Shown piece by piece: positions 1 through 64,000 of a stretch of 64,000 nucleotides of DNA. Origin of the DNA: Escherichia coli. GTDB taxonomy: Bacteria; Pseudomonadota; Gammaproteobacteria; Enterobacterales; Enterobacteriaceae. Made by a program: the position numbers and the translations under genes. The notes beneath the pieces are model-generated. The model saw only the letters and a list, made by a program, of their open reading frames with translations, had not been told where the DNA came from and did no database searches. Location of the stretch: NCBI RefSeq assembly GCF_011045215.1, contig NZ_CP049201.1; one strand, given 5' to 3'. Numbering within the stretch: position 1 is the stretch's first letter; every line of letters starts with the position of its first letter.

Positions 1-2
1 GA

Positions 3-719
3 GTGCTATTTGATAGCGCCAGAATGACATTAAGTCGACAAGAGAAAATAGTCAGGCTCTCCGAGTCAGAGTGCCATTTACTGCTGGCTTTTTGGCTTGG
101 ATTGTATAAAAAAGAAGAGATAATCAATTATGTCTGGAAAAATCGCAGCGGATGCGTTTCTGAATCGAGCTATTACAAACTTATCAATCAACTGCGAAAT
201 AACTTCAATCGGGTGGGGCTTCACGCATCAGATATTGTTACACATCCCCGGGTGGGAATATCGTTATCGATAACGCTGACTTCCGCTGATGAAATGTGCG
301 ACCTTCAGCAACAAAACGATGATGGGGCGCAGAAAATAAAATTCCGTGCCCTTTTGTCGCACCGGTTTATGGTTAAATGTAAAAACATGCGAGTACTTTG
401 TTGCACCAGCGGTGTGGTATTGCTGATAGGTATTATCCTCATTTTTAGTTTTCCCAGCGATACAACATGGAATAAATCTGATAAGGAGTTCACCTCGCTT
501 GGCGAGTTTGATGGTTATATTTTCTTTAAAATGAAGACGGATAAATTGACATTCAAGCAAGTCATCGCCGCATATACATCGATGACATTAAAACCTGACC
601 CGCAAAATGGTCATTATCTTTATTACATCAGGGAGCCTGATATCAATCTTTTATTTCAGTGTTTAAATCCGATTGAAAACGTGGTGCCAAAATGTTTAAC
701 CATAAAAGAACAGTACTGA
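3..719 (+). CDS. ToxR/CadC-like membrane-anchored transcriptional regulator (MarT/YqeI-like); 5' end probably cut by window edge
   Basis: N-terminal OmpR/PhoB-type winged-helix pattern (LLLAF...VW...SYYKLINQLR), single TM helix (VVLLIGIILIFSF), C-terminal periplasmic part with Cys pair; paralog of 1397-2137. Confidence 0.6.
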   Translation: MLFDSARMTLSRQEKIVRLSESECHLLLAFWLGLYKKEEIINYVWKNRSGCVSESSYYKLINQLRNNFNRVGLHASDIVTHPRVGISLSITLTSADEMCDLQQQNDDGAQKIKFRALLSHRFMVKCKNMRVLCCTSGVVLLIGIILIFSFPSDTTWNKSDKEFTSLGEFDGYIFFKMKTDKLTFKQVIAAYTSMTLKPDPQNGHYLYYIREPDINLLFQCLNPIENVVPKCLTIKEQY

Positions 720-1198
720 TTACGATGACGGTCATTGCGCTGGTGCTGATCGTGATATTTGGCAGAAACGGGTGGAGTGTTCAGCGAAATGTTATGAATG
801 TGGATAATTTTATTTGTACATCTAAATCAATAGTTTATATTGAACCTATGAAGATGAAACTGCGTGGTACGTTTGTGCTGGATCTTGAGTCAGACCGAAT
901 CGCCATTCATTATGAAGTTGAACAGGCGGATCATAAGGAAAAACTTTTTTTCCAGGATGTTCATATCAGTAAATTACTCCGAACAGGTATCAGAACGTTC
1001 ACATTTAAAGTCAGCTCAGTAAATAAATTTTCTGCTGATTCAACCGGAGATATGTTTTCCTGGTTACGTCTCCTTCAACCCGGTACGGTGAATGAGTTGA
1101 ATATTGTCCAGATCGGTCAAAATGCATATCTGTATTCGTTGAACAGGCATTTATATAATATTTGTACGACAAGCACCAACGCGGTGAATACGCACTAA
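692..1198 (+). CDS. small membrane protein, ToxS/FidL-like partner of the upstream regulator
   Basis: Overlaps upstream gene by 28 nt; N-terminal TM helix; paralog of 2110-2598 (shared C-terminal YLYSLNRHLYNICT motif). Confidence 0.5.
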   Translation: MFNHKRTVLITMTVIALVLIVIFGRNGWSVQRNVMNVDNFICTSKSIVYIEPMKMKLRGTFVLDLESDRIAIHYEVEQADHKEKLFFQDVHISKLLRTGIRTFTFKVSSVNKFSADSTGDMFSWLRLLQPGTVNELNIVQIGQNAYLYSLNRHLYNICTTSTNAVNTH

Positions 1199-1396
1199 TA
1201 GCTGTGTAATGGCCGGTCTATATGGGCATTGTGGCGGGTGTTGATAACGGAAGGGACTATTACATGTCCAATTTCGTCTGGAGCTGGCCTGTGTTAATAT
1301 GAACGCTGAAGGTTCCGTAAGGCTCTTAACTCAGTGCCTGGCAAGGCTGTACAACGGCAGAATCGGATACTCAATGAATAAATTGCAGAAGAAACC

Positions 1397-2137
1397 ATGA
1401 GCGAGCAAAAGTATCTTATCGACAATCGCGTGATATTTGATTCTGAGCGTATGTCATTGACTCACTCAGACAAAACGGTGAGCATTTCAGAATCCGAAAC
1501 GAATTTGCTGCTTGCTTTCTATAAGGGGTTATTCAAAAAGGATGATTTAATCGGCTGGGTCTGGGGGCGTAAGGGAGTCGTAGTTTCTGATGCCAGCTAT
1601 TATAAGCTCATCAATCAGTTACGTAATACTTTCGACAAAATAGGTCTACCGCCCTCATCTGTGGTGACGCGGCCCAAAGTCGGCGTTGAGCTGGTTTTAT
1701 CCATCACGCTCATTAAGCCTGCGACTCCCCGACAACCTGCTGCTGAACCGGTAGAACACTCAGCCGAATCCTTCAGCGAAACCCCGACAATACATGAACA
1801 CAATAAAACCGCTGTAGCAGGCCAGAGAGACTGGCTTTTTCTGGTATTGGCCGCGCTGTTGATGATCGCAGGATTTGGCGCCAGTCTGTGGGAGAGCCAT
1901 CCCTACTTTTCAGTGCCCGTTACCCATGACGGTTACTATTTTTATAAAGTAAGTAACGATAAAACGTCCTTCGAGGATGTGGCTGCGGCCTATGCAGAAT
2001 TGACAATTCCGGTGATTAAGCAGAATGGACGTCATATTTACTATATCAGAGTGCCGGATACCCATATTTTCGTCCAGTGCCTCAACCCACTCACCGTAGC
2101 GGAGCCAAAATGTATTACCCTAAAAGAACGTTATTAA
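1397..2137 (+). CDS. ToxR/CadC-like membrane-anchored transcriptional regulator (MarT/YqeI-like)
   Basis: Same architecture as 3-719: winged-helix N-terminus, TM helix (LFLVLAALLMIAGFGA), periplasmic C-terminus ending KCITLKERY. Confidence 0.65.
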   Translation: MSEQKYLIDNRVIFDSERMSLTHSDKTVSISESETNLLLAFYKGLFKKDDLIGWVWGRKGVVVSDASYYKLINQLRNTFDKIGLPPSSVVTRPKVGVELVLSITLIKPATPRQPAAEPVEHSAESFSETPTIHEHNKTAVAGQRDWLFLVLAALLMIAGFGASLWESHPYFSVPVTHDGYYFYKVSNDKTSFEDVAAAYAELTIPVIKQNGRHIYYIRVPDTHIFVQCLNPLTVAEPKCITLKERY

Positions 2138-2598
2138 GAATATTCACCGTGTTCTTTATTCTCGTCTCCGTGATGTTATGGGTACAGGTAATAAAGAAGC
2201 ACGCGGTCAGTCACCCCTCCGCGGGCAATTTTTTCTGTGCCACCAAAACGATAAGCAACATACAGGCGAAGGGGATAACCGTTGCGGGGGATATTGTCAT
2301 CGACTTCAAAACGCAACGTATTACGTTACAGCATGATGTGAAACAGCATAATAATGCGCATAGCCTGTTATATCGGGATGTTTACATGAAAAATCTGCGG
2401 CGCGTCACTGACGATCTTTTTACGTTTGAGATTGATTCTGTAAAGATATTTCCTGATGACAATGTCGGGAATTTTTTCTCCTATTTTCGCCTGCTCCATC
2501 CGGGGGGCCGCAACGAATTGCGAATTCAACGCATTGGCGAGAAAACCTATCTTTTTTCGCTTAATCGTCAGATTTATAACGTCTGTACAGCAAGTTGA
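2110..2598 (+). CDS. small membrane protein, ToxS/FidL-like partner
   Basis: Start chosen at MYYPKRTLL to match paralog; 28-nt overlap with upstream gene, N-terminal TM helix. Confidence 0.5.
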   Translation: MYYPKRTLLRIFTVFFILVSVMLWVQVIKKHAVSHPSAGNFFCATKTISNIQAKGITVAGDIVIDFKTQRITLQHDVKQHNNAHSLLYRDVYMKNLRRVTDDLFTFEIDSVKIFPDDNVGNFFSYFRLLHPGGRNELRIQRIGEKTYLFSLNRQIYNVCTAS

Positions 2599-2878
2599 AC
2601 TGCACAGGAATGCCCCGAGAGATTCTCTGAGGCCGTATGATAAGAGAGCGGTAAGCGGTAAGGTAACTGAAAGCTCATTACTTATTTAAATACATGGGTT
2701 TATATCAATCGTTCTGATTCTGTTCAACAGTGACAGAGTGAGATTATGATTTTTGTAAGATCTTCTTCCAGACTTTATCTGCCCTGATTAGCTATATTTT
2801 CGCCGCTGTAAACGGACATCAGAATACGTTTAAGTAGTCGTAATTAATGCTTTTTTCAATAAGATAAAGAGGGAGTAT

Positions 2879-3424
2879 TTGTCCATGTCTACGCGACTTC
2901 GTGGCGCTGCAATAATTTGTTTTTGTCTGCTAGCCTCATCTCAGAGTATGGCTAGTGGCACACATACGGTATCAATGGGGTATGCTCAAACACATCTGAG
3001 CGCATTAAAAAGCTCGAACAGCAAAGATCTTCATGGCTTTAATATAAAATATCGCTACGAGTTTGACGAACGCTGGGGCTTTATTGGTGCGTTAACGGCG
3101 ACTCGCCACGAAGTTGAGCATTATAGCTGGCAATCAGCAAAATTAAAAAAAGAGGGTACCGATACCATTGATTATAGTTCGGTAATGTTTGGCCCAACTT
3201 ATCGCTTTAATGATTACATCAGCCTGTATGGCAATGCAGGTATGGCGAGAATGAAAATGAAAAATACTCACTCAAACGAATCAACGGATGATTCGTTTGC
3301 ATACGGGGCCGGGGTAATATTTAACCCGTTAACCAACCTATCGCTTGATCTTTCCTGGGAAGCGTCAAAATTCTATTCTGTCGATGCCAATACGTTTGGC
3401 GTAAGCGTTGGCTATCGCTTTTAA
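2879..3424 (+). CDS. Ail/Lom/PagC/OmpX-family outer membrane beta-barrel protein
   Basis: Signal peptide, alternating beta-strand pattern, C-terminal GVSVGYRF ending in aromatic residue; RBS-like GGAG upstream. Confidence 0.75.
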   Translation: MSMSTRLRGAAIICFCLLASSQSMASGTHTVSMGYAQTHLSALKSSNSKDLHGFNIKYRYEFDERWGFIGALTATRHEVEHYSWQSAKLKKEGTDTIDYSSVMFGPTYRFNDYISLYGNAGMARMKMKNTHSNESTDDSFAYGAGVIFNPLTNLSLDLSWEASKFYSVDANTFGVSVGYRF

Positions 3425-3485
3425 AAATTGTACTCCCAGGGAGTGGGGATAAGTAAAATCATATTAAAGAAATTAAGGTTTATCC

Positions 3486-3842
3486 ATGAAATATATATTA
3501 CCAGCTCTTTTTACGGTGTTTTTAACCGCCTGTAGCGCTAACTCATTACATTCGGGGGCGGAACGGGTTCGTGTGACTCATAACGAGCCTGGAAAAGAGT
3601 GTTCGTGGTTAGGCGACATCACTGGCAGCCAGGGCAACTTTTTTACCGGAGGTTGGACCTCGAACAGTAACCTCGAAACAGGCGCGCGGAATGATATGAA
3701 AAATCAGGCCTGGAAAATGGGTGGAAATGTTGTTGTGCTGCTAACGCAACGCGCAGGGCAAACAGGCAGTTCGTACAATGGCAGTGGTTCAAGTCAGCAA
3801 ACTAACGTGACGCTAAGCGGATCGGTCTACCGTTGCCCATAG
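3486..3842 (+). CDS. small lipoprotein
   Basis: Lipobox LTAC after signal peptide; 118 aa; Gly/Ser-rich periplasmic body. Confidence 0.55.
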   Translation: MKYILPALFTVFLTACSANSLHSGAERVRVTHNEPGKECSWLGDITGSQGNFFTGGWTSNSNLETGARNDMKNQAWKMGGNVVVLLTQRAGQTGSSYNGSGSSQQTNVTLSGSVYRCP

Positions 3843-4018
3843 TCTACTATATTTCATTGATGAACAGAGAGCAGATATCAACATTGACGATTGCGGTCTG
3901 CTCTGATTCATAAATGTCATAAAGGAATGATATTTCATTTTTTTGAAGGTTATTATGATAATTTCTTTTATGCCGGAAAATATATCTTATATTACTTGTG
4001 GGTATGTTGTTGTAAGGT

Positions 4019-4594
4019 ATGGATATACATTTTAAAGCACAATCTCCTGAGGCAGTAACGCTCGCCGTGTGGCCAGATAATAATCCTCTGTTCACTGACT
4101 CTCTTGCCCATTTGATCACCGAAATAAACGTAATAAATCGCGTAGAAGATTTTCTTTTCGTCAATTTTTGCATCGATAACTTTATATACTTTATTCATGA
4201 TGAGTGGCTTGAAAAGTTGAACAAGTCAGGCCTGAGGGGGGTGCTGGTTATTGACCGTTTTATGCATTCGCTGGCGAATTATTGGCGTGAAAAACAACAG
4301 GATATTATCTTGTTATCGGTTGGCGATCGGGACCTGACGTCATTTGTATCGGCCCTGAATAGCCTGTCTTATGGACAAAGCAGGGTGCTAGAAGATGTCA
4401 TGCCGATAACAGAAAAAGAAATTTTTGTGTTACGTAAACGCCTCTCCGGTATGTCCGTAAGAAATATCGCACTCACCCTTAATTGCTCGGTTAAAAGTAT
4501 TTATTATTGCCAGTATTCTTTATTAAAAAAATTGAGGCGTTCGTCACGAATAGGCGAGATTTATATCCATCACTCTCACGTGCATGAGACTTAG
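4019..4594 (+). CDS. LuxR/GerE-type HTH transcriptional regulator
   Basis: C-terminal LuxR-type HTH (ITEKEIFVLRKRLSGMSVRNIALTLNCSVKSIYYCQYSLLKKL); AT-rich gene. Confidence 0.55.
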   Translation: MDIHFKAQSPEAVTLAVWPDNNPLFTDSLAHLITEINVINRVEDFLFVNFCIDNFIYFIHDEWLEKLNKSGLRGVLVIDRFMHSLANYWREKQQDIILLSVGDRDLTSFVSALNSLSYGQSRVLEDVMPITEKEIFVLRKRLSGMSVRNIALTLNCSVKSIYYCQYSLLKKLRRSSRIGEIYIHHSHVHET

Positions 4595-4798
4595 TCGTTA
4601 GCCTGTTTTTTCTGGCGGAATGACGGCATAACCCGGAAGGGATATGCCGCCTGCTTCAGCCTATCACGCCATCAACGCAAAAACTCCCCAGCCAAAATAC
4701 TCCCGGCTGTAGGTAACATTACGCATCGGCGCCGCGCTTAACTCTGCCCGAACCTCAAGCGCGAAACCTGATCCTACCCACGTAATATGGACACAGGC

Positions 4799-5665
4799 CT
4801 AAGCGAGGTTCTGGTTTTCAAATTGTTCCGGACTGAGGCCGCCACACCAACTGTGCCGCCGCCACCGATTGTAATCACATTCGATATAATTAAACACCGT
4901 TGCCCGCATTATTTCCCGGCTGATAAAGTGTTCTCCATGGATACATTCCACTTTCAGCGAATGAAAGAAGCTTTCCACGCAGGCATTATCGTAGCAGCAA
5001 CCTTTTGCGCTCATACTTCCACGCAGATTATGCCGCTTCAGTTGCGCCTGATAATCTGCTGAACAGTACTGGCCTCCACGGTCCGTGTGAACGATAACGT
5101 TCCGGGGCCTCTTACGCCGCCACAGCGCCATCTGCAGGGCATCGCAGGCCAGTTGCGCCGTCATGCGTGGCGACATTGACCAGCCAATAACGGCACGTGA
5201 CCACAGGTCAATGACCACTGCCAGATACAGCCAGCCTTCATCTGTACGTAAGTACGTGATGTCTCCTGCCCACTTCTGGTTCGGGCCACTGGCGTAAAAA
5301 TCCTGCTCCAACAGATTTTCTGACACAGGCAGGCCGTGTGCGCGGTAGCTGACCGGGCTGAACTTCCGGGAGGCCTTTGCCCTCAGTCCCTGACGGCGCA
5401 GGCTTGCCGCCACGGTTTTTACGTTAAAGGGGTAACCCTGAGCACGCAGTTCATCCGTCAGGCGTGGGGCACCGTAACGCTGTTTTGACCGGGTAAAAGC
5501 CGCGAGGACAACGCTGTCGCAGTGTTGGCGGAACTGCTGACGCGTGCTTATCCTTGTCCGCCGCTGACACCACGTATACCAGCCGCTGCGGGCCACCCGG
5601 AGCACGCGGCACATTGCTTTGATGCTGAACTCAGCCTGATGTTTTTCAATAAAGACATACTTCAT
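4799..5665 (-). CDS. insF: IS3 transposase OrfB (DDE integrase domain)
   Basis: 288-aa translation matches IS3 InsF as remembered ([24 protein letters not shown]...). Confidence 0.9.
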
Positions 5666-5970
5666 TTCAGGCGCTTCGCGAAGTATGTCGCGGCCTTTTG
5701 GAGGATAGCCAGCTCTTCATCCCGTTCTGCCAGCTGGCGTTTGAGACGTGCAATCTCGGTAGACATCTCCAGTTCACGTTCAGAAGACGTCTGCTGATTT
5801 TGCTGTTTACTGCGCCAGTTGTAGAGCTGTGATTCATACAGGCTGAGTTCACGGGCTGCGGCAGTAACACCGATGCGTTCAGCAAGCTTCAGGGCTTCAC
5901 TGCGAAATTCAGGCGAATGCTGTTTACGGGGTTTTTTACTGGTTGATACTGTTTTTGTCATGTGAGTCAC
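5662..5970 (-). CDS. insE: IS3 transposase OrfA (HTH)
   Basis: Translation [31 protein letters not shown]... matches IS3 InsE as remembered; overlaps orfB as expected for programmed frameshift. Confidence 0.9.
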
Positions 5971-6016
5971 CTCTGACTGAGAGTTTACTCACTTAGCCGC
6001 GTGTCCACTATTGCTG

Positions 6017-6175
6017 GGTAAGATCACATCGCTATTAATATTTTGACGAATGATAAGGTATTCAAGGCAGGGTTAAGACGTAAGATGCGAAAAGCAGCCA
6101 TGGACAGAAACTATCTCGCGTCAGTACTTGCGGGGAACTGGCTTTCGTAATCTTGCCCTGATCCCGATAGCGGTC
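6017..6175 (+). pseudogene. ISAs1-family (H-repeat) transposase 3' fragment
   Basis: Nucleotide similarity to 18355-18490 (catcgctattaatatt...caaggcagg...gactacctcgcgtcag), encodes [20 protein letters not shown]. Confidence 0.6.
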
Positions 6176-6337
6176 TAATTATTTATAGCACAAGTGGTTT
6201 TTCAATGAATGGGGAAGATCAAGTGAAAAATAATATTCATTAAAAATTGAATAAAATTGAGAGAAGTATATCTCTTTTTAAAAAAGATCCTATTACTTGA
6301 TAGAAGTAATGGTAATTTATGATATGTTCTTATTACA

Positions 6338-6589
6338 TTGAAGAGTATAACTCTTTCCAAAACAGAATTAACATCATCCGTTCTTAAGCAATATCGATTG
6401 GAACTTCTGAAGTATCATGTTGAACTTGTTGAGTTATTTAATAAATATTATATTGTGAATTATAATCCTCAAAGACCCTATCGTATGCATATGTTTCCTC
6501 CTGTGGATGCGGTAGATGGACTTGTGTTTGGTGAAGTGGACCTGAGTAGAATTAGAGATAATATGAATCAGATCTCAAGGAGAATATAA
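6338..6589 (+). CDS. hypothetical protein, possibly 5' part of a frameshifted gene continuing to about 6800
   Basis: 83-aa ORF in AT-rich DNA; a second open frame follows immediately in a different frame. Confidence 0.3.
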   Translation: MKSITLSKTELTSSVLKQYRLELLKYHVELVELFNKYYIVNYNPQRPYRMHMFPPVDAVDGLVFGEVDLSRIRDNMNQISRRI

Positions 6590-6906
6590 GAATTGGAAAG
6601 GAGCTTTCCTTTCAGGCTGCTTTAACTTCGGTAAAATACGTTCTTGAAGCACCAGATAATAAAGTCGGTAATATTGCCACTATTGAGTTTTTCATCAAGG
6701 TTAATTACGAGAATAACCCTTCTGATAAAGCTGAAGTTGAGAAGGTGCTTAATGAATCAGAACTGAAGAATGCTCTTAAGTCCAGAATTCTTGATGATAC
6801 TGTCAGGCAACACAGATGATTAAATCATCTGGATGTATTTAATGCATAAACATTTCTGAATGATACATAAAAATTGTATTTAATGTTTCCCTCCTGGAGA
6901 ATCTCT

Positions 6907-7191
6907 ATGCCCACAGCAGCCAGACTCAGCGATAAAGGCACCCAGCATGACGGTTATTATGAGACCACCATTATTGCAGGCTCCTCCACCGTCTTTATTG
7001 ATGGTATGCCCGCCGCCCGTCAGGGCGATCCGCTGACACCGCATTCCAAACCTGACCATCCCCCTCACCCCCGTAAAATCGCAGGCGGCTCTGCCACTGT
7101 CTTTATTGACGGTAAACCTGCCGCCAGAACCGGCGATGCCATTGACTGTGGCGGCGTGGTTATCGGTGGCGGCACGGTAAATATAGGCTGA
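6907..7191 (+). CDS. PAAR-domain protein (T6SS spike tip)
   Basis: Two repeats of the PAAR motif (FIDGMPAARQGD, FIDGKPAARTGD), about 95 aa, directly upstream of vgrG. Confidence 0.8.
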   Translation: MPTAARLSDKGTQHDGYYETTIIAGSSTVFIDGMPAARQGDPLTPHSKPDHPPHPRKIAGGSATVFIDGKPAARTGDAIDCGGVVIGGGTVNIG

Positions 7192-7211
7192 TTAATTATC
7201 AGGGAGGCTGT

Positions 7212-9611
7212 ATGCCCTCAGAAGGATTACGTTTCACGCTGTCGGTGGACGGTATCGTGGAGATGGCGACGGCGGTGGTGAGCTTCCGTCTGTACCAGCA
7301 CCACTGCACGCCGTTCATCCTGGATGTGGATATCGCCAGCGGGCTGTCTGACCTGACGGCGGAGGATTTTCTGGAGAAGAGCGCGGTGCTGACGGTCTGG
7401 CAGGGTGATATCCCGCAGCGTTACGTCAGCGGTATCGTGACGGAGGTGCAACTGGGGGAGAACAACGACTGGCAGATGCGTTATTCCCTGAGCATCAGCC
7501 CGCCGCTGTGGCGGGCAGGGTTACGGCAGAACTTCCGTATCTTCCAGCAGCAGGACATCCAGACGATATCAGCACAGCTTCTGAGAGAGAACGGAGTGAC
7601 GGCATGGATGCCGCTGTTTTATGAAGACCATCCGGCGCGGGAGTTCTGTGTGCAGTACGGGGAAAGCGACCTGGCGTTTCTGGCGCGGCTGTGGGCGGAG
7701 GAGGGGATTTTCTTCTTTGAGCGGTTTGCGGCGGACAGTCCGGAGCAGAAGCTGACGCTGTGCGACGATGTGGCGGGGCTGTCACAGGCGGGAGAGCTTC
7801 CGTTTAACCCGGACACATCGGCAGGAGCGGAGACGGAGTGTCTCAGTACGTTCCGTTATGAGGCGCATGTCCGCCCGTCGTCGGTGCAGAGTCAGGATTA
7901 CACGTTTAAGGTGCCGGACTGGCCGGGGATGTATGAGCAGCAGGGTGAGAACCTGAACGGACAGCTGGCGCAGTACGAGATATTTGATTATCCGGGAAGG
8001 TTCAAGGATGAGCAGCACGGCAAGGATTTCACGCTGTACCAGATGGACAGCCTGCGCAGTGATGCGGAAAAGGCCACAGGGCAGAGTAATTCACCGAAGC
8101 TGTGGCCGGGAACGCGGTTTACGCTGACGGGGCATCCGCAGAAGATGCTGAACCGTGAATGGCAGGTGGTACAGAGCATACTGTCAGGAAGCCAGCCGCA
8201 GGCGCTGCACGGCAGCCAGGGGAGGGGAACCACGCTGGGAAATCAGTTAGAGGTGATACCGGCAGACCGGACGTGGCGTCCACGGCTGCAAAGCAAACCG
8301 AAGGTGGACGGGCCGCAGAGTGCCATTGTGACCGGGCCGAAGGGTGAGGAGATATTCTGCGACGAACATGGCCGGGTACGGGTGAAGTTCCACTGGGACC
8401 GTTATCACGGGATGACGGAGGCGAGTTCATGCTGGGTGCGGGTATCGCAGGCGTGGGCGGGGCCGGGGTTCGGTAACCTGGCGATACCGCGGGTGGGCCA
8501 GGAGGTGATTGTTGACTTCCTGAACGGCGACCCGGACCAGCCCATCGTCACGGGACGGACCTACCATGAAGATAACCGCTCCCCGGGCGACCTGCCGGGA
8601 ACGAAGACGCAGATGACGATACGGTCGAAGACCTATAAAGAAAGCGGATTTAACGAGTTGCGGTTTGAAGACGCCACCAGTAATGAGCAGGTGTATATCC
8701 ACGCGCAGAAGAACATGGATACGGAGGTGCTCAACGACCGGACAACGGATGTGAAGCATGACCATACGGAGACCATTGGTAACGACCAGAAGATAACGGT
8801 GGTGAAGGGGCAGACGGTTGAGGTCGGGACCAGAAAAGAAGGAGGCCACGACCAGAGTATCACGGTGGCGAACGACCGGAGCATAACGGTACGTAACGAC
8901 CAGACGCTGAAGGTGACAAATGACCGGACGGTGAGCGTGAGTCACGATGACGGTCTGTACGTCAGAAATGACCGTAGGGTGACGGTGAAAGGGAAGCAGG
9001 AGCATAAGACGACGGGTAACCACATCAGCCTGGTGGAGGGGAAGCACAGCCTGGAGGTGAAGGGGGACCTGGCGGAGAAGGTGAGTGGCGCGCTGGGGAT
9101 AGAAGTGGACGGGGATATCGTGCTGGAGAGCAGCAGCCGGATAAGCCTGAAGGTGGGTGGCTCGTTTATCGTCATTCAGCCGGGCGGAGTGGATATTGCC
9201 GGGCCGAAGATAAACCTGAACGGTGGGGGCAGTGCGGGGACACCGGTGGGGACGATGCAGCCGGCGGTGCTGGAGGCTCCGGAGGATGAGAGCAGTGATG
9301 ATGGCAGTGATGACTCCGGAGAGGATAGTGGCAATCCCGCAGGGAGTGACGGAGGAGGTGATGGCGGTGACGATGAAGATGATCCTGAAAAATATACCCT
9401 CCAGTTCCATTTTACGGACGATGACGGGATACCGTATTCAGAGACGCAGTATATTGCCTTTTTTGAGGATGGCACACAGACGCGTGGTGAAACAGACAGA
9501 GAGGGATATACAGAAATATTTTATACAGATACAGCACAGGAAATTAAAGTCCAATTGTTATTTTCGGATGCTTTTTATATTGAGCCGGAGGGGCATTATG
9601 GCAGGGAATAA
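7212..9611 (+). CDS. vgrG: T6SS spike protein VgrG with acidic linker and C-terminal extension
   Basis: 799 aa; gp27/gp5-like core, beta-helix repeats (NDRT.. repeats), acidic stretch EDESSDDGSDDSGEDSG, then about 70-aa C-terminal tail. Confidence 0.9.
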   Translation: MPSEGLRFTLSVDGIVEMATAVVSFRLYQHHCTPFILDVDIASGLSDLTAEDFLEKSAVLTVWQGDIPQRYVSGIVTEVQLGENNDWQMRYSLSISPPLWRAGLRQNFRIFQQQDIQTISAQLLRENGVTAWMPLFYEDHPAREFCVQYGESDLAFLARLWAEEGIFFFERFAADSPEQKLTLCDDVAGLSQAGELPFNPDTSAGAETECLSTFRYEAHVRPSSVQSQDYTFKVPDWPGMYEQQGENLNGQLAQYEIFDYPGRFKDEQHGKDFTLYQMDSLRSDAEKATGQSNSPKLWPGTRFTLTGHPQKMLNREWQVVQSILSGSQPQALHGSQGRGTTLGNQLEVIPADRTWRPRLQSKPKVDGPQSAIVTGPKGEEIFCDEHGRVRVKFHWDRYHGMTEASSCWVRVSQAWAGPGFGNLAIPRVGQEVIVDFLNGDPDQPIVTGRTYHEDNRSPGDLPGTKTQMTIRSKTYKESGFNELRFEDATSNEQVYIHAQKNMDTEVLNDRTTDVKHDHTETIGNDQKITVVKGQTVEVGTRKEGGHDQSITVANDRSITVRNDQTLKVTNDRTVSVSHDDGLYVRNDRRVTVKGKQEHKTTGNHISLVEGKHSLEVKGDLAEKVSGALGIEVDGDIVLESSSRISLKVGGSFIVIQPGGVDIAGPKINLNGGGSAGTPVGTMQPAVLEAPEDESSDDGSDDSGEDSGNPAGSDGGGDGGDDEDDPEKYTLQFHFTDDDGIPYSETQYIAFFEDGTQTRGETDREGYTEIFYTDTAQEIKVQLLFSDAFYIEPEGHYGRE

Positions 9612-10401
9612 TAATACTAGTGGGACTTCACAACCCGAGTCGCAAGTATGTGTAGTACCGCAAAAAATTACAAATAAATTTAAAATAATGATGAGTAAGG
9701 CTTGTAAAGCACAGAAAATGGTTTTATTGAAAAGAGCAGATGATATTATGTCATGGGAGGGGGAACAACAACGAGATTTTATTAAAGTTTTTGGCCTTAA
9801 AGGCGAGGACATTATAAAAATCAGAAAGGTTGGGGAAGATACTGGGAAACGAATGCAAGCGAGACTATTCATAATGGATGGCATCAGACAAATAATGACG
9901 ATTGCAAATGGTTTGACGATCGAAAGCTATAAAGATTATACGAACTGCAATGAATTTGCTGCTTTTATTAGTCCACATCTTGATCCTCCTTACATTGTAA
10001 ATATCGGAGCGCATTTTGAATACAGACATGGTATAAAACAGTCGGTTACAGGTAGAGACTCTCATGTAAGTACACTTTGCCATGAAATGTCCCATATATT
10101 TTGGTATTGGGGTGACAATCAAAAAGGTGGTATGTGGACTCAGGATTATACGGGTATTAATAAGTTCGCAACAAGTAATAAGGATGAAGTTAGCTATGAG
10201 AAACATGTTTCAGTGGCTAATGATCTGGTTACATTGCGTAAAGATCAGTTATTTGAGAATGCATATAATGTTGAAAGATATTTTTATATAAAATTAAATG
10301 ATGAAGATATTGAAGCTCAAGATGAGAATATGTTAGCAAAAAAAGTAGAGGATAAAATAAAAGAGATAGAAAAATGTTTTGATGAGTTGATGGGGAAATA
10401 A
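9598..10401 (+). CDS. putative T6SS effector, HExxH zinc-metallopeptidase-like
   Basis: Start overlaps vgrG stop by 14 nt; HEMSH motif (LCHEMSHIFWYW); AT-rich versus GC-rich vgrG; the longer listed ORF 9223-10401 is an in-frame read-through of vgrG sequence. Confidence 0.6.
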   Translation: MAGNNNTSGTSQPESQVCVVPQKITNKFKIMMSKACKAQKMVLLKRADDIMSWEGEQQRDFIKVFGLKGEDIIKIRKVGEDTGKRMQARLFIMDGIRQIMTIANGLTIESYKDYTNCNEFAAFISPHLDPPYIVNIGAHFEYRHGIKQSVTGRDSHVSTLCHEMSHIFWYWGDNQKGGMWTQDYTGINKFATSNKDEVSYEKHVSVANDLVTLRKDQLFENAYNVERYFYIKLNDEDIEAQDENMLAKKVEDKIKEIEKCFDELMGK

Positions 10402-10402
10402 G

Positions 10403-11242
10403 ATGAAGAGGTTGGCTTTCTATAATCTAAATTATGTTGTACTGATGGTTTTTTTTCTTTGTTTTTTGCCATTATCTATTGCAATTGCAATAGATAATGA
10501 GAATCTTTTTGTAAAAAAATACAGATTCGGTTTTGAACGAAGAAATGACAATGGGAAACCAATTATTTATCTTAGCCATAATTTAGCGCCAGAGGAAAAT
10601 ATAAGTAATGAATTAACAAATGATGTTGTTGTTAAATTGGTGGTTAAGCCACATGCTGAAAATATTTTAGCTACTATAACTTTTTATAACAGTAGTACTA
10701 AATCGTATTTTCTCCCCAGAATATATTATCCAAAGAACTTCCAAAAAGGAAATGGAGATGTATTTGATGCTTTGTGTGATGACGAATTCTTGATTACATC
10801 AGGAAATATTAGCTTAGACTATCTAGGAGGCTTTTGTCCCTTTGAGCTTGATTTGAATTTGAGCCGATGGGTGGAAATTACGGCAGGTAAAAAAATATCT
10901 TTTGATGTAAAATTGAATGATATGCATTCATTTCTCCCCAGTTTAAATAATTATCATATAAAAACATTAAACTACAAACTTGTTAGGAGAAAATGGTTTG
11001 TATTAAAATCAATTAATGAAACATTCCTCTCTATTTTGATGAAAAGATACTCATGTAATGAATATGATTTTAGAGCTATATCATTTAGTGGAGAGGGATG
11101 TGATAATTATGAATTTGATAAAAATACGTTTTTTTTTGTTAATCAAATATTAGATAAAGATGATGAGCAACATTCTGTTCATATTAGGTCTAATGAATTT
11201 TCCATCAATATCGATGGAAGCTTGGTAAAGCAACCTTATTGA
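10403..11242 (+). CDS. putative cognate immunity protein (exported or membrane-anchored)
   Basis: Starts 2 nt after effector stop; N-terminal hydrophobic signal/anchor (VVLMVFFLCFLPLSIAIA); AT-rich. Confidence 0.5.
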   Translation: MKRLAFYNLNYVVLMVFFLCFLPLSIAIAIDNENLFVKKYRFGFERRNDNGKPIIYLSHNLAPEENISNELTNDVVVKLVVKPHAENILATITFYNSSTKSYFLPRIYYPKNFQKGNGDVFDALCDDEFLITSGNISLDYLGGFCPFELDLNLSRWVEITAGKKISFDVKLNDMHSFLPSLNNYHIKTLNYKLVRRKWFVLKSINETFLSILMKRYSCNEYDFRAISFSGEGCDNYEFDKNTFFFVNQILDKDDEQHSVHIRSNEFSINIDGSLVKQPY

Positions 11243-11299
11243 TTAAAATGTATCGCAGGTTTTATTTTCTGTAATGCTGGTGCATGTGCGTAAATATTT

Positions 11300-11730
11300 C
11301 TTAAGAGCCGGAAACACCTCTTCCGCCTTTATCGACGATAAACCTACCGCCAGAACCGGTGATGCCATTGACTGCGGTGGCGTGGTTAAAGGTGGAGGGC
11401 GATGTGGTGCTGGAGAGCAGCAGCCGGATAAGCCTGAAGGTGGGCGGCTCGTTTGTGGTCATCCATTCAGGGGGCGTGGACATCGTCGGGCCGAAAATCA
11501 ATCTCAATAGCGGCGGTAGTCCGGGAACGCCGGTGCCGACGCTGCAACCGGCGGTTCTGAAAGCGCTGGCAGATGATAAAAGTTTAGCGGCTGAGCAAAA
11601 TGATAGTAATGCATCGTCCGATCAGAATGATAACAACGATGAGGGTGAGGAAGCGCCAGAAAAATCGGTGTGTAAGGAGTGCCTGAAAAGGGCGCAAGAA
11701 GCCGCCGCCGTTTTTGCGCCTCGTGGATAA
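11300..11730 (+). pseudogene. PAAR 3' fragment fused to vgrG 3' fragment (deletion scar of a second PAAR-vgrG copy)
   Basis: 11310-11398 is near-identical to PAAR 3' end (7090-7180); 11398-11560 near-identical to vgrG 9120-9280; a distinct C-terminal tail follows. Confidence 0.7.
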
Positions 11731-11736
11731 GGGAGA

Positions 11737-12506
11737 ATGACAATGATAACAGTATCGCCACACGCTACCGATCAAGACAAATATATTATCTGGCTGAAGC
11801 AAGCTGAATCATTCTGTTCTGCCGCTGGTTTGGATTACATAGATGTGCTTGTTGACCAGGCTGGAACCGACCAACCTTTGCAAAATGATATGCTTCATCT
11901 GTCGCCAGCCATTCACTGGTATGCCCTGTTTGAAGGAACGCCTGAAGCTGAGACGATGGAGTATTCCCCTGTAGTGTTACGCCTGTACTTTGCGCTCAGT
12001 AGCCATCGCAAATTTCTGGCACAACTGATGGCGTCATTTGCTGATACGCCGCGTCTTACTTTGTTGATATCCCCTCTTACATTCGACCTGCTGGGCGGCA
12101 TCTTCAGGTATTGTCACAGGTTCAGTGGGAAGAACAGACCGGATTGCTGCGTTACTATGATAATCGGGTGTTCCCTTTACTGTTCACACATGTTTTGACT
12201 AACGAGCAGCAGGCGACATTTACTGATATTGCGTTGTTCTGGAGCTGGTTAGACCGTGATGGTGAGATTAACTGGAAATCAGGAAGTTTTTCACCAGAAC
12301 GCAGGCTTACTGACAACCCGGAGATGAATCGGGTGGATGATGTACAGGTGGGATTGATGGGCTGTATCTGCGACGCTGAAGTCCTGATGAAGGAGAAAGC
12401 AGTCAGTGAACTCAGTCAGGAAAGCTATTTTGCCCACTGTCTTGATATTGCTTTCAGGGCCAATGACGCGAAATATTTCGGAGCTTTGCGGGACTTCGAA
12501 GGATAA
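11737..12506 (+). pseudogene. hypothetical T6SS accessory protein (adaptor-like position), apparently frameshifted
   Basis: Two overlapping ORFs (11737-12198, 12111-12506) in different frames, directly after the vgrG tail fragment. Confidence 0.35.
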
Positions 12507-12819
12507 TATTGTGGTGATGTACGGGGAGATTTATCTGTTTAAAAGTCCGTAGCTGTTAATATCAAGAGATAATCGTGAAATAAACGGAAAATCAAGCTCG
12601 ACATGTAATGGTAGTATCCATCATGTTGCATTTGTGTTCGATCGTAATGTCAGTTCACTTGGCTGCAATATATTTTGCGTAATATCATCAATGCTCTGTC
12701 GATATTCCAATGTGTGACAATCGAAAGATATGCATTTTATTTGCTTCTATGTCAAAACTTTATTGTCGTAGAAACAATACCCATCAATTAAAATCTCTCA
12801 AAGTAAAAGAACCAGCAAC

Positions 12820-13362
12820 ATGTCCAGCAAAATAAGAAATGGAATGAATATAACAAAAGTAGTTAAAGGCTGTCTGGTATTAATTTTGATGGTGATTTCT
12901 GGTTGCTCAGCAGATAATTACGACGATTATACTGCAGGTGATCTCCGGGCAATAAATCATATTAAAGGTATCAGTATTAATTGGTTCACCGTAAATGGTT
13001 ATCGGGTCCATGGTTTGGGCGGTGGATATTGCTGCATAATGTTACCAAAGAAGTGGCATTCTGGATTAAAAGCCCGGATCGAGTGGGAAGTAGACCCGAC
13101 CCCCCTTGAACCTATTGCAATGAAAAAAGAAGGTTTTGGCTATGAAGAAGATGCTTATGCTAAACATGCTGCAAATTATCAAAAATATAAAGTAATTGTT
13201 GACATCCCGGAATACGGCGCTGAACGTTGTGGCCTGACCGTTCATTTTCTGCCGTGTAATCAGATTAAAGTGACAACCGTCTGCGAGGGCTATGGCACAC
13301 CGAATTATCCTATCAAAGAACCCCGCGAGATGAAGGAACCTGCAACATGTCCAGCAAAATAA
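12820..13362 (+). CDS. lipoprotein, candidate Tle1 immunity (Tli-like)
   Basis: Lipobox ISGC after signal peptide; Cys-rich periplasmic domain; 3' end overlaps tle1 start. Confidence 0.5.
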   Translation: MSSKIRNGMNITKVVKGCLVLILMVISGCSADNYDDYTAGDLRAINHIKGISINWFTVNGYRVHGLGGGYCCIMLPKKWHSGLKARIEWEVDPTPLEPIAMKKEGFGYEEDAYAKHAANYQKYKVIVDIPEYGAERCGLTVHFLPCNQIKVTTVCEGYGTPNYPIKEPREMKEPATCPAK

Positions 13363-15440
13363 GTGGTCTGGCTTTTCCGTGTTATGCCCCCCCGGTGTTC
13401 CCTGAAGATGGGCGATTAATATTATCTGAAGCGCAGGTAAACGCGAACTACCTAAAACAAATCAATAAAACAGAAGAGCACAAAACCAACTGTAGTAAAC
13501 AGGCTGGATTTAGAATTGGCTTTACGTGTAATCAAAGTATGCATATTAGTCTGTTTTTTGATGGTACAAATAATAATGAATATAATGACACTCCTGGACA
13601 CCCAACCAATATTGCCAAACTGTTTCATACGACCTATCAGAACGCAGAAGAACAGGGATATTTTAACTACTATATACCGGGTGTAGGCACACCATTTCCC
13701 AAGATAGGTGAAATGGATTACAGCAACAGCGGGCTGGAGTTCGCTACTGGTGGTGAAGATCGAATTAATTGGGCATTATTACGCCTCGTGGATGCCCTGA
13801 GCTATTCCATTGACCCTTCCCATAAGCGACTGGATGATAATGTGGCAAAAGAGCACATTCCTCTTATGCGCGCTCCCTGGCCTATGACTGGTGAAGTGAA
13901 TCGTCGCAATGTGATTAACCCCTACCTGGAAAAATTACAGGGACTGTTAGAGCAAGCCAGTCCGCGCCTGCTAAACGTAAAGCTGTTTATCTACGGATTT
14001 TCCCGTGGCGCAGCGGAAGCACGAACTTTTGTTAACTGGTTGACTCAGTTAGCTTGCCCGCAGGAGCAACAGGTGATGCTGGCCGGGTTAGCTGTCAGTA
14101 TTGAGTTTTTGGGGCTGCTGGATACCGTAGCTTCTGTGGGGGCGGCGCATGTTTTACCGGGCGCTGCCGGTCATATGGGATGGGCCGATAGTACTCAGCA
14201 ACTCCCTGATGAGAGGCAGTTTCCCGGCCTGATTAAATGCTGCCGCCACTTCGTTGCCGCGCATGAGCAGCGGCTGTGCTTTCCGCTGGATTCAATCCGT
14301 CGTCCAGACGGAAATTATCCTTTAAATGCAGAGGAAATTATCTATCCGGGGATGCACTCTGATGTCGGTGGTGGCTATCCCGTTCGCGATCAGGGGAAGT
14401 CCTGTGGTGACTCAGGCGAAATTCTTTCTCAGATAGCACTGCATGATATGTATCTTGCTGCATTTGATTCAGGAGCACCACTTGCTGTTTATTCTAAATT
14501 TGTTACTCCATTAATAAAAGGTGTGTCGCCTCTGCGAATTATGAGTCCTTCTAGCGTAAAGGAATTTACGATTGCTAATTCATTAACAAAACGCTTCAAC
14601 ATCTGGCGACAAACGCTGCTGAACACCACCTTGCAGGGTACAGAAGAAATGATTGATACGAGGGAAGGTTATCACTCCTATCAACTTGCCCAGGTTCTTG
14701 AAAGCGCAATTAGCGATCAGATCGGCTGGATCACCGCCTGGCGTATCGGTCGCTATGCGAATAACAGCCTTCTTGTGCAACCTTTTTATATTAAGGCGCC
14801 ACAGCTGGATAAAGATGGACTTGATAAAGAGGCTAAAGCGCGTAAAGAACAAATGGAAAATATTGAAAAAGAGCGGGCGAACAAGCAGAAAGGGAATGGC
14901 ACACTTGATGAAAGTAATCAGGGCATTCCTATCCTTGACCCAACCAATGCTCAGTATCAGTTGCGAGAGGCAGCCCGAGAATTTCAGAGCGATTATAAAG
15001 GATGGACGCGCGATATTAACGGCAGCGTCATGGAGAAAGCCATTCAGATTCTTGTGGATGTCATTCCTAAATATCCGGTGTATCTGATTAATGGCGATGA
15101 TGAAGCAAAAGAATATCAGCAAATTAAGGCTATGGGAGACGGACTCTATCCACAATTTTTTATTGATTCACTGGGAACGGGAACGCGTACTCAGCCATGC
15201 GCTGAATTACTGGCCCTCTATGATGACCAGGTTCACGACTCCCGCGCCTGGTTTATGCAAAGTTCGCTGGGTGGACGTGAACCCTGGGGCGGTTATTTTC
15301 GCTACCGCATGATTTACTTCGGTGATGAGGCTAATAAAGAGCTGAAGCTAATCTCTGCAGATGGCAAAGTTGTTGGCGATCAGCCCACATCCAACCGGGT
15401 CATTTATTGGATGGAATCGAAAACGGTGAGCCGAGGTTAA
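13347..15440 (+). CDS. tle1: T6SS phospholipase effector, Tle1 family (DUF2235 alpha/beta hydrolase)
   Basis: 697 aa; GxSxG lipase motif in YGFSRGA; located in the vgrG island. Confidence 0.75.
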   Translation: MSSKISGLAFPCYAPPVFPEDGRLILSEAQVNANYLKQINKTEEHKTNCSKQAGFRIGFTCNQSMHISLFFDGTNNNEYNDTPGHPTNIAKLFHTTYQNAEEQGYFNYYIPGVGTPFPKIGEMDYSNSGLEFATGGEDRINWALLRLVDALSYSIDPSHKRLDDNVAKEHIPLMRAPWPMTGEVNRRNVINPYLEKLQGLLEQASPRLLNVKLFIYGFSRGAAEARTFVNWLTQLACPQEQQVMLAGLAVSIEFLGLLDTVASVGAAHVLPGAAGHMGWADSTQQLPDERQFPGLIKCCRHFVAAHEQRLCFPLDSIRRPDGNYPLNAEEIIYPGMHSDVGGGYPVRDQGKSCGDSGEILSQIALHDMYLAAFDSGAPLAVYSKFVTPLIKGVSPLRIMSPSSVKEFTIANSLTKRFNIWRQTLLNTTLQGTEEMIDTREGYHSYQLAQVLESAISDQIGWITAWRIGRYANNSLLVQPFYIKAPQLDKDGLDKEAKARKEQMENIEKERANKQKGNGTLDESNQGIPILDPTNAQYQLREAAREFQSDYKGWTRDINGSVMEKAIQILVDVIPKYPVYLINGDDEAKEYQQIKAMGDGLYPQFFIDSLGTGTRTQPCAELLALYDDQVHDSRAWFMQSSLGGREPWGGYFRYRMIYFGDEANKELKLISADGKVVGDQPTSNRVIYWMESKTVSRG

Positions 15441-16275
15441 GTTCATAAGATTGAGGGGTTGGTGACCGGGAAAATGTAGACATGTAGTGCCTATTCACCC
15501 CAGTTCAAACCCATCCGCATCCCGCCATGCCGGAAACTTCACACTGTACTCCCAGGGAAAAATCACGTAATGCTGTTTTTTTTGTACTAAATAATTCGCA
15601 TTTTATGTTCAATAATTGAGGTGTTCCTTATTACCTAAAGCTGTTTTTCATTGCTTATACATGATCAAATACTCATTGCATAATTAAGGGGGACAAAATG
15701 GAACTTAAAAAATTGATGGAACATATTTCTATTATCCCCGATTACAGGCAAGCCTGGAAAGTGGAACATAAATTGCCAGATATTCTATCTGTTAACTATT
15801 TGCGCCGTTATTTTTGGTGCATAAGGCTGGGAAGATATAGATGATTTGGGGAAACACATCCCGATTTTTTGAAGTGATATGGTGATTTTGAAAATGGTAT
15901 TCCTGTTCACGATATCATTGCCAGAGTTGTATCCTGTATCAGTCCTGCAAAATTTCATGAGTGCTTTATTAACTGGATGCGTGACTGCCATTCCTCAGAT
16001 GATAAAGATGTCATTGCAATTGATGGAAAAACGCTTCGGCACTCTTATGACAAGAGTCGCCGCAAGGGAGCGATTTATGTCATTAAAATCCGTCTTCATA
16101 TTATTTGCGATGTCCCTGATGAACTTATTGATTTCACGTTTGAATGAAAAGGGCTGAAGAAATTATGCATGGCAGTCTCCTTTCGTTCAATAATAACAGA
16201 ACAAAAGAAAGAGCCAGAAATGACGGACAGATATTATAGCATTTCTGCTGATTTAACCGCAGAGAAGTTCGCCAC

Positions 16276-18337
<2,062 letters not shown>

Positions 18338-18648
18338 TTATTTTCAGGGATACGGAACATCGCTATTAATATTTCAAAGAAAGATAAGATACTCAAGGCA
18401 GGGGCAAGATGTAAGATGTGAAAGCAGCTGCGGACAGAGACTACCTCGCGTCAGTCCTTGCGGGGGCGGGCTTTCGTAATCTTACTCTGCAAGGGATGAT
18501 GAAAAGTGCAACTTTATTCCACGCAGCTATTTAGACAGCGTACAGTAAACAAACGAAAGTTGTTATTTCAATGGTCAGGGCAAGAGCATAAAGTGTTTAC
18601 TACACACTATGCTCTTGTCCTGGAGTCAGGTCTTGTTTGGAGGGATAA

Positions 18649-19152
18649 ATGGTAGATATTGTCGAGGCCGATAAAACGGATATTTATTTCATTCAGGAGA
18701 GTGTTTATGGCAAAATCGGGTTGCCAGCTTTTGGTAATACAATAGGACCATCCGCACAGCAGGTTGTTAAAAAGGTATTCGCTGTCGTTAAAGAACGAGA
18801 TAAAACACATGCAAAACAGAGATTATTGTTGGAATATAATGGTAACAAACTCTGGATGAATGCTATTGATGGCAGTGAAGCTATCCTACCAATAGAATTT
18901 TCTAAGCGATACGAACTTTCATTATTCAATACTACTAATTTTGGAGAAGATCCTTTTCCTGATGTTAATTTATATAATAATATGAAATCAAGTTTTTTTG
19001 TAAGGTTTGGTGGAACATCCCATCCCGAGGCTTGGGCTATTTATAATGCAAGTACGAAAGAGGTTAAATATATAGAAACTGCAAGAGAAATTGATAAAAT
19101 ATTCAGTGATTTTAACTTGAGTGGTGCATTGCCAATTCACATTGGTCAATGA
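18649..19152 (+). CDS. hypothetical protein
   Basis: 167-aa ORF in AT-rich DNA between ISAs1 fragments; no recognisable motif. Confidence 0.4.
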   Translation: MVDIVEADKTDIYFIQESVYGKIGLPAFGNTIGPSAQQVVKKVFAVVKERDKTHAKQRLLLEYNGNKLWMNAIDGSEAILPIEFSKRYELSLFNTTNFGEDPFPDVNLYNNMKSSFFVRFGGTSHPEAWAIYNASTKEVKYIETAREIDKIFSDFNLSGALPIHIGQ

Positions 19153-19218
19153 TTTTTTAAATTGTGTGATTAAATAATTGAACATTAATGATGATTTATA
19201 GCATCATTATTCTATAAC

Positions 19219-19731
19219 ATGAATAAACGGATTGAATGTGTTATGTTAAAAATGAGTTTATACGTAATAATATTGTTATTTTCCTTTCAGATTAGTGCAG
19301 CCATTACTAGCAAGGAAAGTGAGGTTGTTTCACCATTATTAATGGATGTTAATTCTTCACTAACAATGGAAAATATTTCTGAATTATCCACATCATCGGA
19401 ACCATCGCAACAGGGGGTATTTCCTGTAATATGTACTCGACTTCATCCTGGTTCCGTAATGAAACGCCAGTTATTAACCGGCTGGGGGCCTGTTTTTATA
19501 ATTGGTGATGATCCTTTTTCTCTGCGCTGGATGAGTGAACATCTGGAGATCCTTAAATCGCTAAATGCCCTTGGTTTGGTTGTTAATGTTGAATCAGTAG
19601 AACGAATGGAGGTATTACAGCAGCGGGCTGATGGGTTATTGTTATTGCCAGTTATCTGCGATAATTTCGTGCAAACTCTGCAATTAAATGCTTATCCGGT
19701 ATTAATCACAGAGATGGAAATATCACAATGA
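19219..19731 (+). CDS. hypothetical exported or membrane protein
   Basis: 170 aa with N-terminal hydrophobic segment (LYVIILLFSFQISAA); AT-rich. Confidence 0.4.
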   Translation: MNKRIECVMLKMSLYVIILLFSFQISAAITSKESEVVSPLLMDVNSSLTMENISELSTSSEPSQQGVFPVICTRLHPGSVMKRQLLTGWGPVFIIGDDPFSLRWMSEHLEILKSLNALGLVVNVESVERMEVLQQRADGLLLLPVICDNFVQTLQLNAYPVLITEMEISQ

Positions 19732-19759
19732 TTAATAACATAATTACTGCAAATAATAT

Positions 19760-19990
19760 TGTAATTTTGAAAATGGTAATCCTGTTCACGACACCATAAT
19801 TAGAGTTATGTCTTGTATCCGTTCAGTATAATTTCACGAGTGCTTTATTAACTGGATGCGTGACTGCCATTCATCAAATGACAAAGACGTCATCGCGATT
19901 GATGGAAAAGCACTTCCACACTCCTATGATAAAAGTGGTCGCAGGAGAGCGGGCTTTCGTAGTCTTCCCCGACTCTCCCCAGCCCTAAAC
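19760..19990 (+). pseudogene. ISAs1-family (H-repeat) transposase internal fragment (yafF-like)
   Basis: Encodes [53 protein letters not shown]; paralogous to 15890-16060. Confidence 0.6.
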
Positions 19991-20004
19991 ACAACCCCCA
20001 CTCA

Positions 20005-20781
20005 CTACAACCTAAACTCATCCGCATCCCGCCATGCCGGAAACTTATCGCGATATTCCCTTAACACCGCCATCGACAGCTCCGCATCAATGCGCGTTGC
20101 CTGATGCGCGTCGGCAGTAGCGATAATCTCGCCTTGCGGATTAATCACCCGGCTGTCACCGCGATAATGGCAGCCGTTGCCATCGCTGCCGACGCGATTG
20201 CATCCCGCCACATACGCCTGATTCTCAATCGCGCGGGCCGTCAGCAATGCCTGCCAGTGCAGAGAGCGCGGAGCAGGCCAGTTGGCGACGTACAGGGCGA
20301 GGTCATAATCGTTGAGATTGCGCGACCACACAGGAAAACGTAAGTCGTAGCACACCAGCGGCAAAATACGCCAGCCGCGCCATTCCACAATCACTCGCGC
20401 ATTGCCCGATTTATAATGTAGATGCTCATCTGCCATGCGGAACAGATGACGCTTATCATAAAAATGTACCGTGCCGCCCGGCTCAACCAGCAAAAAGCGG
20501 TTAACCGAACCAGACTCCGTTTGTAATGCAACACTGCCTGCAATCAGCGCATTGCACTGCTGCGCTTTAGCTGTCATCCAGTTCACTACGTCATTTTGTG
20601 CTAGCGACGAAGCTGCCGCTTCCATGGCAAAGCCGCTGGTAAACATCTCCGGTAGAACGATCACATCGCGCCCGGTAATACCTTCCAGTTGACGATCAAA
20701 ATGACGCAGGTTGGCAGGACCATCCATCCACACCAGTGGTTGCTGCAAAAGCGTAATCTTCAAACCAGGCACGGTGTACAA
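20005..20781 (-). CDS. yafV: omega-amidase / nitrilase-family hydrolase YafV
   Basis: CN-hydrolase family sequence with conserved catalytic region; expected neighbour of ivy and fadE. Confidence 0.9.
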
Positions 20782-20925
20782 CTCCTTTATGCGAAGGGTT
20801 TTATAACTTTAACACCTTATCAGGCAGTTGCCTTAGCGCAGAATAAATTGATAACAAATGCTGATATTGGAAATATCTGATTTGCAAATTATCGTGTTAT
20901 CGCCAGGCTTTAGGAGGTTAATAAC

Positions 20926-21399
20926 ATGGGCAGGATAAGCTCGGGAGGAATGATGTTTAAGGCAATAACGACAGTCGCCGCACTGGTCATCGCCACCAGT
21001 GCAATGGCGCAGGATGATTTAACCATTAGCAGCCTTGCAAAGGGCGAAACCACCAAAGCTGCATTTAATCAGATGGTGCAAGGGCATAAGCTGCCTGCCT
21101 GGGTGATGAAAGGCGGTACTTATACCCCTGCACAAACCGTAACGTTGGGAGATGAGACGTATCAGGTGATGAGCGCGTGCAAACCGCATGACTGTGGCTC
21201 GCAACGTATCGCTGTGATGTGGTCCGAGAAATCTAATCAGATGACGGGGCTGTTCTCGACTATTGATGAGAAAACGTCGCAAGAGAAACTCACCTGGTTG
21301 AATGTGAACGATGCGCTTTCGATTGATGGTAAAACGGTGCTGTTCGCGGCGTTGACCGGCAGCCTGGAAAACCATCCGGATGGCTTTAATTTTAAATAA
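20926..21399 (+). CDS. ivy: inhibitor of vertebrate lysozyme Ivy
   Basis: 157 aa, signal peptide, CKPHDCG motif. Confidence 0.9.
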   Translation: MGRISSGGMMFKAITTVAALVIATSAMAQDDLTISSLAKGETTKAAFNQMVQGHKLPAWVMKGGTYTPAQTVTLGDETYQVMSACKPHDCGSQRIAVMWSEKSNQMTGLFSTIDEKTSQEKLTWLNVNDALSIDGKTVLFAALTGSLENHPDGFNFK

Positions 21400-21441
21400 T
21401 TAGCGGATAAAGAAACGGAGCCTTTCGGCTCCGTTATTCAA

Positions 21442-23886
21442 TTACGCGGCTTCAACTTTCCGCACTTTCTCCGGCAACTTTACCGGCTTCGTCGCCAGCT
21501 CTTCCGGATCAAAGTCATCAACGTTAATACTGCGCAGACGGCTTTCTTCCGCTTTCACCAGAATAGCGGCTTCATCTTTATCAATCAGCCCCTTCGCCAG
21601 CGCGTTGTGCGCCAGTTCATCCAGACGGGTAAATGGCAGATTTTTACCCAGCTCTTTACAGATCCGCTGATGAATCGGGTCGGCGGCAATCACATCCACC
21701 AGCGCCTCTTCCAGTAAACCAACCGGGTTATGCTCGCTCGGCGTCAGGTACTGACCGCGACCAATACGTGAACGAGTGGCGTTCGGCACTTGTAAAATCT
21801 TCGCCACTTTATGATCCAGCTTGTCAGACGGTGCCAGATAATGACGTCCGGTCGGGAAGATCACCACATTCAGCAGCCCGGCAACCACGCGGTTCGGGAA
21901 GTTTTGCAGTAAATCGTCCATCGCCTGTTCTGCCTGATACAGCGCATCCTGTACGCCCCAGTGCACCAGCGGCAGATCGGCTTCATTACGGCCTTCGTCG
22001 TCATAACGCTTCAGAACGGCAGAGGCGAGGTAAAGCTGGCTTAAAATATCCCCCAGACGTGCCGAGATACGCTCACGACGTTTCAGGCTGCCGCCCAGCA
22101 CCGCCATCGAGACATCAGAAAGCAGGGCGAGGTTGGCGCTCAGGCGGTTCAGGTGTTGATAGTAGCGTTTAGTGGCATCGCCGGTTGGCGTGCTGCTGGT
22201 TAAACCGCGCGTCAGGCCCAGCCAGAAGCTGCGAACTTTGTTGCTACCGACGTGACCGATATGTTTGAACAACAGTTTATCGAACGCGTTAACGTCATTG
22301 TTCTTCGCTGCTTCCATCTCTTCCAGCACGTACGGATGGCAACGAATCGCCCCCTGGCCGAAGATCATCATGCTGCGGGTCAGAATGTTAGCCCCTTCAA
22401 CGGTGATGGCAATCGGTGCGCCCTGGTAAGCACGCGCCAGGAAGTTGCTTTGCCCGAGCATAATGCCTTTGCCACCAGTGATATCCATCGCATCAATAAT
22501 CGACTGCTGCCCGCGGTGGGTACAGTGATACTTAACGATAGCCGACAGCACGGCAGGTTTTTCGCCGAGCATAATGCCGTAGGTAATCAGCGATGCCGCA
22601 GCATCCATTACATAAGCGTTCCCGGCAATACGCGCCAGCGGCTCTTCAATCCCTTCCATCTTACCAATAGAAATTTTGAACTGACGACGAATGTGCGCAT
22701 ACGCACCCGTTGCCAGCGCTACTGATTTCACGCCGCCGGTTGAGTTGGAAGGCAGGGTGATGCCGCGGCCTACCGAGAGGCACTCCACCAGCATCCGCCA
22801 GCCTTGCCCGGCCATTTTCGGCCCACCGATGATGTAATCGATCGGTACGAAGACATCTTTACCGCGCGTCGGTCCGTTCTGGAACGGTACGTTCAGCGGG
22901 AAGTGGCGACGACCAATTTCCACGCCCGGCGTGGTGGTCGGGATCAGCGCACAGGTAATACCTAAATCTTCTGTGCCACCCAGCAGCTTTTCCGGGTCGG
23001 AGAGTTTAAACGCCAGCCCAAGCACGGTCGCAATCGGTGCCAGCGTAATGTAGCGTTTGTTCCAGGTCAGTCGCATGCCCAGCACCTGCTGGCCCTGCCA
23101 TTCACCCATGCAGACAATCCCGGTATCCGGAATCGCGCCCGCATCGGAACCCGCTTCCGGGCTGGTTAGTGCAAAGCAAGGGATTTCCTGACCACGCGCC
23201 AGACGCGGCAGATAGTGATCTTTCTGCTCGTCAGTGCCGTAATGTTGCAGCAGCTCGCCCGGGCCTAATGAGTTCGGCACGCCGACGGTAATCGCCAGGA
23301 TCCCGCTCACGCCGGAGAGTTTTTGCAGCACGCGAGACTGGGCATAAGCCGAGAACTCCAGCCCGCCGTACTCTTTTTTGATAATCATCGCGAAGAAACG
23401 ATGCTCTTTAAGGTACGCCCACAACTCCGGCGGCAAATCAGCCAGCTCATGGGTGATCTGGAAATCATTCGCCATCCGGCAGGCTTCTTCTACCGGACCG
23501 TCGAGAAACGCTTGCTCTTCTGCGGTCAGGCGCGGCTGCGGATAGTTATGCAGCTTTTTCCAGTCCGGCTTGCCCTGGAACAAGTCGCCCTCCCACCAGG
23601 TGGTGCCCGCATCAATCGCTTCTTTCTCAGTGCGCGACATCGGCGGCATCACCTTACGGAAACCGCGAAATACCGGCGCGGAAATCATCGACTTACGCAT
23701 AGGCGCAAAGTTAAATGGCACGAGGATAATGGCCAGAGGCACCAGTACCCACGCCGACCACAGACCAGCAACGCCGAGGGCGGCTGTCCAGGCGAGCAAA
23801 ATCAGACTGCTGATAAATAAGCTCACGCGGTGATAGAACAACGCGCCGAGCAGGAGAACCGTAGCGAGAATACTCAAAATCATCAT
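21442..23886 (-). CDS. fadE: acyl-CoA dehydrogenase FadE
   Basis: 814 aa from MMILSIL start; N-terminal TM segments, acyl-CoA dehydrogenase body. Confidence 0.95.
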
Positions 23887-24125
23887 AACGAAAAGCCCCT
23901 TACTTGTAGGAGGTCTGACCACTTGTGATGATATGGTTGTAGTGGATGTAAAAACATTTAGCAATGTGTTTACAATATAATTACAACAAAGCTCACATTG
24001 TTGCTGTTTTTATCCGCACTTCAGGTCAAAAAGTCCTGGTCATAGCACCTGCCCGTACTTCTCGCTTTTGGCGGTATCCGGTACACTGCATTTTGTCTAT
24101 TACATTTATGCTGAAGGATATCCTC

Positions 24126-24704
24126 ATGTACCAGGATCTTATTCGTAACGAACTGAACGAAGCGGCGGAAACGCTGGCTAACTTTTTAAAAGATGACGCC
24201 AATATTCACGCCATTCAGCGCGCGGCGGTCCTGTTAGCAGACAGCTTTAAAGCCGGTGGCAAAGTGCTTTCCTGCGGCAACGGCGGTTCCCATTGCGACG
24301 CCATGCACTTTGCCGAAGAGTTGACCGGTCGCTACCGTGAAAACCGTCCGGGCTACCCGGCGATTGCCATTTCTGACGTTAGTCATATTTCCTGCGTCGG
24401 TAATGATTTCGGTTTCAATGATATTTTCTCCCGCTACGTTGAAGCGGTAGGCCGCGAAGGCGATGTACTGCTGGGGATCTCCACATCTGGTAACTCTGCA
24501 AACGTGATCAAAGCGATCGCAGCGGCGCGTGAGAAGGGGATGAAAGTGATCACCCTGACCGGTAAAGACGGCGGCAAAATGGCTGGCACGGCGGATATCG
24601 AAATTCGCGTTCCGCACTTTGGTTATGCCGACCGCATTCAGGAGATTCACATTAAAGTGATCCATATCCTGATCCAGTTGATTGAAAAAGAGATGGTTAA
24701 GTAA
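24126..24704 (+). CDS. gmhA: D-sedoheptulose-7-phosphate isomerase GmhA
   Basis: 192 aa, SIS domain ([16 protein letters not shown]). Confidence 0.95.
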
Positions 24705-24707
24705 GTC

Positions 24708-24865
24708 TGGCGTAGGCCGGATAAGACGTTTACGCCGCATCCGGCATTTGTGCGCTGATGCCTGATGCGACGCTGACGCGTCTTATCATGCCTACAAATC
24801 TGTACGCGAACCGTAGGCCGAATAATGCGTTCACGCCGCATCCGACCTGAAAATTCTTAAATCAA
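24708..24865. repeat. REP/BIME palindromic elements
   Basis: GCCGGATAAG...GCCGCATCCGGC and TGCCTGATGCGACGCTGACGCGTCTTATCATGCCTACA units. Confidence 0.6.
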
Positions 24866-24909
24866 TCTTCGCCGGGGGCCATGCGCTCCCGCTGTTGTGG
24901 AGGTTACCC

Positions 24910-25677
24910 ATGTGCGAATTGCTCGGGATGAGCGCCAACGTCCCTACCGATATCTGCTTTAGTTTCACCGGTCTGGTGCAGCGTGGTGGTGGAACCGGGC
25001 CACATAAAGATGGCTGGGGCATTACCTTTTACGAAGGTAAAGGCTGTCGCACATTTAAAGATCCGCAACCCAGCTTTAACTCACCTATCGCCAAACTGGT
25101 CCAGGACTACCCGATAAAATCCTGTTCGGTGGTGGCTCATATTCGCCAGGCTAATCGGGGCGAGGTGGCGCTGGAAAATACTCACCCGTTTACCCGCGAG
25201 TTATGGGGGCGTAACTGGACTTATGCCCATAACGGGCAACTGACGGGCTACAAATCACTGGAAACCGGCAACTTCCGCCCGGTAGGCGAAACCGACAGCG
25301 AAAAAGCCTTCTGCTGGCTCCTGCATAAATTAACGCAGCGTTACCCGCGCACACCGGGCAACATGGCGGCGGTATTTAAATATATCGCCTCACTGGCGGA
25401 TGAACTGCGGCTGAAGGGCGTTTTCAACATGCTGCTTTCTGACGGGCGCTATGTGATGGCATATTGCTCGACTAATTTACACTGGATCACCCGCCGCGCG
25501 CCGTTTGGCGTGGCAACGTTGCTGGATCAGGATGTGGAAATCGACTTCAGCTCGCAGACCACACCGAATGATGTGGTCACGGTGATTGCAACACAGCCGC
25601 TGACGGGCAATGAAACCTGGCAAAAGATTATGCCAGGCGAATGGCGCTTATTTTGCCTCGGGGAGCGTGTAGTTTGA
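24910..25677 (+). CDS. yafJ: class II glutamine amidotransferase YafJ
   Basis: Starts MCELLG (N-terminal catalytic Cys after Met), 255 aa. Confidence 0.9.
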
Positions 25678-26388
25678 TGCCAGCTGTGGTTGCACAACTT
25701 CGTGGCTTAACGGCTTGCTGACCACGTAACGACCATTGACCACAGAAACGGTCGGTGGCTTACGGGTTTGCTCAAAGTAGTCGTAACCCGGCTTCAGTTG
25801 CTCCCAGAAGTCCTTAAAGTCGGAATATTTATGGCGCTTCATATTAGCGTCGGTCATGCGGAACGGGTAAATACTCACTTGCACGCTCGGCTGACCAAAC
25901 ACCAGCGCACCAGTAACGAACTGGAAGATCTCATCAATACCCTGATTGGTCATCGCGTAGCAGCCGATGGAAACACAATCGCCGTGGATCATCAGGTATT
26001 TCCCTTCATAACCATGCGCACGGTCATAGGCATTGGGGAAACCAATATTAATCGCTTTGTAGTAACGGCTGTCTGGTTTTAACTGATTACGCTGGACGCT
26101 ATAAAACCCTTCCGGGCTTTTGAAATCGCCCTGACGCTGTTTTGGCCCTAAGCCGCCGGAATATTTACAGATTTTATAACTGTCGAGCAGCTGATATTGC
26201 TCGCCCATTTTGACGTAGAGATCGAGCGTACGTTCTTCCTTGAAGATCTGGATGTAGACAGGGGATCCCATCAACTGCTGCTTATACTCTTTGCTCACTG
26301 GCGTGGTCGAGCTACTGCTGCCCAGCAAACCGGCAAACGAAACGCACGGGATCAACAACATCGCAAGAATTAATGCGATTTTACGCAT
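25648..26388 (-). CDS. yafK: L,D-transpeptidase family protein YafK
   Basis: 246 aa, signal peptide, YkuD-like domain with catalytic region HGDCVSIGC. Confidence 0.9.
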
Positions 26389-26543
26389 ACTGCTTATTCC
26401 TTGATAAAACGGTTACACACGCCAGGACGGCAAAATGGATCCCAAATCGGAATAGTCTGGATTTGGAAGGCTCACATTATCACCAAAAGAGTTTTACGCA
26501 AGCCTGTCGGCGCAGGGTTTACAAATTTCATCGGAAGCGGGCT

Positions 26544-26822
26544 TTACCCAAAGAGCGCCGCGTGAGTTCCAGTTCTCTCAAATCGTAAAAGTTTATCGGT
26601 AAGTTTGTAAATCAGGATCCAGTCCGGTTCGACATGAGCATCGCGATAACCTTTCCATGAACCTTGCAGCGGGTGGTCTTTATAAACAGCTGGAAGCGGT
26701 AAAGTATTATTGATAAGAAGCGTCATAAGATATTTCAATTTATTCATATCCATATGACGCTTTTGTGCAAGTTTTACATCCTTTGAAAATTGTCCCGAGT
26801 ATTCAATATCCCTTTGAAACAT
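26544..26822 (-). CDS. yafQ: type II toxin YafQ (RelE/ParE fold mRNA interferase)
   Basis: 92 aa; directly downstream of dinJ with 2-nt spacing. Confidence 0.9.
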   Translation of the reverse strand: MFQRDIEYSGQFSKDVKLAQKRHMDMNKLKYLMTLLINNTLPLPAVYKDHPLQGSWKGYRDAHVEPDWILIYKLTDKLLRFERTGTHAALFG

Positions 26823-26824
26823 AT

Positions 26825-27085
26825 TTAAATTCCTAATTTATCAAATAAATCATCGGCGTCTTTGGCCTTATGAACATCAACGCCAGCTTCGCTGTTTTTG
26901 ATTGATTGAATAGTTAATTGATTAGGCTCGCGTAAATCAAACGGCAATGCCTTTTCACGCGCGACCTTTGTGAGGGTTATGCGAACCAGGTCAGAGATGG
27001 TCAGCCCCATCCCGGCCAGTACGTCCGCCGCCTGATTCTTCAGATCTTCATCGATTCGTGCGCGAACAAACGCGTTAGCAGCCAT
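26825..27085 (-). CDS. dinJ: antitoxin DinJ
   Basis: 86 aa RHH-type antitoxin upstream of yafQ. Confidence 0.9.
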   Translation of the reverse strand: MAANAFVRARIDEDLKNQAADVLAGMGLTISDLVRITLTKVAREKALPFDLREPNQLTIQSIKNSEAGVDVHKAKDADDLFDKLGI

Positions 27086-27294
27086 TGGGGTATCTCCTGT
27101 GCTGTATATTTATTCAGCTTGAATTGTAGCTCAAATGAGCAACAGCGGCAATTCATGAGCAATTCAATAAACTGATGTATTTACATAATTCACTGAAATA
27201 TATATGTTAATTTTATAATAATGGTTTATTAAGTTTGTTCAGAAACGATCCGGGATACACTGCAACATTAAAGCATGACCAGCCATTATTGAGT

Positions 27295-28044
27295 ATGTCC
27301 TTGCCGTCGATTCCATCCTTTGTATTGTCGGGATTACTGTTGATTTGTTTGCCGTTTTCTTCATTTGCCAGCGCCACCACATCACATATCTCTTTCAGCT
27401 ACGCCGCCCGCCAGCGGATGCAAAACCGTGCGCGTTTATTAAAACAGTACCAAACCCATCTGAAAAAACAGGCCAGCTATATTGTGGAAGGCAATGCCGA
27501 AAGCAGAAGGGCGCTACGCCAGCACAACCGGGAGCAGATAAAACAGCATCCAGAATGGTTTCCTGCACCGCTCAAGGCGAGTGACAGACGCTGGCAGGCG
27601 CTGGCGGAAAACAACCACTTTCTAAGCAGTGACCATCTGCATAACATCACCGAAGTGGCGATTCACCGCCTGGAACAGCAACTTGGCAAGCCTTACGTCT
27701 GGGGCGGCACGCGGCCCGATAAAGGCTTCGACTGTAGCGGGTTGGTTTTTTATGCCTACAACAAGATCCTTGAGGCTAAGCTCCCGCGCACAGCCAATGA
27801 GATGTATCACTACCATCGGGCAACGATTGTGGCGAACAACGACCTGCGCCGGGGAGATTTGCTGTTTTTCCATATTCACAGTCGTGAGATTGCCGACCAT
27901 ATGGGGGTGTATCTGGGCGACGGTCAGTTTATTGAGTCAACGCGCACCGGGGAAACCATTCGGGTATGTCGGTTAGCTGAACCTTTCTGGCAGGATCATT
28001 TTTTAGGCGCGCGGCGGATTTTGACGGAGGAGACGATTTTGTAG
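27295..28044 (+). CDS. yafL: NlpC/P60-family peptidase lipoprotein YafL
   Basis: Signal peptide; NlpC/P60 catalytic Cys in GFDCSGLV and His downstream; 249 aa. Confidence 0.85.
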   Translation: MSLPSIPSFVLSGLLLICLPFSSFASATTSHISFSYAARQRMQNRARLLKQYQTHLKKQASYIVEGNAESRRALRQHNREQIKQHPEWFPAPLKASDRRWQALAENNHFLSSDHLHNITEVAIHRLEQQLGKPYVWGGTRPDKGFDCSGLVFYAYNKILEAKLPRTANEMYHYHRATIVANNDLRRGDLLFFHIHSREIADHMGVYLGDGQFIESTRTGETIRVCRLAEPFWQDHFLGARRILTEETIL

Positions 28045-28120
28045 GACGGATAAGGCGTTTACGCCGCATCCGGCAATTGTGCGCGGATGCCTGATGCGAC
28101 GCTGACGCGTCTTATCAGTA
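28045..28120. repeat. REP element
   Basis: GGCGTTTACGCCGCATCCGGCA...TGCCTGATGCGACGCTGACGCGTCTTATCA. Confidence 0.6.
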
Positions 28121-28220
28121 TCTACAAATTTGTGCGTTTTTGCGAGCTGCTTTCCCGTTATTCCATCACCTCATTGTCGACCTTTCCTTTTCCTCTTACC
28201 GTTGAGAAAAAGGAGTCGCT

Positions 28221-28718
28221 ATGTCGGAATATCGTCGTTATTACATCAAGGGGGGAACATGGTTTTTCACGGTAAATTTACGGAATCGTCGAAGCCATCT
28301 TCTGACCACCCAGTTCCAGACGCTCCGTAACGCCATTATTAACGTTAGGCGAGACAGACCTTTTGAAATTAACGCCTGGGTCGTTTTGCCGGAGCATATG
28401 CATTGCATATGGACATTACCCGAAAGCGATGATGATTTTTCCTCTCGCTGGCGGGAGATTAAAAAGCAATTCACCCATGCTTGTGGATTGAAAAATATCT
28501 GGCAACCGCGTTTTTGGGAGCATGCCATTCGTAATACAAAAGACTATCGCCATCATGTTGATTATATTTATATAAATCCAGTGAAACATGGTTGGGTAAA
28601 GCAGGTGAGTGATTGGCCATTCTCAACGTTCCATCGCGATGTAGCGCGAGGGTTATATCCCATCAATTGGGCGGGAGACGTTACGGATTTGAGTGCCGGG
28701 GAGCGTATTATTTTATAA
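28221..28718 (+). CDS. rayT: REP-associated tyrosine transposase RayT (IS200/IS605-like HuH)
   Basis: 165 aa, HuH motif region (PEHMHCIW), flanked by REP clusters. Confidence 0.85.
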   Translation: MSEYRRYYIKGGTWFFTVNLRNRRSHLLTTQFQTLRNAIINVRRDRPFEINAWVVLPEHMHCIWTLPESDDDFSSRWREIKKQFTHACGLKNIWQPRFWEHAIRNTKDYRHHVDYIYINPVKHGWVKQVSDWPFSTFHRDVARGLYPINWAGDVTDLSAGERIIL

Positions 28719-28719
28719 T

Positions 28720-29135
<416 letters not shown>

Positions 29136-29137
29136 TC

Positions 29138-30850
29138 TTACATCAACGCCCCCATAATCTTCAACTCCAGCTCGTCCGGCACTTCATTATACGACAGCAC
29201 ATGCAGTCCCGGCGCAAACAATCTCGCATAGCGCGCCAGCAAAGGGCGAAGCTGCGGCGGCACCAGCAGCACCGGGTCTTTCCCCGCCGCTTTCATCTGC
29301 TCTTTTACCTGCGGCATCGTGTTCTGGAACTGGTTGAGCATATTCGGGTCGACCGGCACGCTGTCGAGCATCACTTTCCCGCCCTGTTGCGCCTGATTCA
29401 CCACGTTGGTCAGCAGATTTTCCAGCTCATTATTCAGCGTATACACCGTCAGCTCCTGCTTGCGAACAAACGGATGGGTAATGCTGCGCCGCAGCGCCAG
29501 GCGCACATCGGCTGCCAGCAGAATATGATCTTTGGTCACCGCGCTACTGGCGACCAGCACGGTGGCGATGGTGACGATATCGCGCAGGGAAACGCCTTCA
29601 GTCAGCAGCGCCCGGTACACTTTCAGCAACTGGCTGTAATTGAGCGCCGCGCTTAAATCCTCCGCCAGGCGCGGTGCCATCGACGACAAACGATTATGCA
29701 ACTGCGTAATATCATCATAGTTAAACAAATCAGGAATATAGCTACGCACAATCTTATTCACATGGGTGGCAATCACGCTGGCGCTGTCGATCACCTGATA
29801 CCCCATATTCAGCGCCTTCGCTTTCTGCGCGGGCTGGATCCAGGTCACCGGCATCCCATACGCCGGGTCGTTCCCCAGCACGCCGTCTATCTCGCCGTAG
29901 GTTTCGCTGGAGGGCAGGGCCATCAGTTTATCCGCCGGAATATCCGCTTCATCAGCCTTTATGCCGTTGATGAAAATGGCGTACTGGCTGGGCTTAAGGC
30001 GGAAGTTTTCCCGAATGCGGATCTCCGGCAGCAGCACGCCGTTGCCGTCGGATATCACCTGCCGCACGCCGCGAATCCGCTGGGTGAGCGGGTTGCCCTG
30101 TGCTTTATCGACCAGCGCCACCAGCTTGTAACCGAGGCTTAAACTGATAGGCTCAATCAGCGGTATCGTTTCCCAACTGACCTGCTGCTCGCTGGTTTCG
30201 GTGATGGTGCGGGTCAGCGTTTCGAGGCTTTTCTCTTCCGCCTCCGCCGCCTGCGGGCGTTTGCTCATCCGCCAGCCGGTAAAGCCAAGCAGGGCGCTGA
30301 ACAGCAAAAATGGCAGGTGCGGCATTCCCGGCACCACCGCCAGCACGAACATAATTCCGGTGGCGGTGTAGAGCACCGACGGGCTCGCCAGCAACTGGTG
30401 GCGCACGTCATGGGCGATATCGCCGTTGTCGCTGACGCGGGTAACGATAATCGCCGCCGCGGTGGAAAGCAGCAGGGAAGGGATCTGCGCCACCAGCCCG
30501 TCGCCGATGGTCATCAGCACATACTGCTGGAAGGCGGCATCGGCGCTCAGGTTGTATTTAAATATCCCGATACAGACGCCGCCGATCAGGTTGATGGCCA
30601 GAATCATCATCCCGGCGATGGCATCCCCGCGCACAAACTTCGATGCCCCGTCCATCGCGCCGTAGAAATCGGCCTCGCTGGCGACATCTTTACGCCGGGT
30701 TTGCGCCTGCGCCTGGTTGATCAACCCGGCGTTAAGATCGGCGTCAATCGCCATCTGCTTGCCGGGCATCGCGTCCAGGGTGAAGCGGGCAGAAACCTCG
30801 GAAATACGCTCGGCCCCTTTGGTGACGACGATAAAGTTGATTGTAAACAG
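29138..30850 (-). pseudogene. lfhA: FlhA-like flagellar export protein fragment (Flag-2 locus remnant lfhA)
   Basis: FlhA cytoplasmic and C-terminal TM region (FTLDAMPGKQMAIDADLNAGLI...), N-terminal about 110 aa missing; the 5' part of the long ORF is antisense of lafU. Confidence 0.75.
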
Positions 30851-31607
30851 CGTCAGTAAATCCGAGCGTGAAAGCATTATCGCCGCGCTGCACGGGCAGT
30901 CGATTTTCAACGGTGGCGGGCTGTCGCCGTTAAATAAAATCAGTCCGACGCATCCGCCGAAACCTGCCACCGTGGCGGTGCCGGAAGAGACGGAGAAAAA
31001 AGTGCGCGACGTCAACGAGAAAACGGCGCTGCTGAAGAAGAAATCCGCCACCGAGCTTGGCGAGCTGGCAACCAGTATCAACACCATCGCCCGTGATGCG
31101 CATATGGAAGCGAATCTGGAGATGGAGATTGTCCCGCAGGGATTACGCGTGCTGATTAAAGACGACCAGAACCGCAATATGTTTGAACGCGGCAGCGCGA
31201 AGATTATGCCGTTCTTTAAAACGCTGCTGGTGGAGTTAGCGCCAGTGTTCGACTCGCTCGATAACAAAATTATTATTACCGGGCATACCGATGCGATGGC
31301 CTACAAAAACAATATCTACAACAACTGGAACCTTTCGGGTGACCGCGCGCTTTCGGCTCGTCGGGTGCTGGAAGAGGCCGGAATGCCGGAAGATAAAGTG
31401 ATGCAGGTAAGCGCAATGGCGGATCAGATGCTGCTGGACGCCAAAAATCCGCAAAGCGCGGGCAACCGGCGCATTGAGATTATGGTGCTGACTAAAAGCG
31501 CGTCCGATACGCTGTATCAATACTTTGGTCAGCATGGAGATAAAGTGGTGCAGCCGCTGGTGCAAAAGCTGGATAAGCAGCAGGTGCTTTCACAACGAAC
31601 GCGCTAA
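30850..31607 (+). pseudogene. lafU: MotB-like protein fragment with OmpA-like C-terminal domain (Flag-2 remnant lafU/mbhA)
   Basis: OmpA/MotB peptidoglycan-binding motif (ITGHTDAMAY...NWNLSGDRALSARRVL), lacks N-terminal TM region. Confidence 0.7.
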
Positions 31608-31677
31608 ATGCTGAATCTTTACGCATTTCTCAAACCCTGAAATCACTGTATACTTTACCAGTGTTGAGAGGTGAGCA

Positions 31678-32733
31678 ATGCGTAAAATCATTCATGTGGA
31701 TATGGACTGCTTTTTCGCAGCGGTGGAGATGCGCGACAATCCCGCCCTGCGCGATATCCCTATTGCTATTGGCGGCAGCCGCGAACGTCGGGGGGTGATC
31801 AGCACCGCCAATTATCCCGCGCGTAAATTTGGCGTACGTAGCGCTATGCCGACAGGGATGGCGCTCAAATTATGCCCGCATCTCACCTTGCTTCCGGGGC
31901 GCTTTGACGCCTACAAAGAAGCCTCAAATCATATCCGTGAAATCTTCTCGCGCTACACCTCGCGCATTGAACCGTTGTCACTGGATGAAGCTTATCTCGA
32001 TGTCACCGACAGCGTCCATTGCCACGGTTCTGCGACCCTCATCGCCCAGGAAATCCGCCAGACGATTTTCAACGAGCTGCAACTGACGGCGTCTGCGGGC
32101 GTGGCACCAGTAAAGTTTCTCGCCAAAATCGCCTCCGACATGAATAAACCCAACGGCCAGTTTGTGATTACGCCGGCAGAAGTTCCGGCATTTTTACAAA
32201 CCTTACCACTGGCAAAAATCCCCGGCGTCGGCAAAGTCTCGGCGGCAAAACTGGAAGCGATGGGGCTGCGGACCTGCGGTGATGTACAAAAGTGTGATCT
32301 GGTGATGCTGCTTAAACGCTTTGGCAAATTTGGCCGCATTTTGTGGGAGCGTAGTCAGGGGATTGACGAACGCGATGTTAACAGCGAACGGTTGCGAAAA
32401 TCCGTCGGCGTGGAACGCACGATGGCGGAAGATATTCATCACTGGTCTGAATGTGAAGCGATTATCGAGCGGCTGTATCCGGAACTTGAACGCCGTCTGG
32501 CAAAGGTAAAACCTGATTTACTGATTGCTCGACAGGGGGTGAAATTAAAATTCGACGATTTTCAGCAAACCACCCAGGAGCACGTCTGGCCGCGGCTGAA
32601 TAAAGCTGATCTAATCGCCACCGCGCGTAAAACCTGGGATGAACGCCGCGGCGGGCGCGGTGTGCGTCTGGTGGGGCTGCATGTGACGTTGCTGGATCCG
32701 CAAATGGAAAGACAACTGGTGCTGGGATTATGA
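31678..32733 (+). CDS. dinB: DNA polymerase IV (Y-family)
   Basis: 351 aa, [18 protein letters not shown]-terminus. Confidence 0.95.
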
Positions 32734-33182
32734 ATAACATACAAATAAGAAACTATCAGCCTGGCGATTTTCAGCAACTATGCGCTATTTTCCTTAGAGC
32801 GGTTACGATGACCGCCAGTCAGCATTATTCACCACAACAAATTGCTGCCTGGGCGCAGATTGACGAATCTCGCTGGAAGGAGATACTCGCGAAATCACAA
32901 GTGCGGGTTGCAGTCATTAATGCACAACCGGTTGGTTTTATTTCCCGCATTGAACATTATATCGATATGTTATTTGTTGACCCTGAATACACCCGCCGTG
33001 GGGTTGCCAGCGCTTTGTTAAAACCTTTGATTAAGTCTGAATCCGAACTTACGGTGGACGCCAGCATAACCGCAAAACCCTTTTTTGAACGTTATGGTTT
33101 TCAGACAGTTAAGCAGCAGCGCGTTGAATGCCGTGGAGCTTGGTTTACTAATTTTTATATGCGATATAAACCGCAACATTAA
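32730..33182 (+). CDS. yafP: GNAT-family acetyltransferase YafP
   Basis: 150 aa; 4-nt overlap with dinB stop. Confidence 0.85.
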
Positions 33183-33415
33183 ATCCAGCTTGCAATGAAA
33201 ATAACGCCCGCCTGGTATGTGCGCGTTTTCTTATTCCACAAACTGCAAGGAGGTAAATCATGACAAATCCTTTATCAATGACTCTTTGCAGACCTTTCCA
33301 GGATTAATTCTTTTTTTCTTGCCCTGGATTCGTCTGCCATTTCCTGATTTTTATATTTATATACTCTAAATAATTCGAGTCGCAGTACATGCAACTTGAA
33401 GTATGACGAGTATAA

Positions 33416-33682
33416 ATGGAATGGTACATGGGCAAATATATTCGTCCCTTATCCGATGCGGTATTTACCATCGCATCTGATGACCTGTGGATCGAGAGTT
33501 TAGCGATCCAACAATTACACACCACGGCAAATTTACCCAACATGCAGCGCGTAGTGGGGATGCCAGATTTACACCCCGGACGCGGCTACCCGATTGGCGC
33601 AGCGTTCTTCTCTGTTGGTCGTTTTTACCCGACAAGACGTCGCTGTAACGGTGCTGGAAACAGAAACGGGCCGCTACTCTGA
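33416..33682 (+). pseudogene. ykfJ: RtcB-like ligase N-terminal fragment (ykfJ-like)
   Basis: 88-aa ORF ending in frame-shifted tail; sits upstream of prfH as in K-12. Confidence 0.5.
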
Positions 33683-34151
33683 CACGCTGCGTTCGGCGCT
33701 GGTTTCTCTGGATGGCGATAACGCATGGGCATTAAGCGAAAGCTGGTGTGGCACTATTCAGTGGATTTGTCCGAGTCCGTATCGGCCTCATCATGGGCGC
33801 AAAAACTGGTTTCTGGGCATTGGGCGTTTTACCGCTGATGAGCAGGAGCAATCCGATGCGATCCGGTATGAGACGCTGCGTTCGTCGGGGCCGGGTGGTC
33901 AACATGTCAATAAAACCGACTCGGCGGTACGCGCCACGCATTTGGCATCCGGTATTAGCGTGAAGGTTCAGTCAGAGCGTAGTCAGCATGCTAACAAGCG
34001 GCTGGCACGATTGCTGATTGCCTGGAAGCTGGAGCAACAGCAACAGGAAAATAGCGCAGTGCTGAAATCGCAGCGGCGAATGTTCCATCACCAGATTGAA
34101 CGTGGCAACCCGCGACGAACGTTCACAGGGATGGCTTTTATCGAAGGATAA
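33594..34151 (+). pseudogene. prfH: peptide chain release factor homolog PrfH, N-terminally truncated
   Basis: GGQ motif ([17 protein letters not shown]); N-terminal region out of frame. Confidence 0.7.
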
Positions 34152-34207
34152 TGAAGGATGAAACTGCCGGAAGGCGATTAAACGCCATCCGGCAGCAAAT
34201 CAAATAA

Positions 34208-35665
34208 TTACTTCGCCGGAATTTCTTTCAGCAGTTCAGTCAGCAGTGTCCAGTAATGACCTACGCTTTCGATGTGAACTTGCTCATCCGGAGAGTGTGG
34301 ACCGGTGATTGTTGGCCCGATAGAAACCATGTCCATTTCCGGATACGGTTTTTTGAACAGACCACATTCCAGGCCCGCGTGGATAATCTGGATGTTCGGC
34401 GTCTTGTTGAACAGGCGCTGATAGGTTTCACGTACCAGATGCATCACCGGAGAATTAGCGTCCGGCTGCCAGCCAGGATATGCGCCTTTTGCTTCGGTTT
34501 TCGCGCCAGCCAGTTTACCCAGCGAATCCAGCATGCTCACCACGTAGTCTTTACCGCTGTCGATCAGAGAACGGATCAGGCAGTGAATTTCTACGTTATT
34601 GTCAGTCATGGTCACCACACCGACGTTCAGGGAGGTTTCGACCACACCTTTTGCCACGTCGGAATTGCGGATCACACCGTTCGGGGTGGCGTTCAGCAGA
34701 CGAATAAAGGTATCGCGAGATTTCGCAATCAGGGCAGCTTTATCGTTCGCTACAGAGTCCAGCAACAAGGCCAGATTTTTCTCTTTCTCTGCCAGCTCGT
34801 TTTTCAGGATCTCCTGATAGGTATTCACCAGAGATTTCAGGGTGTCGACTTTATCAGCTGCGACAGCAATGGTCGCAAAGGCTTCACGCGGGATGGCGTT
34901 ACGCAGTGTGCCGCCGTTGAAATCAATAAGACGCAGATCCAGTTCTTCTGCATGACCCGCCAGGAAGCGCACCAGCAGTTTGTTGGCATTACCGAGGCCA
35001 ACGTGGATTTCACCGCCGGAGTGACCGCCTTTCAGACCTTTTAAGGTTAACTTGAAGGTTTCAAAACCAGCTGGAACCGCTTCACGATCTAAATGCAGGT
35101 TGGAGGTGAAGTCGATACCCCCCGCGCAACCCATGTAGATTTCACCTTCTTCTTCGGAGTCGGTGTTAATCAGAATATCAGCCTGCAACCAGTTGCTCTG
35201 TAAGCCGAACGCACCGTCCATACCGGCTTCTTCGGTCATGGTCAGCAGCACTTCCAGCGGGCCGTGAACCACGTTTTCGTCAGCCAGAACCGCCAGCGCA
35301 GAGGCCATACCAATGCCGTTATCCGCACCCAGCGTGGTGCCGCGCGCTTTAACCCATTCGCCATCAATATAAGGCTGGATAGGATCTTTCGTGAAGTCAT
35401 GCACAGTGTCGTTATTTTTCTGCGGCACCATATCGAGGTGGGCCTGCAAGACGACCGGTTTACGATTTTCCATACCTGCGGTAGCAGGTTTACGAATCAG
35501 GATATTACCTACCTGATCGCGTTCGACATGGAAACCTTTCTCTTTTGCCCAACCAACAATGTATTCAGCGAGTTGCTCTTCATGATAGGACGGGTGAGGA
35601 ATAGAACAGATTTTGGCAAAAATATCCCACAGCGGCTGTGGAGATAATTGAGACAGTTCAGACAC
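34208..35665 (-). CDS. pepD: cytosol non-specific dipeptidase PepD (M20 family)
   Basis: 485 aa, M20 metal-binding motifs (HLDMVPQ, ADNGIG). Confidence 0.95.
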   Translation of the reverse strand: MSELSQLSPQPLWDIFAKICSIPHPSYHEEQLAEYIVGWAKEKGFHVERDQVGNILIRKPATAGMENRKPVVLQAHLDMVPQKNNDTVHDFTKDPIQPYIDGEWVKARGTTLGADNGIGMASALAVLADENVVHGPLEVLLTMTEEAGMDGAFGLQSNWLQADILINTDSEEEGEIYMGCAGGIDFTSNLHLDREAVPAGFETFKLTLKGLKGGHSGGEIHVGLGNANKLLVRFLAGHAEELDLRLIDFNGGTLRNAIPREAFATIAVAADKVDTLKSLVNTYQEILKNELAEKEKNLALLLDSVANDKAALIAKSRDTFIRLLNATPNGVIRNSDVAKGVVETSLNVGVVTMTDNNVEIHCLIRSLIDSGKDYVVSMLDSLGKLAGAKTEAKGAYPGWQPDANSPVMHLVRETYQRLFNKTPNIQIIHAGLECGLFKKPYPEMDMVSIGPTITGPHSPDEQVHIESVGHYWTLLTELLKEIPAK

Positions 35666-35925
35666 GTTAAGTCTCCTTGTCGATCACCCGCAAAACAGTA
35701 TTGCAGGTCACAGGGTTAGCAGAAAATGTTGTCAACACAAGACATGCTTGCGAGATATGTTTGAGAATACCACTTTATCCCGCGTCAGGGAGAGGCAGTG
35801 CGTAAAAAGACGCGGACTCATGTGAAATACTGGTTTTTAGTGCGCCAGATCTCTATAATCTCGCGCAACCTATTTTCCCCTCGAACACTTTTTAAGCCGT
35901 AGATAAACAGGCTGGGACACTTCAC

Positions 35926-36384
35926 ATGAGCGAAAAATACATCGTCACCTGGGACATGTTGCAGATCCATGCACGTAAACTCGCAAGCCGACTGATGCCT
36001 TCTGAACAATGGAAAGGCATTATTGCCGTAAGCCGTGGCGGTCTGGTACCGGGTGCGTTACTGGCGCGTGAACTGGGTATTCGTCATGTCGATACCGTTT
36101 GTATTTCCAGCTACGATCACGACAACCAGCGCGAGCTTAAAGTGCTGAAACGCGCAGAAGGCGATGGCGAAGGCTTCATCGTTATTGATGACCTGGTGGA
36201 TACCGGTGGTACTGCGGTTGCGATTCGTGAAATGTATCCAAAAGCGCACTTTGTCACCATCTTTGCAAAACCGGCTGGTCGTCCGCTGGTTGATGATTAT
36301 GTTGTTGATATCCCGCAAGATACCTGGATCGAACAGCCGTGGGATATGGGCGTCGTATTCGTCCCGCCAATCTCCGGTCGCTAA
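35926..36384 (+). CDS. gpt: xanthine-guanine phosphoribosyltransferase
   Basis: 152 aa, PRPP-binding motif [11 protein letters not shown]. Confidence 0.95.
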
Positions 36385-36475
36385 TCTTTTCAACGCCTGG
36401 CACTGCCGGGCGTTGTTCTTTTTAACTTCAGGCAGGTTACAATAGTTTCCAGTAAGTATTCTGGAGGCTGCATCC

Positions 36476-37720
36476 ATGACACAGGCAAACCTGAGCGAAA
36501 CCCTGTTCAAACCCCGCTTTAAACATCCTGAAACCTCGACGCTAGTCCGCCGCTTTAATCACGGCGCACAACCGCCTGTGCAGTCGGCCCTTGATGGTAA
36601 AACCATCCCTCACTGGTATCGCATGATTAACCGTCTGATGTGGATCTGGCGCGGCATTGACCCACGCGAAATCCTCGACGTCCAGGCACGTATTGTGATG
36701 AGCGATGCCGAACGTACCGACGATGATTTATACGATACGGTGATTGGCTACCGTGGCGGCAACTGGATTTATGAGTGGGCCACCCAGGCGATGGAGTGGC
36801 AACAAAAAGCCTGTGCGGAAGAAGATCCGCAACTCAGTGGTCGTCACTGGCTGCATGCGGCTACGTTGTACAACATTGCCGCCTATCCTCATCTGAAAGG
36901 AGATGACCTGGCCGAGCAAGCGCAGGCTTTGTCAAACCGCGCCTATGAAGAGGCCGCTCAGCGTCTACCGGGCACGATGCGGCAGATGGAGTTTACCGTA
37001 CCTGGCGGTGCGCCCATCACCGGCTTTTTGCATATGCCGAAAGGCGATGGCCCGTTCCCGACGGTATTAATGTGTGGTGGTCTGGATGCGATGCAGACGG
37101 ACTATTACAGCCTGTATGAACGTTATTTTGCGCCGCGCGGCATTGCGATGCTGACTATTGATATGCCGTCGGTGGGCTTTTCTTCAAAATGGAAGCTCAC
37201 CCAGGACTCCAGCCTGTTGCATCAGCACGTCTTAAAGGCACTGCCTAACGTACCGTGGGTGGATCACACTCGCGTCGCGGCCTTTGGTTTCCGTTTCGGC
37301 GCTAACGTTGCCGTGCGTCTGGCATACCTTGAATCGCCGCGTCTGAAAGCGGTTGCCTGTCTTGGTCCGGTAGTTCATACCCTGTTGAGTGATTTTAAGT
37401 GCCAGCAACAGGTGCCGGAAATGTATCTTGACGTTCTGGCGAGTCGTTTGGGGATGCATGATGCTTCCGATGAAGCGTTGCGCGTGGAGCTGAATCGCTA
37501 TTCATTAAAAGTGCAAGGATTGCTGGGACGTCGCTGCCCAACGCCAATGTTATCAGGCTACTGGAAGAACGATCCGTTCAGCCCGGAAGAGGACTCACGC
37601 TTAATCACCTCATCATCTCATGACGGTAAATTATTAGAGATCCCATTTAACCCGGTGTATCGGAATTTTGACAAAGGTCTTCAGGAAATCACCGACTGGA
37701 TCGAAAAACGCTTGTGTTAA
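36476..37720 (+). CDS. frsA: esterase FrsA (fermentation/respiration switch protein)
   Basis: 414 aa alpha/beta hydrolase; conserved neighbour of gpt and crl. Confidence 0.9.
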
Positions 37721-38179
<459 letters not shown>

Positions 38180-38217
38180 GTGAAATGTGCCGGATGCATC
38201 ACATCCGGCAATAATCA

Positions 38218-39273
38218 TTAAAACTGATAGGTCATGCCAACCGCGACAATATCATCATTATTAATATTCAATTTGTTATCGCTATCCAGTTGGTTGATTT
38301 TATAATCAACAAACGCTGACATATTTTTGTTGAAATAATACGTAGCACCGACGTCGATATAATTGACCAGATCTTCATCACCGATACCTTCAATATCTTT
38401 CCCTTTCGATAAGACATAACCCAGCGATGGACGCAGACCAAAGTCAAACTGGTATTGAGCGACCGCTTCAAAGTTCTGTGTCTTATTGGCAAAGCCGCCA
38501 GTTATTGGCGTCATTTTGCGAGTTTCAGAATAGAAAGTTGCCAGATAAATATTATTGGCATCGTATTTCAGACCTGTTGCCCATGCTTCTGCTCGCTTGC
38601 CTGTGCCACGGCTTTGCAGGTTCTGCTCGTTGGTGCGATCTGAGTTGGTATAGGCCCCACTAATGGCGAAATCGCTGCCGCCAAAGTCATATGTCAATGA
38701 CGTGCCGAAGCCATCGCCGTTTTGCTTTTTAACGTCGCGGTTTTCGTTTTTCCCTTGATATTGCAGGGTTAAGTTCAGACCATCGATAACGCCGAAGAAG
38801 TCGGTGTTCCTATACGTCGCCAGACCGCTGGCGCGTTTGGTCATAAAGTTGTCGGTCTGCGCCGAGGAGTCGCCACCAAATTCCGGGAACATATCGGTCC
38901 AGGCTTCCACGTCATACAACGCGCCCAGGTTACGGCCATAGTCGAAAGAACCCAAATCTTTATACTTCAATCCGGCAAAAGCGAGACGCGTTTTTTGCTG
39001 TGCAGTATCACTCTCCGCTTTATTTCCGGCAAACTCCGCTTCCCAACGACCATAACCAGTCAGTTGATCGTTAATTTGTGTTTCGCCTTTAAAACCAAAA
39101 CGGATATAACTCTGGTCGCCATCTTTACTGTCGTTATCACTCATATAATGCATGGCTTTAACTTTGCCATAGACATCCAGTTTATTACCGTCTTTGTTAT
39201 ATATTTCTGCGGCCTGTACGGATGCAGATGCCACAATGCCCATCACCACTAATGCCAGAGTGCTCTTTTTCAT
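38218..39273 (-). CDS. phoE: phosphate-starvation porin PhoE
   Basis: 351 aa from MKKSTLAL; porin C-terminal ...GMTYQF. Confidence 0.95.
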
Positions 39274-39560
39274 TTTCATTCCTGATTTTAATTAACGCGC
39301 GAATATTCTGCGGGAGAGCCCCGTTGAAAACAGGAAAGTTTTTAACCTGAGATTGTTAAAGATATATTACAGATTAATGATATTCTTAAAATGTGGTAAT
39401 TTAGTAAATCTGTAATAAAAGCGTAAACAACTGCCGCTACGCTTGCTGATCCCGCGCAACAAAACACCATGCTTTGCTCGCAGATGGTTGGCAACCGACG
39501 ACAGTCCTGCTAAAACGTTCGTTTGATATCATTTTTCCTAAAATTGAATGGCAGAGAATC

Positions 39561-40664
39561 ATGAGTGACAGCCAGACGCTGGTGGTAAAACTCGGCACCA
39601 GTGTGCTAACAGGCGGATCGCGCCGCCTGAACCGTGCCCATATCGTTGAACTTGTTCGCCAGTGCGCGCAGTTACATGCCGCCGGGCATCGGATTGTTAT
39701 TGTGACGTCGGGCGCGATCGCCGCCGGACGTGAGCACCTGGGTTACCCGGAACTGCCAGCGACTATCGCCTCGAAACAACTGCTGGCGGCGGTAGGGCAG
39801 AGTCGACTGATTCAACTGTGGGAACAGCTGTTTTCGATTTATGGCATTCACGTCGGGCAAATGCTGCTGACTCGTGCTGATATGGAAGACCGTGAACGCT
39901 TCCTGAACGCCCGCGACACCCTGCGTGCGTTGCTCGATAACAATATCGTTCCGGTAATCAATGAGAACGATGCTGTCGCTACGGCAGAGATTAAAGTCGG
40001 CGATAACGACAACCTTTCTGCACTGGCGGCGATTCTGGCGGGTGCCGATAAACTGTTGTTACTGACCGATCAAAAAGGTTTGTATACCGCTGACCCGCGC
40101 AGCAATCCGCAGGCAGAACTGATTAAAGATGTTTACGGCATTGATGACGCACTGCGCGCGATTGCCGGTGACAGCGTTTCAGGCCTCGGAACTGGCGGCA
40201 TGAGTACCAAATTGCAGGCCGCGGACGTGGCTTGCCGTGCGGGTATCGACACCATTATTGCCGCGGGCAGCAAGCCGGGCGTCATTGGTGATGTGATGGA
40301 AGGCATTTCCGTCGGTACGCTGTTCCATGCCCAGGCGACTCCGCTTGAAAACCGTAAACGCTGGATTTTCGGTGCGCCGCCTGCGGGTGAAATCACGGTA
40401 GATGAAGGGGCAACTGCCGCCATTCTGGAACGCGGCAGCTCCCTGTTGCCGAAAGGCATTAAAAGCGTGACTGGCAATTTCTCGCGTGGTGAAGTCATCC
40501 GCATTTGCAACCTCGAAGGCCGCGATATCGCCCACGGTGTCAGCCGTTACAACAGCGATGCATTACGCCGTATTGCCGGACACCACTCGCAAGAAATTGA
40601 TGCAATACTGGGATATGAATACGGCCCGGTTGCCGTTCACCGTGATGACATGATTACCCGTTAA
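39561..40664 (+). CDS. proB: glutamate 5-kinase
   Basis: 367 aa from [16 protein letters not shown]; amino-acid kinase and PUA domains. Confidence 0.95.
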
Positions 40665-40675
40665 GGAGCTGGCCG

Positions 40676-41929
40676 ATGCTGGAACAAATGGGCATTGCCG
40701 CGAAGCAAGCCTCGTATAAATTAGCGCAACTCTCCAGCCGCGAAAAAAATCGCGTGCTGGAAAAAATCGCCGATGAACTGGAAGCACAAAGCGAAATCAT
40801 CCTCAACGCTAACGCCCAGGATGTTGCTGACGCGCGAGCCAATGGCCTTAGCGAAGCGATGCTTGACCGTCTGGCACTGACGCCCGCACGGCTGAAAGGC
40901 ATTGCCGACGATGTACGTCAGGTGTGCAACCTCGCCGATCCGGTGGGGCAGGTAATCGATGGCGGCGTACTGGACAGCGGCCTGCGTCTTGAGCGTCGTC
41001 GCGTACCGCTGGGGGTTATTGGCGTGATTTATGAAGCGCGCCCGAACGTGACGGTTGATGTCGCTTCGCTGTGCCTGAAAACCGGTAATGCGGTGATCCT
41101 GCGTGGTGGCAAAGAAACCTGTCGCACTAACGCGGCAACGGTAGCGGTGATTCAGGACGCCCTGAAATCCTGTGGCTTACCGGCGGGTGCCGTGCAGGCG
41201 ATTGATAATCCTGACCGTGCGCTGGTCAGTGAAATGCTGCGTATGGATAAATACATCGACATGCTGATCCCGCGCGGCGGGGCTGGTTTGCATAAACTGT
41301 GCCGCGAACAGTCGACGATCCCGGTGATCACAGGTGGTATAGGCGTATGCCATATTTACGTTGATGAAAGTGCAGAGATCGCTGAAGCCCTGAAAGTAAT
41401 CGTCAATGCGAAAACTCAGCGTCCGAGCACATGTAATACGGTAGAAACGTTGCTGGTGAATAAAAACATCGCCGATAGCTTCCTGCCCGTATTAAGCAAA
41501 CAAATGGCGGAAAGCGGCGTGACATTACACGCAGATGCAGCTGCGCTGACACAGTTGCAGGCAGGCCCCGCGAAGGTGGTGGCGGTTAAAGCCGAAGAGT
41601 ATGACGATGAGTTTCTGTCATTAGATTTGAACGTCAAAATCGTCAGCGATCTTGACGATGCCATCGCCCATATTCGTGAACACGGCACGCAACACTCCGA
41701 TGCGATCCTGACCCGCGATATGCGCAACGCCCAGCGTTTTGTTAACGAAGTGGATTCGTCCGCTGTTTACGTTAACGCCTCTACGCGTTTTACCGACGGC
41801 GGCCAGTTTGGACTGGGTGCGGAAGTGGCGGTAAGCACACAAAAACTCCACGCGCGTGGCCCAATGGGGCTGGAAGCACTGACCACTTACAAGTGGATCG
41901 GCATTGGTGATTACACCATTCGTGCGTAA
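40676..41929 (+). CDS. proA: gamma-glutamyl phosphate reductase
   Basis: 417 aa aldehyde dehydrogenase-family protein directly after proB. Confidence 0.95.
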
Positions 41930-42043
41930 ATAAAACCGGGTGATGCAAAAGTAGCCGTTTGATTCACAAGGCCATTGACGCATCGCCCGGTTAGTTTTAA
42001 CCTTGTCCACCGTGATTCACGTTCGTGAACATGTCCTTTCAGG

Positions 42044-42119
42044 GCCGATATAGCTCAGTTGGTAGAGCAGCGCATTCGTAATGCGAAGGTCGTAGGTTCG
42101 ACTCCTATTATCGGCACCA
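42044..42119 (+). tRNA. thrW: tRNA-Thr (anticodon CGU)
   Basis: GCCGATATAGCTCAGTTGGTAGAGCAGCGCATTCGTAATGCGAAGGTCGTAGGTTCGACTCCTATTATCGGCACCA, cloverleaf with CGT anticodon and 3' CCA. Confidence 0.9.
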
Positions 42120-42133
42120 TTTAAATCAATAAG

Positions 42134-43297
42134 TTACACATCATTAGTACCTTCCTTATTTTTTGACTGGGACAAATTTGGGACCGATGGGTTCAGGATC
42201 GAGTCTATTTGCCGTGCGTGTTCGGTAAGGTGATTAGGTGCAAGGTGAGCATATCGACGAACCATTTCGATAGACTCCCAGCCTCCCATTTCCTGTAACA
42301 CTGACAACGGGACTCCGGCTTGAACCAGCCAACTTGCCCAGGTGTGTCTCAAGTCGTGAAATCTGAAATCATCAATACCAGCCCGTCTCAGCGCCGCTTT
42401 CCAGGCTGTGTTTGCGTCATACCGCATCTTCCTTACTGTTGGCGCTTTCGTTCCGTCTGGTTTGGTACAGCTTTCCTTGTACACAAATACCCAACGGTGA
42501 TGATTCCCGATTTGTTTTTTCAAAACGCGACATGCAGTATCATTCAGCGCAACGCCAATTGCGCGGTTTGATTTACTCTCTTCCGGGTTTATCCATGCCA
42601 CCCGGCGCTGCATGTCTATTTGTTGCCATTCAAGGTTGATGATGTTCGAGCGTCTTAAGCCTGTTGCCAGTGCAAATTCAACAACAGACTTTAATGGCTC
42701 CGGACATTCATCAATCAGCCTTTGTGCTTCATGGGGCTCCAGCCAGCGGATCCGTTTATTCTTTGGTTGAGGCACTTTAATAATTGGTGCCTTATCCAGC
42801 ATTTTCCATTCACGCTCTGCGGCTCTTAGTAGGGCCTTTATAAATGAAAGATGCGTAGCCTTCGTTGCAACGGACGCTGGTTTTGGCGTGTATTCTGGAA
42901 CAGGTTTCCCTTTTTTTCTGCATGCTTCTGCCCTGAGTCTCCAGTTTTCCTCATGACGCCGGTTCGTCATTTTCTGCATTGCTGAATAAATTTTTGATTC
43001 AGTAATGTCTCTTAGTTGCATTCCTGCGAAATGTTGAAGCCAGAATCCGATCCGGCTTTTGTCATCGTCCAGTGATTTTTTATGTGCTTTCTCTTCAAGC
43101 CACCTGACACACGCTTCCTCGAACGTTATATCAGGTATTTCACCAAGTTTGCTGACCCGCCATGCTTCAGCCTTTAGCTTGTCATGGAGTTCTGTCGCCT
43201 GCCTTTTGTCCTTTGTTCCAAGAGACTGTTTAAATCTTTTACCGTTCGGCAATGTGAAACTGGCGTACCATATTTCACCTCTGCGGAAGAGTGACAT
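42134..43297 (-). CDS. int: phage integrase (tyrosine recombinase, P22-like)
   Basis: 387 aa, C-terminal catalytic R..HxxR..Y region ([11 protein letters not shown]...RYAHL); adjacent to tRNA. Confidence 0.9.
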
Positions 43298-43524
43298 TTT
43301 CTTTCCTCTGTTATGCCATCACCCGCGCTCACCTGGACAGTATGCAGCGGAGACTGAAGAGCCGCAATGCAGGCTTGTCGTGTTGTGAGGTAAGGAGATT
43401 TATTCTTAGTGGGATCTTTGCGTGTTGCCTGAAGACGCCCTGTGCGTATCCAGTTGGTGGCAGTCGGTCTGGATATCTTGAGAAAATGACAGGCCTCATC
43501 GAGTGTGAGGCTGTATGGCTCCAT
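43174..43524 (-). CDS. xis: excisionase
   Basis: 116-aa ORF from [31 protein letters not shown] (HTH), overlapping int 5' end. Confidence 0.6.
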
Positions 43525-43829
43525 TATTTCACCTCTTGCTGTGACATTGTTGAAAAATGGATACCAGCTCGTTGCTGCCAGACGATCCAACCGAGAGTCA
43601 TATCCCATGCCATGTATTCGTTATTGCCGTTTTTTGCTCTCCGACGATCTACTAAGTCACCGAAACGCTTTTCCATGAATAATTCATAAGCTTCGCGTTC
43701 ATCTGGTTCTACTTCCAGAGATAGGAGTGCGATTTCATAAGCACGGCGCTCAATATCGTCTCGCACGTCAAGGCTGCTGATACGCTCTTTAATTTCTTTA
43801 ATCAGTTCTTTGTCGGTAAAAGTGGTCAT
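43524..43829 (-). CDS. hypothetical phage early protein
   Basis: 101-aa ORF tightly packed in early-left operon. Confidence 0.4.
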   Translation of the reverse strand: MTTFTDKELIKEIKERISSLDVRDDIERRAYEIALLSLEVEPDEREAYELFMEKRFGDLVDRRRAKNGNNEYMAWDMTLGWIVWQQRAGIHFSTMSQQEVK

Positions 43830-44191
43830 TATGCTCCAGCCTCCGGTGCTTTTGGCATTACTGCCCAGTGAGTGATATTGACGTTTTCAAGGTCCCCGAC
43901 CTGAAATGTCCACTGCCATTCTCCGGTTTCTTTTTGTCCCCAGGTGTACCAGAGAGAACGCCAGCCAATTAGCCAGCCTTCTCCGTTAGCATCGAATAAC
44001 AAAACACTTTCATTTGCTGGTGGCAGTTCAGTTGACACTGGTATTACTTTGTTTTCCTGTGCTGCACATTTAGCTTCAAGCGCATCGAATTTACGCACCA
44101 GGTATTCAGCATCTGTTTCATTTACTTTCAGATCTCGCGGTACACATCTCCCACGAAGAAACCCTTCCATTTCGAAAACATTCATGCGCAT
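43829..44191 (-). CDS. phage protein, DUF551-like
   Basis: C-terminal ...ITHWAVMPKAPE resembles the DUF551 signature; start/stop overlap with neighbours. Confidence 0.45.
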   Translation of the reverse strand: MRMNVFEMEGFLRGRCVPRDLKVNETDAEYLVRKFDALEAKCAAQENKVIPVSTELPPANESVLLFDANGEGWLIGWRSLWYTWGQKETGEWQWTFQVGDLENVNITHWAVMPKAPEAGA

Positions 44192-44730
44192 TTGCGTAAC
44201 TCCGATAACTCGTTAAAGCGTTCCATAAACATCCCGTAGGCATGGCCCGGTGCCAGTGGAATCACGTTGAACATCTCTGTTGCCGGGATACCTTCCAGTA
44301 CAGGCCAGAAAGAGCCATCATCAAGCCCGAGATCGCGGCGTTCGGTTGCCAGCATGATGAGATCGGCATATTTCACGGGTGTACTCATAACTGGGGGTAA
44401 CCCGTATTTCTCACGGATTACGGCGTCTATTTTTTCTTCCATCCGTTTATAGTCAGGAAGAAGGCGTTTCAGTGGTGCGGGAATGTCCTGGCAATACGCT
44501 TCTGTTGCATCATGCATTAACGCTTCAAAAGCAAATTCCTGCGGCACCAGCTGGCTGCAAAGAACCGCATGTTGGGCGACGCTGTAGAAGTGCGAAAGAT
44601 GACCGGCAAAGCGACAGATATTTGAAAGGGAAACCGCGATATCGTTAATATCGATGTCGTCTTTATTTATCTTGTCATAATAAAAATGCTTCCCGGAAAA
44701 AGTTTTAATAAATGACATTTTGTTCTCCAC
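44182..44730 (-). CDS. HD-domain phosphohydrolase (YfdR-like 5'-deoxynucleotidase)
   Basis: HD motif (LMHDATEAY) and upstream His (HFYSVAQH). Confidence 0.65.
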   Translation of the reverse strand: MENKMSFIKTFSGKHFYYDKINKDDIDINDIAVSLSNICRFAGHLSHFYSVAQHAVLCSQLVPQEFAFEALMHDATEAYCQDIPAPLKRLLPDYKRMEEKIDAVIREKYGLPPVMSTPVKYADLIMLATERRDLGLDDGSFWPVLEGIPATEMFNVIPLAPGHAYGMFMERFNELSELRKCA

Positions 44731-44845
44731 GTATATGCACTACACCGCGCTGAATTCTGGTAAAAGGAAGCCCTCACCATCCGGTGATTATTGAGTTAAT
44801 TACGTTTCCATAAATGCCCCCGCAGGGGCATTTGCAGTAATGAAA

Positions 44846-45670
44846 TCAGGCGGTGAAAGTACCAATAAAGGTTTCTACTTTGCTGTCCTTGAATTTCTCA
44901 ACAAGCAGATCACGAAATTCGTTAGCCATTTCTTCCTGCACCGCCTCCAGCTGAATAATGCGCAGAACCAGTACCGGACGATCGCCAGTGATAATGCTGA
45001 GGCGTAATTTAAACGGACGTTCTTTCAGACCTTCAAACGGAATGCATTTAAATTCAAATGCCACTGGCATAATGTCTTTGGTCTTCGCTTCGACAGACTC
45101 CATCAGGGAGCGTTTGCCGCTGAAGTCATTATCTTCAAAATCAGCGGTCTGGTTTGCTTCAATCGTGATTTTACGGACCGCCGCAGCCGCTTTTGTTGCC
45201 TGAATGGTGTCACCATTAGCATCAAAGCCCACAAGGTAGTCGGCCCAGTCTTCAATCCATTCTGCCAGTGATTTCTGGGAGTTACGCTCGCCATTAACAG
45301 ACAACAGAGCAGAGAACGGTGCTGTCTTTTTCAGTTTGAGAGTGGCGGTGTTATCTGCGTGACCTGGTTCATCAATAGTACCCAGGTTAAGCACACTGAC
45401 GGCACGCATATTATCAGCATCGATAAAGCAGCGGGTGCCTTCATCTGCAAGATCTTTAGAATAACGGGTAAAGTCATCGATGCTGGCAGTGGAAAGCGCA
45501 CCACGGAAACGGAAGCGATTTAAATTAAATTTTTCCAGATCATGAATGCGGAAATTCTCAGGCAATGCCACAGCATCGGCACCAATCTTACTGATAATTT
45601 CATTAACACCCTGAGCAGAAATAAGGGCATGGATTTGATTAATTGCGGTTGCGTCTAAGTTCTGAGACAT
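44846..45670 (-). CDS. phage protein, DUF2303 (YfdQ-like)
   Basis: 274 aa, resembles CPS-53 YfdQ as remembered. Confidence 0.55.
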
Positions 45671-45735
45671 AATAAGTCCTCACTATATAAAGATATTCAG
45701 TGATGAGATAAATAATCAGTTTATTACGAACGATA

Positions 45736-46098
45736 TTAACGACCTGCTGCGCGGAGTTTTCCGTCAGGTTCACCGGCAAGAGTCAGTAATTGTCCCTGGT
45801 CTTCCTGCAGAATAGTCAGGCGACCACCGCGATTGACATACATCGGCGTTTCGGTGGTGTCTTCTTCGGAAATTTTCCCGCGGTTAGTTGGGCGAACATA
45901 TGAGAGTTTGTGTTTGATTTTCACACGGTTCTCATCAAACGGTTCGATTTCCAGATTGAGTGAGACCTTCCCTTTGGTTTTCGTGTTCATCACACCGGAA
46001 GCGACCTCACTGAGAACTGCGCCGATTTTGGTTTCAAATACGCCGCCGTCCAGCTCCCCGATAAATGCCTGCACATCAGTACTGCGTTCGCTAGCCAT
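45736..46098 (-). CDS. hypothetical phage protein
   Basis: 120-aa ORF from MASERSTDVQ; the longer listed ORF extends upstream without support. Confidence 0.4.
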   Translation of the reverse strand: MASERSTDVQAFIGELDGGVFETKIGAVLSEVASGVMNTKTKGKVSLNLEIEPFDENRVKIKHKLSYVRPTNRGKISEEDTTETPMYVNRGGRLTILQEDQGQLLTLAGEPDGKLRAAGR

Positions 46099-46536
46099 TT
46101 TGCTGCTCCTCATCATATCGACCCTGCAAGGTCGGTTGGTTTCTCCACAAAACAGAGAAGAACACCTGCGGTGGCAGCCGCCCGGATGGATTGGGTTATG
46201 AGCCCGTCGTCCGGTGATGCTCTTCTCTGTTTTGCAAAAAAGGACGGTACCAGCCGGAAGCAAGGGTACAAACTGGTACCGCCAGGACTACACACAGCAT
46301 AAAGTTGTGGTGCCGGGTGCCTCCCGGTGCCTGGCGAAGGTTGCACACCAGGCGGGTGGGTATCCACAGAAGGTCGACTGTCAGCCTCAACCTTAACCCG
46401 CGTGCGCTGAGCCGCATTCACCACAACGCTAAGGATTCTCTTTGGTTGAAAATACTTAGCTGTTATGTGCCTGTCTTTTCACCACTTCAGGCTCGGTGGT
46501 ATCCTTTTAAGCCCGTATACATAAAAGGAAAATCAA

Positions 46537-46782
46537 ATGACTTTTGATGAAAAAGAACTTGATAATGCAATTAATAAAATCATCGTAACGTCGCTCTTTT
46601 CCTGTCTCAGCGACACTCAGCAGAAACAGTTCTACGAATCGGCTTTCAACATGATCGAGCGTTGTTGTTTCTGCGATGCCGACGAGTTACCTGAAAAAAT
46701 CAGGAAACAGTTGGCTGATGCTCTTCGAGTGCGACTTTCTGACCAATTTTCTGAAATGTGCTCTCCGAATTTGGACAAATAG
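46537..46782 (+). CDS. hypothetical small protein
   Basis: 81-aa ORF with GGA-type RBS upstream; overlaps a minus-strand ORF, so only one is likely real. Confidence 0.3.
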   Translation: MTFDEKELDNAINKIIVTSLFSCLSDTQQKQFYESAFNMIERCCFCDADELPEKIRKQLADALRVRLSDQFSEMCSPNLDK

Positions 46783-47168
46783 AAAAAGGCCATTTCCATT
46801 CAGGGTCTGATGGAAATACTTCAGCCTGTTCCAAAGCACGGCGTAAAGAGAACACAACTCCAGCCATAATCTGATGTTTCCCATTGGTCCAGCTATCGCC
46901 GCTCTGATCTACAGGGGCGGCTATGTCGTATGACCAAACGACTTCACAGTTATTGTTTAAAATCTGGACTTTCATTTCATACACCTGCTTTAACATGAGT
47001 GCCTAGTGGCACAACATGACTCAACGAATCATCCTGGATTTCATATGCCCCAGGCGGCTACTTCGTGGGCGTCCTGCCTGTTCGTTGTTTCTTTTGGGTA
47101 CATTATGTATCTCAAAGGTACATTGTCAAGTATAAAAAAACCTGCCGAAGCAGGTTCATAAACATTGA

Positions 47169-47843
47169 TTAGGCTTTGATTTTGTATCTTCTTGGTTTTC
47201 CTGAGAAAATCACTGTACCAATTATAGAGCAATTACCGTTGATCTTAATGTAAGGCTCAGGCCAGTTTGGGTTTAACGCTTTGAGATAACGCTGTGTCCC
47301 ATCTTCTATCAACCTTTTGAAGGTGGTTTCGCCTGTATCGTGCATCAATGCAATAACGTCGTCACCGTGGCAGGCAGGTACTTCAGGATCGACAAAAATC
47401 ATGTCTCCCGGGCGGTACTCATCAATCATTGAATCACCTATCACCCGCAAGATATAAGTCATTTCCCCACAGGGTACAGGGCAGGGATACGTTTCTGCTG
47501 TGCTCAAATCAACCTCAGAATATCCAACTTCTTTCCATGCTCCGGCCTGTACCCATGATATGACAGGGACTAATGTGATTTGTTTATTAGTGATTGAAAC
47601 ATCAGGTTTTTTTGTGATGTTCGTTGTCTGGTGTTCTTGATCGAGCCATCCGACAGGCAGGTCGAAACATTTTTCGATGTGTCGTGCCATGCTGTCACCG
47701 ATATTTTTAGTAGCACCATCTCCCATAAACCTGCTGGTCTGGGTTGGCTCGCGATCAATCATAGTGGCAAAGGAAGAATTCCCGCCAACACCATCTCTCA
47801 GTTTTCTGGCGTTAGACCGCCGGATGTCATGGATTGTTTTCAT
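47169..47843 (-). CDS. cI: phage repressor CI (HTH plus S24 LexA-like peptidase domain)
   Basis: 224 aa; C-terminal S24 domain with Ser (GDSM) and Lys; divergent from cro. Confidence 0.85.
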   Translation of the reverse strand: MKTIHDIRRSNARKLRDGVGGNSSFATMIDREPTQTSRFMGDGATKNIGDSMARHIEKCFDLPVGWLDQEHQTTNITKKPDVSITNKQITLVPVISWVQAGAWKEVGYSEVDLSTAETYPCPVPCGEMTYILRVIGDSMIDEYRPGDMIFVDPEVPACHGDDVIALMHDTGETTFKRLIEDGTQRYLKALNPNWPEPYIKINGNCSIIGTVIFSGKPRRYKIKA

Positions 47844-47933
47844 AACGAAATTAAAACCCTTGTACCGTTAAGGTACAAGTATCTTGAAGGTTCATTTCAA
47901 TCATGTAATATGTACACCGGAGGTACATATTGT
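47844..47933. promoter_or_regulatory. cI/cro divergent promoter-operator region
   Basis: Inverted repeats with GTAC cores: cttgtaccgttaaggtacaag (47857-47877) and atgtacaccggaggtacat (47911-47929). Confidence 0.5.
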
Positions 47934-48134
47934 ATGAAAGCGTATTGGGACTCTTTAACCAAAGAACAGCAGGGCGAGTTGGCCGGAAAAGTTGGCTCAA
48001 CACCTGGCTACTTACGGCTGGTTTTCAATGGCTATAAAAAAGCCAGTTTTGTGCTGGCTAAAAAACTTGAGCAATGCACGTCAGGTGCAATTACGAAATC
48101 TGACTTAAGACCGGATATCTATCCGAAAGATTAG
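47934..48134 (+). CDS. cro: Cro-like repressor
   Basis: 67-aa ORF from MKAYWDSL, divergent from cI; the longer listed ORF overlaps cI antisense. Confidence 0.65.
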   Translation: MKAYWDSLTKEQQGELAGKVGSTPGYLRLVFNGYKKASFVLAKKLEQCTSGAITKSDLRPDIYPKD

Positions 48135-48165
48135 CAGAACACTTTCAATTTTTAACCACAGAACG

Positions 48166-48729
48166 ATGAGGCTAACCGTGGGTAAGCATCACTGGAAAAT
48201 AGAAAAACAGCCTGAGTGGTACGTGAAAGCTGTCAGAAAAACTATCGCGGCGTTGCCGGGTGGTTACGCTGAAGCGGCTGACTGGCTCGATGTAACAGAA
48301 AACGCTTTATTCAACCGCCTTCGTGCAGATGGCGATCAGATTTTCCCGCTGGGATGGGCAATGGTTTTACAGCGTGCTGGTGGCACTCACTTCATTGCTG
48401 ATGCTGTGGCGCAGTCTGCAAATGGCGTCTTTGTGTCTCTTCCTGACGTCGAGGATGTGGACAACGCCGATATCAACCAACGCCTGCTGGAAGTCATTGA
48501 ACAGATCGGCAGTTATTCAAAACAGATTCGTTCAGCAATTGAAGACGGTGTAGTGGAACCGCATGAGAAGACAGCAATTAACGACGAGCTGTACCTCTCA
48601 ATTTCGAAGCTGCAGGAGCATGCAGCACTGGTCTACAAAATTTTTTGCATTTCAGAAAGTAATGACGCCCGCGAGTGTGCAGCTCCGGGCGCCGTGGCGT
48701 GTCGTGACTGTGGAGAAACTAACGCATGA
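48166..48729 (+). CDS. phage regulatory protein (CII-like / YdaT-family position)
   Basis: 187 aa immediately after cro; product assignment by position only. Confidence 0.4.
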
Positions 48730-49073
48730 ACAGTTTAACAACACACTACCGTCGCTCGCAACTGATTGCGCTTCCTGTACCGGGTGGAAAAGCGAAGGTG
48801 GAGTATTGCTATGCAGTAAATGTACCAGGTGACAGGGAAATTGTAACCCACAGCTTTGCAGAGTGGGCTGTGGGTGATTTCAACCGGCAGAAGGAGACAG
48901 TCCTTTGCGACAAGTTAACCGCTGGTTCAAAGATCACTACGGAGTGCCCGTCAGAGTCATTCGTTGGGAGCCGGAAACACAACGTGTTATCTACCTCCGC
49001 GAAGGCTATGAGCATGAGTGCTTCAGCCCGCTCGAACAGTTTCGTCGTAAATTCAGGGAAATAGAGGTCGGTC

Positions 49074-50015
49074 ATGAGCACTAAATTAACCGGCTATGTA
49101 TGGGATGGTTGCGCTGCATCAGGCATGAAATTATCCAGCGTGGCAATTATGGCCCGCCTGGCTGATTTCAGTAATGACGAAGGTGTGTGCTGGCCATCAA
49201 TTGAAACCATTGCCCGCCAGATTGGCGCGGGAATGAGTACCGTCAGAACGGCTATCGCACGGCTGGAAGCAGAAGGCTGGTTAACGCGTAAGGCGCGTCG
49301 CCAGGGTAACCGCAATGCGTCGAATGTTTATCAGCTTAACGTTGCGAAGCTTCAGGCAGCGGCATTTTCTCAACTGTCAGATTCTGACCCGTCAAAATCT
49401 GACGCATCAAAATCTGACCCGTCAAAATTTGATGCGTCGAAATCTGGCAAAAAAGCGGGTTTTCACCCGTCAGAATCTGGCGGGGATCCGTCAGTAAAAT
49501 CAAAACATGATCCGTCAGATAAAAAAACTTCTCGTCCGGACGCTTCGCAACCGGACACGCAGACGGCTGAACAGGAGTTTTTAACTCGCCATCCTGATGC
49601 GGTTGTATTCAGCCCTAAAAAGCGCCAGTGGGGAACGCAGGATGATTTGACCTGCGCACAGTGGCTCTGGAAAAAAATCATCGCCCTGTACGAGCAGGCC
49701 GCCGAATGTGACGGCGAGGTGGTTCGTCCCAAAGAACCGAACTGGACAGCCTGGGCAAACGAAATTCGCCTGATGTGTGTGCAGGATGGTCGTACTCATA
49801 AACAAATCTGCGAGATGTACAGCCGCGTCAGTCGCGATCCGTTCTGGTGCCGTAACGTGCTCAGCCCGTCGAAGCTGCGGGAAAAATGGGATGAGCTTTC
49901 CCTGCGCTTATCGCCGTCCGTCAGCACGTACACCGAAAAACGCGAAGACCCGTACTTCAAAGCCAGTTACGACAACGTGGACTACAGCCAGATCCCGGCA
50001 GGATTCAGGGGGTGA
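49074..50015 (+). CDS. replication initiation protein (lambda O-like) with internal iteron-encoded repeats
   Basis: HTH N-terminus (GMSTVRTAIARLEAEGWLT), repeated SDPSKSDASKSDPSKFDASKS segment. Confidence 0.7.
   Translation: MSTKLTGYVWDGCAASGMKLSSVAIMARLADFSNDEGVCWPSIETIARQIGAGMSTVRTAIARLEAEGWLTRKARRQGNRNASNVYQLNVAKLQAAAFSQLSDSDPSKSDASKSDPSKFDASKSGKKAGFHPSESGGDPSVKSKHDPSDKKTSRPDASQPDTQTAEQEFLTRHPDAVVFSPKKRQWGTQDDLTCAQWLWKKIIALYEQAAECDGEVVRPKEPNWTAWANEIRLMCVQDGRTHKQICEMYSRVSRDPFWCRNVLSPSKLREKWDELSLRLSPSVSTYTEKREDPYFKASYDNVDYSQIPAGFRG
49375..49445. repeat. tandem about 18-bp iterons, candidate phage replication origin
   Basis: tcaaaatctgac(c/g)c(g/a) repeated 4 times inside the O-like gene. 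Confidence 0.5.
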
Positions 50016-50506
50016 GCATGAGTCTTTTGAATGACGTTCAGAAATTCATTGAAGCCCATCCGGGCTGTACTTCCGGAGATATTGCGGATGCTTTTGCCGG
50101 TTACTCACGGCAGCGCGTTCTGCAGTCAGCAAGCAAGTTACGTCAGAGTGGGCGTGTGGCTCACCGTTGTGAAGGAGATACACGCAGACATTTCCCGCGC
50201 CTGACTGAGAGAGCGCAGGAACCGGAACCACAACCAGTTCGTGAAACCAGACCTGTGCGCAATTTCTATGTCGGCACTAACGATCCCCGTGTGATTTTGT
50301 GCCTGACCCGCCAGGCGGAAGAACTGGAGTCCAGGGGCTTATACCGTCGTGCTGCAACCGTGTGGATGGCGGCATTCCGTGAAAGCCACTCCCAGCCAGA
50401 ACGAAACAATTTTCTGGCGCGTCGTGAGCGGTGCTTACGGAAAAGCAGCAAGCGCGCTGCATCGGGTGAAGAGTGGTATCTGTCAGGGAATTACGTGGGG
50501 GCTTAA
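50012..50506 (+). CDS. phage protein with PerC-like C-terminal domain
   Basis: AEELESRGLYRRAATVWMAAFRES resembles the PerC/Pch signature. Confidence 0.45.
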   Translation: MSMSLLNDVQKFIEAHPGCTSGDIADAFAGYSRQRVLQSASKLRQSGRVAHRCEGDTRRHFPRLTERAQEPEPQPVRETRPVRNFYVGTNDPRVILCLTRQAEELESRGLYRRAATVWMAAFRESHSQPERNNFLARRERCLRKSSKRAASGEEWYLSGNYVGA

Positions 50507-51159
50507 TGAGTAATAAATATTGCCAGGCGCTGGTGGAACTGCGGAACAAACCAGCCCATGAACTGAAGGAAGTGGGCGATCAGTGGCGCACGCCGGACAA
50601 CATTTTCTGGGGAATTAACACCCTGTTTGGCCCGTTTGTTCTGGATCTGTTCACTGACGGTGATAACGCCAAATGTGCCGCGTATTACACGGCGGAAGAC
50701 AACGCGCTGGCGCATGACTGGTCAGAACGTCTTGCGGAGCTTAAAGGTGCTGCCTTTGGTAATCCCCCATACAGCCGCGCCAGTCAGCATGAGGGGCAAT
50801 ACATCACCGGCATGCGTTACATCATGAAACATGCCAGTGCCATGCGTGATAAGGGCGGGCGCTATGTTTTCCTGATCAAAGCTGCCACCAGCGAAGTGTG
50901 GTGGCCGGAAGATGCAGATCATATTGCTTTTATTCGCGGGCGTATTGGTTTTGAACTGCCTGTCTGGTTTATCCCGAAAGACGAGAAGCAGGTACCGACA
51001 GGAGCTTTTTTCGCTGGTGCTATTGCTGTTTTTGACAAGACCTGGAAGGGACCGGCAATCAGCTACATCGGGCGCGATGAACTTGAGGCATGTGGTGAGG
51101 CGTTTCTGGCGCAGGTTCGCCAGCAGGCGGAAAAACTGGTCAGGGAGATGGCGGCATGA
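50506..51159 (+). CDS. phage DNA N6-adenine methyltransferase (Dam-like)
   Basis: NPPY motif (FGNPPYSRA); start at MSNKYCQ. Confidence 0.75.
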   Translation: MSNKYCQALVELRNKPAHELKEVGDQWRTPDNIFWGINTLFGPFVLDLFTDGDNAKCAAYYTAEDNALAHDWSERLAELKGAAFGNPPYSRASQHEGQYITGMRYIMKHASAMRDKGGRYVFLIKAATSEVWWPEDADHIAFIRGRIGFELPVWFIPKDEKQVPTGAFFAGAIAVFDKTWKGPAISYIGRDELEACGEAFLAQVRQQAEKLVREMAA

Positions 51160-51482
51160 CGACGTTAACTCAATGCCAGCAGCAGGTGCTGGATATGCTG
51201 ATTTCTTATCAGAAAGAACGTGGCTTCCCGCCAACCAATCAGGAGGTGGCAACCATGCTGGGATACCGTTCGGTGAATGCAGCGGTGGAGCATCTTCGCG
51301 CACTGGAGAAAAAAGGCGTCATCACGATAAAGCGTGGCGTGGCCCGGGGGATAACGCTTCATACCGCGGTGAAGGACGACGACAGCGAGGCGGTCGGGAT
51401 TATCCGCGCACTGCTTGCCGGTGAGGAAAACGCAAGGCTGCGTGCAACCCACTGGTTACATGAGAGGGACCTGAAAGTATGA
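51156..51482 (+). CDS. LexA-like DNA-binding domain protein
   Basis: N-terminus resembles LexA winged helix (QQQVLDMLISYQKERGFPPTNQEVATMLGYRSVNAAVEHLRALEKKGVI). Confidence 0.6.
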   Translation: MTTLTQCQQQVLDMLISYQKERGFPPTNQEVATMLGYRSVNAAVEHLRALEKKGVITIKRGVARGITLHTAVKDDDSEAVGIIRALLAGEENARLRATHWLHERDLKV

Positions 51483-51868
51483 AGCTGATCCTGCCTTTTC
51501 CGCCCAGCGTGAACACGTACTGGCGACACCCCAACAAAGGGGCGTTTGCTGGTAAGAGCCTGATAAGCGCGGCGGGGCGAAAATTCCAGAGCGCGGCGTG
51601 CGCAGCAATAGTTGAGCAGTTACGTCGTCTGCCGAAACCAACGTCGGCACCTGCTTCAGTGGAGATCGTGTTGTTTCCTCCGGATAACCGGATCCGCGAT
51701 CTGGACAACTATAACAAGGCGCTGTTTGACGCCCTGACCCACGCGGGTGTGTGGGAAGACGACAGTCAGGTGAAAAGAATGCTGGTGGAGTGGGGGCCGG
51801 TTATCCCGGAAGGGAAGGTCGAGATCACTATCAGTAAGTACGAGAAAACGGCGGGTGCAGCCGCCTGA
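51479..51868 (+). CDS. rusA: Holliday junction resolvase RusA
   Basis: 129 aa, conserved DLDNYNKALFDAL region. Confidence 0.85.
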   Translation: MKLILPFPPSVNTYWRHPNKGAFAGKSLISAAGRKFQSAACAAIVEQLRRLPKPTSAPASVEIVLFPPDNRIRDLDNYNKALFDALTHAGVWEDDSQVKRMLVEWGPVIPEGKVEITISKYEKTAGAAA

Positions 51869-51887
51869 TTAAGAGGAGAAACGAAGT

Positions 51888-52685
51888 ATGAATAATCTGA
51901 TGGTCATTGATGGTATTGAAGTTCGTCGTGATGCTTATGGGCGTTACAGCCTGAACGATCTGCACAGGGCTGCCGGTTCTCAGGATAAGCATAAGCCTGC
52001 ATTCTGGCTCCGCAATGAGCAAACCGAACGTTTAATAAGCGAGTTGCAGATTTGCAACTCGGTCAATATAGAGCCAGTTAACGTTAGTCGTGGCGGAAAT
52101 AACCAGGGGACGTATGTCTGCAAAGAACTGGTGTATGCCTATGCAATGTGGATCAGCCCGTCATTCCATCTGAAGGTGATCCGTACTTTCGATATGGTAA
52201 CCAGCGCACCGGAAAAATTATCCGGGCAGGCTGCTGACAAGATGCAGGCTGGCGTGATTCTGCTGGACTTTATGCGCCGGGAGTTAAACCTGTCTAACTC
52301 ATCTGTGCTTGGGGCCTGTCAGAAACTCCAGGAGGCTGTTGGCTTACCGAATCTGGCACCACGCTATGCCATTGATGCTCCTGCTGACGCGCCTGATGGC
52401 TCAAGTCGCCCTACGCTGTCGCTGAGTGCACTGCTGAAACAGTATGGTATCCGCCTGACAGCTAATCAGGCATATCACCAGATGGCGAAGCTGGGGATCG
52501 TTGAACAACGCGAACGATACAGCCGTACCGCGATTAACAACATCAAAAAATTCTGGTCGCTGACGGCGAAAGGCTGCATGTTCGGCAAGAACATTACCAG
52601 TCCTGCAAATCCGCGCGAGACGCAGCCGCATTTCTTCGAATCCCGATTCCCTGAGCTGTTAAAGCTGCTCGATACCGTTCATTGA
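51888..52685 (+). CDS. KilA-N domain protein (antirepressor-like)
   Basis: N-terminal KilA-N-like region (VIDGIEVRRDAYGRYSLNDLHRAAG). Confidence 0.5.
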   Translation: MNNLMVIDGIEVRRDAYGRYSLNDLHRAAGSQDKHKPAFWLRNEQTERLISELQICNSVNIEPVNVSRGGNNQGTYVCKELVYAYAMWISPSFHLKVIRTFDMVTSAPEKLSGQAADKMQAGVILLDFMRRELNLSNSSVLGACQKLQEAVGLPNLAPRYAIDAPADAPDGSSRPTLSLSALLKQYGIRLTANQAYHQMAKLGIVEQRERYSRTAINNIKKFWSLTAKGCMFGKNITSPANPRETQPHFFESRFPELLKLLDTVH

Positions 52686-52686
52686 G

Positions 52687-53682
52687 GTGACCGTGAGAGC
52701 ACTACTGACCCCTGAAATTGCCCCGCGTATGGGGATCGTATTGTTCAGACCAGGTTCAGAGCTGATGCCCCTGTTTATGCAGGGGCGTGTACTGCTGGAG
52801 CCTGAGCCGGAACGTTATTCATCTTTCGCCAGTGGTGCCGTTCCCGCGGCATCACAACCGCTGGCGGATGATCCTGCTGTTCGGGCCGTGTTCCGCAATG
52901 AGGCAGTGATCCGTCGTGCTGGTGGCGTGGAATGTCTTGAAAGCTGGTTACTTCGTGAAAAAGGCTGCCAGTGGCCTCATTCCGACTGGCACAGCGAGAA
53001 CATGACCACAATGCGACACGCTCCGGGCGCAATCCGTCTGTGCTGGCACTGTGATAACCAGCTGCGCGATCAGTTCACGGAACGGCTGGAATCAATGGCA
53101 ACGGATAACTGTGCCCGCTGGGTGTTGTCTGTTGTGCGTCGGGATCTCGGTTTTGATGATAGTCACGTTGTGACAATGCCGGAACTGTGCTGGTGGCTGA
53201 TTCGTAATGACCTGGCGGATGCCTTACCGGAAAGTGCAGCCCGTAAGGCACTGAGATTACCAAAGCCTGTTGTGCCGTCTGTCACCCGGGAAAGTGACCT
53301 TGTGCCTTCGGTTCCTGCCACCAGCATCATCCAGGATAAGGCAAAAAAGGTGCTGGCGCTGAAAGTGGATCCGGAGTCGCCGGAGTCTTTTATGTTACGC
53401 CCAAAACGTCGCCGCTGGGTTAATGAGAAGTACACGCGCTGGGTTAAGACACAGCCGTGTGCATGTTGTGGAAAGCCCGCTGATGATCCCCACCACCTGA
53501 TAGGCCACGGTCAGGGGGGAATGGGTACAAAAGCGCATGACCTCTTTGTGTTGCCTTTGTGCAGAAAGCATCACGACGAGCTGCATGCGGATACCGTGGC
53601 ATTTGAAGAGAAGTATGGCTCCCAGCTGGAGCTGATATTTCGTTTTATCGATCGTGCGCTGGCAATTGGCGTGCTGGCCTGA
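52687..53682 (+). CDS. phage protein, DUF968-like (Cys/His-rich)
   Basis: C-terminal CxxC...HH...PLCRKHHDELH pattern. Confidence 0.5.
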   Translation: MTVRALLTPEIAPRMGIVLFRPGSELMPLFMQGRVLLEPEPERYSSFASGAVPAASQPLADDPAVRAVFRNEAVIRRAGGVECLESWLLREKGCQWPHSDWHSENMTTMRHAPGAIRLCWHCDNQLRDQFTERLESMATDNCARWVLSVVRRDLGFDDSHVVTMPELCWWLIRNDLADALPESAARKALRLPKPVVPSVTRESDLVPSVPATSIIQDKAKKVLALKVDPESPESFMLRPKRRRWVNEKYTRWVKTQPCACCGKPADDPHHLIGHGQGGMGTKAHDLFVLPLCRKHHDELHADTVAFEEKYGSQLELIFRFIDRALAIGVLA

Positions 53683-53696
53683 TTTGGTGGAGAAAG

Positions 53697-54065
53697 TTGA
53701 TGCGTGATATTCAGATGGTTCTTGAGCGTTGGGGAGCATGGGCGGCGAGTGATAGTTCAGGCGTTGACTATTCACCTATAGCTGCTGGGTTTAAGGGACT
53801 TCTTCCCTATACCAGCAAGAAACGCTTGGCTTGTTCGGATAGTGATGCATTAATTATTGAAGGTTGTCTTGCTCGTCTAAAGCAAAAAAGACCTTATGAG
53901 CATTCGCTTCTTGTGGCACATTATTTATACAGAATATCCAAGCGTAAGATTGCAAAGGCGCGTGGAAAGGATGAGAAATTGATACGTATAGAAATACAGC
54001 TAGCCGAAGGATTTATTGATGGCTGCCTTTCCATGCTAGATCTAACATTAGATTTGGACGTTTAA
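53697..54065 (+). CDS. Q: late-gene antitermination protein Q
   Basis: 122 aa with LERWGAWA motif; positioned before the lysis genes. Confidence 0.65.
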   Translation: MMRDIQMVLERWGAWAASDSSGVDYSPIAAGFKGLLPYTSKKRLACSDSDALIIEGCLARLKQKRPYEHSLLVAHYLYRISKRKIAKARGKDEKLIRIEIQLAEGFIDGCLSMLDLTLDLDV

Positions 54066-54066
54066 T

Positions 54067-54091
54067 AATACGCCCCATGCAGGGGCGTATT
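54067..54091. terminator. bidirectional hairpin terminator between Q and the KAP NTPase gene
   Basis: Perfect inverted repeat aatacgcccc-atgca-ggggcgtatt flanked by A/T runs. Confidence 0.5.
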
Positions 54092-54093
54092 AT

Positions 54094-55425
54094 TTACTGG
54101 ATGAATGACATTTGATTAATATATTTTATCAATAACTCTCTGGGTGTAGTACTCCAAAAATTTAGGTGTTCATAATCAGTATAAACATTGGTGAATTTTT
54201 TAAGTTCTTCATCACTTTTAGGGGCAAATCGCTCATTAAGAGTAATACTGTCTTTAATTATTCCGAAGAATACAATAGATATTTCAGGAATTTGCGATCT
54301 TCTCTCATAAGAATAAGGTATTTCTTTTATGTTAAGCAGATCTGCTAAATGAGATATAGATTCTGCGGTAATTTCTTGTTTTAGTTTTTCCTTGTCACCA
54401 AAGCAATGTATGAAGACAGCTACGACAAAGATCTTATTTATTAAAGGATCACTGCTTTTGTACTCATCGTCGTTTAATAGTTGAAAAATGTTAAGATTGC
54501 GTGAAAAAGTTTGTGTTTCACGTAAGGATAAGTTGGTTCGTTGAATTAAATCACGGATAAATCTACCAGATAAACTATTAATTTCATTTAATGATTTTGT
54601 CTTGTCTACAAGGTAATTCCAATATATAACAGATGTTTTACATACGACGTGACCATTTATTAAACATGTGTCTGGAAGCGTGATGGTATATTTTATAAAC
54701 TTGTCAAGATACTTTTGTGAGTTAATACTATAACCATAAATATGATTTATCGATGCTTTTAATTGTTCTGTGTTTGTAACTAAAATAAAAAAGACATTAT
54801 TGATGTCAAAAATGTGTTTTATTGTTTCAATGACATTTGTTGAAAAACTCGGCTTACATCGGTCTAATTCATCAATTATAATTACTATCTTTTGACTTTC
54901 TGAAATGCTTTCGATGCAAGATTTAAGTGAATTTATGTTTTTCTCTGATTCCATATGGTCTTCAAGCAAATTTTCAATAGTCCCATCTATTGCTGCATTG
55001 CTTGCTTTCTTCATCGCATCTTGGAATTCTTCGGAAACTTCACTAGCCTCCTGTCGTAAAAACCAACCTGCACCAGCTTTTAGTACCGTTTTTAAACCAA
55101 AGCGAATTGCAGGAAGAGATCTCTTAATGAAGTGTTGTTTTTCTTCCTCAGGTAAAATGCTGGCAATTGCAGAGGTTATGAGAAGTAATGGAGATTCTGC
55201 ATGATCCCCTTTAAAGGCATCAATATAAACAACTTTAGATTCAGTTTCTTGCTCAATAATGAGATTTTTCAGTTTGATACTAAATTCTGTTTTCCCTGTT
55301 CCCCATGCGCCGTCTATTACCAGTGGTGAAATGTCTGCCTCTGGTTTTAGCAACTTGATGATATTTTCAGCGATGTTTCTGCGTTGGAACTCGTCACGTT
55401 CAGTGAAAGATAGTGTATCTAACAT
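54094..55425 (-). CDS. KAP-family P-loop NTPase (prophage cargo; candidate defense protein)
   Basis: 443 aa; Walker A DGAWGTGKT, Walker B IIIDELDR; AT-rich; antisense to the late operon. Confidence 0.75.
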   Translation of the reverse strand: MLDTLSFTERDEFQRRNIAENIIKLLKPEADISPLVIDGAWGTGKTEFSIKLKNLIIEQETESKVVYIDAFKGDHAESPLLLITSAIASILPEEEKQHFIKRSLPAIRFGLKTVLKAGAGWFLRQEASEVSEEFQDAMKKASNAAIDGTIENLLEDHMESEKNINSLKSCIESISESQKIVIIIDELDRCKPSFSTNVIETIKHIFDINNVFFILVTNTEQLKASINHIYGYSINSQKYLDKFIKYTITLPDTCLINGHVVCKTSVIYWNYLVDKTKSLNEINSLSGRFIRDLIQRTNLSLRETQTFSRNLNIFQLLNDDEYKSSDPLINKIFVVAVFIHCFGDKEKLKQEITAESISHLADLLNIKEIPYSYERRSQIPEISIVFFGIIKDSITLNERFAPKSDEELKKFTNVYTDYEHLNFWSTTPRELLIKYINQMSFIQ

Positions 55426-55487
55426 AATATAAACCTATTAACTCCTACAGTAAAAAACGAATAATACGACTTTGGGATTAAAAATCA

Positions 55488-55516
55488 TTAACGCGGTCCG
55501 CAAAAATTCTTGTAAT
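55488..55516 (+). promoter_or_regulatory. candidate late promoter (PR'-like)
   Basis: TTAACG -35 and TGTAAT -10 with 17-bp spacer, upstream of terminator and holin. Confidence 0.35.
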
Positions 55517-55548
55517 CTGTTAAGAGTGGTTACTTCGCCACACAGCTT

Positions 55549-55582
55549 AAACCCGCCGTCGAGCGGGTTTTGTCGTTTTTGT
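55549..55582 (+). terminator. intrinsic terminator (tR'-like, Q target)
   Basis: aacccgc-cgtcga-gcgggtt hairpin followed by ttttgtcgttttt. Confidence 0.45.
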
Positions 55583-55721
55583 TGCTGGGGATTCGTTGGG
55601 CCTGGCCTATCCAGCAGTTATCCATTGGTTCGGCTCTTTGACGTTTCCGCTTCTGATTTGCGGTACATGATGTTCCCTCAATTTGCACCTGCTGTATCAG
55701 CGAGGTGAGAGATAACTACAA

Positions 55722-56048
55722 ATGCCTCATAACCCAAATACTTGGCTGGACTTGGTCCAGAGCTGGTGGCGTGGAGACACACCGCTGGGCGCAGTGATTA
55801 TGTCGATTGTTATGGCTGGTTTGCGTATCGCCTACTTTGGTGGTGGTGGCGGCTGGAAGCGAAAAACGCTCGAGATTTTGCTCTGTGGCGCTCTGACTCT
55901 GACTTTTGCATCCGCGCTTGAGTATGTCGGATGGCCTAAATCACTTTCTGTTGCCATTGGTGGTGGCGTTGGGTTGATCGGTGTCGATGCTATTCGTGGG
56001 GCTGCAATGAGAGTAATCGGTAATAAGTTTGGTGGCTCTAAGGAGTAA
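55722..56048 (+). CDS. S: holin
   Basis: 108 aa, hydrophobic helices, charged C-terminus; directly upstream of endolysin. Confidence 0.6.
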   Translation: MPHNPNTWLDLVQSWWRGDTPLGAVIMSIVMAGLRIAYFGGGGGWKRKTLEILLCGALTLTFASALEYVGWPKSLSVAIGGGVGLIGVDAIRGAAMRVIGNKFGGSKE

Positions 56049-56051
56049 TTT

Positions 56052-56528
56052 ATGCAGGTACTAAATTCCCAGCGTAAAGCTTTCCTCGATATGGTGGCAT
56101 GGTCAGAAGGAACGGATAACGGGCGACAACCGACACGTAACCACGGTTATGATGTTATTGTTGGCGGCGAACTGTTCACTGATTACTCCGATCACCCTCG
56201 CAAACTTGTCACGCTAAACCCCAAACTCAAATCAACAGCCGCCGGGCGTTATCAGCTTCTTTCACGCTGGTGGGATGCTTACCGTAAACAGCTTGGTTTG
56301 AAAGACTTCTCCCCCAAAAGCCAGGACGCAGTGGCATTGCAGCAGATTAAAGAGCGTGGCGCTTTACCGATGATTGATCGCGGTGATATCCGTCAGGCTA
56401 TCGATCGTTGCAGCAATATCTGGGCGTCATTACCCGGCGCTGGTTACGGTCAGTATGAACATAAAATCGGTGACCTGATTGCCCGATTCAAAGAGGCTGG
56501 CGGGGTGGTAAATGAAGTTGAGCTATAA
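56052..56528 (+). CDS. R: endolysin (lambda R-like lytic transglycosylase)
   Basis: Matches lambda R as remembered (NSQRKAFLDMVAWSEGTDNGRQPTRNHGYDVIVGG...). Confidence 0.9.
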   Translation: MQVLNSQRKAFLDMVAWSEGTDNGRQPTRNHGYDVIVGGELFTDYSDHPRKLVTLNPKLKSTAAGRYQLLSRWWDAYRKQLGLKDFSPKSQDAVALQQIKERGALPMIDRGDIRQAIDRCSNIWASLPGAGYGQYEHKIGDLIARFKEAGGVVNEVEL

Positions 56529-56973
56529 GCTGGTTATCGTTGCTTTCTTCGTTACTGTCATTGGTTCTTTCATCTGTTCAGTGAATCGTTACCACAATAA
56601 AGCCATTGAATACAAAATGCAGCGTGATGAGAATGCTATGGCATTAGATTCGGCTATGGCGACCATCTTTGATATGCAGAAGCGTCAACGTGACGTAGCA
56701 GAACTTGACGCCAGATACACAAAGGAGCTTGCTGATGCTAATGCGACTATCGAAAGTCTCCGTGCTGATGTTTCTTCTGGGCGTAAGCGCCTGCAAGTCG
56801 CCGCCACCTGTGCAAAATCAACGACCAGAGCCAGCGGCATGGGCGATGGAGAAAGCCCAGGACTTACAGCAGATGCTGAATTCAATTATTACCGTCTCCG
56901 AAGTGGAATCGACAGGATAACCGCACAGGTTAATTACCTACAGGAATACATCAGAACTCAATGCATGAATTAA
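56512..56973 (+). CDS. Rz: i-spanin Rz
   Basis: 153 aa, N-terminal TM, coiled-coil body; overlaps R stop. Confidence 0.8.
   Translation: MKLSYKLVIVAFFVTVIGSFICSVNRYHNKAIEYKMQRDENAMALDSAMATIFDMQKRQRDVAELDARYTKELADANATIESLRADVSSGRKRLQVAATCAKSTTRASGMGDGESPGLTADAEFNYYRLRSGIDRITAQVNYLQEYIRTQCMN
56735..56920 (+). CDS. Rz1: o-spanin Rz1 (lipoprotein embedded in Rz, +1 frame)
   Basis: Lipobox GVSAC followed by Pro-rich segment; start codon choice uncertain. Confidence 0.6.
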   Translation: MLMRLSKVSVLMFLLGVSACKSPPPVQNQRPEPAAWAMEKAQDLQQMLNSIITVSEVESTG

Positions 56974-57582
56974 AAGAGGCAGATTGATCGTGTTTTCGAA
57001 GTGTTATACCACGCCCGTTCTGTTAATTTGGCAAAATCTGTTCTGATGCAATGAGTATCGAAAGATTTATTGGACTGGTTGCTTTGGTTATCACTGTTAT
57101 CGCTGGAGTTGTTGGCCTAGGGCGTATCCGTGGCACTAGTAAAAGAAGAGGTTAAAACTGCTCTGTTATACACTGAAGTTAACGCAGCGGCTAAGCACTC
57201 AGCAGCAGGACACCGTGTAGAGGCAACGGAAGAGGCCAGAAATATACAGCAGACTATTAACCATATTCCTGGTGACTCTGTTGAGCGCGGTATGCATAAG
57301 AAATACAAACGTACAATTTGAAGTGGTATATTTTTCTTGTTAGTAGATGAATATAATATACCACACAGAATACGATATAATTATTGCTCATGCTTACCTA
57401 AATATGAAAAACAATAAAGTTATAAGTAGACAAGTGTTTTGTTACTTTTAATAATTGATGTGATGTATATATTAAGATTGAAAAATTTAATCATTCTTTC
57501 CACATATAAATTAAGTGGTTCCCTTAGCTTGTCATTTTTGATGATAAGTGAGAGAATATGAACATTATATGATGGAGATAAT

Positions 57583-57894
57583 ATGTCAAACATAAAAATC
57601 AAACAAGCTATTGAAAAGATTGCGGAGTTCAGAGCAGCATCTGCTGCGATGGCTGATGCTCACATGGTTCTTATTACAGAGCTATTGAACTCAATTGAGG
57701 ATATCCGCAAAAACTCTGGTGATAATCTCTCTGAGTTTGAAAAAGGACAGGTTGCTCTCTACATAAAAATTAGCCCAGTTGTGAAAAATGGAATTTCGAG
57801 TATTGAAAAATATAATGAGTCTTTAAGTTCAGACTATGTTGAGGCTATGAACTCCTTATCTAAAATTGCGGGAGGGAATTCAAATGTCGATTGA
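57583..57894 (+). CDS. hypothetical protein (first gene of AT-rich three-gene cargo operon)
   Basis: 103-aa ORF with RBS, predicted helical; AT-rich. Confidence 0.4.
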   Translation: MSNIKIKQAIEKIAEFRAASAAMADAHMVLITELLNSIEDIRKNSGDNLSEFEKGQVALYIKISPVVKNGISSIEKYNESLSSDYVEAMNSLSKIAGGNSNVD

Positions 57895-58270
57895 AGATGT
57901 TGGAAGCATCCTTGATAGATTAAAAGTAGCCAGGATCGAAAATAAAAAAATTGAAGAGTCAGCTGGAAAAGCAGAGGAAAATGCTGTTAACTCTAAGCAT
58001 ACTGATGGTAAAACACGAAGCGCCTTAACTATTACGTTTCTCTGGTTCTTTTTTTGCCTTCTTATTTTTAGCTGTCTTTTTGTTCTTTGGTATAATAATT
58101 CTGTTGTGAATTGGGCTTTAGAGTTAAAGAGCAAAGGTGTTGATGATTACGTTCAATATTTAAAGCCACTCGAGCTGGAAAAGGTATTGTCAATAATGAT
58201 TACTGCCCTTGGTACTTCATTAGGATTTATAATTGGGTATTATTTTAAGGATAAAGAAAATCATTCTTAA
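57884..58270 (+). CDS. hypothetical two-TM membrane protein
   Basis: Start MSIEDVG overlapping upstream stop; two hydrophobic helices (LTITFLWFFFCLLIFSCLFVLWY, VLSIMITALGTSLGFIIGYYF). Confidence 0.4.
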   Translation: MSIEDVGSILDRLKVARIENKKIEESAGKAEENAVNSKHTDGKTRSALTITFLWFFFCLLIFSCLFVLWYNNSVVNWALELKSKGVDDYVQYLKPLELEKVLSIMITALGTSLGFIIGYYFKDKENHS

Positions 58271-58315
58271 TATAGAGTTATCTCTAAAGATAACGAATTT
58301 TAATAGGAGGGTAGA

Positions 58316-58618
58316 ATGTCTGAACTGAATTATGAAGCAATAGGTCGCTGCAAAATCCTTAATGAAAAGATCAAAGATCTTCATGCTGAACGAATGAAAG
58401 CTATTGGTGATTTACGTACTGCTGTCTATGCCCTTCATCAGAAAGGGAATGTAAACCTCATCCCACCAGAAATTGTTGAATTCAACCCCCAATCGCTTAC
58501 ATCCCTTGTAGAGAAGGTTGGTCACTATGATGGTGAGCTGATGCGAGCTGTACATGAGTACAACAACTGGTGTGTAGAAGCAGGCGAGAAACCCGTAAAA
58601 CTTATAAAGCTAGACTGA
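58316..58618 (+). CDS. hypothetical protein
   Basis: 100-aa ORF with GGAGG RBS; followed by hairpin plus T-run at about 58630-58665. Confidence 0.4.
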   Translation: MSELNYEAIGRCKILNEKIKDLHAERMKAIGDLRTAVYALHQKGNVNLIPPEIVEFNPQSLTSLVEKVGHYDGELMRAVHEYNNWCVEAGEKPVKLIKLD

Positions 58619-58703
58619 AACAACAAATTTATGCAAATCATTAGCCTCGCACATGCGGGGCTTTTTTATGCGCACCACACATGCACATCAAAGAGAGTCT
58701 TCA

Positions 58704-59054
58704 ATGCCGCCACGAATCCCAAAAGCCTGCCGTGTTCGCGGTTGCCGCCATACCACGACTGACCCGTCAGGCTACTGCGAAAGCCACAAAAGCGAAGGCT
58801 GGAAGCAATACAAACCTAGACAATCCCGTCATCAGCGCGGCTACGGTTCGAAGTGGGACAGTATCCGCGCGCGTGTCCTGAAGCGTGACAAAGGCCTGTG
58901 TCAGTTATGTCTGCGTGCCGGTGTGGTGCGTGAGGCGAAAGCCGTTGACCACATCATCCCTAAAGCGCATGGCGGCACTGATGCCGACTGTAATCTGCAG
59001 AGTCTGTGCTGGCCGTGTCATAAGGCGAAGACGGCCCGTGAACGGCTGAAGTGA
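58704..59054 (+). CDS. HNH endonuclease (terminase-associated)
   Basis: Cys-rich HNH motif (CQLCLRAG...VDHIIPKAHGGTD...NLQSLCWPCHKAK). Confidence 0.8.
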   Translation: MPPRIPKACRVRGCRHTTTDPSGYCESHKSEGWKQYKPRQSRHQRGYGSKWDSIRARVLKRDKGLCQLCLRAGVVREAKAVDHIIPKAHGGTDADCNLQSLCWPCHKAKTARERLK

Positions 59055-59179
59055 TAATAATTCTCAACTGTCTGAGGGGAGGGGCGGGTCAAATCCCTGT
59101 GACCTGACGTCTTCCGGACTGCCCGCCCCATCGTTTTTTTATACCCGCGAAAAATGAAATTTAACCAGGAGTGCCGCAT

Positions 59180-59674
59180 ATGGCTGGAACGGCGGGGCGT
59201 TCCGGGCGTCGCCCCAAGCCAACGGCGCGCAAGGCGCTGGCCGGAAACCCCGGCAAGCGAGCCCTGAACAAAGATGAACCTGTTTTTACGCCCATCAAAG
59301 GTGTTGAGCCACCGGAGTGGTTCGCAGAAGAAGATCTCCCTCTCGCCACGATCATGTGGCAACTGACAACCAAAGAACTCTGCGGTCAGGGCCTGCTGTG
59401 CGTGACTGACCTGGCGGTACTTGAGCGGTGGTGCGTGGCCTATGAGTTCTGGCGACGTGCCGTGAAAAATATTGCCAGCCAGGGCAACACCATCACCGGT
59501 GCAATGGGCGGCAGGGTCAAAAACCCGGAGCTGACCGCCAAGAAAGAACAGGAGTCCGAGATGAGCAGCACGGGGGCAATGCTCGGACTCGACCCCAGCA
59601 GCCGCCAGCGTCTGATAGGCCTGGCGGGGCAGAAGAAAGCCACTAACCCGTTTCTGAAAATCATCGAATCATGA
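59180..59674 (+). CDS. terS: terminase small subunit (P27/HK97 type)
   Basis: Start [14 protein letters not shown] typical of P27-family TerS; immediately upstream of terL. Confidence 0.75.
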
Positions 59675-61404
59675 GCCGGAAATCTTACCCCAACGTAAAT
59701 GCTGCCAATCAGTATGCCCGTGATGTCGTGCGGGGAAAGATTGTGGCCTGCCATTTTGTGATTCAGGCCTGCCAGCGCCATCTTGATGACCTGATGGCGG
59801 AAAAAAGTAAGTCGTTTCGTTACCGCTTCGACAAGGACCTGGCTGAACGGGCCGCCAAATTTATTCAGCTGTTGCCGCACACCAAGGGTGAGTGGGCATT
59901 TAAGAGGATGCCCATCACGCTGGAGCCGTGGCAGCTCTTTGTGATCTGCTGCGCGTTTGGCTGGGTCAATAAAGGCTCCCGGCTGCGCCGCTTCCGTGAG
60001 GTGTATACCGAAATCCCCCGTAAGAACGGCAAATCGGCAATCTCTGCCGGTGTCGCCCTGTATTGTTTTGCCTGTGATAACGAGTTTGGCGCGGAAGTGT
60101 ATTCCGGTGCCACGACAGAGAAACAGGCGTGGGAAGTCTTTCGCCCGGCGCGACTGATGTGTAAACGCACACCCATGCTGACGGAAGCGTTCGGGATTGA
60201 GGTTAACGCCTCAAACATGAACCGTCCGGAGGATGGCGCGCGGTTTGAACCGCTGATCGGTAACCCCGGTGATGGATCATCACCCCACTGTGCGGTGGTG
60301 GATGAATATCACGAGCACGCCACCGATGCGCTTTACACCACGATGCTTACCGGGATGGGGGCGCGACGTCAGCCACTGATGTGGGCCATTACTACTGCCG
60401 GGTACAACATTGAGGGGCCGTGCTACGACAAACGGCGGGAAGTTATCGAGATGCTCAACGGTTCGGTACCCAACGATGAACTGTTCGGGATCATCTATAC
60501 CGTTGACGAAGGTGACGACTGGACCAACCCACAGGTGCTGGAAAAAGCCAACCCGAATATCGGGGTGTCGGTTTACCGTGAGTTTTTGTTAAGTCAGCAA
60601 CAGCGTGCGAAAAATAACGCCCGTCTGGCAAACGTCTTTAAAACAAAACACCTCAATATCTGGGTGTCGGCGCGTTCGGCGTATTTCAACCTGGTGAGCT
60701 GGCAGAGCTGCGAGGATAAATCACTGACTCTTGAGCAATTCGAGGGGCAGCCGTGCATTCTGGCCTTTGACCTGGCGCGTAAACTGGATATGAACAGCAT
60801 GGCGCGACTTTATACCCGCGAGATTGACGGTAAAACGCATTACTACAGTGTGGCCCCGCGTTTCTGGGTACCGTATGACACGGTGTACAGCGTCGAGAAA
60901 AATGAAGATCGCCGGACAGCCGAACGCTTTCAGAAATGGGTGGAAATGGGCGTCCTGACCGTTACCGATGGTGCAGAGGTGGATTATCGCTACATCCTCG
61001 AAGAGGCCAAAGCGGCGAACAAAATCAGCCCGGTCAGCGAGTCACCCATCGACCCCTTCGGGGCGACCGGGCTGTCACATGACCTTGCTGATGAAGACCT
61101 GAATCCCGTCACTATCTTCCAGAACTTCACCAATATGTCCGATCCGATGAAAGAGCTGGAAGCAGCGATTGAATCGGGACGTTTTCATCATGACGGCAAT
61201 CCCATCATGACCTGGTGTATCGGCAACGTGGTCGGCAAAAACATGCCGGGTAACGATGATGTGGTGAAACCCGTCAAAGAGCAGGCGGAAAACAAAATTG
61301 ACGGTGCAGTTGCGCTGATTATGGCGGTTGGCAGAGCCATGCTGTACGAGAAAGAAGACACGCTGTCTGATCACATTGAGTCCTACGGGATCCGCTCGCT
61401 TTAA
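59671..61404 (+). CDS. terL: terminase large subunit
   Basis: 577 aa, ATPase Walker A-like (IPRKNGKS) and C-terminal nuclease region. Confidence 0.85.
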
Positions 61405-61415
61405 CTGAGGTAATT

Positions 61416-61598
61416 ATGATCATGCTGATTCTCGCGCCTCTGGTGGGCGTGCTGGGGGTGCTTTTGCTGGCGTATGGTGCCTGGCTGATTTATCCCCCTG
61501 CGGGGTTTGTTGTTGCCGGGGCGTTGTGCCTGTTCTGGTCGTGGCTGGTGGCGCGATATCTCGACCGTACACAGCTGTCTGTTGGTGGAGGTAAATAG
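61416..61598 (+). CDS. small membrane protein
   Basis: 60-aa ORF with two hydrophobic helices between terL and portal. Confidence 0.3.
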
Positions 61599-62839
61599 TG
61601 TTCTTTTCGGGATTATTTCAACGAAAAAGTGACACACCGGTGACCACGCCAGCAGAGCTGGCGGATGCTATCGGGCTGTCATACGACACCTATACCGGAA
61701 AGCAGATCAGCAGCCAGCGGGCCATGCGACTGACGGCGGTTTTTTCCTGCGTCAGGGTGCTGGCAGAGTCGGTCGGGATGTTGCCCTGCAATCTGTATCA
61801 CCTGAACGGCAGCCTGAAGCAGAGAGCCACTGGCGAACGTCTGCATAAGCTGATCTCCACGCATCCCAATGGCTATATGACGCCGCAGGAGTTCTGGGAG
61901 TTGGTGGTCACCTGTCTGTGCCTGCGGGGAAACTTTTACGCCTACAAAGTGAAAGCATTTGGCGAAGTGGCTGAATTGCTGCCCGTCGATCCCGGCTGTG
62001 TGGTACCGAAGCTTAACAGTAGCTGGGAGCCGATCTATCAGGTCACATTCCCGGATGGCTCCACGGATGTACTGAGCCAGGAGGATATCTGGCATGTGCG
62101 TACGCTGACGCTGGACGGACTGGTGGGGCTGAATCCCATCGCCTATGCCCGCGAGGCAATATCGCTGGCAGCTGCGACCGAAGAGCACGGGGCCAGACTG
62201 TTCAGCAATGGCGCGGTGACGTCGGGTGTGTTGCGTACAGAGCAGACGCTGTCAGATCAGGCTTATGAGCGCCTGAAGAAAGATTTTGAGGAGCGTCACA
62301 CCGGGCTTGGCAATGCTCACCGCCCGATGATCCTTGAGATGGGGCTGGACTGGAAGTCGATGGCGCTGAACGCCGAGGACAGCCAGTTCCTGGAAACCCG
62401 CAAGTTTCAGCTTGAAGAAATCTGTCGTCTGTTCCGTGTGCCATTGCACATGGTGCAGAACACCGATCGTGCCACCTTCAACAATATCGAAGAACTGGGG
62501 CTGGGATTTATCAACTATTCACTGGTGCCGTATCTGACCCGCATTGAGCAGCGGATCAACACCGGACTGGTACGAAAAAGTAAGCAGGGCGTTTATTACG
62601 CCAAATTTAACGCCGGGGCGTTACTGCGCGGGGATATGAAGTCCCGTTTTGAAGCCTACGCCACCGGGATTAACTGGGGAATTTACTCTCCCAATGACTG
62701 CCGCGACCTGGAAGATATGAATCCGCGTCCCGGTGGTGATGTCTATCTCACACCGATGAACATGACCACGAAACCCTCCGATGGCAGTAAAGCCGGTAAG
62801 CAGAAGGATAACGCCAATGCAGACGAAACAACGTCTTGA
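61598..62839 (+). CDS. portal protein (HK97 family)
   Basis: 413 aa, position after terL and before prohead protease. Confidence 0.8.
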   Translation: MFFSGLFQRKSDTPVTTPAELADAIGLSYDTYTGKQISSQRAMRLTAVFSCVRVLAESVGMLPCNLYHLNGSLKQRATGERLHKLISTHPNGYMTPQEFWELVVTCLCLRGNFYAYKVKAFGEVAELLPVDPGCVVPKLNSSWEPIYQVTFPDGSTDVLSQEDIWHVRTLTLDGLVGLNPIAYAREAISLAAATEEHGARLFSNGAVTSGVLRTEQTLSDQAYERLKKDFEERHTGLGNAHRPMILEMGLDWKSMALNAEDSQFLETRKFQLEEICRLFRVPLHMVQNTDRATFNNIEELGLGFINYSLVPYLTRIEQRINTGLVRKSKQGVYYAKFNAGALLRGDMKSRFEAYATGINWGIYSPNDCRDLEDMNPRPGGDVYLTPMNMTTKPSDGSKAGKQKDNANADETTS

Positions 62840-63467
62840 TGTACCGCTGAGTCTGAAATCTGTCAGTGACTCCGGTGAGTTTGAAGGGTATGGCTCCGTC
62901 TTTGGTGTAAAGGACAGCCACGATGATGTGGTGATGTCCGGGGCATTTGCTGCTTCCCTGCGGGCGTGGAGTGACAGAAAAGCGTTACCTGCGCTGCTCT
63001 GGCAGCACCGCATGGATGAACCCATCGGTGTTTACACCGAAATGAAGGAAGACGATGTCGGGCTTTACGTCAGGGGACGGTTGCTTATTGATGATGATCC
63101 CCTCGCAAAACGCGCACATGCACACATGAAGGCCGGTTCGTTAACCGGCCTTTCTATTGGGTACGTCCTGAAAGACTGGGAATACGACCGGAGCAAAGAA
63201 GCCTTTCTGCTGAAAGAAATCGACCTCTGGGAAGTCAGCCTGGTGACGTTCCCGTCTAACGACGAGGCGCGGATCAGCGACGTCAAGAACGCACTGGCCC
63301 GCGGGGAAATCCCCGAACAGAAAAAAATCGAAAGAGTCCTGCGTGATGTCGGACTCTCCCGTACCCAGGCCAAAGCATTCATGGCCGGGGGCTATGGCGC
63401 ACTGTCCCTGCGCGACGCTGAGGATGTGGGCTCTGCACTGAATGCACTGAAAAATCTGAACTTCTAA
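62817..63467 (+). CDS. prohead maturation protease (HK97 family)
   Basis: Start MQTKQRLD; overlaps portal 3' end; about 216 aa. Confidence 0.75.
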   Translation: MQTKQRLDVPLSLKSVSDSGEFEGYGSVFGVKDSHDDVVMSGAFAASLRAWSDRKALPALLWQHRMDEPIGVYTEMKEDDVGLYVRGRLLIDDDPLAKRAHAHMKAGSLTGLSIGYVLKDWEYDRSKEAFLLKEIDLWEVSLVTFPSNDEARISDVKNALARGEIPEQKKIERVLRDVGLSRTQAKAFMAGGYGALSLRDAEDVGSALNALKNLNF

Positions 63468-63481
63468 TCAGGAGAAATACG

Positions 63482-64000
63482 ATGGCGGTTGATATTAAAG
63501 ATGTCGAACAGGTCGCGCAGGAGCTGCAGCAGAAGTTTGACGACTTCAAAGCAAAGAACGACAAGCGCGTGGATGCGATTGAGCAGGAAAAAGGCAAGCT
63601 TGCCGGGCAGGTGGAAACCCTGAACGGGAAACTCAGCGAGCTGGAAAATCTCAAAAGCGACCTTGAAAAAGAGCTGCTTGAGCTGAAACGTCCGGCTGGT
63701 GGAGCGCAAAATAAACTGGCCACCGAGCATAAAGAGGCGTTTGTGGGCTTCCTGCGTAAAGGCCGTGAAGACGGTCTGCGCGATCTGGAGCGTAAGGCAT
63801 TGCAGGTGGGTACCGATGAAGACGGTGGCTACGCCGTGCCGGAAGAACTGGATCGCAACATTCTTAACCTGCTGAAAGATGAAGTGGTGATGCGTCAGGA
63901 AGCCACGGTGATCACCGTTGGCGGTTCCGACTACAAAAAACTGGTGAATCTGGGCGGTACGGCTTCCGGATGGGTGGGGGAAACGGATACGCGATCCCAG
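63482..64000 (+). CDS. major capsid protein (HK97 fold), 3' end beyond window
   Basis: ATG at 63482 with AGGAG RBS; coiled-coil delta-domain-like N-terminus; open to window edge, so absent from the complete-ORF track. Confidence 0.65.
   Translation, partial: MAVDIKDVEQVAQELQQKFDDFKAKNDKRVDAIEQEKGKLAGQVETLNGKLSELENLKSDLEKELLELKRPAGGAQNKLATEHKEAFVGFLRKGREDGLRDLERKALQVGTDEDGGYAVPEELDRNILNLLKDEVVMRQEATVITVGGSDYKKLVNLGGTASGWVGETDTRSQ

Follow-up and report, generated by a model that had tools for sequence, protein, structure and literature searches.

A K-12-type remnant of the rtcB2–prfH operon in Escherichia coli and the conserved leader upstream of it

Introduction

What is left of a ribosome repair operon after a deletion has run through both of its genes, and could the sequence upstream of the damage still be at work? 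We asked this of positions 33416–34151 in a 64,000-nucleotide stretch of Escherichia coli DNA (GCF_011045215.1, NZ_CP049201.1; hereafter, the window), where an earlier note, made from the sequence alone, had placed remnants of ykfJ and prfH.

PrfH rescues ribosomes that have been cut between A1493 and G1494, after which RtcB2 religates them (Tian et al. 2022, PMC9304027). In strains with an intact operon, colicin E3-type toxins cut the 16S rRNA at this site; PrfH frees the peptide from such ribosomes, after which the break is resealed by RtcB2, an RNA ligase. Tian et al. also note the deletion in K-12 (PMC9304027), and Baranov et al. (2006) had described it as a loss of approximately 1,000 nt relative to CFT073, arguing that both K-12 genes are pseudogenes (PMC1586002). 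The pseudogene pair, its deletion and the loss of function are already published, and the remnant itself matters little. In what follows, the deletion, its breakpoints, the reading frames and the population frequency come from our own analysis; function and loss of function are taken from the literature.

Results

The locus matches the K-12 pseudogenes ykfJ and prfH

ORF calling in the window returned two adjoining frames on the plus strand, at 33416–33682 (88 amino acids) and 33594–34151 (185 amino acids). The setting is the dinB–pepD neighbourhood of E. coli: dinB (31678–32733) and yafP (32730–33182) precede the two frames, and pepD (34208–35665, minus strand) follows, with gpt and frsA beyond. 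The extents of 33416–34151 are identical to those of the K-12 pseudogenes ykfJ (b0235) and prfH (b0236), and 722 of 736 nucleotides are the same as in MG1655 (14 mismatches; 98.1% identity), a match far beyond chance. In MG1655 (NC_000913.3), ykfJ spans 253467–253733, corresponding to window 33416–33682, and prfH spans 253702–254202, corresponding to 33651–34151; both are annotated as pseudogenes. The open reading frames, the profile matches given below and the MG1655 annotation together confirm the identification made in the earlier note.

Using a 1.1-kb query around the region, we found matches in 5,418 of 5,426 complete E. coli genomes, in which the RefSeq names are 'RtcB family protein' and 'peptide chain release factor H', both partial; in K-12 derivatives, O121 and O157, RefSeq lists both genes as partial pseudogenes. 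The remnants also sit in the conserved position of rtcB2–prfH between dinB/yafP and pepD, a gene order common to O26, Citrobacter, Salmonella, Klebsiella, Kosakonia and Cronobacter.

Several features of the surroundings were recorded alongside. The yafN–yafO toxin–antitoxin pair is absent from the window, and dinB overlaps yafP directly (32730–32733). Among the loci compared with upstream context, this dinB/yafP overlap went with an undeleted rtcB2–prfH and yafNO went with the deletion. The combination seen in the window, without yafNO and with the deletion, is also known from other database entries, strain PapM-32-1 being one of them, and points to a recombinant mosaic. Across 24 kb (22000–46000), the best identity among the 5,426 complete E. 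coli genomes was 98.2%, and none reached 99%; for 31600–34200 the best was 98.7%, and the 1.1 kb around the remnants is 99.9% identical to an O121 strain. Two long ORFs at 29138–31607 adjoin and overlap each other: lfhA, which is FlhA-like and on the minus strand, and lafU, which is OmpA/MotB-like and on the plus strand. They appear to be a K-12-type remnant of the Flag-2 lateral flagellar cluster; in the comparison strain O26, motA lies beside a full-length lafU. In E. coli 51489 and PKF11, which carry the intact operon, prfH and pepD are separated by two additional genes, one for a 'metal-dependent hydrolase' and one for a hypothetical protein, neither of which is present in the window or in K-12.

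A single 1,027-bp deletion fuses the two genes out of frame

We took as alignment reference the intact locus of E. coli O26 RM8426, in which rtcB2 (1,140 nt) and prfH (615 nt) share an ATGA overlap. Relative to this locus, the window has a single gap of 1,027 bp between 33627 and 33628. The gap is identical in K-12, O121 and O157:H7, and all 13 deletion-bearing sequences that were aligned have the same gap ends and the same 1,027 bp missing. The earlier note had described the decay as that of K-12, which this identical deletion bears out; it had also proposed alignment to an intact rtcB–prfH locus as the check and recovery of full-length ORFs as the refutation, and the alignment yields this one gap, while the full-length ORFs that we sought do not exist.

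On the left of the gap, the RtcB2 stub at 33428–33627 (plus strand) keeps 200 nt, that is, codons 1–66 and two nucleotides of codon 67, with three mismatches in those 200 nt to intact O26. On the right, prfH has lost 91 nt (30 codons and one nucleotide) and resumes at 33628–34151 (plus strand), running from the second base of codon 31 to the stop codon and in frame from 33630 (codons 32–204 of 204), with 16 mismatches in 524 nt to O26. Because 200 nt of rtcB2 are kept and 91 nt of prfH are lost, the stub enters prfH out of frame and stops at 33682, so that the last 18 codons of the K-12-style ykfJ ORF (33416–33682) are out-of-frame prfH sequence. The ATGA stop–start overlap of rtcB2 and prfH, which implies translational coupling, is at 3915–3918 of the O26 locus (L001) and was lost with the 1,027 bp; the window thus has no coupled operon. 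The junction, GGTCGTTTTTA joined directly to YCCGRCAAGACG with 1,027 bp missing relative to intact alleles, identifies the K-12-type deletion allele.

At the junction (33628–33634) lies the surviving copy of an imperfect 7-bp direct repeat, CCCG(G/A)CA. In intact alleles, the left repeat reads TCCGGCA or CCCGGCA and the right repeat CCCGACA, and the two are 1,027 bp apart. The junction copy comes in three forms: CCCGACA in the window, O121 and O157; CCCGGCA in K-12, which has G at 33632 where the window has A; and TCCGGCA in EA2 and N196. Three junction sequences among 13 sampled deletion haplotypes, with breakpoints inside a direct repeat matching at six of seven positions, could mean that the repeats are a hotspot and that the deletion arose several times independently. 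We consider such recurrence unlikely. The T/C difference is a synonymous polymorphism of the left repeat that also segregates in intact alleles (FDAARGOS_536 and 3-72 have CCCGGCA), and recurrence was dropped as the main reading once this became apparent; the G/A difference is the sole mismatch between the two repeat copies. Both fit one event followed by recombination or conversion with intact alleles, and such exchange clearly occurs, as 20 synonymous polymorphisms are common to the deletion and intact classes. Moreover, a six-of-seven match over 7 bp is weak homology for a hotspot, and the deleted length is always 1,027 bp.

From these observations we infer a single origin followed by exchange with intact alleles. 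One deletion between the imperfect 7-bp repeats, most likely by replication slippage or illegitimate recombination, removed the 3′ 83% of rtcB2, the coupling stop and start codons and the first 30 codons of prfH.

The deletion is a near 50:50 polymorphism in E. coli

Of the 5,426 complete E. coli genomes, 2,687 covered at least 80% of a 100-nt junction probe, and 2,675 had at least 80% of the 1,027-bp segment that the deletion removes. The species is thus split close to 50:50 for presence or absence of the segment. Among those without it are K-12 (phylogroup A), O121 (B1) and O157:H7 (E); among those with it are O26 and B2-like strains. The earlier note's statement that the pair is intact in some Enterobacteria can now be given numbers: approximately 49% of complete E. 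coli genomes have it intact, as do five further genera at the same chromosomal position.

Exact junction patterns had no match in 100,044 species-representative genomes; the allele is therefore in no representative genome, and its species distribution gives no date. The intact operon occupies the same dinB/yafP–pepD site in Citrobacter, Salmonella, Klebsiella, Kosakonia and Cronobacter, and the intact state is therefore ancestral. One could read the even split the other way, with the short form ancestral and the 'intact' operon a later insertion or horizontal acquisition. Only the approximately 50:50 pattern itself speaks for this, and the alignments already refute it: the short form is made up of two complementary gene halves, each with 97–98.5% identity to the ends of the full genes, full genes fill the same slot in five other genera, and the representative genomes hold no exact copy of the junction. 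We give this order of events practically no credence and take the intact operon as the starting point. As a separate observation, prfH of Intestinirhabdus alba (locus L031, 2637–3312) is called as two fragments of 144 and 61 amino acids, which may reflect independent decay in another genus.

Neither remnant retains what its original function needs

The RtcB-like N-terminal fragment of the earlier note amounts to 66 of 379 codons. Against the Pfam RtcB profile (PF01139), the 88-amino-acid ORF matched positions 1–33 of 426 with an E value of 5.4e-05 and 23 bits, below the 27-bit cut-off; a full catalytic domain at gathering score, by which RtcB family members are recognized, is thus absent, and a score below the cut-off is what is expected for a stub. 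Residues 67–379 of RtcB2 are gone, and with them the entire stretch alignable to RtcB catalytic domains of known structure (residues 102–373). Judged by its sequence, the stub is derived from an RtcB2 gene and is no functional member of the family.

More is left of PrfH. As the note had it, the release factor homologue is truncated at its N terminus, by codons 1–30 and one base of codon 31, and keeps its GGQ motif. The 185-amino-acid ORF is a member of the RF-1/GGQ family (Pfam RF-1, PF00472; E value 2.3e-24, 86 bits against a 35-bit cut-off), the retained protein is 98% identical to chain 8 of PDB 7SA4, and the GGQ codons (GGT GGT CAA; PrfH residues 120–122) are at 33894–33902 on the plus strand. 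In PrfH, the GGQ domain comprises residues 108–161, and the rRNA-recognition domain of EcPrfH comprises residues 2–98 and 180–204 (PMC9304027). The latter is incomplete in the window, where codons 1–30 and the first base of codon 31 are deleted. According to Baranov et al., a central β-strand of PrfH domain 2 is lost, and they argue that this domain would not fold (PMC1586002). Translation of the remnant also has little to start from: the prfH frame opens no earlier than 33555 and lacks an ATG, a Shine–Dalgarno sequence and coupling to an upstream gene. K-12 annotation starts prfH at the GTG at 33651; a search for Shine–Dalgarno sequences at the in-frame start candidates found none.

The experimental record agrees. 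BW25113, which has the truncated operon, is sensitive to colicin E3, and knocking out the remnant changes nothing, but the intact operon of ATCC 25922 protects against the toxin (Maviza et al. 2022, PMC9223846). The deletion leaves two pieces. One is an RtcB2 stub of 66 residues, which continues into prfH in the wrong frame; the other is a fragment of PrfH in which the GGQ catalytic domain is still present, whereas part of the rRNA-recognition domain, the start codon and the translational coupling are gone. Neither piece can perform its original task, and the locus is thus a pseudogene pair.

Variation in the remnant favours neutral decay

One aspect of the locus counts against reading it as dead: what is left of prfH still reads through 173 codons without interruption and includes the GGQ motif. 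We considered that the truncated gene might still work, with a product made from the GTG at 33651 or the TTG at 33594 that selection keeps because it rescues ribosomes or releases peptides on its own, in a manner loosely comparable to ArfB, a small GGQ factor. Besides the open frame and the intact GGQ domain, such a role would fit the intact leader described below, the reported stress inducibility of K-12 ykfJ and a low pairwise pN/pS of 0.097 among deletion haplotypes, close to the 0.104 among intact ones.

However, the pN/pS value changes its meaning once variants are split by class. Variants shared by deletion and intact alleles comprise 3 nonsynonymous and 20 synonymous changes, those private to intact alleles 10 and 22, and those private to deletion alleles 9 and 11. 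Deletion-private variants are enriched for nonsynonymous changes relative to shared ones (Fisher p = 0.039, in a small sample that was not randomly drawn). Hence the low pairwise pN/pS is mostly imported or ancestral variation, probably moved in by recombination, and new changes in deletion alleles look to be under relaxed constraint. Purifying selection on the remnant, which the pairwise ratio had suggested, was rejected after this split.

In addition, a second deletion of 169 bp (window 33817–33985), which takes the GGQ motif, is found in EA2, 98198 and N196. The 169-nt segment was found in 4,755 genomes, compared with 5,418 that have the locus; from this difference, about 650–660 genomes, or about a quarter of deletion carriers, have probably lost it. 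Relaxed private variants and a common second deletion together favour neutral decay. A working protein is also hard to reconcile with in-frame starts that have no Shine–Dalgarno sequence, a deleted ATGA coupling, the loss of residues 1–31 of the rRNA-recognition domain, a domain 2 argued not to fold (PMC1586002), the absence of a colicin E3 phenotype in K-12 remnant knock-outs (PMC9223846) and the approximately 660 genomes without any GGQ segment. We regard a functional truncated PrfH as very improbable. The region is almost certainly the remnant of an inactivated rtcB2–prfH operon, in the same allele as K-12 ykfJ/prfH.

A conserved leader precedes the remnants

In the 233-nt spacer between yafP and ykfJ, an ORF of 15 codons begins 6 nt downstream of AAGGAGG, a strong Shine–Dalgarno sequence. 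Four segments on the plus strand make up what we treat as the leader (33243–33433), which is unannotated in MG1655. Segment 1 (CTGCAAGGAGG, 33243–33253) is the Shine–Dalgarno box of the upstream ORF (uORF) and can pair with segment 2. The uORF itself (33260–33307) reads MTNPLSMTLCRPFQD, then stop, and is a candidate leader peptide of the rtcB2–prfH operon. Segment 2 (CTTTGCAGAC, 33284–33293) covers uORF codons 9–12 and pairs with segment 1 or segment 3. Segment 3 (GTCTGCCA, 33332–33339) pairs with segment 2 or with the ribosome-binding and start region of rtcB2, which is segment 4 (ATGGAATGGTACATGGGC, 33416–33433). Segment 4 holds both the K-12-annotated ykfJ ATG (33416) and the conserved RtcB2 start ATG (33428); within it, GGAWTGGTAYATGGGC is conserved from E. 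coli to Pseudomonas, and its ATGGGC is where RefSeq starts the intact rtcB2.

Conservation of the leader exceeds that of its flanks. The 64 nt comprising the Shine–Dalgarno box and uORF are identical in all 28 E. coli sequences compared, including B2-like strains. Over 33233–33352, we counted 2 variable sites in 120 nt, compared with 19 in 130 nt at the 3′ end of yafP (p = 1.5e-4) and 78 in 724 nt of the coding remnants (p = 6e-4). A GCAA(A)GGAG box lies upstream of rtcB2 in all 13 genera examined, giving the uORF its own Shine–Dalgarno sequence, and a uORF of 13–15 codons ending in ..LC(R/G).. is found in Citrobacter, Salmonella, Klebsiella, Intestinirhabdus, Kosakonia, Cronobacter, Providencia, Proteus, Pragia, Limnobaculum and a Pseudomonas sp.

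Between segments 3 and 4 lies a short form of an ERIC element consisting of the terminal arms only (33355–33410, ends within approximately 3 nt). The element is absent from B2-like E. coli and 72 bp longer, as a full element, in K-12, and the extra 72 bp match both ERIC PCR primers at 21 of 22 positions each (ERIC2 primer sequence from PMC4100117). In the predicted fold, ERIC folds on itself and helix 3:4 stays intact. Klebsiella spallanzanii (locus L030) has an ERIC-like insert at the equivalent spot.

A search of Rfam at an E value of at most 1 gave no family match for the leader, only sub-threshold hits: isrH (26.8 bits, 33350–33416, overlapping the ERIC arms), STnc350 and sR28, which were rejected as chance or repeat-derived. 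A scan of 33100–34300 for sigma-70-like promoters found no site, and a scan of the leader for terminator-like sites found none. Segment 3 is followed by a U-rich tract.

The leader is predicted to form mutually exclusive helices

The four segments can form three overlapping helices, which we compared across 11 genera. Helix 1:2, between CTGCAAAG and CTTTGCAG, is 96% paired. Helix 2:3, between GCAGAC and GTCTGC, is paired in all 66 cells of the alignment, with compensatory changes to GCGGGC:GCCCGC in Providencia, GCGGAC:GTCCGC in Proteus and GCAGGC:GCCTGC in Pragia and Limnobaculum. Helix 3:4 joins segment 3 to the rtcB2 start region and shows a compensatory GCTA:TAGC in Providencia. Two pairs have changed on both sides in helix 2:3 and two in helix 3:4, so that helices that exclude each other both show covariation. 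When the structures were slid by one to three columns, pairing fell to 20–50%. The test rests on 11 sequences in which segment-3 blocks were located by complementarity; an unbiased MAFFT alignment placed 10 of the 11 blocks in the same columns.

RNAalifold predicts helices 1:2 and 3:4, and the free RNA is likewise predicted to fold into this pair, burying the rtcB2 start codon. Masking the Shine–Dalgarno box and early codons, as a stand-in for a ribosome paused near the beginning of the uORF, shifted the fold to helix 2:3 and dissolved the long 3:4 helix in seven of the eight genera for which folds were computed. The Pseudomonas sequence formed helix 2:3 in both states, and its start-region pairing was unchanged by masking. 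With a ribosome footprint that leaves the Shine–Dalgarno box free, static minimum free energy folding did not open helix 3:4. As a side observation, Intestinirhabdus alba (locus L031, 1269–1460) has an insertion of approximately 200 nt in the loop of helix 2:3 and keeps both stems.

Discussion

In gene extents, reading frames, the missing 1,027 bp and its neighbours yafP and pepD, the locus agrees with K-12 ykfJ/prfH; it differs from K-12 in having A at 33632 in place of G and in lacking the central 72 bp of ERIC and the yafN–yafO pair. With the intact RtcB2–PrfH module, represented by ATCC 25922 and by PrfH on damaged 70S ribosomes (PDB 7SA4), it shares orthologous DNA, the retained parts being 97–98.5% identical to the intact E. 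coli allele, but it lacks RtcB2 residues 67–379, PrfH residues 1–31 and the coupled start. Unlike the intact module, the truncated operon is experimentally non-protective (PMC9223846).

The closest described counterpart of the leader is PA5471.1 of Pseudomonas aeruginosa, where stalling on a 13-codon leader relieves attenuation of armZ/PA5470 (PMC3516279, PMC12057347, PMC13041342). Compared by published description, both systems have a short uORF before a pair of rtcB2-family and prfH genes (armZ is PA5471, of the RtcB2 family, and PA5470 is prfH), and in both, alternative RNA pairings would tie translation of the uORF to downstream expression. The uORF has 15 codons in the window and 13 in the Pseudomonas sp. 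locus as well as in the published PA5471.1. The two differ in the output: segments 3:4 are reported to act as a transcription terminator in P. aeruginosa, whereas the predicted 3:4 helix of the window covers the rtcB2 start codon. The arrangement also resembles four-segment attenuators of the trp type, with overlapping helices 1:2, 2:3 and 3:4 and a pairing decided by the position of the ribosome on the leader ORF. Unlike in those attenuators, however, segment 1 is not coding sequence but the Shine–Dalgarno box of the uORF, a run of regulatory codons is missing, and the signal would presumably be general ribosome stalling rather than the supply of one amino acid. PA5471.1 of P. aeruginosa is so far the sole described leader switch of this kind, and we found no description for E. 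coli in the literature searched.

According to Morita (2006), as cited in PMC3516279, the K-12 ykfJ mRNA is inducible by 4-azaleucine. Together with the intact leader, this suggests that the stubs are probably still transcribed. By analogy with PA5471.1 of P. aeruginosa, ribosome stalling probably still acts through the leader on how the stubs are transcribed or translated. We tentatively extend this to a broader proposal, which we hold to be plausible but a little short of probable: that the leader is the stall-sensing switch of rtcB2–prfH throughout Enterobacterales, and that in the half of E. coli with the deletion it has remained intact and still drives stress-inducible expression of the stubs. 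If so, either the regulator has outlived its genes or the stubs retain some use.

For E. coli, the deletion allele predicts strains that are intrinsically unable to repair ribosome damage of the colicin E3 type. The conserved leader is the most useful by-product of the analysis and would add a member to an already known type of leader-peptide switch. It offers a testable answer to how rtcB2–prfH is switched on in enterobacteria, namely by ribosome stalling on a 15-codon uORF, and it would link the E. coli system to the armZ/MexXY induction pathway of P. aeruginosa.

Follow-up and report, generated by a model that had tools for sequence, protein, structure and literature searches.

The right-hand part of the window, the 64,000-nucleotide stretch of Escherichia coli DNA analyzed here, very probably holds the left arm, running from attL into the capsid gene, of a temperate phage of the SfV-like kind: lambdoid, with a cos-packaging head of HK97 type and, in its relatives, a contractile tail like that of Mu. 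Such phages form an accepted class of lambdoid myoviruses (PMC3603311), the class definition being that of Allison (2002) as used in PMC3603311. The prophage is an ordinary mosaic member of this group, which is common and well described in E. coli and Shigella, in its usual thrW site and is not unusual. A sequence-only reading had described a mosaic lambdoid prophage at thrW; a thrW prophage does run unbroken to the window end, but the SfV-like identity had been missed, as had the Mu-like contractile tail, the tail of the relatives not being of the lambda or HK97 siphovirus type.

The integration site is defined by three features.
42044-42119, + strand: thrW, tRNA-Thr(CGT), the integration target (ARAGORN; Rfam tRNA, 71.8 bits)
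42074-42119, + strand: attL core, 46 bp (exact match; alignments with SfV attP, P22 attP and WS0115A attR)
42134-43297, - strand: tyrosine integrase, 387 aa (Pfam Phage_integrase, whole profile, E=3.5e-48)

The thrW gene, the single tRNA found by ARAGORN in the window, lies directly downstream of proA (40676-41929), and the integrase ORF begins 15 bp past it, bearing out the earlier claim of an integrase abutting the 3' end of tRNA-Thr. The integrase is 98.7% identical to SfV Int and 90% identical to P22 Int across all 387 residues, and the attL core is identical to the published core of SfI, SfII, SfV, SfX and P22 (PMC3636060), so that the proposed P22-type site was correct; a 46-bp attP is likewise common to SfI, SfIV and SfV (PMC3851460). 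Likeness to the attR of relatives continues past the core as far as 42137. As attP carries the last 46 nucleotides of thrW, the tRNA gene is rebuilt at attL. These features establish integration by a P22/SfV-type tyrosine integrase. The public assembly collection has the exact integrase protein in 5870 blocks, and all six places among the matches listed adjoin proA. An exact-match search finds one copy of the att core in the window, which places the right end of the prophage outside it, as had been predicted.

The early-left and immunity regions are composed of the following features.
43174-43608, - strand: excisionase, HTH_17, 144 aa (Pfam)
43524-43829, - strand: yfdT-like gene, early-left accessory
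43829-44191, - strand: DUF551 protein, early-left accessory
44182-44718, - strand: HD 5'-deoxynucleotidase YfdR (Pfam HD/YfbR-like; naming of RefSeq relatives)
44846-45670, - strand: YfdQ, DUF2303 (Pfam E=8e-92)
45739-46098, - strand: YfdP, early-left accessory
46700-46996, - strand: orf33 homologue, 98 aa (100% to SfV orf33; phrog_3195, unknown function)
47169-47843, - strand: CI-type repressor (YmfK type), 224 aa, LexA-like S24 self-cleaving (Peptidase_S24 E=1.5e-26)
47844-47933: cI-cro intergenic operator/promoter region (TGTAC..GTACA palindromes)
47934-48134, + strand: Cro (YmfT type), 66 aa
48178-48729, + strand: YmfL, CII(CP76)-like (Pfam; PHROGs)
48726-49064, + strand: YmfM homologue (Pfam; PHROGs; annotated in K-12 e14 as a cell-division inhibitor)
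48905-49084, + strand: DUF4222 ORF (Pfam; PHROGs)
49074-50015, + strand: O-like replication initiator, 313 aa (Pfam HTH_36; phrog_391 "replication initiation O-like" E=1.6e-135)
49362-49484, + strand: putative origin with about seven 15-bp iterons, TCAAAATCTGACSCR (repeat search, family D1)

The accessory block on the - strand (43524-46098) has Pfam domains and is 98-100% identical to SfV orf28-32, the YfdR match to HD/YfbR-like (E=3e-5) falling slightly under the Pfam cut-off. The orf33 homologue occupies the slot where lambda has N and has neither a Pfam match nor an arginine-rich N terminus; no N homologue is seen among the visible prophage genes. In the repressor, which is 99.6% identical to SfV CI, Ala-100-Gly-101 lines up with the cleavage site, and Ser-138 and Lys-176 with the catalytic dyad, of lambda CI and LexA, and by this alignment the residues for LexA-type self-cleavage are conserved. 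The adjoining operator region is identical to SfV in 95 of 101 columns, with 6 differing, and the matching stretch is labeled as a putative operator region in the SfV record. The gene order int-xis...cI-cro-cII-O...Q-S-R-Rz is that of the strict lambda definition. The initiator has a winged helix (HTH_36) at its N terminus, contains the putative origin iterons within its gene, and is followed by PerC/YfdN; no Pfam match to lambda P (Phage_lambda_P), DnaB or DnaC is found among the prophage genes. The lambda-like immunity and replication region of the earlier description thus stands in its layout (cI-cro-cII-initiator, with the iterons inside the initiator gene) but not in its sequences, which are of the SfV/e14 type.

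Downstream of the initiator lie the early-right genes, Q, the lysis genes and two cargo slots.
50012-50506, + strand: PerC/YfdN (Pfam)
50506-51159, + strand: Dam methyltransferase (Pfam)
51156-51482, + strand: LexA-DNA-binding-domain-only protein (Pfam)
51479-51868, + strand: RusA (Pfam)
51888-52685, + strand: KilA-N (Pfam)
52693-53682, + strand: DUF968/HNHc_6 (Pfam)
53697-54065, + strand: late antiterminator Q, PF06530 type (Pfam E=2.3e-51)
54094-55425, - strand: cargo slot 1, KAP P-loop NTPase, 443 aa, GC 0.33 (Pfam KAP_NTPase E=6e-70; PADLOC PDC-S20 E=9e-177)
55722-56048, + strand: holin, S (Pfam)
56052-56528, + strand: endolysin, R (Pfam)
56512-56973, + strand: Rz (Pfam)
56735-56920, + strand: Rz1 lipoprotein, embedded and intact (+1 frame, lipobox LGVSAC)
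57583-58618, + strand: cargo slot 2, low-GC three-gene operon, 103/128/100 aa (PHROGs 21707, 20796 and 4827, all of unknown function)

The six genes on the + strand between 50012 and 53682 are 88-99.5% identical to SfV orf40-45. The KAP NTPase is on the opposite strand to its flanking genes, retains both an intact Walker A motif (GAWGTGKT at residue 39) and an intact Walker B motif (VIIIDE at residue 181), and has no hydrophobic segment. It is a candidate anti-phage gene (PADLOC PDC-S20; PifA/QatA relatives); a literature search found no paper mentioning PDC-S20. Protection is reported for KAP NTPases of Enterococcus and of gut-microbiome contigs, assayed in E. faecalis (2025 preprint, PMC12632615); these bear transmembrane or effector regions, which the protein in the window does not have. 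The second slot has a GC content of 0.36, promoter-like sites and a terminator (58643-58662), and its 128-residue protein appears by eye to have two transmembrane helices. Both slots house other defence systems in relatives, and these low-GC inserts, one following Q and the other following Rz, are probably lysogen-expressed cargo with an anti-phage role.

The packaging and head block extends to the edge of the window.
58704-59054, + strand: HNH endonuclease adjoining cos (Pfam HNH; 92% to SfV orf53)
59112-59113: cos, the joint of the two ends of the linear SfV record (abutting SfV right and left ends)
59180-59674, + strand: TerS, Terminase_4 (Pfam)
59671-61404, + strand: TerL (Pfam)
61416-61598, + strand: YmfR, packaging/head block
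61598-62839, + strand: portal, Phage_portal (Pfam)
62817-63467, + strand: prohead protease, Peptidase_S78 (Pfam)
63482-64000, + strand: major capsid protein, Phage_capsid, N-terminal 173 aa, ended by the window edge (Pfam)

The right end of the SfV record (to 37074) and its left end (from 1) meet at 59112/59113 with two and zero flank mismatches, respectively. The Pfam matches for HNH, Terminase_4, TerL, Phage_portal, Peptidase_S78 and Phage_capsid agree with the HK97-type head module of the sequence-only reading, whose listed gene calls (HD, DUF2303, S24 repressor, CII-like, O-like, Q, holin, Rz and head genes) all hold. The portal, protease and capsid N terminus are alleles found identically in many E. 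coli prophages. The TerL allele differs from the common allele by Q28H, and no record of it was found. The shared integrase type and identical att core could suggest a P22-like podovirus (Lederbergvirus), but this is ruled out to near certainty by the HK97-type head and cos within the window, as the genes are HNH and Terminase_4, next to a cos site, and a portal, protease and capsid of HK97 type rather than the pac terminase, gp1 portal, gp8 scaffold and gp5 coat of P22. P22 is a podovirus with headful packaging, and the gene content in the window matches SfV, its families differing from those annotated for the early, head and tail genes of P22, a comparison made directly by sequence for int and attP. 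A phage satellite or integrative island that is not a self-sufficient phage is similarly improbable in the extreme; islands that are P4-like or bear a primase, and whose integrase is different, do occupy thrW in other E. coli (L030, L031 and L035), but the element here has terminase, portal, protease and capsid genes as well as lysis and replication genes of its own, a content that rules out such an island.

The SfV-like assignment is carried by comparison with the Shigella flexneri serotype-converting phage SfV (NC_003444), whose comparison group also names SfIV and SfII. The two have the thrW att core, gene order and cos junction in common, and of the 33 SfV proteins compared, 24 have a match of 87.7% identity or above, with two more at 28-31% and Rz matching over its first 50 residues. 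Matching proteins include Int (98.7%), Xis (98%), orf28-33 (98-100%), CI (99.6%), Cro (100%), TerS and TerL (98%), Dam, RusA and DUF968 (at least 99%), the LexA-like protein (96%), R (96.2%), S (94.6%) and HNH (92%). Differences occur elsewhere. The replication initiator is only 30% identical to that of SfV, YmfM and DUF4222 take the position of SfV orf37-38, Q belongs to a different family with no match to SfV Q, and the KAP NTPase replaces SfV orf47 and a DNA methyltransferase. Rz/Rz1 are unlike those of SfV, the three-gene cargo is extra, and the portal (28% to SfV), protease and capsid are of the e14/E. coli allele. The counterpart position of the SfV gtr serotype-conversion cassette would be the attR end, outside the window.

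Three thrW prophages, WS0115A (NZ_CP035882), VTB97420v (NZ_CP178690) and D8 (NZ_CP195962), match 87-90% of the 22 kb at 97-99% identity, and none has the full gene combination. WS0115A and D8 have the KAP NTPase in common with the window prophage, the Rz and cargo of WS0115A being different. VTB97420v has a 100% identical cargo operon, no Dam, and an IS1 within the early-left region. Cargo at the attR end varies among the three, being Avs2, a RES-domain protein or two hypothetical proteins. The best match in the phage collection is Escherichia phage vB_EcoM-720R4 (ON470603), covering 65% of the region at 97.1%; it shares the head module and has a tail of Mu type, but its immunity region, Q, cargo and left end differ, and its record has no annotated integrase.

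All 35 visible prophage genes have their full length when set against SfV or relatives annotated in RefSeq (for the capsid, its visible part), and the Pfam scan of prophage genes turned up no transposase. The order of genes follows SfV and complete relatives one for one, with no space for an IS element in 42044-64000, so the earlier statement that no IS insertion or obvious frameshift is visible in the essential genes within the window is upheld. Functional SfV-like phages have matching genes, and as each visible gene is intact the prophage may still be functional. In all three complete relatives a second exact att core lies 40.8-41.8 kb away and full tail, baseplate, fibre and pinE modules are present, the tail being Mu-like and contractile (sheath, tube and Mu gp42-48 homologues); the window ends before the tail. 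Among 20 loci with the same portal or cargo operon, 19 run on into the same contractile-tail genes. The prophage is probably complete, at about 41 kb, with attR about 19-20 kb past the window end, and it is probably inducible; UV induction yielded SfIV, a phage reported to resemble SfV closely (PMC3851460). A defective prophage, with the left arm intact and the late or right part outside the window deleted or disrupted so that no particles form, is unlikely. Many thrW-linked relatives are indeed remnants: in L034 the whole stretch from yfdQ to Q is missing, L037 is a fragment, L028 lacks terL through the tail assembly genes, and L090 retains only int, xis and a rep fragment. VTB97420v has its IS1 in the early-left region, and K-12 e14 and CPS-53 arose by deletion within the same phage family. 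Against this stand the full-length genes of the visible 22 kb and the three closest relatives, which have the same left arm and are complete with attR in each.

For the probably complete phage, a life cycle can be proposed from what is known of its homologues SfV, lambda and HK97. CI, a LexA-like repressor, would keep the divergent early promoters off in the lysogen, and DNA damage would lead to RecA-stimulated self-cleavage of CI at Ala-100-Gly-101. This would turn on two operons, the early-left one with xis, int and the accessory genes, and the early-right one with cro, the cII-like gene, the initiator and its origin iterons, Dam, RusA and Q. Next, Q would carry transcription past the terminator at 55549-55570 into the lysis, HNH/terminase, head and tail genes, and the DNA would be cut at cos between 59112 and 59113.

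The K-12 remnants share long segments with the window. CPS-53 (KplE1) matches 43468-46117 at 96.7%, which spans yfdT-yfdP and confirms the CPS-53-like early-left region proposed earlier, and 49307-50772 at 98.1%; e14 matches 47023-49307 (98.0%) and 60268-62005 (96.3%), the YmfL-YmfM-DUF4222 block (48178-49084) being 98.0% identical in DNA. Both are deletion remnants located at icd (e14) and argW (CPS-53) with other integrases, and the window has intact versions of their broken genes. A break point between GGGT and AACC at 49307/49308 lies at the end of the initiator DNA-binding domain, 55 bp left of the iterons. Eight distinct deletion junctions terminate there, four rightward and four leftward, each with a different partner and with 2-8 bp of microhomology where the partner is readable, and they include K-12 e14 (ymfN fusion) and CPS-53 (yfdO). 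There is perhaps an even chance that the initiator gene holds a deletion hotspot exact to the nucleotide, at which a site-specific break near the origin repeatedly makes cryptic prophages.

The prophage in itself carries little weight, as SfV-like thrW prophages are common in E. coli, its exact integrase occurs in thousands of assemblies and the SfV-like family has been known since 2002. Its practical value is that of a likely active prophage that may move its cargo, the KAP NTPase and the three-gene operon, and it serves as an intact reference against which the disrupted genes of e14 and CPS-53 in K-12 can be read. If it reflects a specific cut, the recurrent break in the initiator gene would inform how prophages become domesticated.

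The prophage, running from 42044 to the window end at 64000, is inserted at thrW in a site defined by the following features:

ends at 41929, proA, just before thrW
42044-42119 (+), thrW, tRNA-Thr(CGT), called by ARAGORN as the only tRNA found in the window
42074-42119, att core of 46 bp, an exact copy of the core printed for SfI, SfII, SfV, SfX and P22 (PMC3636060; PMC3851460)
42134-43297 (-), tyrosine integrase (Int) of 387 aa, matching the whole Pfam Phage_integrase profile

The att core, ATTCGTAATGCGAAGGTCGTAGGTTCGACTCCTATTATCGGCACCA, occurs once in the window and aligns with the attP of SfV, the attP of P22 and the attR of one relative. DNA similarity to SfV begins at 42074, the first base of the core. 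Int is 90% identical to P22 Int in a gapless alignment, and the P22-type site proposed in the sequence-only reading is therefore correct. The assembly collection lists the exact integrase for 5870 blocks, and each of the six places displayed adjoins proA. Insertions at thrW are frequent: at loci L030-L039, from other E. coli, the site is empty, or is taken up by islands that encode a primase and a different integrase, of 404 aa, or by SfV-like prophages at every stage of decay.

The nearest entries in the phage collection are the Shigella flexneri serotype-converting phages SfV, SfIV and SfII together with E. coli myoviruses such as vB_EcoM-720R4, on which the literature search returned nothing. 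Protein identity with SfV is high in integration and the early left region (Int 98.7%, Xis 98%, orf28-33 98-100%), immunity (CI 99.6%, Cro 100%), the early right region (Dam 99.5%, RusA 99%, DUF968 99%) and the late region (S 94.6%, R 96.2%, HNH 92%, TerS and TerL 98%). The compared proteins align full length, with TerL aligning over residues 1-566 of 577, up to a mosaic breakpoint. Both ends of the linear SfV record abut at 59112/59113, in the interval separating HNH from TerS, and the flanking bases are almost the same; this junction marks cos. Compared with SfV, the element has a number of blocks exchanged: YmfM, DUF4222 and most of the initiator are swapped at 48762-49940; a different Q and a KAP NTPase replace SfV Q, orf47 and a methyltransferase at 53694-55695; a different Rz/Rz1 and cargo occupy 56579-58704; and from 61343 onward the portal, protease and capsid are of the E. 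coli e14 type. The SfV-like phages, termed lambdoid Myoviridae, form a recognised class known from a few E. coli sites (PMC3603311), and the element has every defining feature of the class that is testable within the window. Assignment as a P22-like phage is rejected, the resemblance ending at int and att, as is assignment as a satellite.

The ORF map from 42134 to 64000 is an unbroken run of phage genes, and Pfam recovers every domain that had been named from the sequence alone. These comprise HD/YfbR-like (slightly below the Pfam cut-off) and DUF2303 in the early left region; an S24 repressor, a CII(CP76)-like protein and an HTH_36 initiator in immunity and replication; PerC, Dam, a LexA DNA-binding domain protein, RusA, KilA-N and DUF968 in the early right region; Q, holin and Rz in late control and lysis; and HNH, Terminase_4, both TerL domains, Phage_portal and Peptidase_S78 in packaging and head, followed by the start of a Phage_capsid protein cut by the window end. 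Among the prophage genes, Pfam shows no homologue of N and none of lambda P, DnaB or DnaC. All 35 of 35 genes match the lengths of their counterparts in SfV or RefSeq-annotated relatives. TerL is one residue (Q28H) off the common allele, and the exact protein has no record in the exact-protein look-up. The repressor retains Ala100-Gly101, Ser138 and Lys176, the residues that fall, in an alignment with lambda CI and LexA, on the cleavage site and the catalytic dyad. The cI-cro intergenic region is the same as in SfV at 95 of 101 aligned positions with the TGTAC..GTACA palindromes retained. Further elements are as follows:

49362-49484, about seven iterons of 15 bp within the initiator gene, the same arrangement as in lambda, where the origin lies inside the initiator gene
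55549-55570, terminator-like hairpin following the Q region and preceding the holin gene, the expected spot for a Q-dependent late terminator
56735-56920, Rz1 in the +1 frame of Rz, with a lipobox

The LexA-domain protein of 108 aa (51156-51482, +) carries the DNA-binding domain alone, without the S24 peptidase part, and is conserved in SfV as orf42; it might bind SOS boxes while being uncleavable. Beyond the tRNA, Rfam returns sub-threshold matches only, those to microRNAs falling on the iterons or arising by chance. One full-length sub-threshold match, to the STnc100 sRNA (46234-46449, -; 38.4 bits, the gathering score being 47), sits in the 600-bp gap between yfdP and orf33 where RefSeq annotates a frameshifted hypothetical protein in relatives.

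The closest of 5426 complete E. coli genomes covers 90% of the region at 98.4%, and none of them matches the full region. The cargo region is found at 100% among complete genomes in VTB97420v (NZ_CP178690) alone, which departs elsewhere, and IMG/VR loci bearing the cargo are 97-99.8% identical. Exact-protein look-ups with the portal, a cargo protein, ProA and Int return relatives only, the best being locus L045, collinear at 99.07%. A divergent Escherichia lineage, considered because the flank is matched at only about 98%, is rejected since the exact ProA is present in 8981 collection blocks. The three complete thrW prophages closest to the element have a second exact 46-bp core at 41.8 kb (WS0115A, NZ_CP035882), 40.8 kb (VTB97420v) and 41.7 kb (D8, NZ_CP195962) from the first, and in all three the connector, tail terminator, sheath, tube, tape measure, Mu-type baseplate, fibres and pinE invertase lie between the cores. 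The same tail genes follow in 19 of 20 loci having an identical portal or cargo operon; decayed remnants at thrW occur too. The element's copy is likely to be complete, with its right end outside the window, and inducibility is considered likely with somewhat less assurance. SfIV, described as closely similar to SfV, has been recovered by UV induction (PMC3851460).

At the other end of the window, positions 1-26000 form a variable island before core genes, of which complete E. coli genomes cover at most 63%. A Flag-2 flhA remnant lies further on, within 25001-42100. The island contains:

2879-3424, Ail/Lom outer-membrane protein
4019-4594, LuxR-type regulator
4799-5665 (-), IS3-family transposase
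7212-9611, VgrG, with T6SS effector genes (Tle1-like, M35 peptidase), then fadE

Two low-GC insertions stand out in the prophage:

54094-55425 (-), KAP P-loop NTPase of 443 aa, GC 0.33, occupying the slot that separates Q from the holin gene/late promoter region
57583-58618 (+), three-gene operon (103, 128 and 100 aa) of low GC between Rz and HNH

The KAP NTPase has a Pfam match of E=6e-70 and a PADLOC match of E=9e-177, the latter to the candidate PDC-S20, and it matches PifA and QatA less strongly; both Walker motifs (A and B) are preserved, and the protein lacks a membrane segment. PDC-S20 is absent from the literature searched. Other KAP NTPases have recently been reported as protective in Enterococcus (PMC12632615). 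The slot taken by the KAP NTPase is filled in relatives by Kiwa (KwaAB), by a pair of nucleoid-associated proteins, by a cluster of three genes or by a transglycosylase. The operon has its own promoter-like sites and terminator, matches solely PHROGs of unknown function and encodes a 128-aa protein with apparently two transmembrane helices; it is present in one of 5426 complete E. coli genomes, yet in many draft assemblies. Solved structures include no relatives of the KAP NTPase or of the membrane cargo protein. At 57042-57321 (+), in the cargo region, a short hydrophobic-peptide ORF precedes a 63-aa ORF that lies in another frame and has a C terminus matching phrog_1026 (Rz-like spanin); the two resemble what is left of a small gene after a frameshift. 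In Shigella phages the slot beside attR carries the gtr serotype-conversion genes. The corresponding slot holds Avs2 in WS0115A (L001 6804-11258), a hypothetical protein and a RES-domain protein in VTB97420v (L002 37916-42116), and two unknown proteins in D8 (L168 37686-39967).

Both K-12 cryptic prophages CPS-53 and e14 share DNA with the element. CPS-53 is 96.7% identical over 43468-46117 (yfdT to yfdP), bearing out the CPS-53-like early-left region of the earlier reading, and 98.1% identical over 49307-50772 (yfdO-yfdN-yfdM), while e14 is 98.0% identical over 47023-49307 (from ymfK into the 5' part of ymfN) and 96.3% identical over 60268-62005. By these DNA matches, both cryptic prophages are remnants of the element's family.

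The e14 similarity stops and the CPS-53 similarity starts at one base of the initiator gene (49074-50015). Put together, the 5' fragment in e14 and the 3' fragment in CPS-53 make up this gene exactly, each supplying the half that the other lacks; the literature search found no paper connecting ymfN with yfdO. With a slash marking the join, the e14 junction reads ...CAGGGT/GATGG, fused to terL at 60268, the CPS-53 junction CATCATA/ACCGC, 46117 being fused to 49307, and that of L028 (also L131) CAGGGTAACCG/GATCC, fused to rusA at 51682. IMG/VR was scanned with 23 bases left of the site and 30 bases right of it. The left flank is intact in 116 of 120 matches, the four exceptions breaking exactly at the site (e14 type, rusA type, L090 joined to a head-closure gene, and L140, partner not read), and the right flank is intact in 129 of 134, the five exceptions breaking at the site with four different left partners (CPS-53 type, 44209, 44402 and one not read). 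Eight distinct junctions (loci L028, L046, L047, L090, L131, L140, L169, L170, L172 and L178), a count inflated by collecting loci with patterns adjoining the site, e14, CPS-53 and L028 being found free of that bias, all agree with a break between T49307 and A49308 in GGGTAACC (GGGT/AACC, 49304-49312). Microhomology of 2-8 bp is present wherever the partner is readable, and the partner is different each time. This is the sole mid-gene site in the region with both sides replaced and all partners different.

Several causes of the hotspot were weighed. An invertase-type crossover at AACC/NN, Int secondary sites, Chi protection and a fork barrier at the origin each fail to fit all eight junctions. 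A BstEII-like cut at GGTNACC is rejected as well: GGTAACC coincides with the partner site of L178 and lies 3 nt from that of e14, but is not seen at the others.

The sequence-only finding of a mosaic lambdoid prophage is real and correctly interpreted, yet ordinary, the element being an SfV-like prophage at thrW that is probably complete. It is a new mosaic combination and not a new kind, its interest as a prophage is low, and only the cargo genes and the hotspot in the initiator gene might be worth more work.

Follow-up and report, generated by a model that had tools for sequence, protein, structure and literature searches.

The interval from 44182 to 45670 of the window (the whole 64,000-nt stretch of Escherichia coli contig NZ_CP049201.1, assembly GCF_011045215.1, that was analysed) is spanned exactly by two ORFs, both on the minus strand. 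By sequence they are near-identical copies of yfdQ and yfdR, two already known prophage genes of E. coli K-12: 270 of 274 residues are shared with K-12 YfdQ (b2360) and 176 of 178 with K-12 YfdR (b2361), the substitutions in the latter being V23D and D170E (D at residue 23 and E at residue 170 here). The first-pass annotation had read the pair as a member of the HD-domain hydrolases and a DUF2303 protein, which is borne out by the K-12 identity, by the HD residues of YfdR and by the PF10065 match of YfdQ (E 8e-92; 307.7 bits, cut-off 26.6; profile positions 2–269 of 269). Loci that are 99% identical carry matching RefSeq annotation, and the 2.8-kb cluster is present in 3307 of 5426 complete E. 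coli genomes (~60%). As originally put, the finding adds nothing new: the genes are named in K-12 and their joint function was addressed in a 2016 paper.

RefSeq starts yfdR at an ATG preceded by a Shine-Dalgarno sequence, GGAG, at 44728–44725; the longest possible ORF (44182..44730) begins at a GTG and would add 4 residues. The stop of yfdR overlaps yfdS by 10 nt and that of yfdS overlaps yfdT by 1 nt, suggesting, as far as gene layout can tell, translational coupling of the three genes. The coordinates of all features are collected in Table 1.

Table 1. Features of the yfdP–yfdT region and of the prophage around it (positions in the window)
Feature	Position	Strand	Basis or remark
tRNA-Thr, adjoining the operon end	42044-42119	+	tRNA annotation
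Integrase gene	42134-43252/43297	-	Phage_integrase, E 3.5e-48
Excisionase-like gene	43174-43524	-	HTH_17, E 4.6e-8
yfdT	43524..43829	-	96/101 identical to K-12 YfdT
yfdS, DUF551 (PF04448)	43829..44191	-	115/120 identical to K-12 YfdS
yfdR, HD-domain, YfbR-like 5'-deoxynucleotidase kind, 178 aa	44182..44718	-	RefSeq start
yfdQ-yfdR spacer, 127 nt, conserved, predicted structured	44719..44845	-	sequence, fold, covariation
H3, predicted hairpin, loop GUGUAG here and GUGCAG in most relatives	44748-44737	-	in spacer
H2, predicted hairpin	44787-44774	-	in spacer
H1, predicted terminator-like hairpin	44833-44812	-	in spacer
yfdQ, DUF2303 (PF10065), 274 aa	44846..45670	-	Pfam and K-12 identity
yfdP, 120 aa	45736..46098	-	118/120 identical to K-12 YfdP; phrog_204
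PL-like early-left promoter, TTGACA-16-CATAAT	47102..47129	-	11/12 match to promoter consensus
Operator-like TGTAC-N7-GTACA repeats overlapping PL	47106-47122, 47086-47104		sequence repeats
cI-like repressor gene, YmfK-type, LexA/S24	47169..47843	-	Peptidase_S24, E 1.5e-26; RefSeq ymfK, LexA family

The prophage is lambdoid and inserted at tRNA-Thr beside proA, and its module is of the CPS-53/SfV type. The PL-like promoter lies a short way downstream of the repressor gene (cI-like, S24) and is followed in order by a small ORF, an STnc100-like RNA and yfdP-yfdQ-yfdR-yfdS-yfdT-xis-int. The operator-like repeats that overlap this promoter recur at 47861–47928, in the divergent region (repressor/cro) that separates the repressor gene from the rightward genes. 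Shared repeats at one end and xis and int at the other confirm the earlier assignment of the pair to an early-left operon, and yfdP-T appear from the sequence to sit in a leftward, repressor-controlled PL operon with xis and int distal on the same strand. Because PL and the repressor/cro region share their operators, the module would be silent in the lysogen. Lambdoid phages commonly have the yfdP-T cluster in their early-left operon, as in LLS, ST64B, phiNP and ArgO145 (PMC12315714); SfV, cdtI and Stx2c phages carry it as well.

The closest known system is CPS-53 (KpLE1) of E. coli K-12, which has the same genes in the same order at 95–99% protein identity, with the same 127-nt element between yfdQ and yfdR. 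The two prophages differ in their surroundings: here the integration site is tRNA-Thr/proA, the immunity region is of the YmfK type and the integrase is a different one, whereas CPS-53 lies at argW with IntS and TorI. CPS-53 is, moreover, a decayed remnant that has lost the repressor and PL context, while the present prophage keeps both. YfdQ is 100% identical to SfV orf31, and SfV ORFs 29–31 have been described as homologues of YfdQRST (PMC4776307).

The refuting outcome proposed for the HD assignment, non-conservation of the motif on alignment, was not what we found: across 13 homologues, the most distant at 31% identity, H50, H69-D70, E73, D78 and D119 of YfdR never vary. In a profile search, H50 and H69-D70 aligned to the YfbR ligands H33 and H68-D69 (PDB 2paq/2par/2pau), and the following Glu of YfbR aligns to E73; the stretch HDATEAYCQD of YfdR falls on HDASEVLTGD of YfbR (pattern HDxxExxxxD, with E73 and D78 invariant). 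D119 occupies an invariant column of the MAFFT alignment that is common to YfbR, in which it corresponds to D137. The profile matches among solved structures include OxsA, Lin2634 and YfbR, the last a deoxynucleoside-monophosphate phosphatase and the housekeeping 5'-deoxynucleotidase of E. coli; two of the solved relatives are uncharacterised. The closest solved one is Atu1052 of Agrobacterium (PDB 2gz4; E 3e-14, full length, 31–33% identity), which shares the motif residues and, being uncharacterised, offers fold information only. Homology to HD proteins is clear from 2gz4 and the profile matches, and YfdR is predicted to be a metal-dependent HD-fold phosphohydrolase with an intact active site.

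Its relation to YfbR is distant. BLASTP gives a local match of 40 residues at 33% identity (profile E 6e-4), and the scores lie below the cut-offs of PF12917 (YfbR-like, 24.2 against 25.9 bits), PF13023 (HD_3, 16.9 against 22.5 bits) and the NCBIfam equivalog NF003009 (EC 3.1.3.89, 19.8 against 122 bits). By these measures YfdR belongs to a paralogous HD family and is no orthologue of YfbR, and since it stays below the Pfam and NCBIfam cut-offs for YfbR its substrate may differ. We know of no report that YfbR binds DnaA. PHROGs (phrog_318) and RefSeq label the family dNMP phosphatase/5'-deoxynucleotidase. The 333 phage records with a homologue include many lytic or jumbo phages with unrelated hosts, and phages of Caulobacter, Bacillus and Stenotrophomonas; DNA polymerase and ligase genes are its neighbours in Burkholderia phage FKKS2 and Achromobacter phage JWF. 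The early-expressed Dmp of phage T5, to which the same reaction is ascribed (dNMP to deoxynucleoside), was ruled out as a homologue: hhalign detected no relation (probability 0.01), and Dmp has no Pfam domain.

YfdQ (phrog_210) belongs to a family of 1465 clusters at 50% identity. Its AF2 model is confident (pLDDT 90.7) and gave no significant match to solved folds in libraries dated 8 April 2026. These libraries do not include PDB 9o7m, deposited as 'YfdQ Protein', which is a DUF2303 homologue (E 1.9e-44 against the window protein, with identity well under 50% as judged by eye from the printed alignment; E 1.5e-85, full length, against the YfdQ family profile). The entry holds 36 chains, implying a large assembly; our literature search found no paper on it. 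YfdP, modelled by AF2 as a helix and a three-stranded sheet, has no sequence homologue in the PDB, and its fold search returned only weak NTF2/cystatin-like matches, none at E ≤ 1e-3.

The pairing of YfdQ with YfdR had been described as conserved in CPS-53-like prophages. This is true of enterobacterial lambdoid phages, with YfdR present in 117 and YfdQ in 116 of 120 IMG/VR loci, all of which were gathered via the spacer motif. It does not extend further: in ten diverse phage loci a YfdP homologue lay directly upstream of YfdQ in all ten, as it also does in Pasteurella phage Pmp13, whereas YfdR was a neighbour of YfdQ in only two. The partner of YfdQ that is kept across distant phages is therefore YfdP rather than YfdR. 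YfdP and YfdQ may form a separable two-gene cassette, without a recognisable fold, in the early regions of many Proteobacteria phages. Such separation can be seen in locus L097, where detailed checking found yfdR with its leader, and yfdS, but no P–Q cassette, and in locus L125, whose upstream junction is the same in sequence and which has neither YfdP nor YfdQ.

The spacer between yfdQ and yfdR is as conserved as the coding sequences that flank it. Covariation, which extends to the two hairpins other than the terminator-like H1, shows in the alignment made by MAFFT as well as in one fitted to the model, RNAalifold returned the same three hairpins plus an extra two-pair helix, and two single-stranded blocks (GAARCGUAAUU and GAGGGMUUC) are invariant. 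We suggest that these 127 nt may be a conserved structured RNA. A minus-strand promoter scan of the spacer found none, and manual inspection gave no convincing -35/-10 pair; an Rfam search of the spacer gave no match at E ≤ 1. Searches for the element beyond Enterobacterales found nothing: a scan of species-representative genomes gave only four true matches (Pseudocitrobacter, Enterobacter, Buttiauxella and Mixta), and the covariance model found none in phage loci of Vibrio, Pseudomonas, Pasteurella, Xylella, Halomonas, Acinetobacter, Burkholderia, Caulobacter or Achromobacter. The spacer may act as a cis-regulatory leader that uncouples expression of yfdR-S-T from that of yfdP-yfdQ, and we regard it as a candidate new cis-regulatory RNA.

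The first-pass annotation called the pairing functionally unexplained, a statement overtaken by published K-12 work on DnaA binding and oriC inhibition, which is also covered in a review (PMC5448010). YfdR binds domain I of DnaA via Phe46 and competes with DiaA and DnaB (Noguchi and Katayama 2016, PMC4776307). Few other phage proteins are known to target this domain. Multicopy yfdQ and yfdR together with either yfdS or yfdT block initiation at oriC, yfdQ is genetically needed for suppression of hda-185, and extracts inhibit initiation in vitro (PMC4776307). On its own, purified YfdR had no inhibitory effect in the in vitro initiation assay, none of YfdQ, YfdS and YfdT was recovered together with YfdR or DnaA on purification, and a ΔyfdQRST strain showed no replication phenotype (PMC4776307). 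All functional data on the K-12 cluster come from multicopy or over-expression experiments, and the authors concede a possible artefact (PMC4776307). The same paper, citing Zimmerman 2008, gives the nucleotide affinity of K-12 YfdR as much below that of YfbR and its function as elusive; in this second-hand form, the literature reports weak, low-affinity 5'-(deoxy)nucleotidase activity for the K-12 orthologue.

These functional data were obtained on proteins 95–99% identical to those of the window. Upon induction or infection the module would be transcribed leftward, toward xis and int. The best-documented activity of YfdR, shown for the K-12 protein, is protein binding, at domain I of DnaA through Phe46 and in competition with DiaA and DnaB, and over-produced YfdR and YfdQ with YfdS or YfdT block initiation at oriC. 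Taken together, DnaA binding and the initiation block point to an early role against host initiation, as the K-12 authors also suggest, and we consider it fairly probable that this CPS-53/SfV-type early-left yfdPQRST module serves to lower initiation of the host chromosome during lytic growth, in the manner of lambda P. Lambda P itself targets domain III of DnaA, loads DnaB, is as far as known unrelated in sequence and belongs to the rightward replication module, which makes the likeness a functional analogy only. The comparison, with an early lambdoid protein that likewise binds DnaA and blocks initiation in the host, was drawn by Noguchi and Katayama (PMC4776307).

It may instead be that YfdR is mainly an enzyme reshaping the nucleotide pool in phage DNA replication, with DnaA binding as a side effect of over-production. 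Catalytic residues that are strictly kept, even in phages whose hosts differ greatly in their DnaA, argue that the ancestral, selected function is enzymatic and not DnaA binding. Supporting this further are a profile that reaches two nucleotide phosphohydrolases (YfbR and OxsA), the 333 phage records with a homologue, the gene's place beside DNA polymerase and ligase in FKKS2 and JWF, and the dNMP phosphatase label. [quoted passage not shown]

Least probable of the readings weighed here is counter-defence, which the earlier note raised. YfdR would then degrade signalling nucleotides (messengers of CBASS, Pycsar, Thoeris or type III CRISPR) or counter nucleotide-depletion defences. Circumstantially it fits an early phage gene in an accessory-like region that encodes an HD hydrolase whose substrate is ill defined. 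We found no support for it: the literature searched contains no link between defence and either YfdR or DUF2303, the sole tested phenotype concerns replication, and PADLOC, which covers defence and not anti-defence, had no matches for any of the five proteins. YfbR and OxsA, the characterised solved relatives, act on nucleoside mono- to triphosphates and are not known to act on cyclic nucleotides. We also regard it as very unlikely that YfdQ and YfdR make up an obligate two-protein machine in which the HD enzyme has the DUF2303 protein as its specific partner or regulator. Adjacency in 116–117 of the 120 enterobacterial loci, a very diverged P–Q–R triad in Pmp13 and the requirement for yfdQ in hda-185 suppression speak for such a pair, but no YfdR adjoins YfdQ in 8 of 10 diverse phages (Stx2a phages among them), and YfdR homologues occur without YfdQ in 4 of 5, as well as in many lytic and jumbo phages. 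Furthermore, yfdR can be retained without the P–Q cassette, a terminator-like hairpin stands between the two genes, and pull-downs gave no stable YfdQ–YfdR contact (PMC4776307).

Alongside the host-initiation role of YfdR, then, YfdQ would not be a dedicated partner of this protein but part of a separate, much more widespread cassette with YfdP, parted from yfdR-S-T by the terminator-like hairpin and the structured leader. Judged by analogy with 9o7m, YfdP and YfdQ may form a large assembly with a host-takeover function of its own. The joint reading, a cis-regulatory RNA in the spacer together with a separable YfdP–YfdQ cassette active in host takeover, we put forward tentatively, as possible though somewhat short of probable. 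Neither the spacer RNA nor the cassette was described in the sources searched, and YfdP–YfdQ, as a large phage family with an unrecognised fold, is worth keeping on record. As to the YfdR role, the present prophage, in keeping its repressor, PL and integration module, provides an inducible setting for it.

Two minus-strand ORFs fully occupy 44182-45670, and the first-pass annotation of an HD-domain protein beside a DUF2303 protein is confirmed by the ORFs, PF10065, the RefSeq names and identity to K-12. The 274-aa protein (YfdQ) matches DUF2303 (PF10065) at full length (E 8e-92, 307.7 bits, gathering score 26.6). The shorter protein (YfdR) is matched by the YfbR-like and HD_3 Pfam models slightly under their cut-offs, and by the NCBIfam YfbR equivalog far below (19.8 bits, cut-off 122). 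RefSeq starts yfdR at an ATG at 44718, with GGAG six bases before, the GTG at 44730 being the start of the longest ORF only. Measured against the proteins of the MG1655 prophage CPS-53, 176/178 residues are identical in YfdR, 270/274 in YfdQ, 118/120 in YfdP, 115/120 in YfdS and 96/101 in YfdT. The stretch 43500-46300 is present in 3307 of 5426 complete E. coli genomes (megablast), and its RefSeq names are yfdT, yfdS-like, yfdR (5'-deoxynucleotidase), yfdQ and yfdP. The yfdR and yfdS genes share 10 nt and yfdS and yfdT share 1 nt, and all five module proteins are acidic (pI 4.8-5.9).

Features of the early-left region, in window coordinates
Feature	Position	Strand	Remarks
tRNA-Thr	42044-42119		end of gene series, adjoins proA
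Integrase/excisionase overlap	43174-43297		longest integrase ORF (start 43297) overlaps HTH_17 gene by about 120 nt
yfdR, longest ORF	44182..44730	-	182 aa counted from GTG
yfdQ-yfdR spacer	44719-44845	-	127 nt
H3	44748-44737	-	short stem, loop GUGCAG (GUGUAG in window), about 10 nt before Shine-Dalgarno
H2	44787-44774	-	UCRCC-N3-4-GGYGA; A-U, G.U, G-C variants
H1	44833-44812	-	directly after yfdQ stop codon; AAAUGCCCC-UGCG-GGGGCAUUU, then UUUAUGG
yfdQ	44846..45670	-	274 aa
yfdP	45736-46098	-	120 aa, ATG start
yfdP as in ORF list	45736-46263	-	175 aa, TTG start
Hairpin upstream of yfdP	46117-46136		
STnc100-like stretch	46234-46449	-	upstream of yfdP
TGTAC-N7-GTACA repeat, second copy	47086-47104		
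TGTAC-N7-GTACA repeat	47106-47122		overlaps leftward promoter
Promoter TTGACA-16-CATAAT	47129..47102	-	11/12 match; directly after terminator-like hairpin of repressor gene
LexA/S24-type, cI-like (YmfK-type) repressor gene	47169-47843	-	upstream of operon
TGTAC-N7-GTACA repeats, three further copies	47861-47928		divergent region between repressor and rightward genes

Both genes are well known and their joint function has been studied, so the first-pass description of the pair as functionally unexplained does not hold: binding of YfdR to DnaA and a joint block of initiation are published. [quoted passage not shown] In the same study, extra copies also inhibited initiation in dnaAcos, seqA and wild-type cells, DnaA specifically bound YfdR in a manner requiring DnaA Phe46, and extracts containing YfdQRST inhibited oriC replication in vitro. 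By itself, purified YfdR had no inhibitory effect in vitro, neither YfdR nor DnaA brought YfdQ, YfdS or YfdT along on purification, and deletion gave no phenotype; the authors conceded that an over-expression artefact was possible (PMC4776307). They suggested that an ancestral phage used the YfdQRST proteins as lambda uses P (PMC4776307). Reviews list YfdR among the ligands of DnaA domain I (PMC5448010). Homologues of yfdR, yfdQ and yfdP are common in lambdoid early-left operons (LLS, ST64B, phiNP, ArgO145) and occur independently of whether a recombination module is present (Genome Research 2025, PMC12315714). A preprint reports that CPS-53 YfdQ and YfdM control particle production of phage SW1.

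The best-supported mechanism is one in which YfdR would combine weak nucleotidase activity at an intact HD phosphohydrolase site with binding to DnaA domain I and, expressed from the early-left promoter PL together with YfdQ and either YfdS or YfdT, would turn down host initiation. We consider this probable but put it no higher, since over-expression experiments supply all of the evidence. YfdR is a member of the HD superfamily, and was aligned with 12 homologues: four enterobacterial proteins (66-72% identity), those of phiNP and Eeyore, five from distant phages (Pseudomonas VW-6B, Burkholderia FKKS2, Pasteurella Pmp13, Caulobacter CcrColossus and Achromobacter JWF) and the solved Agrobacterium Atu1052. 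H50, H69, D70, E73, D78 and D119 are invariant across the 13 sequences, as are R36, K84 and E126. As judged from this alignment the active site is intact, so that non-conservation of the HD residues, named in the first-pass annotation as grounds for rejection, does not apply. The alignment profile matched, in order, the PDB sequences 2gz4, Lin2634, YfbR (2paq) and OxsA, pairing SVAQH(50) of YfdR with NVSEH(33) of YfbR, the housekeeping 5'-deoxynucleotidase, and HDAxE with HDASE; YfdR is a paralogue, not an orthologue, of YfbR.

That the catalytic residues are strictly conserved among phages whose hosts are unrelated favors the view that YfdR acts mainly as an enzyme. The nucleotide affinity of YfdR is described in PMC4776307, citing Zimmerman et al. 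2008, as much below that of YfbR, and yfdR deletion left CMP yield unchanged in an engineered strain (PMC10870394); we regard a mainly enzymatic role as a less likely alternative. A part in counter-defense, as guessed in the first-pass annotation, found no support and seems to us very improbable; PADLOC models, which cover defense rather than anti-defense, gave no match to the five module proteins.

The yfdP-yfdQ cassette and the structured yfdQ-yfdR spacer are the only parts that might reward further work. Conservation of the yfdQ-yfdR pairing in CPS-53-like prophages, also claimed at first pass, was borne out among 120 IMG/VR loci recovered via the spacer motif, with homologues of YfdR in 117, YfdQ in 116, YfdP in 110, YfdS in 83 and YfdT in 70; outside the enterobacterial lineage the pairing breaks up. 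Phage records with YfdQ number 184 and those with YfdR-like proteins 333 (tblastn), and their taxonomic spreads are unlike, many lytic and jumbo phages carrying YfdR. In ten diverse YfdQ loci (Stx2a phage phiON-2011, phiNP, Eeyore, Thalassomonas BA3, Vibrio 34E29.1, Vibrio D93, Halomonas H4907, Xylella Usme, Pseudomonas SC_9 and Acinetobacter fJoAci01) a YfdP homologue lies directly upstream of YfdQ in all ten, whereas a YfdR homologue lies downstream in only two. Among five diverse YfdR-carrying phages, a P-Q-R triad occurs only in Pasteurella Pmp13, in very diverged form, and in two others the HD gene adjoins DNA polymerase and ligase genes. One phage locus, L097 (3336-3800), lacks yfdP-yfdQ while keeping the yfdR leader, yfdR and yfdS, and another, L125, was read likewise from an identical upstream junction sequence. 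The junction lies inside hairpins, one upstream of yfdP and the other H1, as though hairpins marked the limits of the cassette. The ten-to-two contrast and the cassette loss therefore indicate that the evolutionary unit is yfdP-yfdQ, to which a yfdR-yfdS-yfdT block is joined in the CPS-53/SfV/ST64B lineage. In lytic-looking Vibrio, Xylella and Acinetobacter phages, the yfdP-yfdQ pair sits among replication and recombination genes.

The YfdQ family comprises 1465 clusters at 50% identity (E <= 1e-3), and an AlphaFold2 model built from 82 diverse sequences is confident (pLDDT 90.7, pTM 0.82). Sequence searches gave a single solved homologue, 9o7m ('YfdQ Protein', an entry of 36 chains), which is absent from fold libraries dated to 8 April 2026 and for which a literature search gave no paper. 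YfdP carries PF27127 in precomputed annotations (missing from the local Pfam copy) and matches phrog_204; its model places a long helix on a three-stranded sheet (pLDDT 83), and searches of the PDB by structure and by sequence gave no significant match. Of the two yfdP readings, it is the 120-aa form that is conserved.

Between the window and phiNP or Eeyore, the yfdQ-yfdR spacer is 58-61% identical, on a par with the coding sequences on either side (58-67%) and above the yfdP-yfdQ spacer (40-43%). It contains three hairpins, of which H1 looks like a terminator, and the G.U form of H2 argues for pairing in the sense RNA. All sequences share the single-stranded blocks GAARCGUAAUU and GAGGGMUUC without change at these consensus positions, a partly circular result because both blocks belonged to the pattern with which the sequences were collected. 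When 50 distinct sequences were aligned with MAFFT, paired cells made up 96% versus 40-54% with partners slid, and in a second alignment, fitted to the structure (17 distinct sequences, about eight lineages), 98.5% are paired, with double changes in 6/16 pairs and almost no covariation in slid controls, both sets consisting of related sequences from few lineages. RNAalifold independently gives the same three hairpins plus one extra two-pair helix. No Rfam family matched the spacer, and a covariance model search found the element in Enterobacterales only. It remains with yfdR in L097 and L125, where yfdQ is absent. We infer that a terminator or attenuator precedes a structured yfdR leader.

Placement of the pair in an early-left operon is supported by the sequence, namely the repressor, the promoter with shared repeats and the gene order to the integrase, because the promoter is overlapped by operator-like repeats common to the repressor divergent region. 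From 47000 to 42134 every gene lies on the minus strand, in the order small ORF, RNA-like stretch, yfdP, yfdQ, yfdR, yfdS, yfdT, an HTH_17 excisionase-like gene and a tyrosine integrase. Five copies of the TGTAC-N7-GTACA palindrome flank the repressor gene, two of them overlapping the leftward promoter, and probably serve as OL and OR operators in this immunity type. The RNA-like stretch inside the PL operon, labelled 'frameshifted hypothetical protein' in RefSeq, is a full-length, sub-threshold match to the Rfam sRNA STnc100 (RF02076; 38.4 bits versus a gathering score of 47, E 9e-7) and includes a terminator with a U-run. RefSeq starts the integrase later (about 43252), yet its overlap with the HTH_17 gene remains. 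Across window positions 1-20000, G+C per kilobase ranges from 0.31 to 0.60 (e.g., 0.59 at 7-9 kb and 0.31 at 10-11 kb), a pattern suggestive of mosaic, horizontally acquired DNA upstream of proBA.

Follow-up and report, generated by a model that had tools for sequence, protein, structure and literature searches.

A lambdoid prophage in Escherichia coli has, in the middle of its replication initiator gene, a row of short repeats that are in frame and encode a repeated peptide. The question that this locus raises is in what capacity the repeats matter: as DNA bound by the initiator, which would place a replication origin inside the gene of its own initiator; as the flexible peptide that they specify; or as a binding site with some other use. 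We analysed a window of 64,000 bp around the locus (all coordinates are those of the window, counted from its first letter) and compared the gene with its relatives in other phages and in the K-12 chromosome.

A tandem repeat array within an O-like initiator gene

The gene (49074..50015, + strand) encodes a 313-aa O-like replication initiator of the same type as SfIV gp41, the “O protein family” gene of SfII and K-12 yfdO. It matches the profile of PHROG 391 (“replication initiation O-like”, E = 1.6e-135) from residue 1 to residue 313 against positions 1–298 of 298, that is, over the full length of this HTH_36-type O-like family. Pfam places HTH_36 at aa 23–70 (E = 4e-11) and finds HTH_36, GntR and other winged-helix models at the N-terminus instead of Phage_rep_O, while sequence searches of NCBIfam and the PDB returned generic winged-helix matches and nothing more. 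Identity to the gene of phage vB_EcoS-569R4 is 100%, to SfIV gp41 99.3% and to the SfII gene 98.3%. The full length of the gene and the first two of these identities agree with an intact replication gene; an earlier sequence-only reading of the locus had suggested an intact prophage replication module.

AlphaFold2, run on a 24-sequence alignment, predicts a confident winged helix over aa 1–102, disorder over aa 103–161 (pLDDT below 50) and a folded helical domain over aa 162–281. The N-terminal domain (49074..49379, + strand), the presumed iteron reader, matches MarR/ArsR-type winged helices in a Foldseek search of the PDB; winged helices of that type bind palindromes as dimers. For the C-terminal helical domain (aa 162–313; 49557..50015, + strand), presumed to recruit host replication proteins, structure comparison gave no convincing relative, and the protein database search gave mostly Enterobacteriaceae fragments and no informative names. 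The residues predicted to be disordered correspond exactly to 49380–49556, that is, to the array and the A-rich DNA next to it.

Tandem Repeats Finder reports the array at 49383–49446 with a period of 15 bp, 4.3 copies, 81% matches and the consensus TCTGACCCGTCAAAA, along with a 30-bp super-period at 88% matches. Delimited by unit, five tandem candidate iterons of 15 bp each, assigned to neither strand, occupy 49374–49448: unit 1, CTGTCAGATTCTGAC (49374–49388); unit 2, CCGTCAAAATCTGAC (49389–49403); unit 3, GCATCAAAATCTGAC (49404–49418); unit 4, CCGTCAAAATTTGAT (49419–49433); and unit 5, GCGTCGAAATCTGGC (49434–49448). An outlying unit 6, CCGTCAGAATCTGGC (49467–49481), recurs at the same relative position in five of five close relatives, and a degenerate unit 7, AAATCAAAACATGAT (49497–49511), falls within the A-rich segment. 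The core of the array, TCARAWTCTGA, is a 5-1-5 palindrome, TCAGA-W-TCTGA, which is perfect in unit 1 and has one mismatch in units 2, 3 and 6; the 3-nt spacer is free. The sequence-only reading had described four tandem units of about 18 bp; the array is indeed where it put it, but it has a 15-bp period and consists of five units in tandem with outliers beyond them. (The motif string given in that reading is itself 15 nt long.) It was right that the array lies inside the replication initiator gene, being in frame in the ORF, and that it encodes a repeated SDPSKSDASKS segment, the translation being SDPSK SDASK SDPSK FDASK SG.

When up to three mismatches are allowed, the 15-mer has eight matches clustered at 49374–49483, as compared to 1.7 expected in the whole 64 kb; these are the six units plus - strand matches for two of them. 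Exact TCARAWTCTGA occurs at three sites, all in the array (0.13 expected), and within 40000–64000 no other tandem repeat scores at least 40. The array is non-random and far above chance. Its length is constant among 80 close relatives (99–100% identity), which were retrieved by a viral-contig scan with the N-terminal 160 aa and are too similar for divergence tests; given this lack of copy-number variation, the array does not appear to be prone to slippage.

The surroundings of the initiator gene are those of a lambdoid early region, with an S24/LexA-like repressor gene (47169–47843, - strand) and a CII-like gene (48166–48729) upstream. The SfIV and E. coli Ecol_AZ146 annotations have a small Cro-type gene beside the repressor gene. 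Next downstream is a yfdN-like gene of the PerC family (50012..50506, + strand; Pfam PerC, E = 8e-9, in accord with SfIV and E. coli annotations), which stands where lambda has P, and beyond it lie genes for a Dam methyltransferase, a LexA-like protein, RusA and a KilA-N protein. Among the downstream genes examined, no P-, DnaC- or DnaB-like helicase or loader gene adjoins the initiator gene, and the module therefore differs from lambda O/P. The window matches SfIV and SfV over 42074–59112 at ∼97% identity, across about half of a 24-kb query. The family is widespread: 1575 of 5426 complete E. coli genomes (∼29%) carry at least 80% of the initiator gene. The K-12 copy is the pseudogene yfdO of cryptic prophage CPS-53, which has lost its first 233 nt, DNA-binding domain included.

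Constraint on the array DNA and pairing with the DNA-binding domain

Five relatives in other phages have the same N-terminal domain (Citrobacter phiNP, Klebsiella ST101-KPC2phi6.3, Escherichia Eeyore, Yersinia YeP1 and the L17 gene of phiP27), and all carry the same units in the same place, ST101-KPC2phi6.3 with two more. Stacking 47 units from the six phages shows conservation of the 11-mer T-C-A-R-A-W-T-C-T-G-A and leaves three spacer positions free. Codon usage was compared with the four closer of these relatives, phiNP, ST101-KPC2phi6.3, Eeyore and YeP1. In the N-terminal domain (codons 1–97), amino-acid identity is 81–88% and codons for the same amino acid are identical in 34–47% of cases, whereas in the linker (codons 101–150) amino-acid identity is 64–84% and same-amino-acid codons are identical in 81–95%. 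Of the columns with a single amino acid in all five phages, 17 of 23 in the linker also have a single codon, as compared to 5 of 62 in the domain (Fisher p = 5e-9). Serine codons of the array are TCA or TCT in 59 of 66 cases, as against all six serine codons in the N-terminal domain. A sliding profile against ST101-KPC2phi6.3, with which both protein domains are in common, delimits a zone of high synonymous identity at ∼49345–49580 that peaks at 49434–49553.

The peptide is treated more loosely: in the array segment it tolerates replacement of S by F, I, T, N or P, and one phiP27 unit, CCTTCAGAATCTGGA, lies in a different frame and encodes TLQNLD instead of PSESG. Because 15 is divisible by three, the evidence from reading frame comes down to this one phiP27 unit and the sister arrays of other initiator types described below. 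The sequence-only reading had itself named the outcome that would count against an origin, namely repeats that are only a protein-level low-complexity linker; we find instead that the DNA is conserved at synonymous sites while the peptide drifts. As judged from these codon comparisons, selection acts on the array DNA, and the peptide largely follows as a passenger. The combination of low amino-acid and high synonymous-site conservation provides a test, usable elsewhere, that distinguishes a DNA element within a gene from a peptide repeat.

In initiator genes whose N-terminal domain differs, the corresponding site immediately behind the winged helix is occupied by an array of another sequence. 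Such arrays are found in mEp460_4F5 (23 bp × 5.4, the unit beginning GGTCAAAATGAC), Stx2a_F451 (22–24 bp × 2.9, unit GGGGCAGGAGCTGCCCC), Klebsiella RAH1 (24 bp × 2, unit TGCCATCTGATGGCA), Aggregatibacter S1249 (21 bp × 4, unit GGTATGCCAGCAGATAGCAC) and Vibrio PF430-3 (three copies, unit GGTCAAATTCCGACC). The F451, RAH1 and Vibrio units have clear dyad symmetry, and several of the periods are not multiples of three. The repeat co-varies with the DNA-binding domain, with one motif common to the six same-domain phages and other arrays in the five others. Points of exchange can be located as well, and they fall at the border of the array. The junction with mEp460_4F5 is at 49519 (query nt 446); sequence is in common only from there onward, and before it mEp460_4F5 has a different domain and a different array. 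With phiNP, in turn, common sequence extends only up to ∼49552. The same domain and array are joined to a Phg_2220_C-type C-terminus in phiNP, Eeyore and YeP1, and to yet another C-terminus, along with a DnaC-like gene, in phiP27. Exchange of this kind is what a single specificity unit made up of domain and repeats would be expected to produce.

A candidate origin, and the SrsR boxes of K-12

We put at roughly 75% the probability that, in an SfIV/SfII/SfV-like lambdoid prophage, the array forms the part of the replication origin to which the initiator binds. The candidate origin would span ∼49370–49560 (∼190 bp), embedded in the gene of its own initiator. Between units 5 and 6 is a spacer, AAAAAAGCGGGTTTTCAC (49449..49466), with an A6 tract, a T4 tract and the inverted repeat CGGGT/ACCCG. 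A terminator-like hairpin can be drawn on the - strand at 49469–49456; it is not conserved in relatives, and on this ground we rejected it as a terminator. Following unit 6, an A-rich segment (49485..49532) consists of two 24-bp repeats, GATCCGTCAGTAAAA and GATCCGTCAGATAAA, each beginning with GATC (at 49485 and 49509); every relative retains both GAT-CC codon pairs, even though most units encode Asp by GAC. The least stable 40-mer of the gene, 49493–49532, lies here, directly 3′ of the units. An AT-rich region just downstream of the array, proposed as a check in the sequence-only reading, is thereby found, but it is a modest one, at 72% A+T and within the top 6% of the window. We regard the A-rich segment as a candidate unwinding element, weaker than the classical one. 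A direct repeat, CTTCTCGTCCGGAC and CTTCGCAACCGGAC (49528..49556), which includes the palindrome GTCCGGAC, marks where the zone conserved at the DNA level ends on the right. The candidate origin zone has no DnaA boxes, the only matches, each with one mismatch, being at 48152–48709, and an involvement of DnaA was dropped on this account.

From this arrangement we infer that the initiator binds the repeats and that the origin fires, with unwinding probably starting at 49485–49532. Derepression would lead to the early rightward transcript and so to the 313-aa initiator, whose N-terminal winged helix (aa 1–102) would bind the palindromic cores TCARAWTCTGA, probably as dimers. The 15-bp centre-to-centre spacing is tight for winged-helix dimers, which bears on stoichiometry. 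Five cores 15 bp apart, with the sixth 33 bp further, would assemble into an O-some-like nucleoprotein complex, which may strain or open the adjacent A-rich segment headed by the GATC sites. The C-terminal domain (aa 162–313) might then bring the host helicase machinery in directly; we propose direct recruitment because no phage helicase or loader gene adjoins the initiator gene, and this step is a guess, since the domain has no convincing structural relative. The SDPSK/SDASK peptide repeat would be a by-product, because the origin DNA also codes for the disordered interdomain linker.

Experimentally, binding to these repeats is documented only for a host regulator. SrsR (YgfI), a LysR-type protein, gave its strongest genomic-SELEX peak in K-12 at the “yfdO/yfdP spacer”, where a 66-bp DNase I footprint, obtained at 10–40 µM protein, covers four 11-bp boxes (TCAaATTTTGa, TCAGATTTTGa twice and TCAGAgTcTGa); yfdO mRNA was 3.7–9.5-fold down in an srsR mutant and 10–12-fold up on SrsR overexpression (PMC9181523). 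Comparison with Table 1 of that paper shows that the published boxes are our units 4, 3, 2 and 1 in reverse complement. As SrsR boxes, units 1–4 comprise TCAGATTCTGA (TCAGACTCTGA in K-12), TCAAAATCTGA twice and TCAAAATTTGA. Positions 2501–2754 of the K-12 sequence (L094) are identical to 49307–49560 of the window except at three positions. The CPS-53 array is thus the same DNA, but the K-12 gene is truncated and the array looks intergenic, whereas the window has an intact gene and an array that belongs to its coding sequence. The SrsR data all come from K-12, with its truncated gene. Because the K-12 gene has lost its 5′ part, the array was treated there as promoter DNA; the words iteron and palindrome are absent from the paper, and “origin” never means a replication origin (PMC9181523). 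By this identity, the published SrsR box, which defines the SrsR motif and has entered regulon databases, is a fossil of the putative phage origin array. An independent later study saw no SrsR effect at fucAO, a weaker proposed target (PMC11011485), so that the phage array looks like the only strong SrsR site.

Might the origin repeats serve both proteins, with SrsR recognising the same 11-bp palindromes as the phage initiator? We consider such dual use possible but doubtful. If it were true, the host could gate phage replication or transcription through the origin in SfIV/SfII-type lysogens, or, alternatively, SrsR would drive the PerC-like and Dam genes according to whether the cell is in stationary phase or under oxidative stress; the origin, dead in K-12, would persist there as an element through which SrsR controls the yfdONMLK stress-tolerance operon.

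Another alternative is that the array is primarily an SrsR operator, from which SrsR activates a promoter inside it or just downstream and thereby drives PerC-like yfdN, dam and other genes beyond it when cells are stationary or oxidatively stressed, origin function being absent or secondary. The SELEX peak, the footprint and the dependence of yfdO mRNA in K-12 all favor it, as does the identity of the four boxes with units 4 to 1. A possible -10 hexamer, TAAAAT at 49496–49501, is offered as a suggestion from reading the sequence; it would put unit 6 near -35 and units 1–5 at about -60 to -135, a LysR-like layout. Yet the DNA-level conservation and the co-variation with the initiator domain make this unlikely as the primary function: the motif is conserved as DNA in Klebsiella, Yersinia and Citrobacter phages, always after one initiator DNA-binding domain, and the unrelated arrays that other initiator types have at the same place are not predicted by an accessory site for a host regulator. 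Moreover, the K-12 array looks intergenic only through the loss of the 233 nt, the footprint was made at the protein concentrations given above, and fucAO, another proposed target, did not respond. A simple consensus scan of 49300–49650 returned no sigma-70 promoter.

Very unlikely, in our estimate, is a genuine protein-binding site put to a use other than initiation (autoregulation, a roadblock or pause, or a partition- or incompatibility-like role), with the origin elsewhere. Iteron-binding initiators, as in iteron plasmids, often autoregulate too, and more AT-rich stretches are available at 47102–47254 and 47571–48154. These stretches, however, are intergenic DNA around the repressor gene that has neither repeat arrays nor copies of the motif, and the array itself lies mid-gene, 300 nt from any start codon, and is thus ill-suited to controlling a promoter. 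Moreover, a single conserved block takes in the array, the A-rich segment and the GATC pair, which travel together. Finally, the notion that the repeat matters only as a Ser/Asp/Pro/Lys low-complexity flexible linker, its DNA repetition being a by-product of duplication, fits the period divisible by three, the tidy peptide repeat and the predicted disorder, but is hardly credible and in effect refuted by synonymous conservation (synonymous-codon identity about twice that of the flanking domain, at lower amino-acid identity), by the phiP27 unit in another frame and by the absence of array-length variation, while the tolerated serine replacements, the sister arrays of 22–24 bp with periods that are not multiples of three and the palindromic DNA of each unit count against it too.

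Read as an origin, the array is one more instance of a textbook layout, and it provides a concrete candidate of 190 bp for a very common prophage family of E. coli and Shigella; our literature search found no paper with a mapped origin for SfII, SfIV, SfV, CPS-53 or yfdO-type phages. In many phages of this family the initiator would work without a neighbouring helicase or loader gene. The added value lies in the identity of the array with the published SrsR boxes, which were not recognised as origin repeats; a fossil phage origin array in that position changes how the SrsR regulon should be read, and it opens a possible link between host regulator and phage replication to direct test.

Comparison with other origins inside initiator genes

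In ori-lambda, the middle of gene O contains several imperfect dyad-symmetric repeats and, after them, an A+T-rich tract (PMC7466680). The candidate origin has the same plan, with dyad-symmetric repeats midway through the initiator gene and a modest A-rich tract next to them. The likeness to lambda that was claimed in the sequence-only reading thus extends to the layout, but not to the protein family, since the initiator is not of the lambda O family by Pfam (its N-terminal domain is HTH_36, not Phage_rep_O), nor to the module, which has no P-like gene. Its units recur every 15 bp and have an 11-bp core, as compared to the 19-bp iterons of ori-lambda, and they number five in tandem plus one or two outliers, as compared to four or six in ori-lambda and lambda-like Stx phages. 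A PerC-like gene comes next instead of a P-like loader, and the A-rich tract is weaker than in ori-lambda. Lambda origin mutations include in-frame deletions in gene O (PMC6022878), and the corresponding part of the protein here is predicted to be disordered. As in lambda and the Stx phages, the specificity module, N-terminal domain plus repeats, appears to be exchanged as a block. A “P27” O protein has been described as lambda-like with six iterons (PMC7466680); we make no identification between it and the phiP27 L17 gene of our comparisons.

In the Salmonella phages, gene 18 has four ∼20-bp repeats in P22 and six imprecise 11-bp repeats in L, and their assignment as the origin likewise followed from an argument on sequence (PMC8022706). 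Like the gene studied here, these genes encode distantly related lambdoid initiators with their own repeats inside the coding region. They differ in repeat sequence and in initiator subfamily, and P22 and L pair their initiator with a DnaB-type helicase (gene 12), of which there is none here. Bacillus phage SPP1 has oriL within gene 38, the gene of its replisome organiser G38P, and encodes its own loader and helicase; the structural similarity seen in our comparison is too weak to count. Placing an origin within the gene of its initiator is therefore a known layout, and the array described here is very probably a further case of it, within the HTH_36-type O-like initiators.

Candidate origin repeats as host-regulator boxes and as one side of a mosaic junction

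Four of the 15-bp repeats in the candidate origin (49374-49433) are the reverse complement of four K-12 "SrsR boxes" in the cryptic prophage CPS-53 (L094 2568-2627). These boxes were footprinted in the yfdO/yfdP region of K-12, which is the top genomic-SELEX site for the host LysR-type regulator SrsR (YgfI), and were not identified there as repeats of a phage origin (PMC9181523).

Comparison with phage mEp460_4F5 (L002 2017-2997) places a mosaic junction at 49519, within the A-rich segment (49485-49532), and from that point onward the two sequences are the same. On the other side, the N-terminal domain of the mEp460_4F5 initiator is unrelated to that of the window and has no Pfam match, and its array consists of 23-bp units rather than 15-bp units, followed by its own A-rich 12-mer present three times (ACAGAGAATACA). 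Yet the half-site GTCAAAAT is common to the units of both, though the N-terminal domains differ.

Sequence elements around the arrays

Each of the two 24-bp repeats of the A-rich segment is headed by a GATC site (49485 and 49509), and both sites are present in all six related phages through a consistent GAT codon for Asp, whereas the Asp codon in most iteron units is GAC. A gene for a phage-encoded Dam methyltransferase lies two genes downstream of the initiator gene (50473-51159). Together, the conserved GATC pair and the phage Dam hint at an origin under methylation or SeqA control.

Units 5 and 6 are separated by a terminator-like element on the antisense (minus) strand, in which a T run comes after a small GC-rich hairpin (CGGGTGAAAACCCG CTTTTTTGCC; 49456-49469); relatives do not conserve it.

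A second group of HTH_36 initiators is represented by SI8 (L089), Stx2a_F451 (L090), ST64B sb42 (L091), RAH1 (L092), and Aggregatibacter S1249 (L093). At roughly nt 340-420 of these initiator genes, the array sequence varies from phage to phage, but the block 3' of it, CCAGAACC(A/T)(G/A)TCACTCTT(T/C)TGAACCAGTCAA, is near-identical DNA from E. coli through to Aggregatibacter, with third codon positions likewise conserved. This block is probably a further origin element, perhaps an unwinding or loading site.

Annotation and gene content around the initiator

In Klebsiella phage ST101-KPC2phi6.3 (L084), a complete 323-codon frame is open at 1501-2469, and its alignment with the initiator gene of the window covers both over their full length. 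The deposited annotation breaks this gene up into small ORFs on both strands, with the label "replication protein O" limited to the 3' end (2143-2469). Upstream in the window, a small DUF4222-type ORF (48905-49084) overlaps the initiator gene, ending 11 nt inside it, and an alternative 112-aa ORF (48726-49064) matches PHROG 1170; in identical E. coli genomes, the NCBI annotation calls the former and not the latter.

Since the whole early right operon of the window prophage has no helicase or loader gene, its initiator must, judging from gene content, depend on host factors. Where lambda has its loader gene P, this prophage instead carries a yfdN-like gene for a PerC-family regulator (50012-50506).

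Follow-up and report, generated by a model that had tools for sequence, protein, structure and literature searches.

An intact phage N6-adenine methyltransferase gene of the SfV type in the early operon of an Escherichia coli lambdoid prophage

Introduction

What is a DNA adenine methyltransferase gene doing in the early operon of an Escherichia coli prophage? The benefit of a second GATC methylase in a host that has Dam is not obvious. The question is raised by a gene in a 64,000-nucleotide stretch of E. coli DNA (contig NZ_CP049201.1, assembly GCF_011045215.1; hereafter, the window). A first-pass annotation, made from the letters of the window, had called the gene a Dam-like, phage-borne orphan methylase and had offered two functions for it: protection of the phage genome from host restriction, or a change of host methylation in the lysogen. 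Here, we follow up that annotation with profile searches, structure prediction and genome comparisons, and we ask which of the two functions better fits the anatomy of the locus.

Results

Identity and integrity of the methylase gene

The methylase is encoded by an intact, uninterrupted 217-codon ORF on the + strand (ATG at 50506, TGA at 51157-51159), just where the first-pass annotation had placed it. The mechanical ORF list starts the same gene at GTG 50473, while ATG 50506 is the start chosen in RefSeq (WP_001355692.1) and in K-12 yfdM, and a GGGGG Shine-Dalgarno-like run lies directly 5' of it.

Every profile library that was searched supports the reading of a phage-borne orphan N6-adenine methyltransferase of the NPPY type, as does near-identity to the dam genes of phages SfV and SfII. 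Pfam PF05869, "DNA N-6-adenine-methyltransferase (Dam)", matches with E 9.7e-46 and 156 bits (cut-off 28.1), the window methylase covering positions 3-167 of the 169 in the profile. NCBIfam TIGR01712, the equivalog model "phage N-6-adenine-methyltransferase", matches over its whole length (profile 1-165 of 165) at 256.5 bits, against a curated cut-off of 97.05 bits, and this score of 256 bits is about that of the VT2-type enzyme (266 bits). PHROG 111, "DNA methyltransferase", is matched with E 7e-90, and the 217-position PADLOC model MTase_II is matched end to end with E 3e-158. The Pfam search gives PF05869 only; PF02086, the classical Dam or D12 family of E. coli Dam, T4 Dam and DpnM, is not matched. 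From these profile matches, the window gene is almost certainly a phage N6-adenine methyltransferase of the PF05869/TIGR01712 family, that is, the family of the HP1, T1 and VT-2 Dam enzymes.

Three sets of codons carry the conserved core of the protein:

50578..50595, + strand: N-terminal family signature D25-x-W27-x-T29-P30, invariant in an alignment of four proteins and nearly so in 35 homologues
50641..50646, + strand: L46-D47, at the end of predicted strand 44-47 (conservation; AlphaFold model)
50761..50772, + strand: catalytic motif IV, N86-P-P-Y89 (four-protein alignment; 35 homologues)

All of the nearly invariant residues of the family (D25, W27, T29, P30, D47, N54 and N86-S90) are kept in the window methylase. 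The stretch N86-P-P-Y89-S90 does not vary between the window methylase and the Dam proteins of the VT2 type, T1 and HP1, and its conservation in the 35 homologues is at least 90%. D47 is the sole fully invariant column in this set of homologues; we suggest that D47 is the acidic residue that contacts SAM. The NPPY motif claimed in the first-pass annotation is thus present at residues 86-89, it is not mutated, and the catalytic residues are intact.

An AlphaFold model of the methylase, built with the 35 homologues as input, reached a pLDDT of 95.7 and a pTM of 0.91. The predicted structure has a class-I Rossmann-type SAM methyltransferase fold, with NPPY placed directly after predicted strand 82-85. 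The best fold match of the model is PCIF1, and MT-A70 structures superpose poorly on it (TM below 0.2). A phmmer search of PDB sequences with the methylase gave zero matches even at E <= 1, and to judge from that search there is no solved structure for a member of the PF05869 family. Host Dam, T4 Dam and DpnM (PF02086, alpha class) share with the window methylase a Rossmann fold with a (D/N)PPY loop and probably the same reaction (m6A, probably at GATC), but the likeness is at the level of the fold only, with 9-12% identity.

The prophage and its early-right operon

From chromosomal DNA on the proA side, the window runs into a prophage at tRNA-Thr(CGU). The features of the prophage that bear on the methylase are as follows:

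42044-42119, + strand: tRNA-Thr(CGU), left end of the prophage (ARAGORN)
42134-43297, - strand: tyrosine integrase, left end of the prophage (PF00589, E 3.5e-48)
47169..47843, - strand: CI-type prophage repressor with a Peptidase_S24 domain (PF00717, E 1.5e-26)
48166..48729, + strand: CII-like activator, an early gene of the rightward operon (PF06892, E 1e-13; PHROG 101)
49074..50015, + strand: O-like replication initiator (PHROG 391, E 2e-135)
50012..50506, + strand: yfdN-like gene with a PerC domain, upstream neighbour of the methylase (PF06069, E 8e-9; yfdN in RefSeq neighbours)
50506..51159, + strand: methylase, 217 aa, SfV-type "dam" and intact form of K-12 yfdM (PF05869, TIGR01712, identity)
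51156..51482, + strand: LexA-type protein of 108 aa with a DNA-binding domain only, downstream neighbour of the methylase (PF01726, E 3e-19)
51479..51868, + strand: RusA Holliday-junction resolvase (PF05866, E 6e-15)
from 51888, + strand: KilA-N gene (profile search)
52687..53682, + strand: DUF968/HNH-type protein (P1 Ref-like) of the nin region (PF06147, E 3.5e-81)
53697..54065, + strand: antiterminator Q, end of the early-right operon (PF06530, E 2e-51)

The repressor gene is divergent from the operon that carries the methylase, and this operon runs rightward in the order cro-like HTH, CII-like, small ORF, O-like, yfdN-like, methylase, LexA-like, rusA, KilA-N, DUF968/HNH and Q. ETEC H10407 has a prophage at the same chromosomal site, by proA, with the same gene order and an equivalent XRE-family repressor. 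The host element is an SfV-like lambdoid prophage at tRNA-Thr. With an O-like initiator upstream (49074-50015) and RusA downstream (51479-51868), the earlier description of the locus as a replication and recombination region was well founded.

The methylase is translationally coupled to both of its neighbours: the TAA stop of the yfdN-like gene overlaps the methylase ATG (TAATG, 50504-50508), and the methylase TGA overlaps the ATG of the LexA-like gene (ATGA, 51156-51159). No promoter-like site was found at 48000-50506 on the + strand by a weak consensus scan, whose overall hit count was not above chance.

The absence of an adjacent restriction gene extends to the whole prophage part of the window (42.1-64 kb), as judged by Pfam, PHROG, PADLOC and the H10407 comparison. 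PADLOC found no restriction endonuclease among the proteins scanned, and homologous loci are also without one. The neighbours of the methylase are all otherwise identified, as PerC-like, LexA-DBD, RusA, KilA-N, DUF968 and Q proteins, and the methylase is in this sense an orphan.

Two neighbours were considered as partners and rejected. The LexA-DBD gene is not an obligate partner of the methylase, since it is absent beside homologues with 70-72% identity (in phage LLS and in an NCBI assembly contig) that likewise follow directly on the replication genes; gene comparison points to the pairing of methylase and LexA-like gene as a recent module and not a conserved pair. The DUF968/HNH gene was examined as a hidden restriction partner, with L005:4801-5739, L008:4379-5380 and L010:3925-4500 as the loci compared with the window. 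In diverged phages, it again follows the methylase by one or two genes. However, the same family adjoins Q in the K-12 prophage Qin, where a methylase annotation is absent, and it has zero PADLOC match. Its recurrence near the methylase probably reflects nin-region synteny rather than a functional pair.

Three other features of the operon and its surroundings were observed in passing. The LexA-like protein (51156-51482) lacks an S24 peptidase domain in Pfam searches and may be a non-cleavable SOS-box binder. Within the O-like gene, the 15-bp unit TCTGACCCGTCAAAA is present in 4.3 tandem copies at 49383-49446 on the + strand, where it encodes a linker of the DPSKSDASKS type; by analogy with lambda, this iteron-like repeat may be the phage replication origin inside the initiator gene. 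Between antiterminator Q and the holin, at 54094-55425 on the - strand, lies a gene for a KAP-family P-loop NTPase, which has a PADLOC match to the candidate defence family PDC-S20 (E 9e-177) and weaker matches to PifA and QatA. This slot between Q and the holin in lambdoid phages carries morons such as stx.

Copies, distribution and selection

At the DNA level, the window methylase is 100% identical to the gene for WP_001355692.1 ("phage N-6-adenine-methyltransferase") of ETEC H10407 and many other E. coli, and to its counterpart in phage vB_EcoS-569R4. Identity to dam (orf41) of the Shigella flexneri serotype-converting phages SfV and SfII is 99.4% at the DNA level, and mEp460 and several Stx2a and Stx2c phages are at 98-99%. 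The dam gene of SfV and SfII is the same gene with the same neighbours, yfdN-like upstream and LexA-like downstream, and we see no difference of substance from the window copy. The surrounding prophage modules are mosaic; no genome matched the whole 25-kb flank, the best coverage being 91%.

Of the 5426 complete E. coli genomes searched, 2119 (about 39%) have a DNA match to the methylase, with at least 80% coverage in 1724. In a large protein collection, at least 1000 contigs encode exactly this protein. In a phage collection, 35 of the 42 matching records are 95-99% identical to the methylase in DNA; at the protein level, only 5 records fall in the 95-99% band and 37 are at 99% or above. Since the DNA differs more than the protein in these records, most of the substitutions must be synonymous, and on these comparisons the methylase appears to be under purifying selection. 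The methylase is already known and correctly named in RefSeq, and it is an ordinary prophage gene.

The K-12 YfdM remnant

K-12 YfdM (b2356, cryptic prophage CPS-53; L007:8113-8388) has 91 aa, the first 89 of which are 100% identical to the methylase, and it terminates just past NPPY; the corresponding stretch of the window is 50506-50772. The C-terminal half of the catalytic fold is therefore missing from YfdM, whereas the window copy has its full length of 217 aa. In K-12, yfdN adjoins yfdM, as it does the methylase in the window. On this alignment, the window gene is the intact form of yfdM, and K-12 yfdM is its N-terminal stump.

The wider family, fusion proteins and mislabelled records

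An exhaustive HMMER scan of 1.84 billion cluster representatives returned 1497 proteins at E <= 0.001, 97 of them at E <= 1e-30. Some relatives with 67-75% identity are fused to other domains, namely C5-cytosine DNA methylase domains (P0008, P0010 and P0015) or PAPS-reductase-like domains (P0011 and P0025), and the fusion domains are found on either side of the Dam domain. The long relatives P0020, P0026, P0035, P0044 and P0050 (469-599 aa) have C-terminal extensions without a Pfam match. The C5-methylase fusions support a DNA substrate for the family and a role in multi-target DNA-modification modules.

The fusions also bear on database labels. The RefSeq phage records NC_003444.1 (SfV), NC_021857.1 (SfII) and NC_019716.1 (mEp460) call the methylase "phosphoadenosine phosphosulfate reductase". 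The methylase matches PHROG 33262 at profile positions 283-492 of 495 only, and the wrong label probably arose because this PHROG was built on fusion proteins of PAPS reductase and Dam. The mislabelling of SfV-type dam genes in RefSeq phage records is a modest point of practical value.

Comparison with characterised Dam-family enzymes

We aligned the methylase with the VT2/933W-type enzyme (from phage PA50, L004:2986-3510), T1 Dam (L002:39024-39734) and HP1 Dam (L003:9166-9684). All four proteins pass TIGR01712. The methylase is 27% identical to the VT2-type enzyme, 23% to T1 Dam and 25% to HP1 Dam, and these three are 31-36% identical among themselves. M.EcoVT2Dam (of VT2-Sa/933W-type Stx phages), T1 Dam and HP1 Dam belong to the same family as the window methylase, share DxWxTP, D47 and NPPYS with it and, like it, are orphans in early or replication regions of phage genomes. 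The window methylase is longer, with 217 aa against 175 aa in VT2 Dam and 173 aa in HP1 Dam, and differs from the three enzymes in about 10 extra residues after NPPYS, an insertion at about 160-175 and a long C-terminal helix. These insertions of the SfV clade and its C-terminal helix could alter target choice.

M.EcoVT2Dam targets GATC (PMC6602927), and M.EcoT1Dam modifies GATC (PMC4996451); PMC7556043 cites the papers in which VT-2 and HP1 dam were first cloned. M.Btr190III, from a Bibersteinia trehalosi prophage, is 35% identical to M.EcoT1Dam and methylated GATC with marked off-target activity when cloned (PMC4996451). It resembles the window methylase in being an orphan carried by a prophage and a relative of T1 Dam, and it was active when cloned and apparently silent in the lysogen (PMC4996451). 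It differs from the window methylase in its host, its distant sequence and its documented off-target activity beyond GATC. M.EcoGV is listed as a GATC enzyme of an O104:H4 prophage. Our literature search found no measured specificity for a close relative (above about 50% identity) of the SfV-type clade. Identity to the characterised enzymes is only 23-27%, and it is for this reason by analogy that we infer a target; we lean towards GATC, possibly recognised with relaxed fidelity.

Several other enzymes were considered and set aside. M.EcoGIX is plasmid-borne according to the literature and is not a prophage enzyme. M.EcoMIV, the "Dam homolog" of an ST131 prophage, is a PF02086 protein and hence of a different family. 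The non-specific methylases Hia5, Hin1523 and Nma1821 are related to the D12 Dam class and not to PF05869 (PMC3299994). M.EcoPA8orf6770P, the rRNA methyltransferase of a Stx prophage, is an MT-A70 protein with DPPW (PMC10810198), where the window protein has NPPY and belongs to PF05869.

Under a second-order Markov model, the observed/expected ratio of GATC is 0.64 in the chromosomal flank (1-42043), 0.87 in the prophage (42120-64000) and 1.01 in the early-right operon. GATC is thus neither enriched nor depleted in the prophage, and its frequency carries no information about the specificity of the enzyme.

Discussion

The methylase of the window is an intact, conserved gene of known family, it lies within the early-right operon, and it is without a restriction partner. 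Its position in the operon makes it quite probable that the enzyme is expressed in the lytic phase: the gene would be off as long as the CI-type repressor stays bound, and it would be expressed along with the replication genes upon induction or infection. The target adenine would then be flipped into the NPPY pocket, and a methyl group would be moved from SAM to N6 of duplex DNA. Lambda DNA from lytic growth is only partially Dam-methylated, host Dam being limiting. An additional methylase could allow rapidly replicating phage DNA to be packaged fully methylated. Full methylation would shield the phage from restriction enzymes whose GATC-containing sites are cleaved when unmethylated, and it would mark phage DNA uniformly for the host systems that read GATC. 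We therefore consider it likely, taking the explanation as a whole, that the gene encodes a lytic-phase, SAM-dependent DNA N6-adenine methylase, most likely for GATC, whose activity would benefit the packaged phage DNA.

Of the two functions offered in the first-pass annotation, phage self-protection fits the anatomy of the locus, as long as it is placed in lytic growth, while a change of host methylation in the lysogen is disfavoured. For the latter, the methylase would have to act as a lysogenic-conversion factor, expressed in the lysogen and altering host methylation, gene regulation or prophage stability. An antiserum against lysogen cultures of phage Phi24B did recognise its VT2-type dam product, and the authors propose that this product may supplement host Dam (PMC3342100); some expression of the methylase in lysogen populations is possible for this reason. 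Stable 933W lysogeny is said to need host Dam in work that PMC3342100 cites, and an unrelated prophage methyltransferase modulates spontaneous induction (PMC10810198). Nevertheless, the window gene sits in a repressor-controlled early operon, joined to both neighbours by overlapping start and stop codons, with no intergenic gap and no promoter-like site that would serve it alone. SMRT or RT-PCR work on other prophage methylases found them inactive in the lysogen (PMC4659465, PMC4996451, PMC3299994). Moreover, host Dam methylates 99.9% of GATC sites (PMC6602927) and would mask any GATC activity of the prophage enzyme. Taken together, these points make lysogenic conversion very unlikely. We give even less weight to the idea that the enzyme acts on RNA and that the label "DNA methylase" is an annotation artefact. 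The PCIF1 fold match, and the MT-A70 enzyme of a Stx prophage that methylates 16S rRNA with a partner protein (PMC10810198), could be taken in its favour, but the methylase differs from MT-A70/DPPW enzymes in both family and motif, members of its own family methylate DNA in vivo, and its relatives are fused to DNA methylases; an RNA substrate is most improbable.

A more serious alternative is that the enzyme is a DNA m6A methylase with a non-GATC motif or strongly relaxed specificity, which would provide broad anti-restriction in the manner of Hia5 or M.EcoGII. The methylase has only 23-27% identity to GATC enzymes and insertions that are its clade's own, and a redundant GATC activity would make little obvious sense in a Dam+ host. 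The family member M.Btr190III shows substantial off-target methylation (PMC4996451), and fusions to C5-methylase and PAPS-reductase-like domains are typical of multi-target anti-restriction modules. However, all four characterised members of PF05869/TIGR01712 target GATC despite being only 31-36% identical, which suggests that GATC is ancestral, and the window methylase passes the equivalog model TIGR01712 by a wide margin. The known non-specific enzymes come from other families, Hia5 being related to the D12 Dam class (PMC3299994). On balance, we regard this alternative as unlikely. It is slightly less likely still that the SfV-type clade in particular has a different or relaxed target, or that its enzyme cooperates with the LexA-DBD product or another phage factor.

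As a discovery, the methylase matters little: thousands of E. coli and Shigella assemblies carry identical copies, and cloning of its family dates back more than 20 years. That K-12 yfdM is an N-terminal stump does bear on published claims of YfdM methylase action, among them the helper effect on phage SW1 that was ascribed to K-12 YfdM as a "putative Dam methylase" (bioRxiv 10.1101/413146). More broadly, it is worth noting that this clade is extremely common, yet its identity to the GATC enzymes that have been characterised is only 23-27%, and our literature search gave no measured target for it. Should the clade prove to have a different or relaxed target, or to work with such a partner, an anti-defence or regulatory function of a very widespread E. 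coli prophage gene would so far have been overlooked. This could account both for the retention of a second methylase in Dam+ hosts and for the phage phenotype reported for the K-12 yfdM stump.
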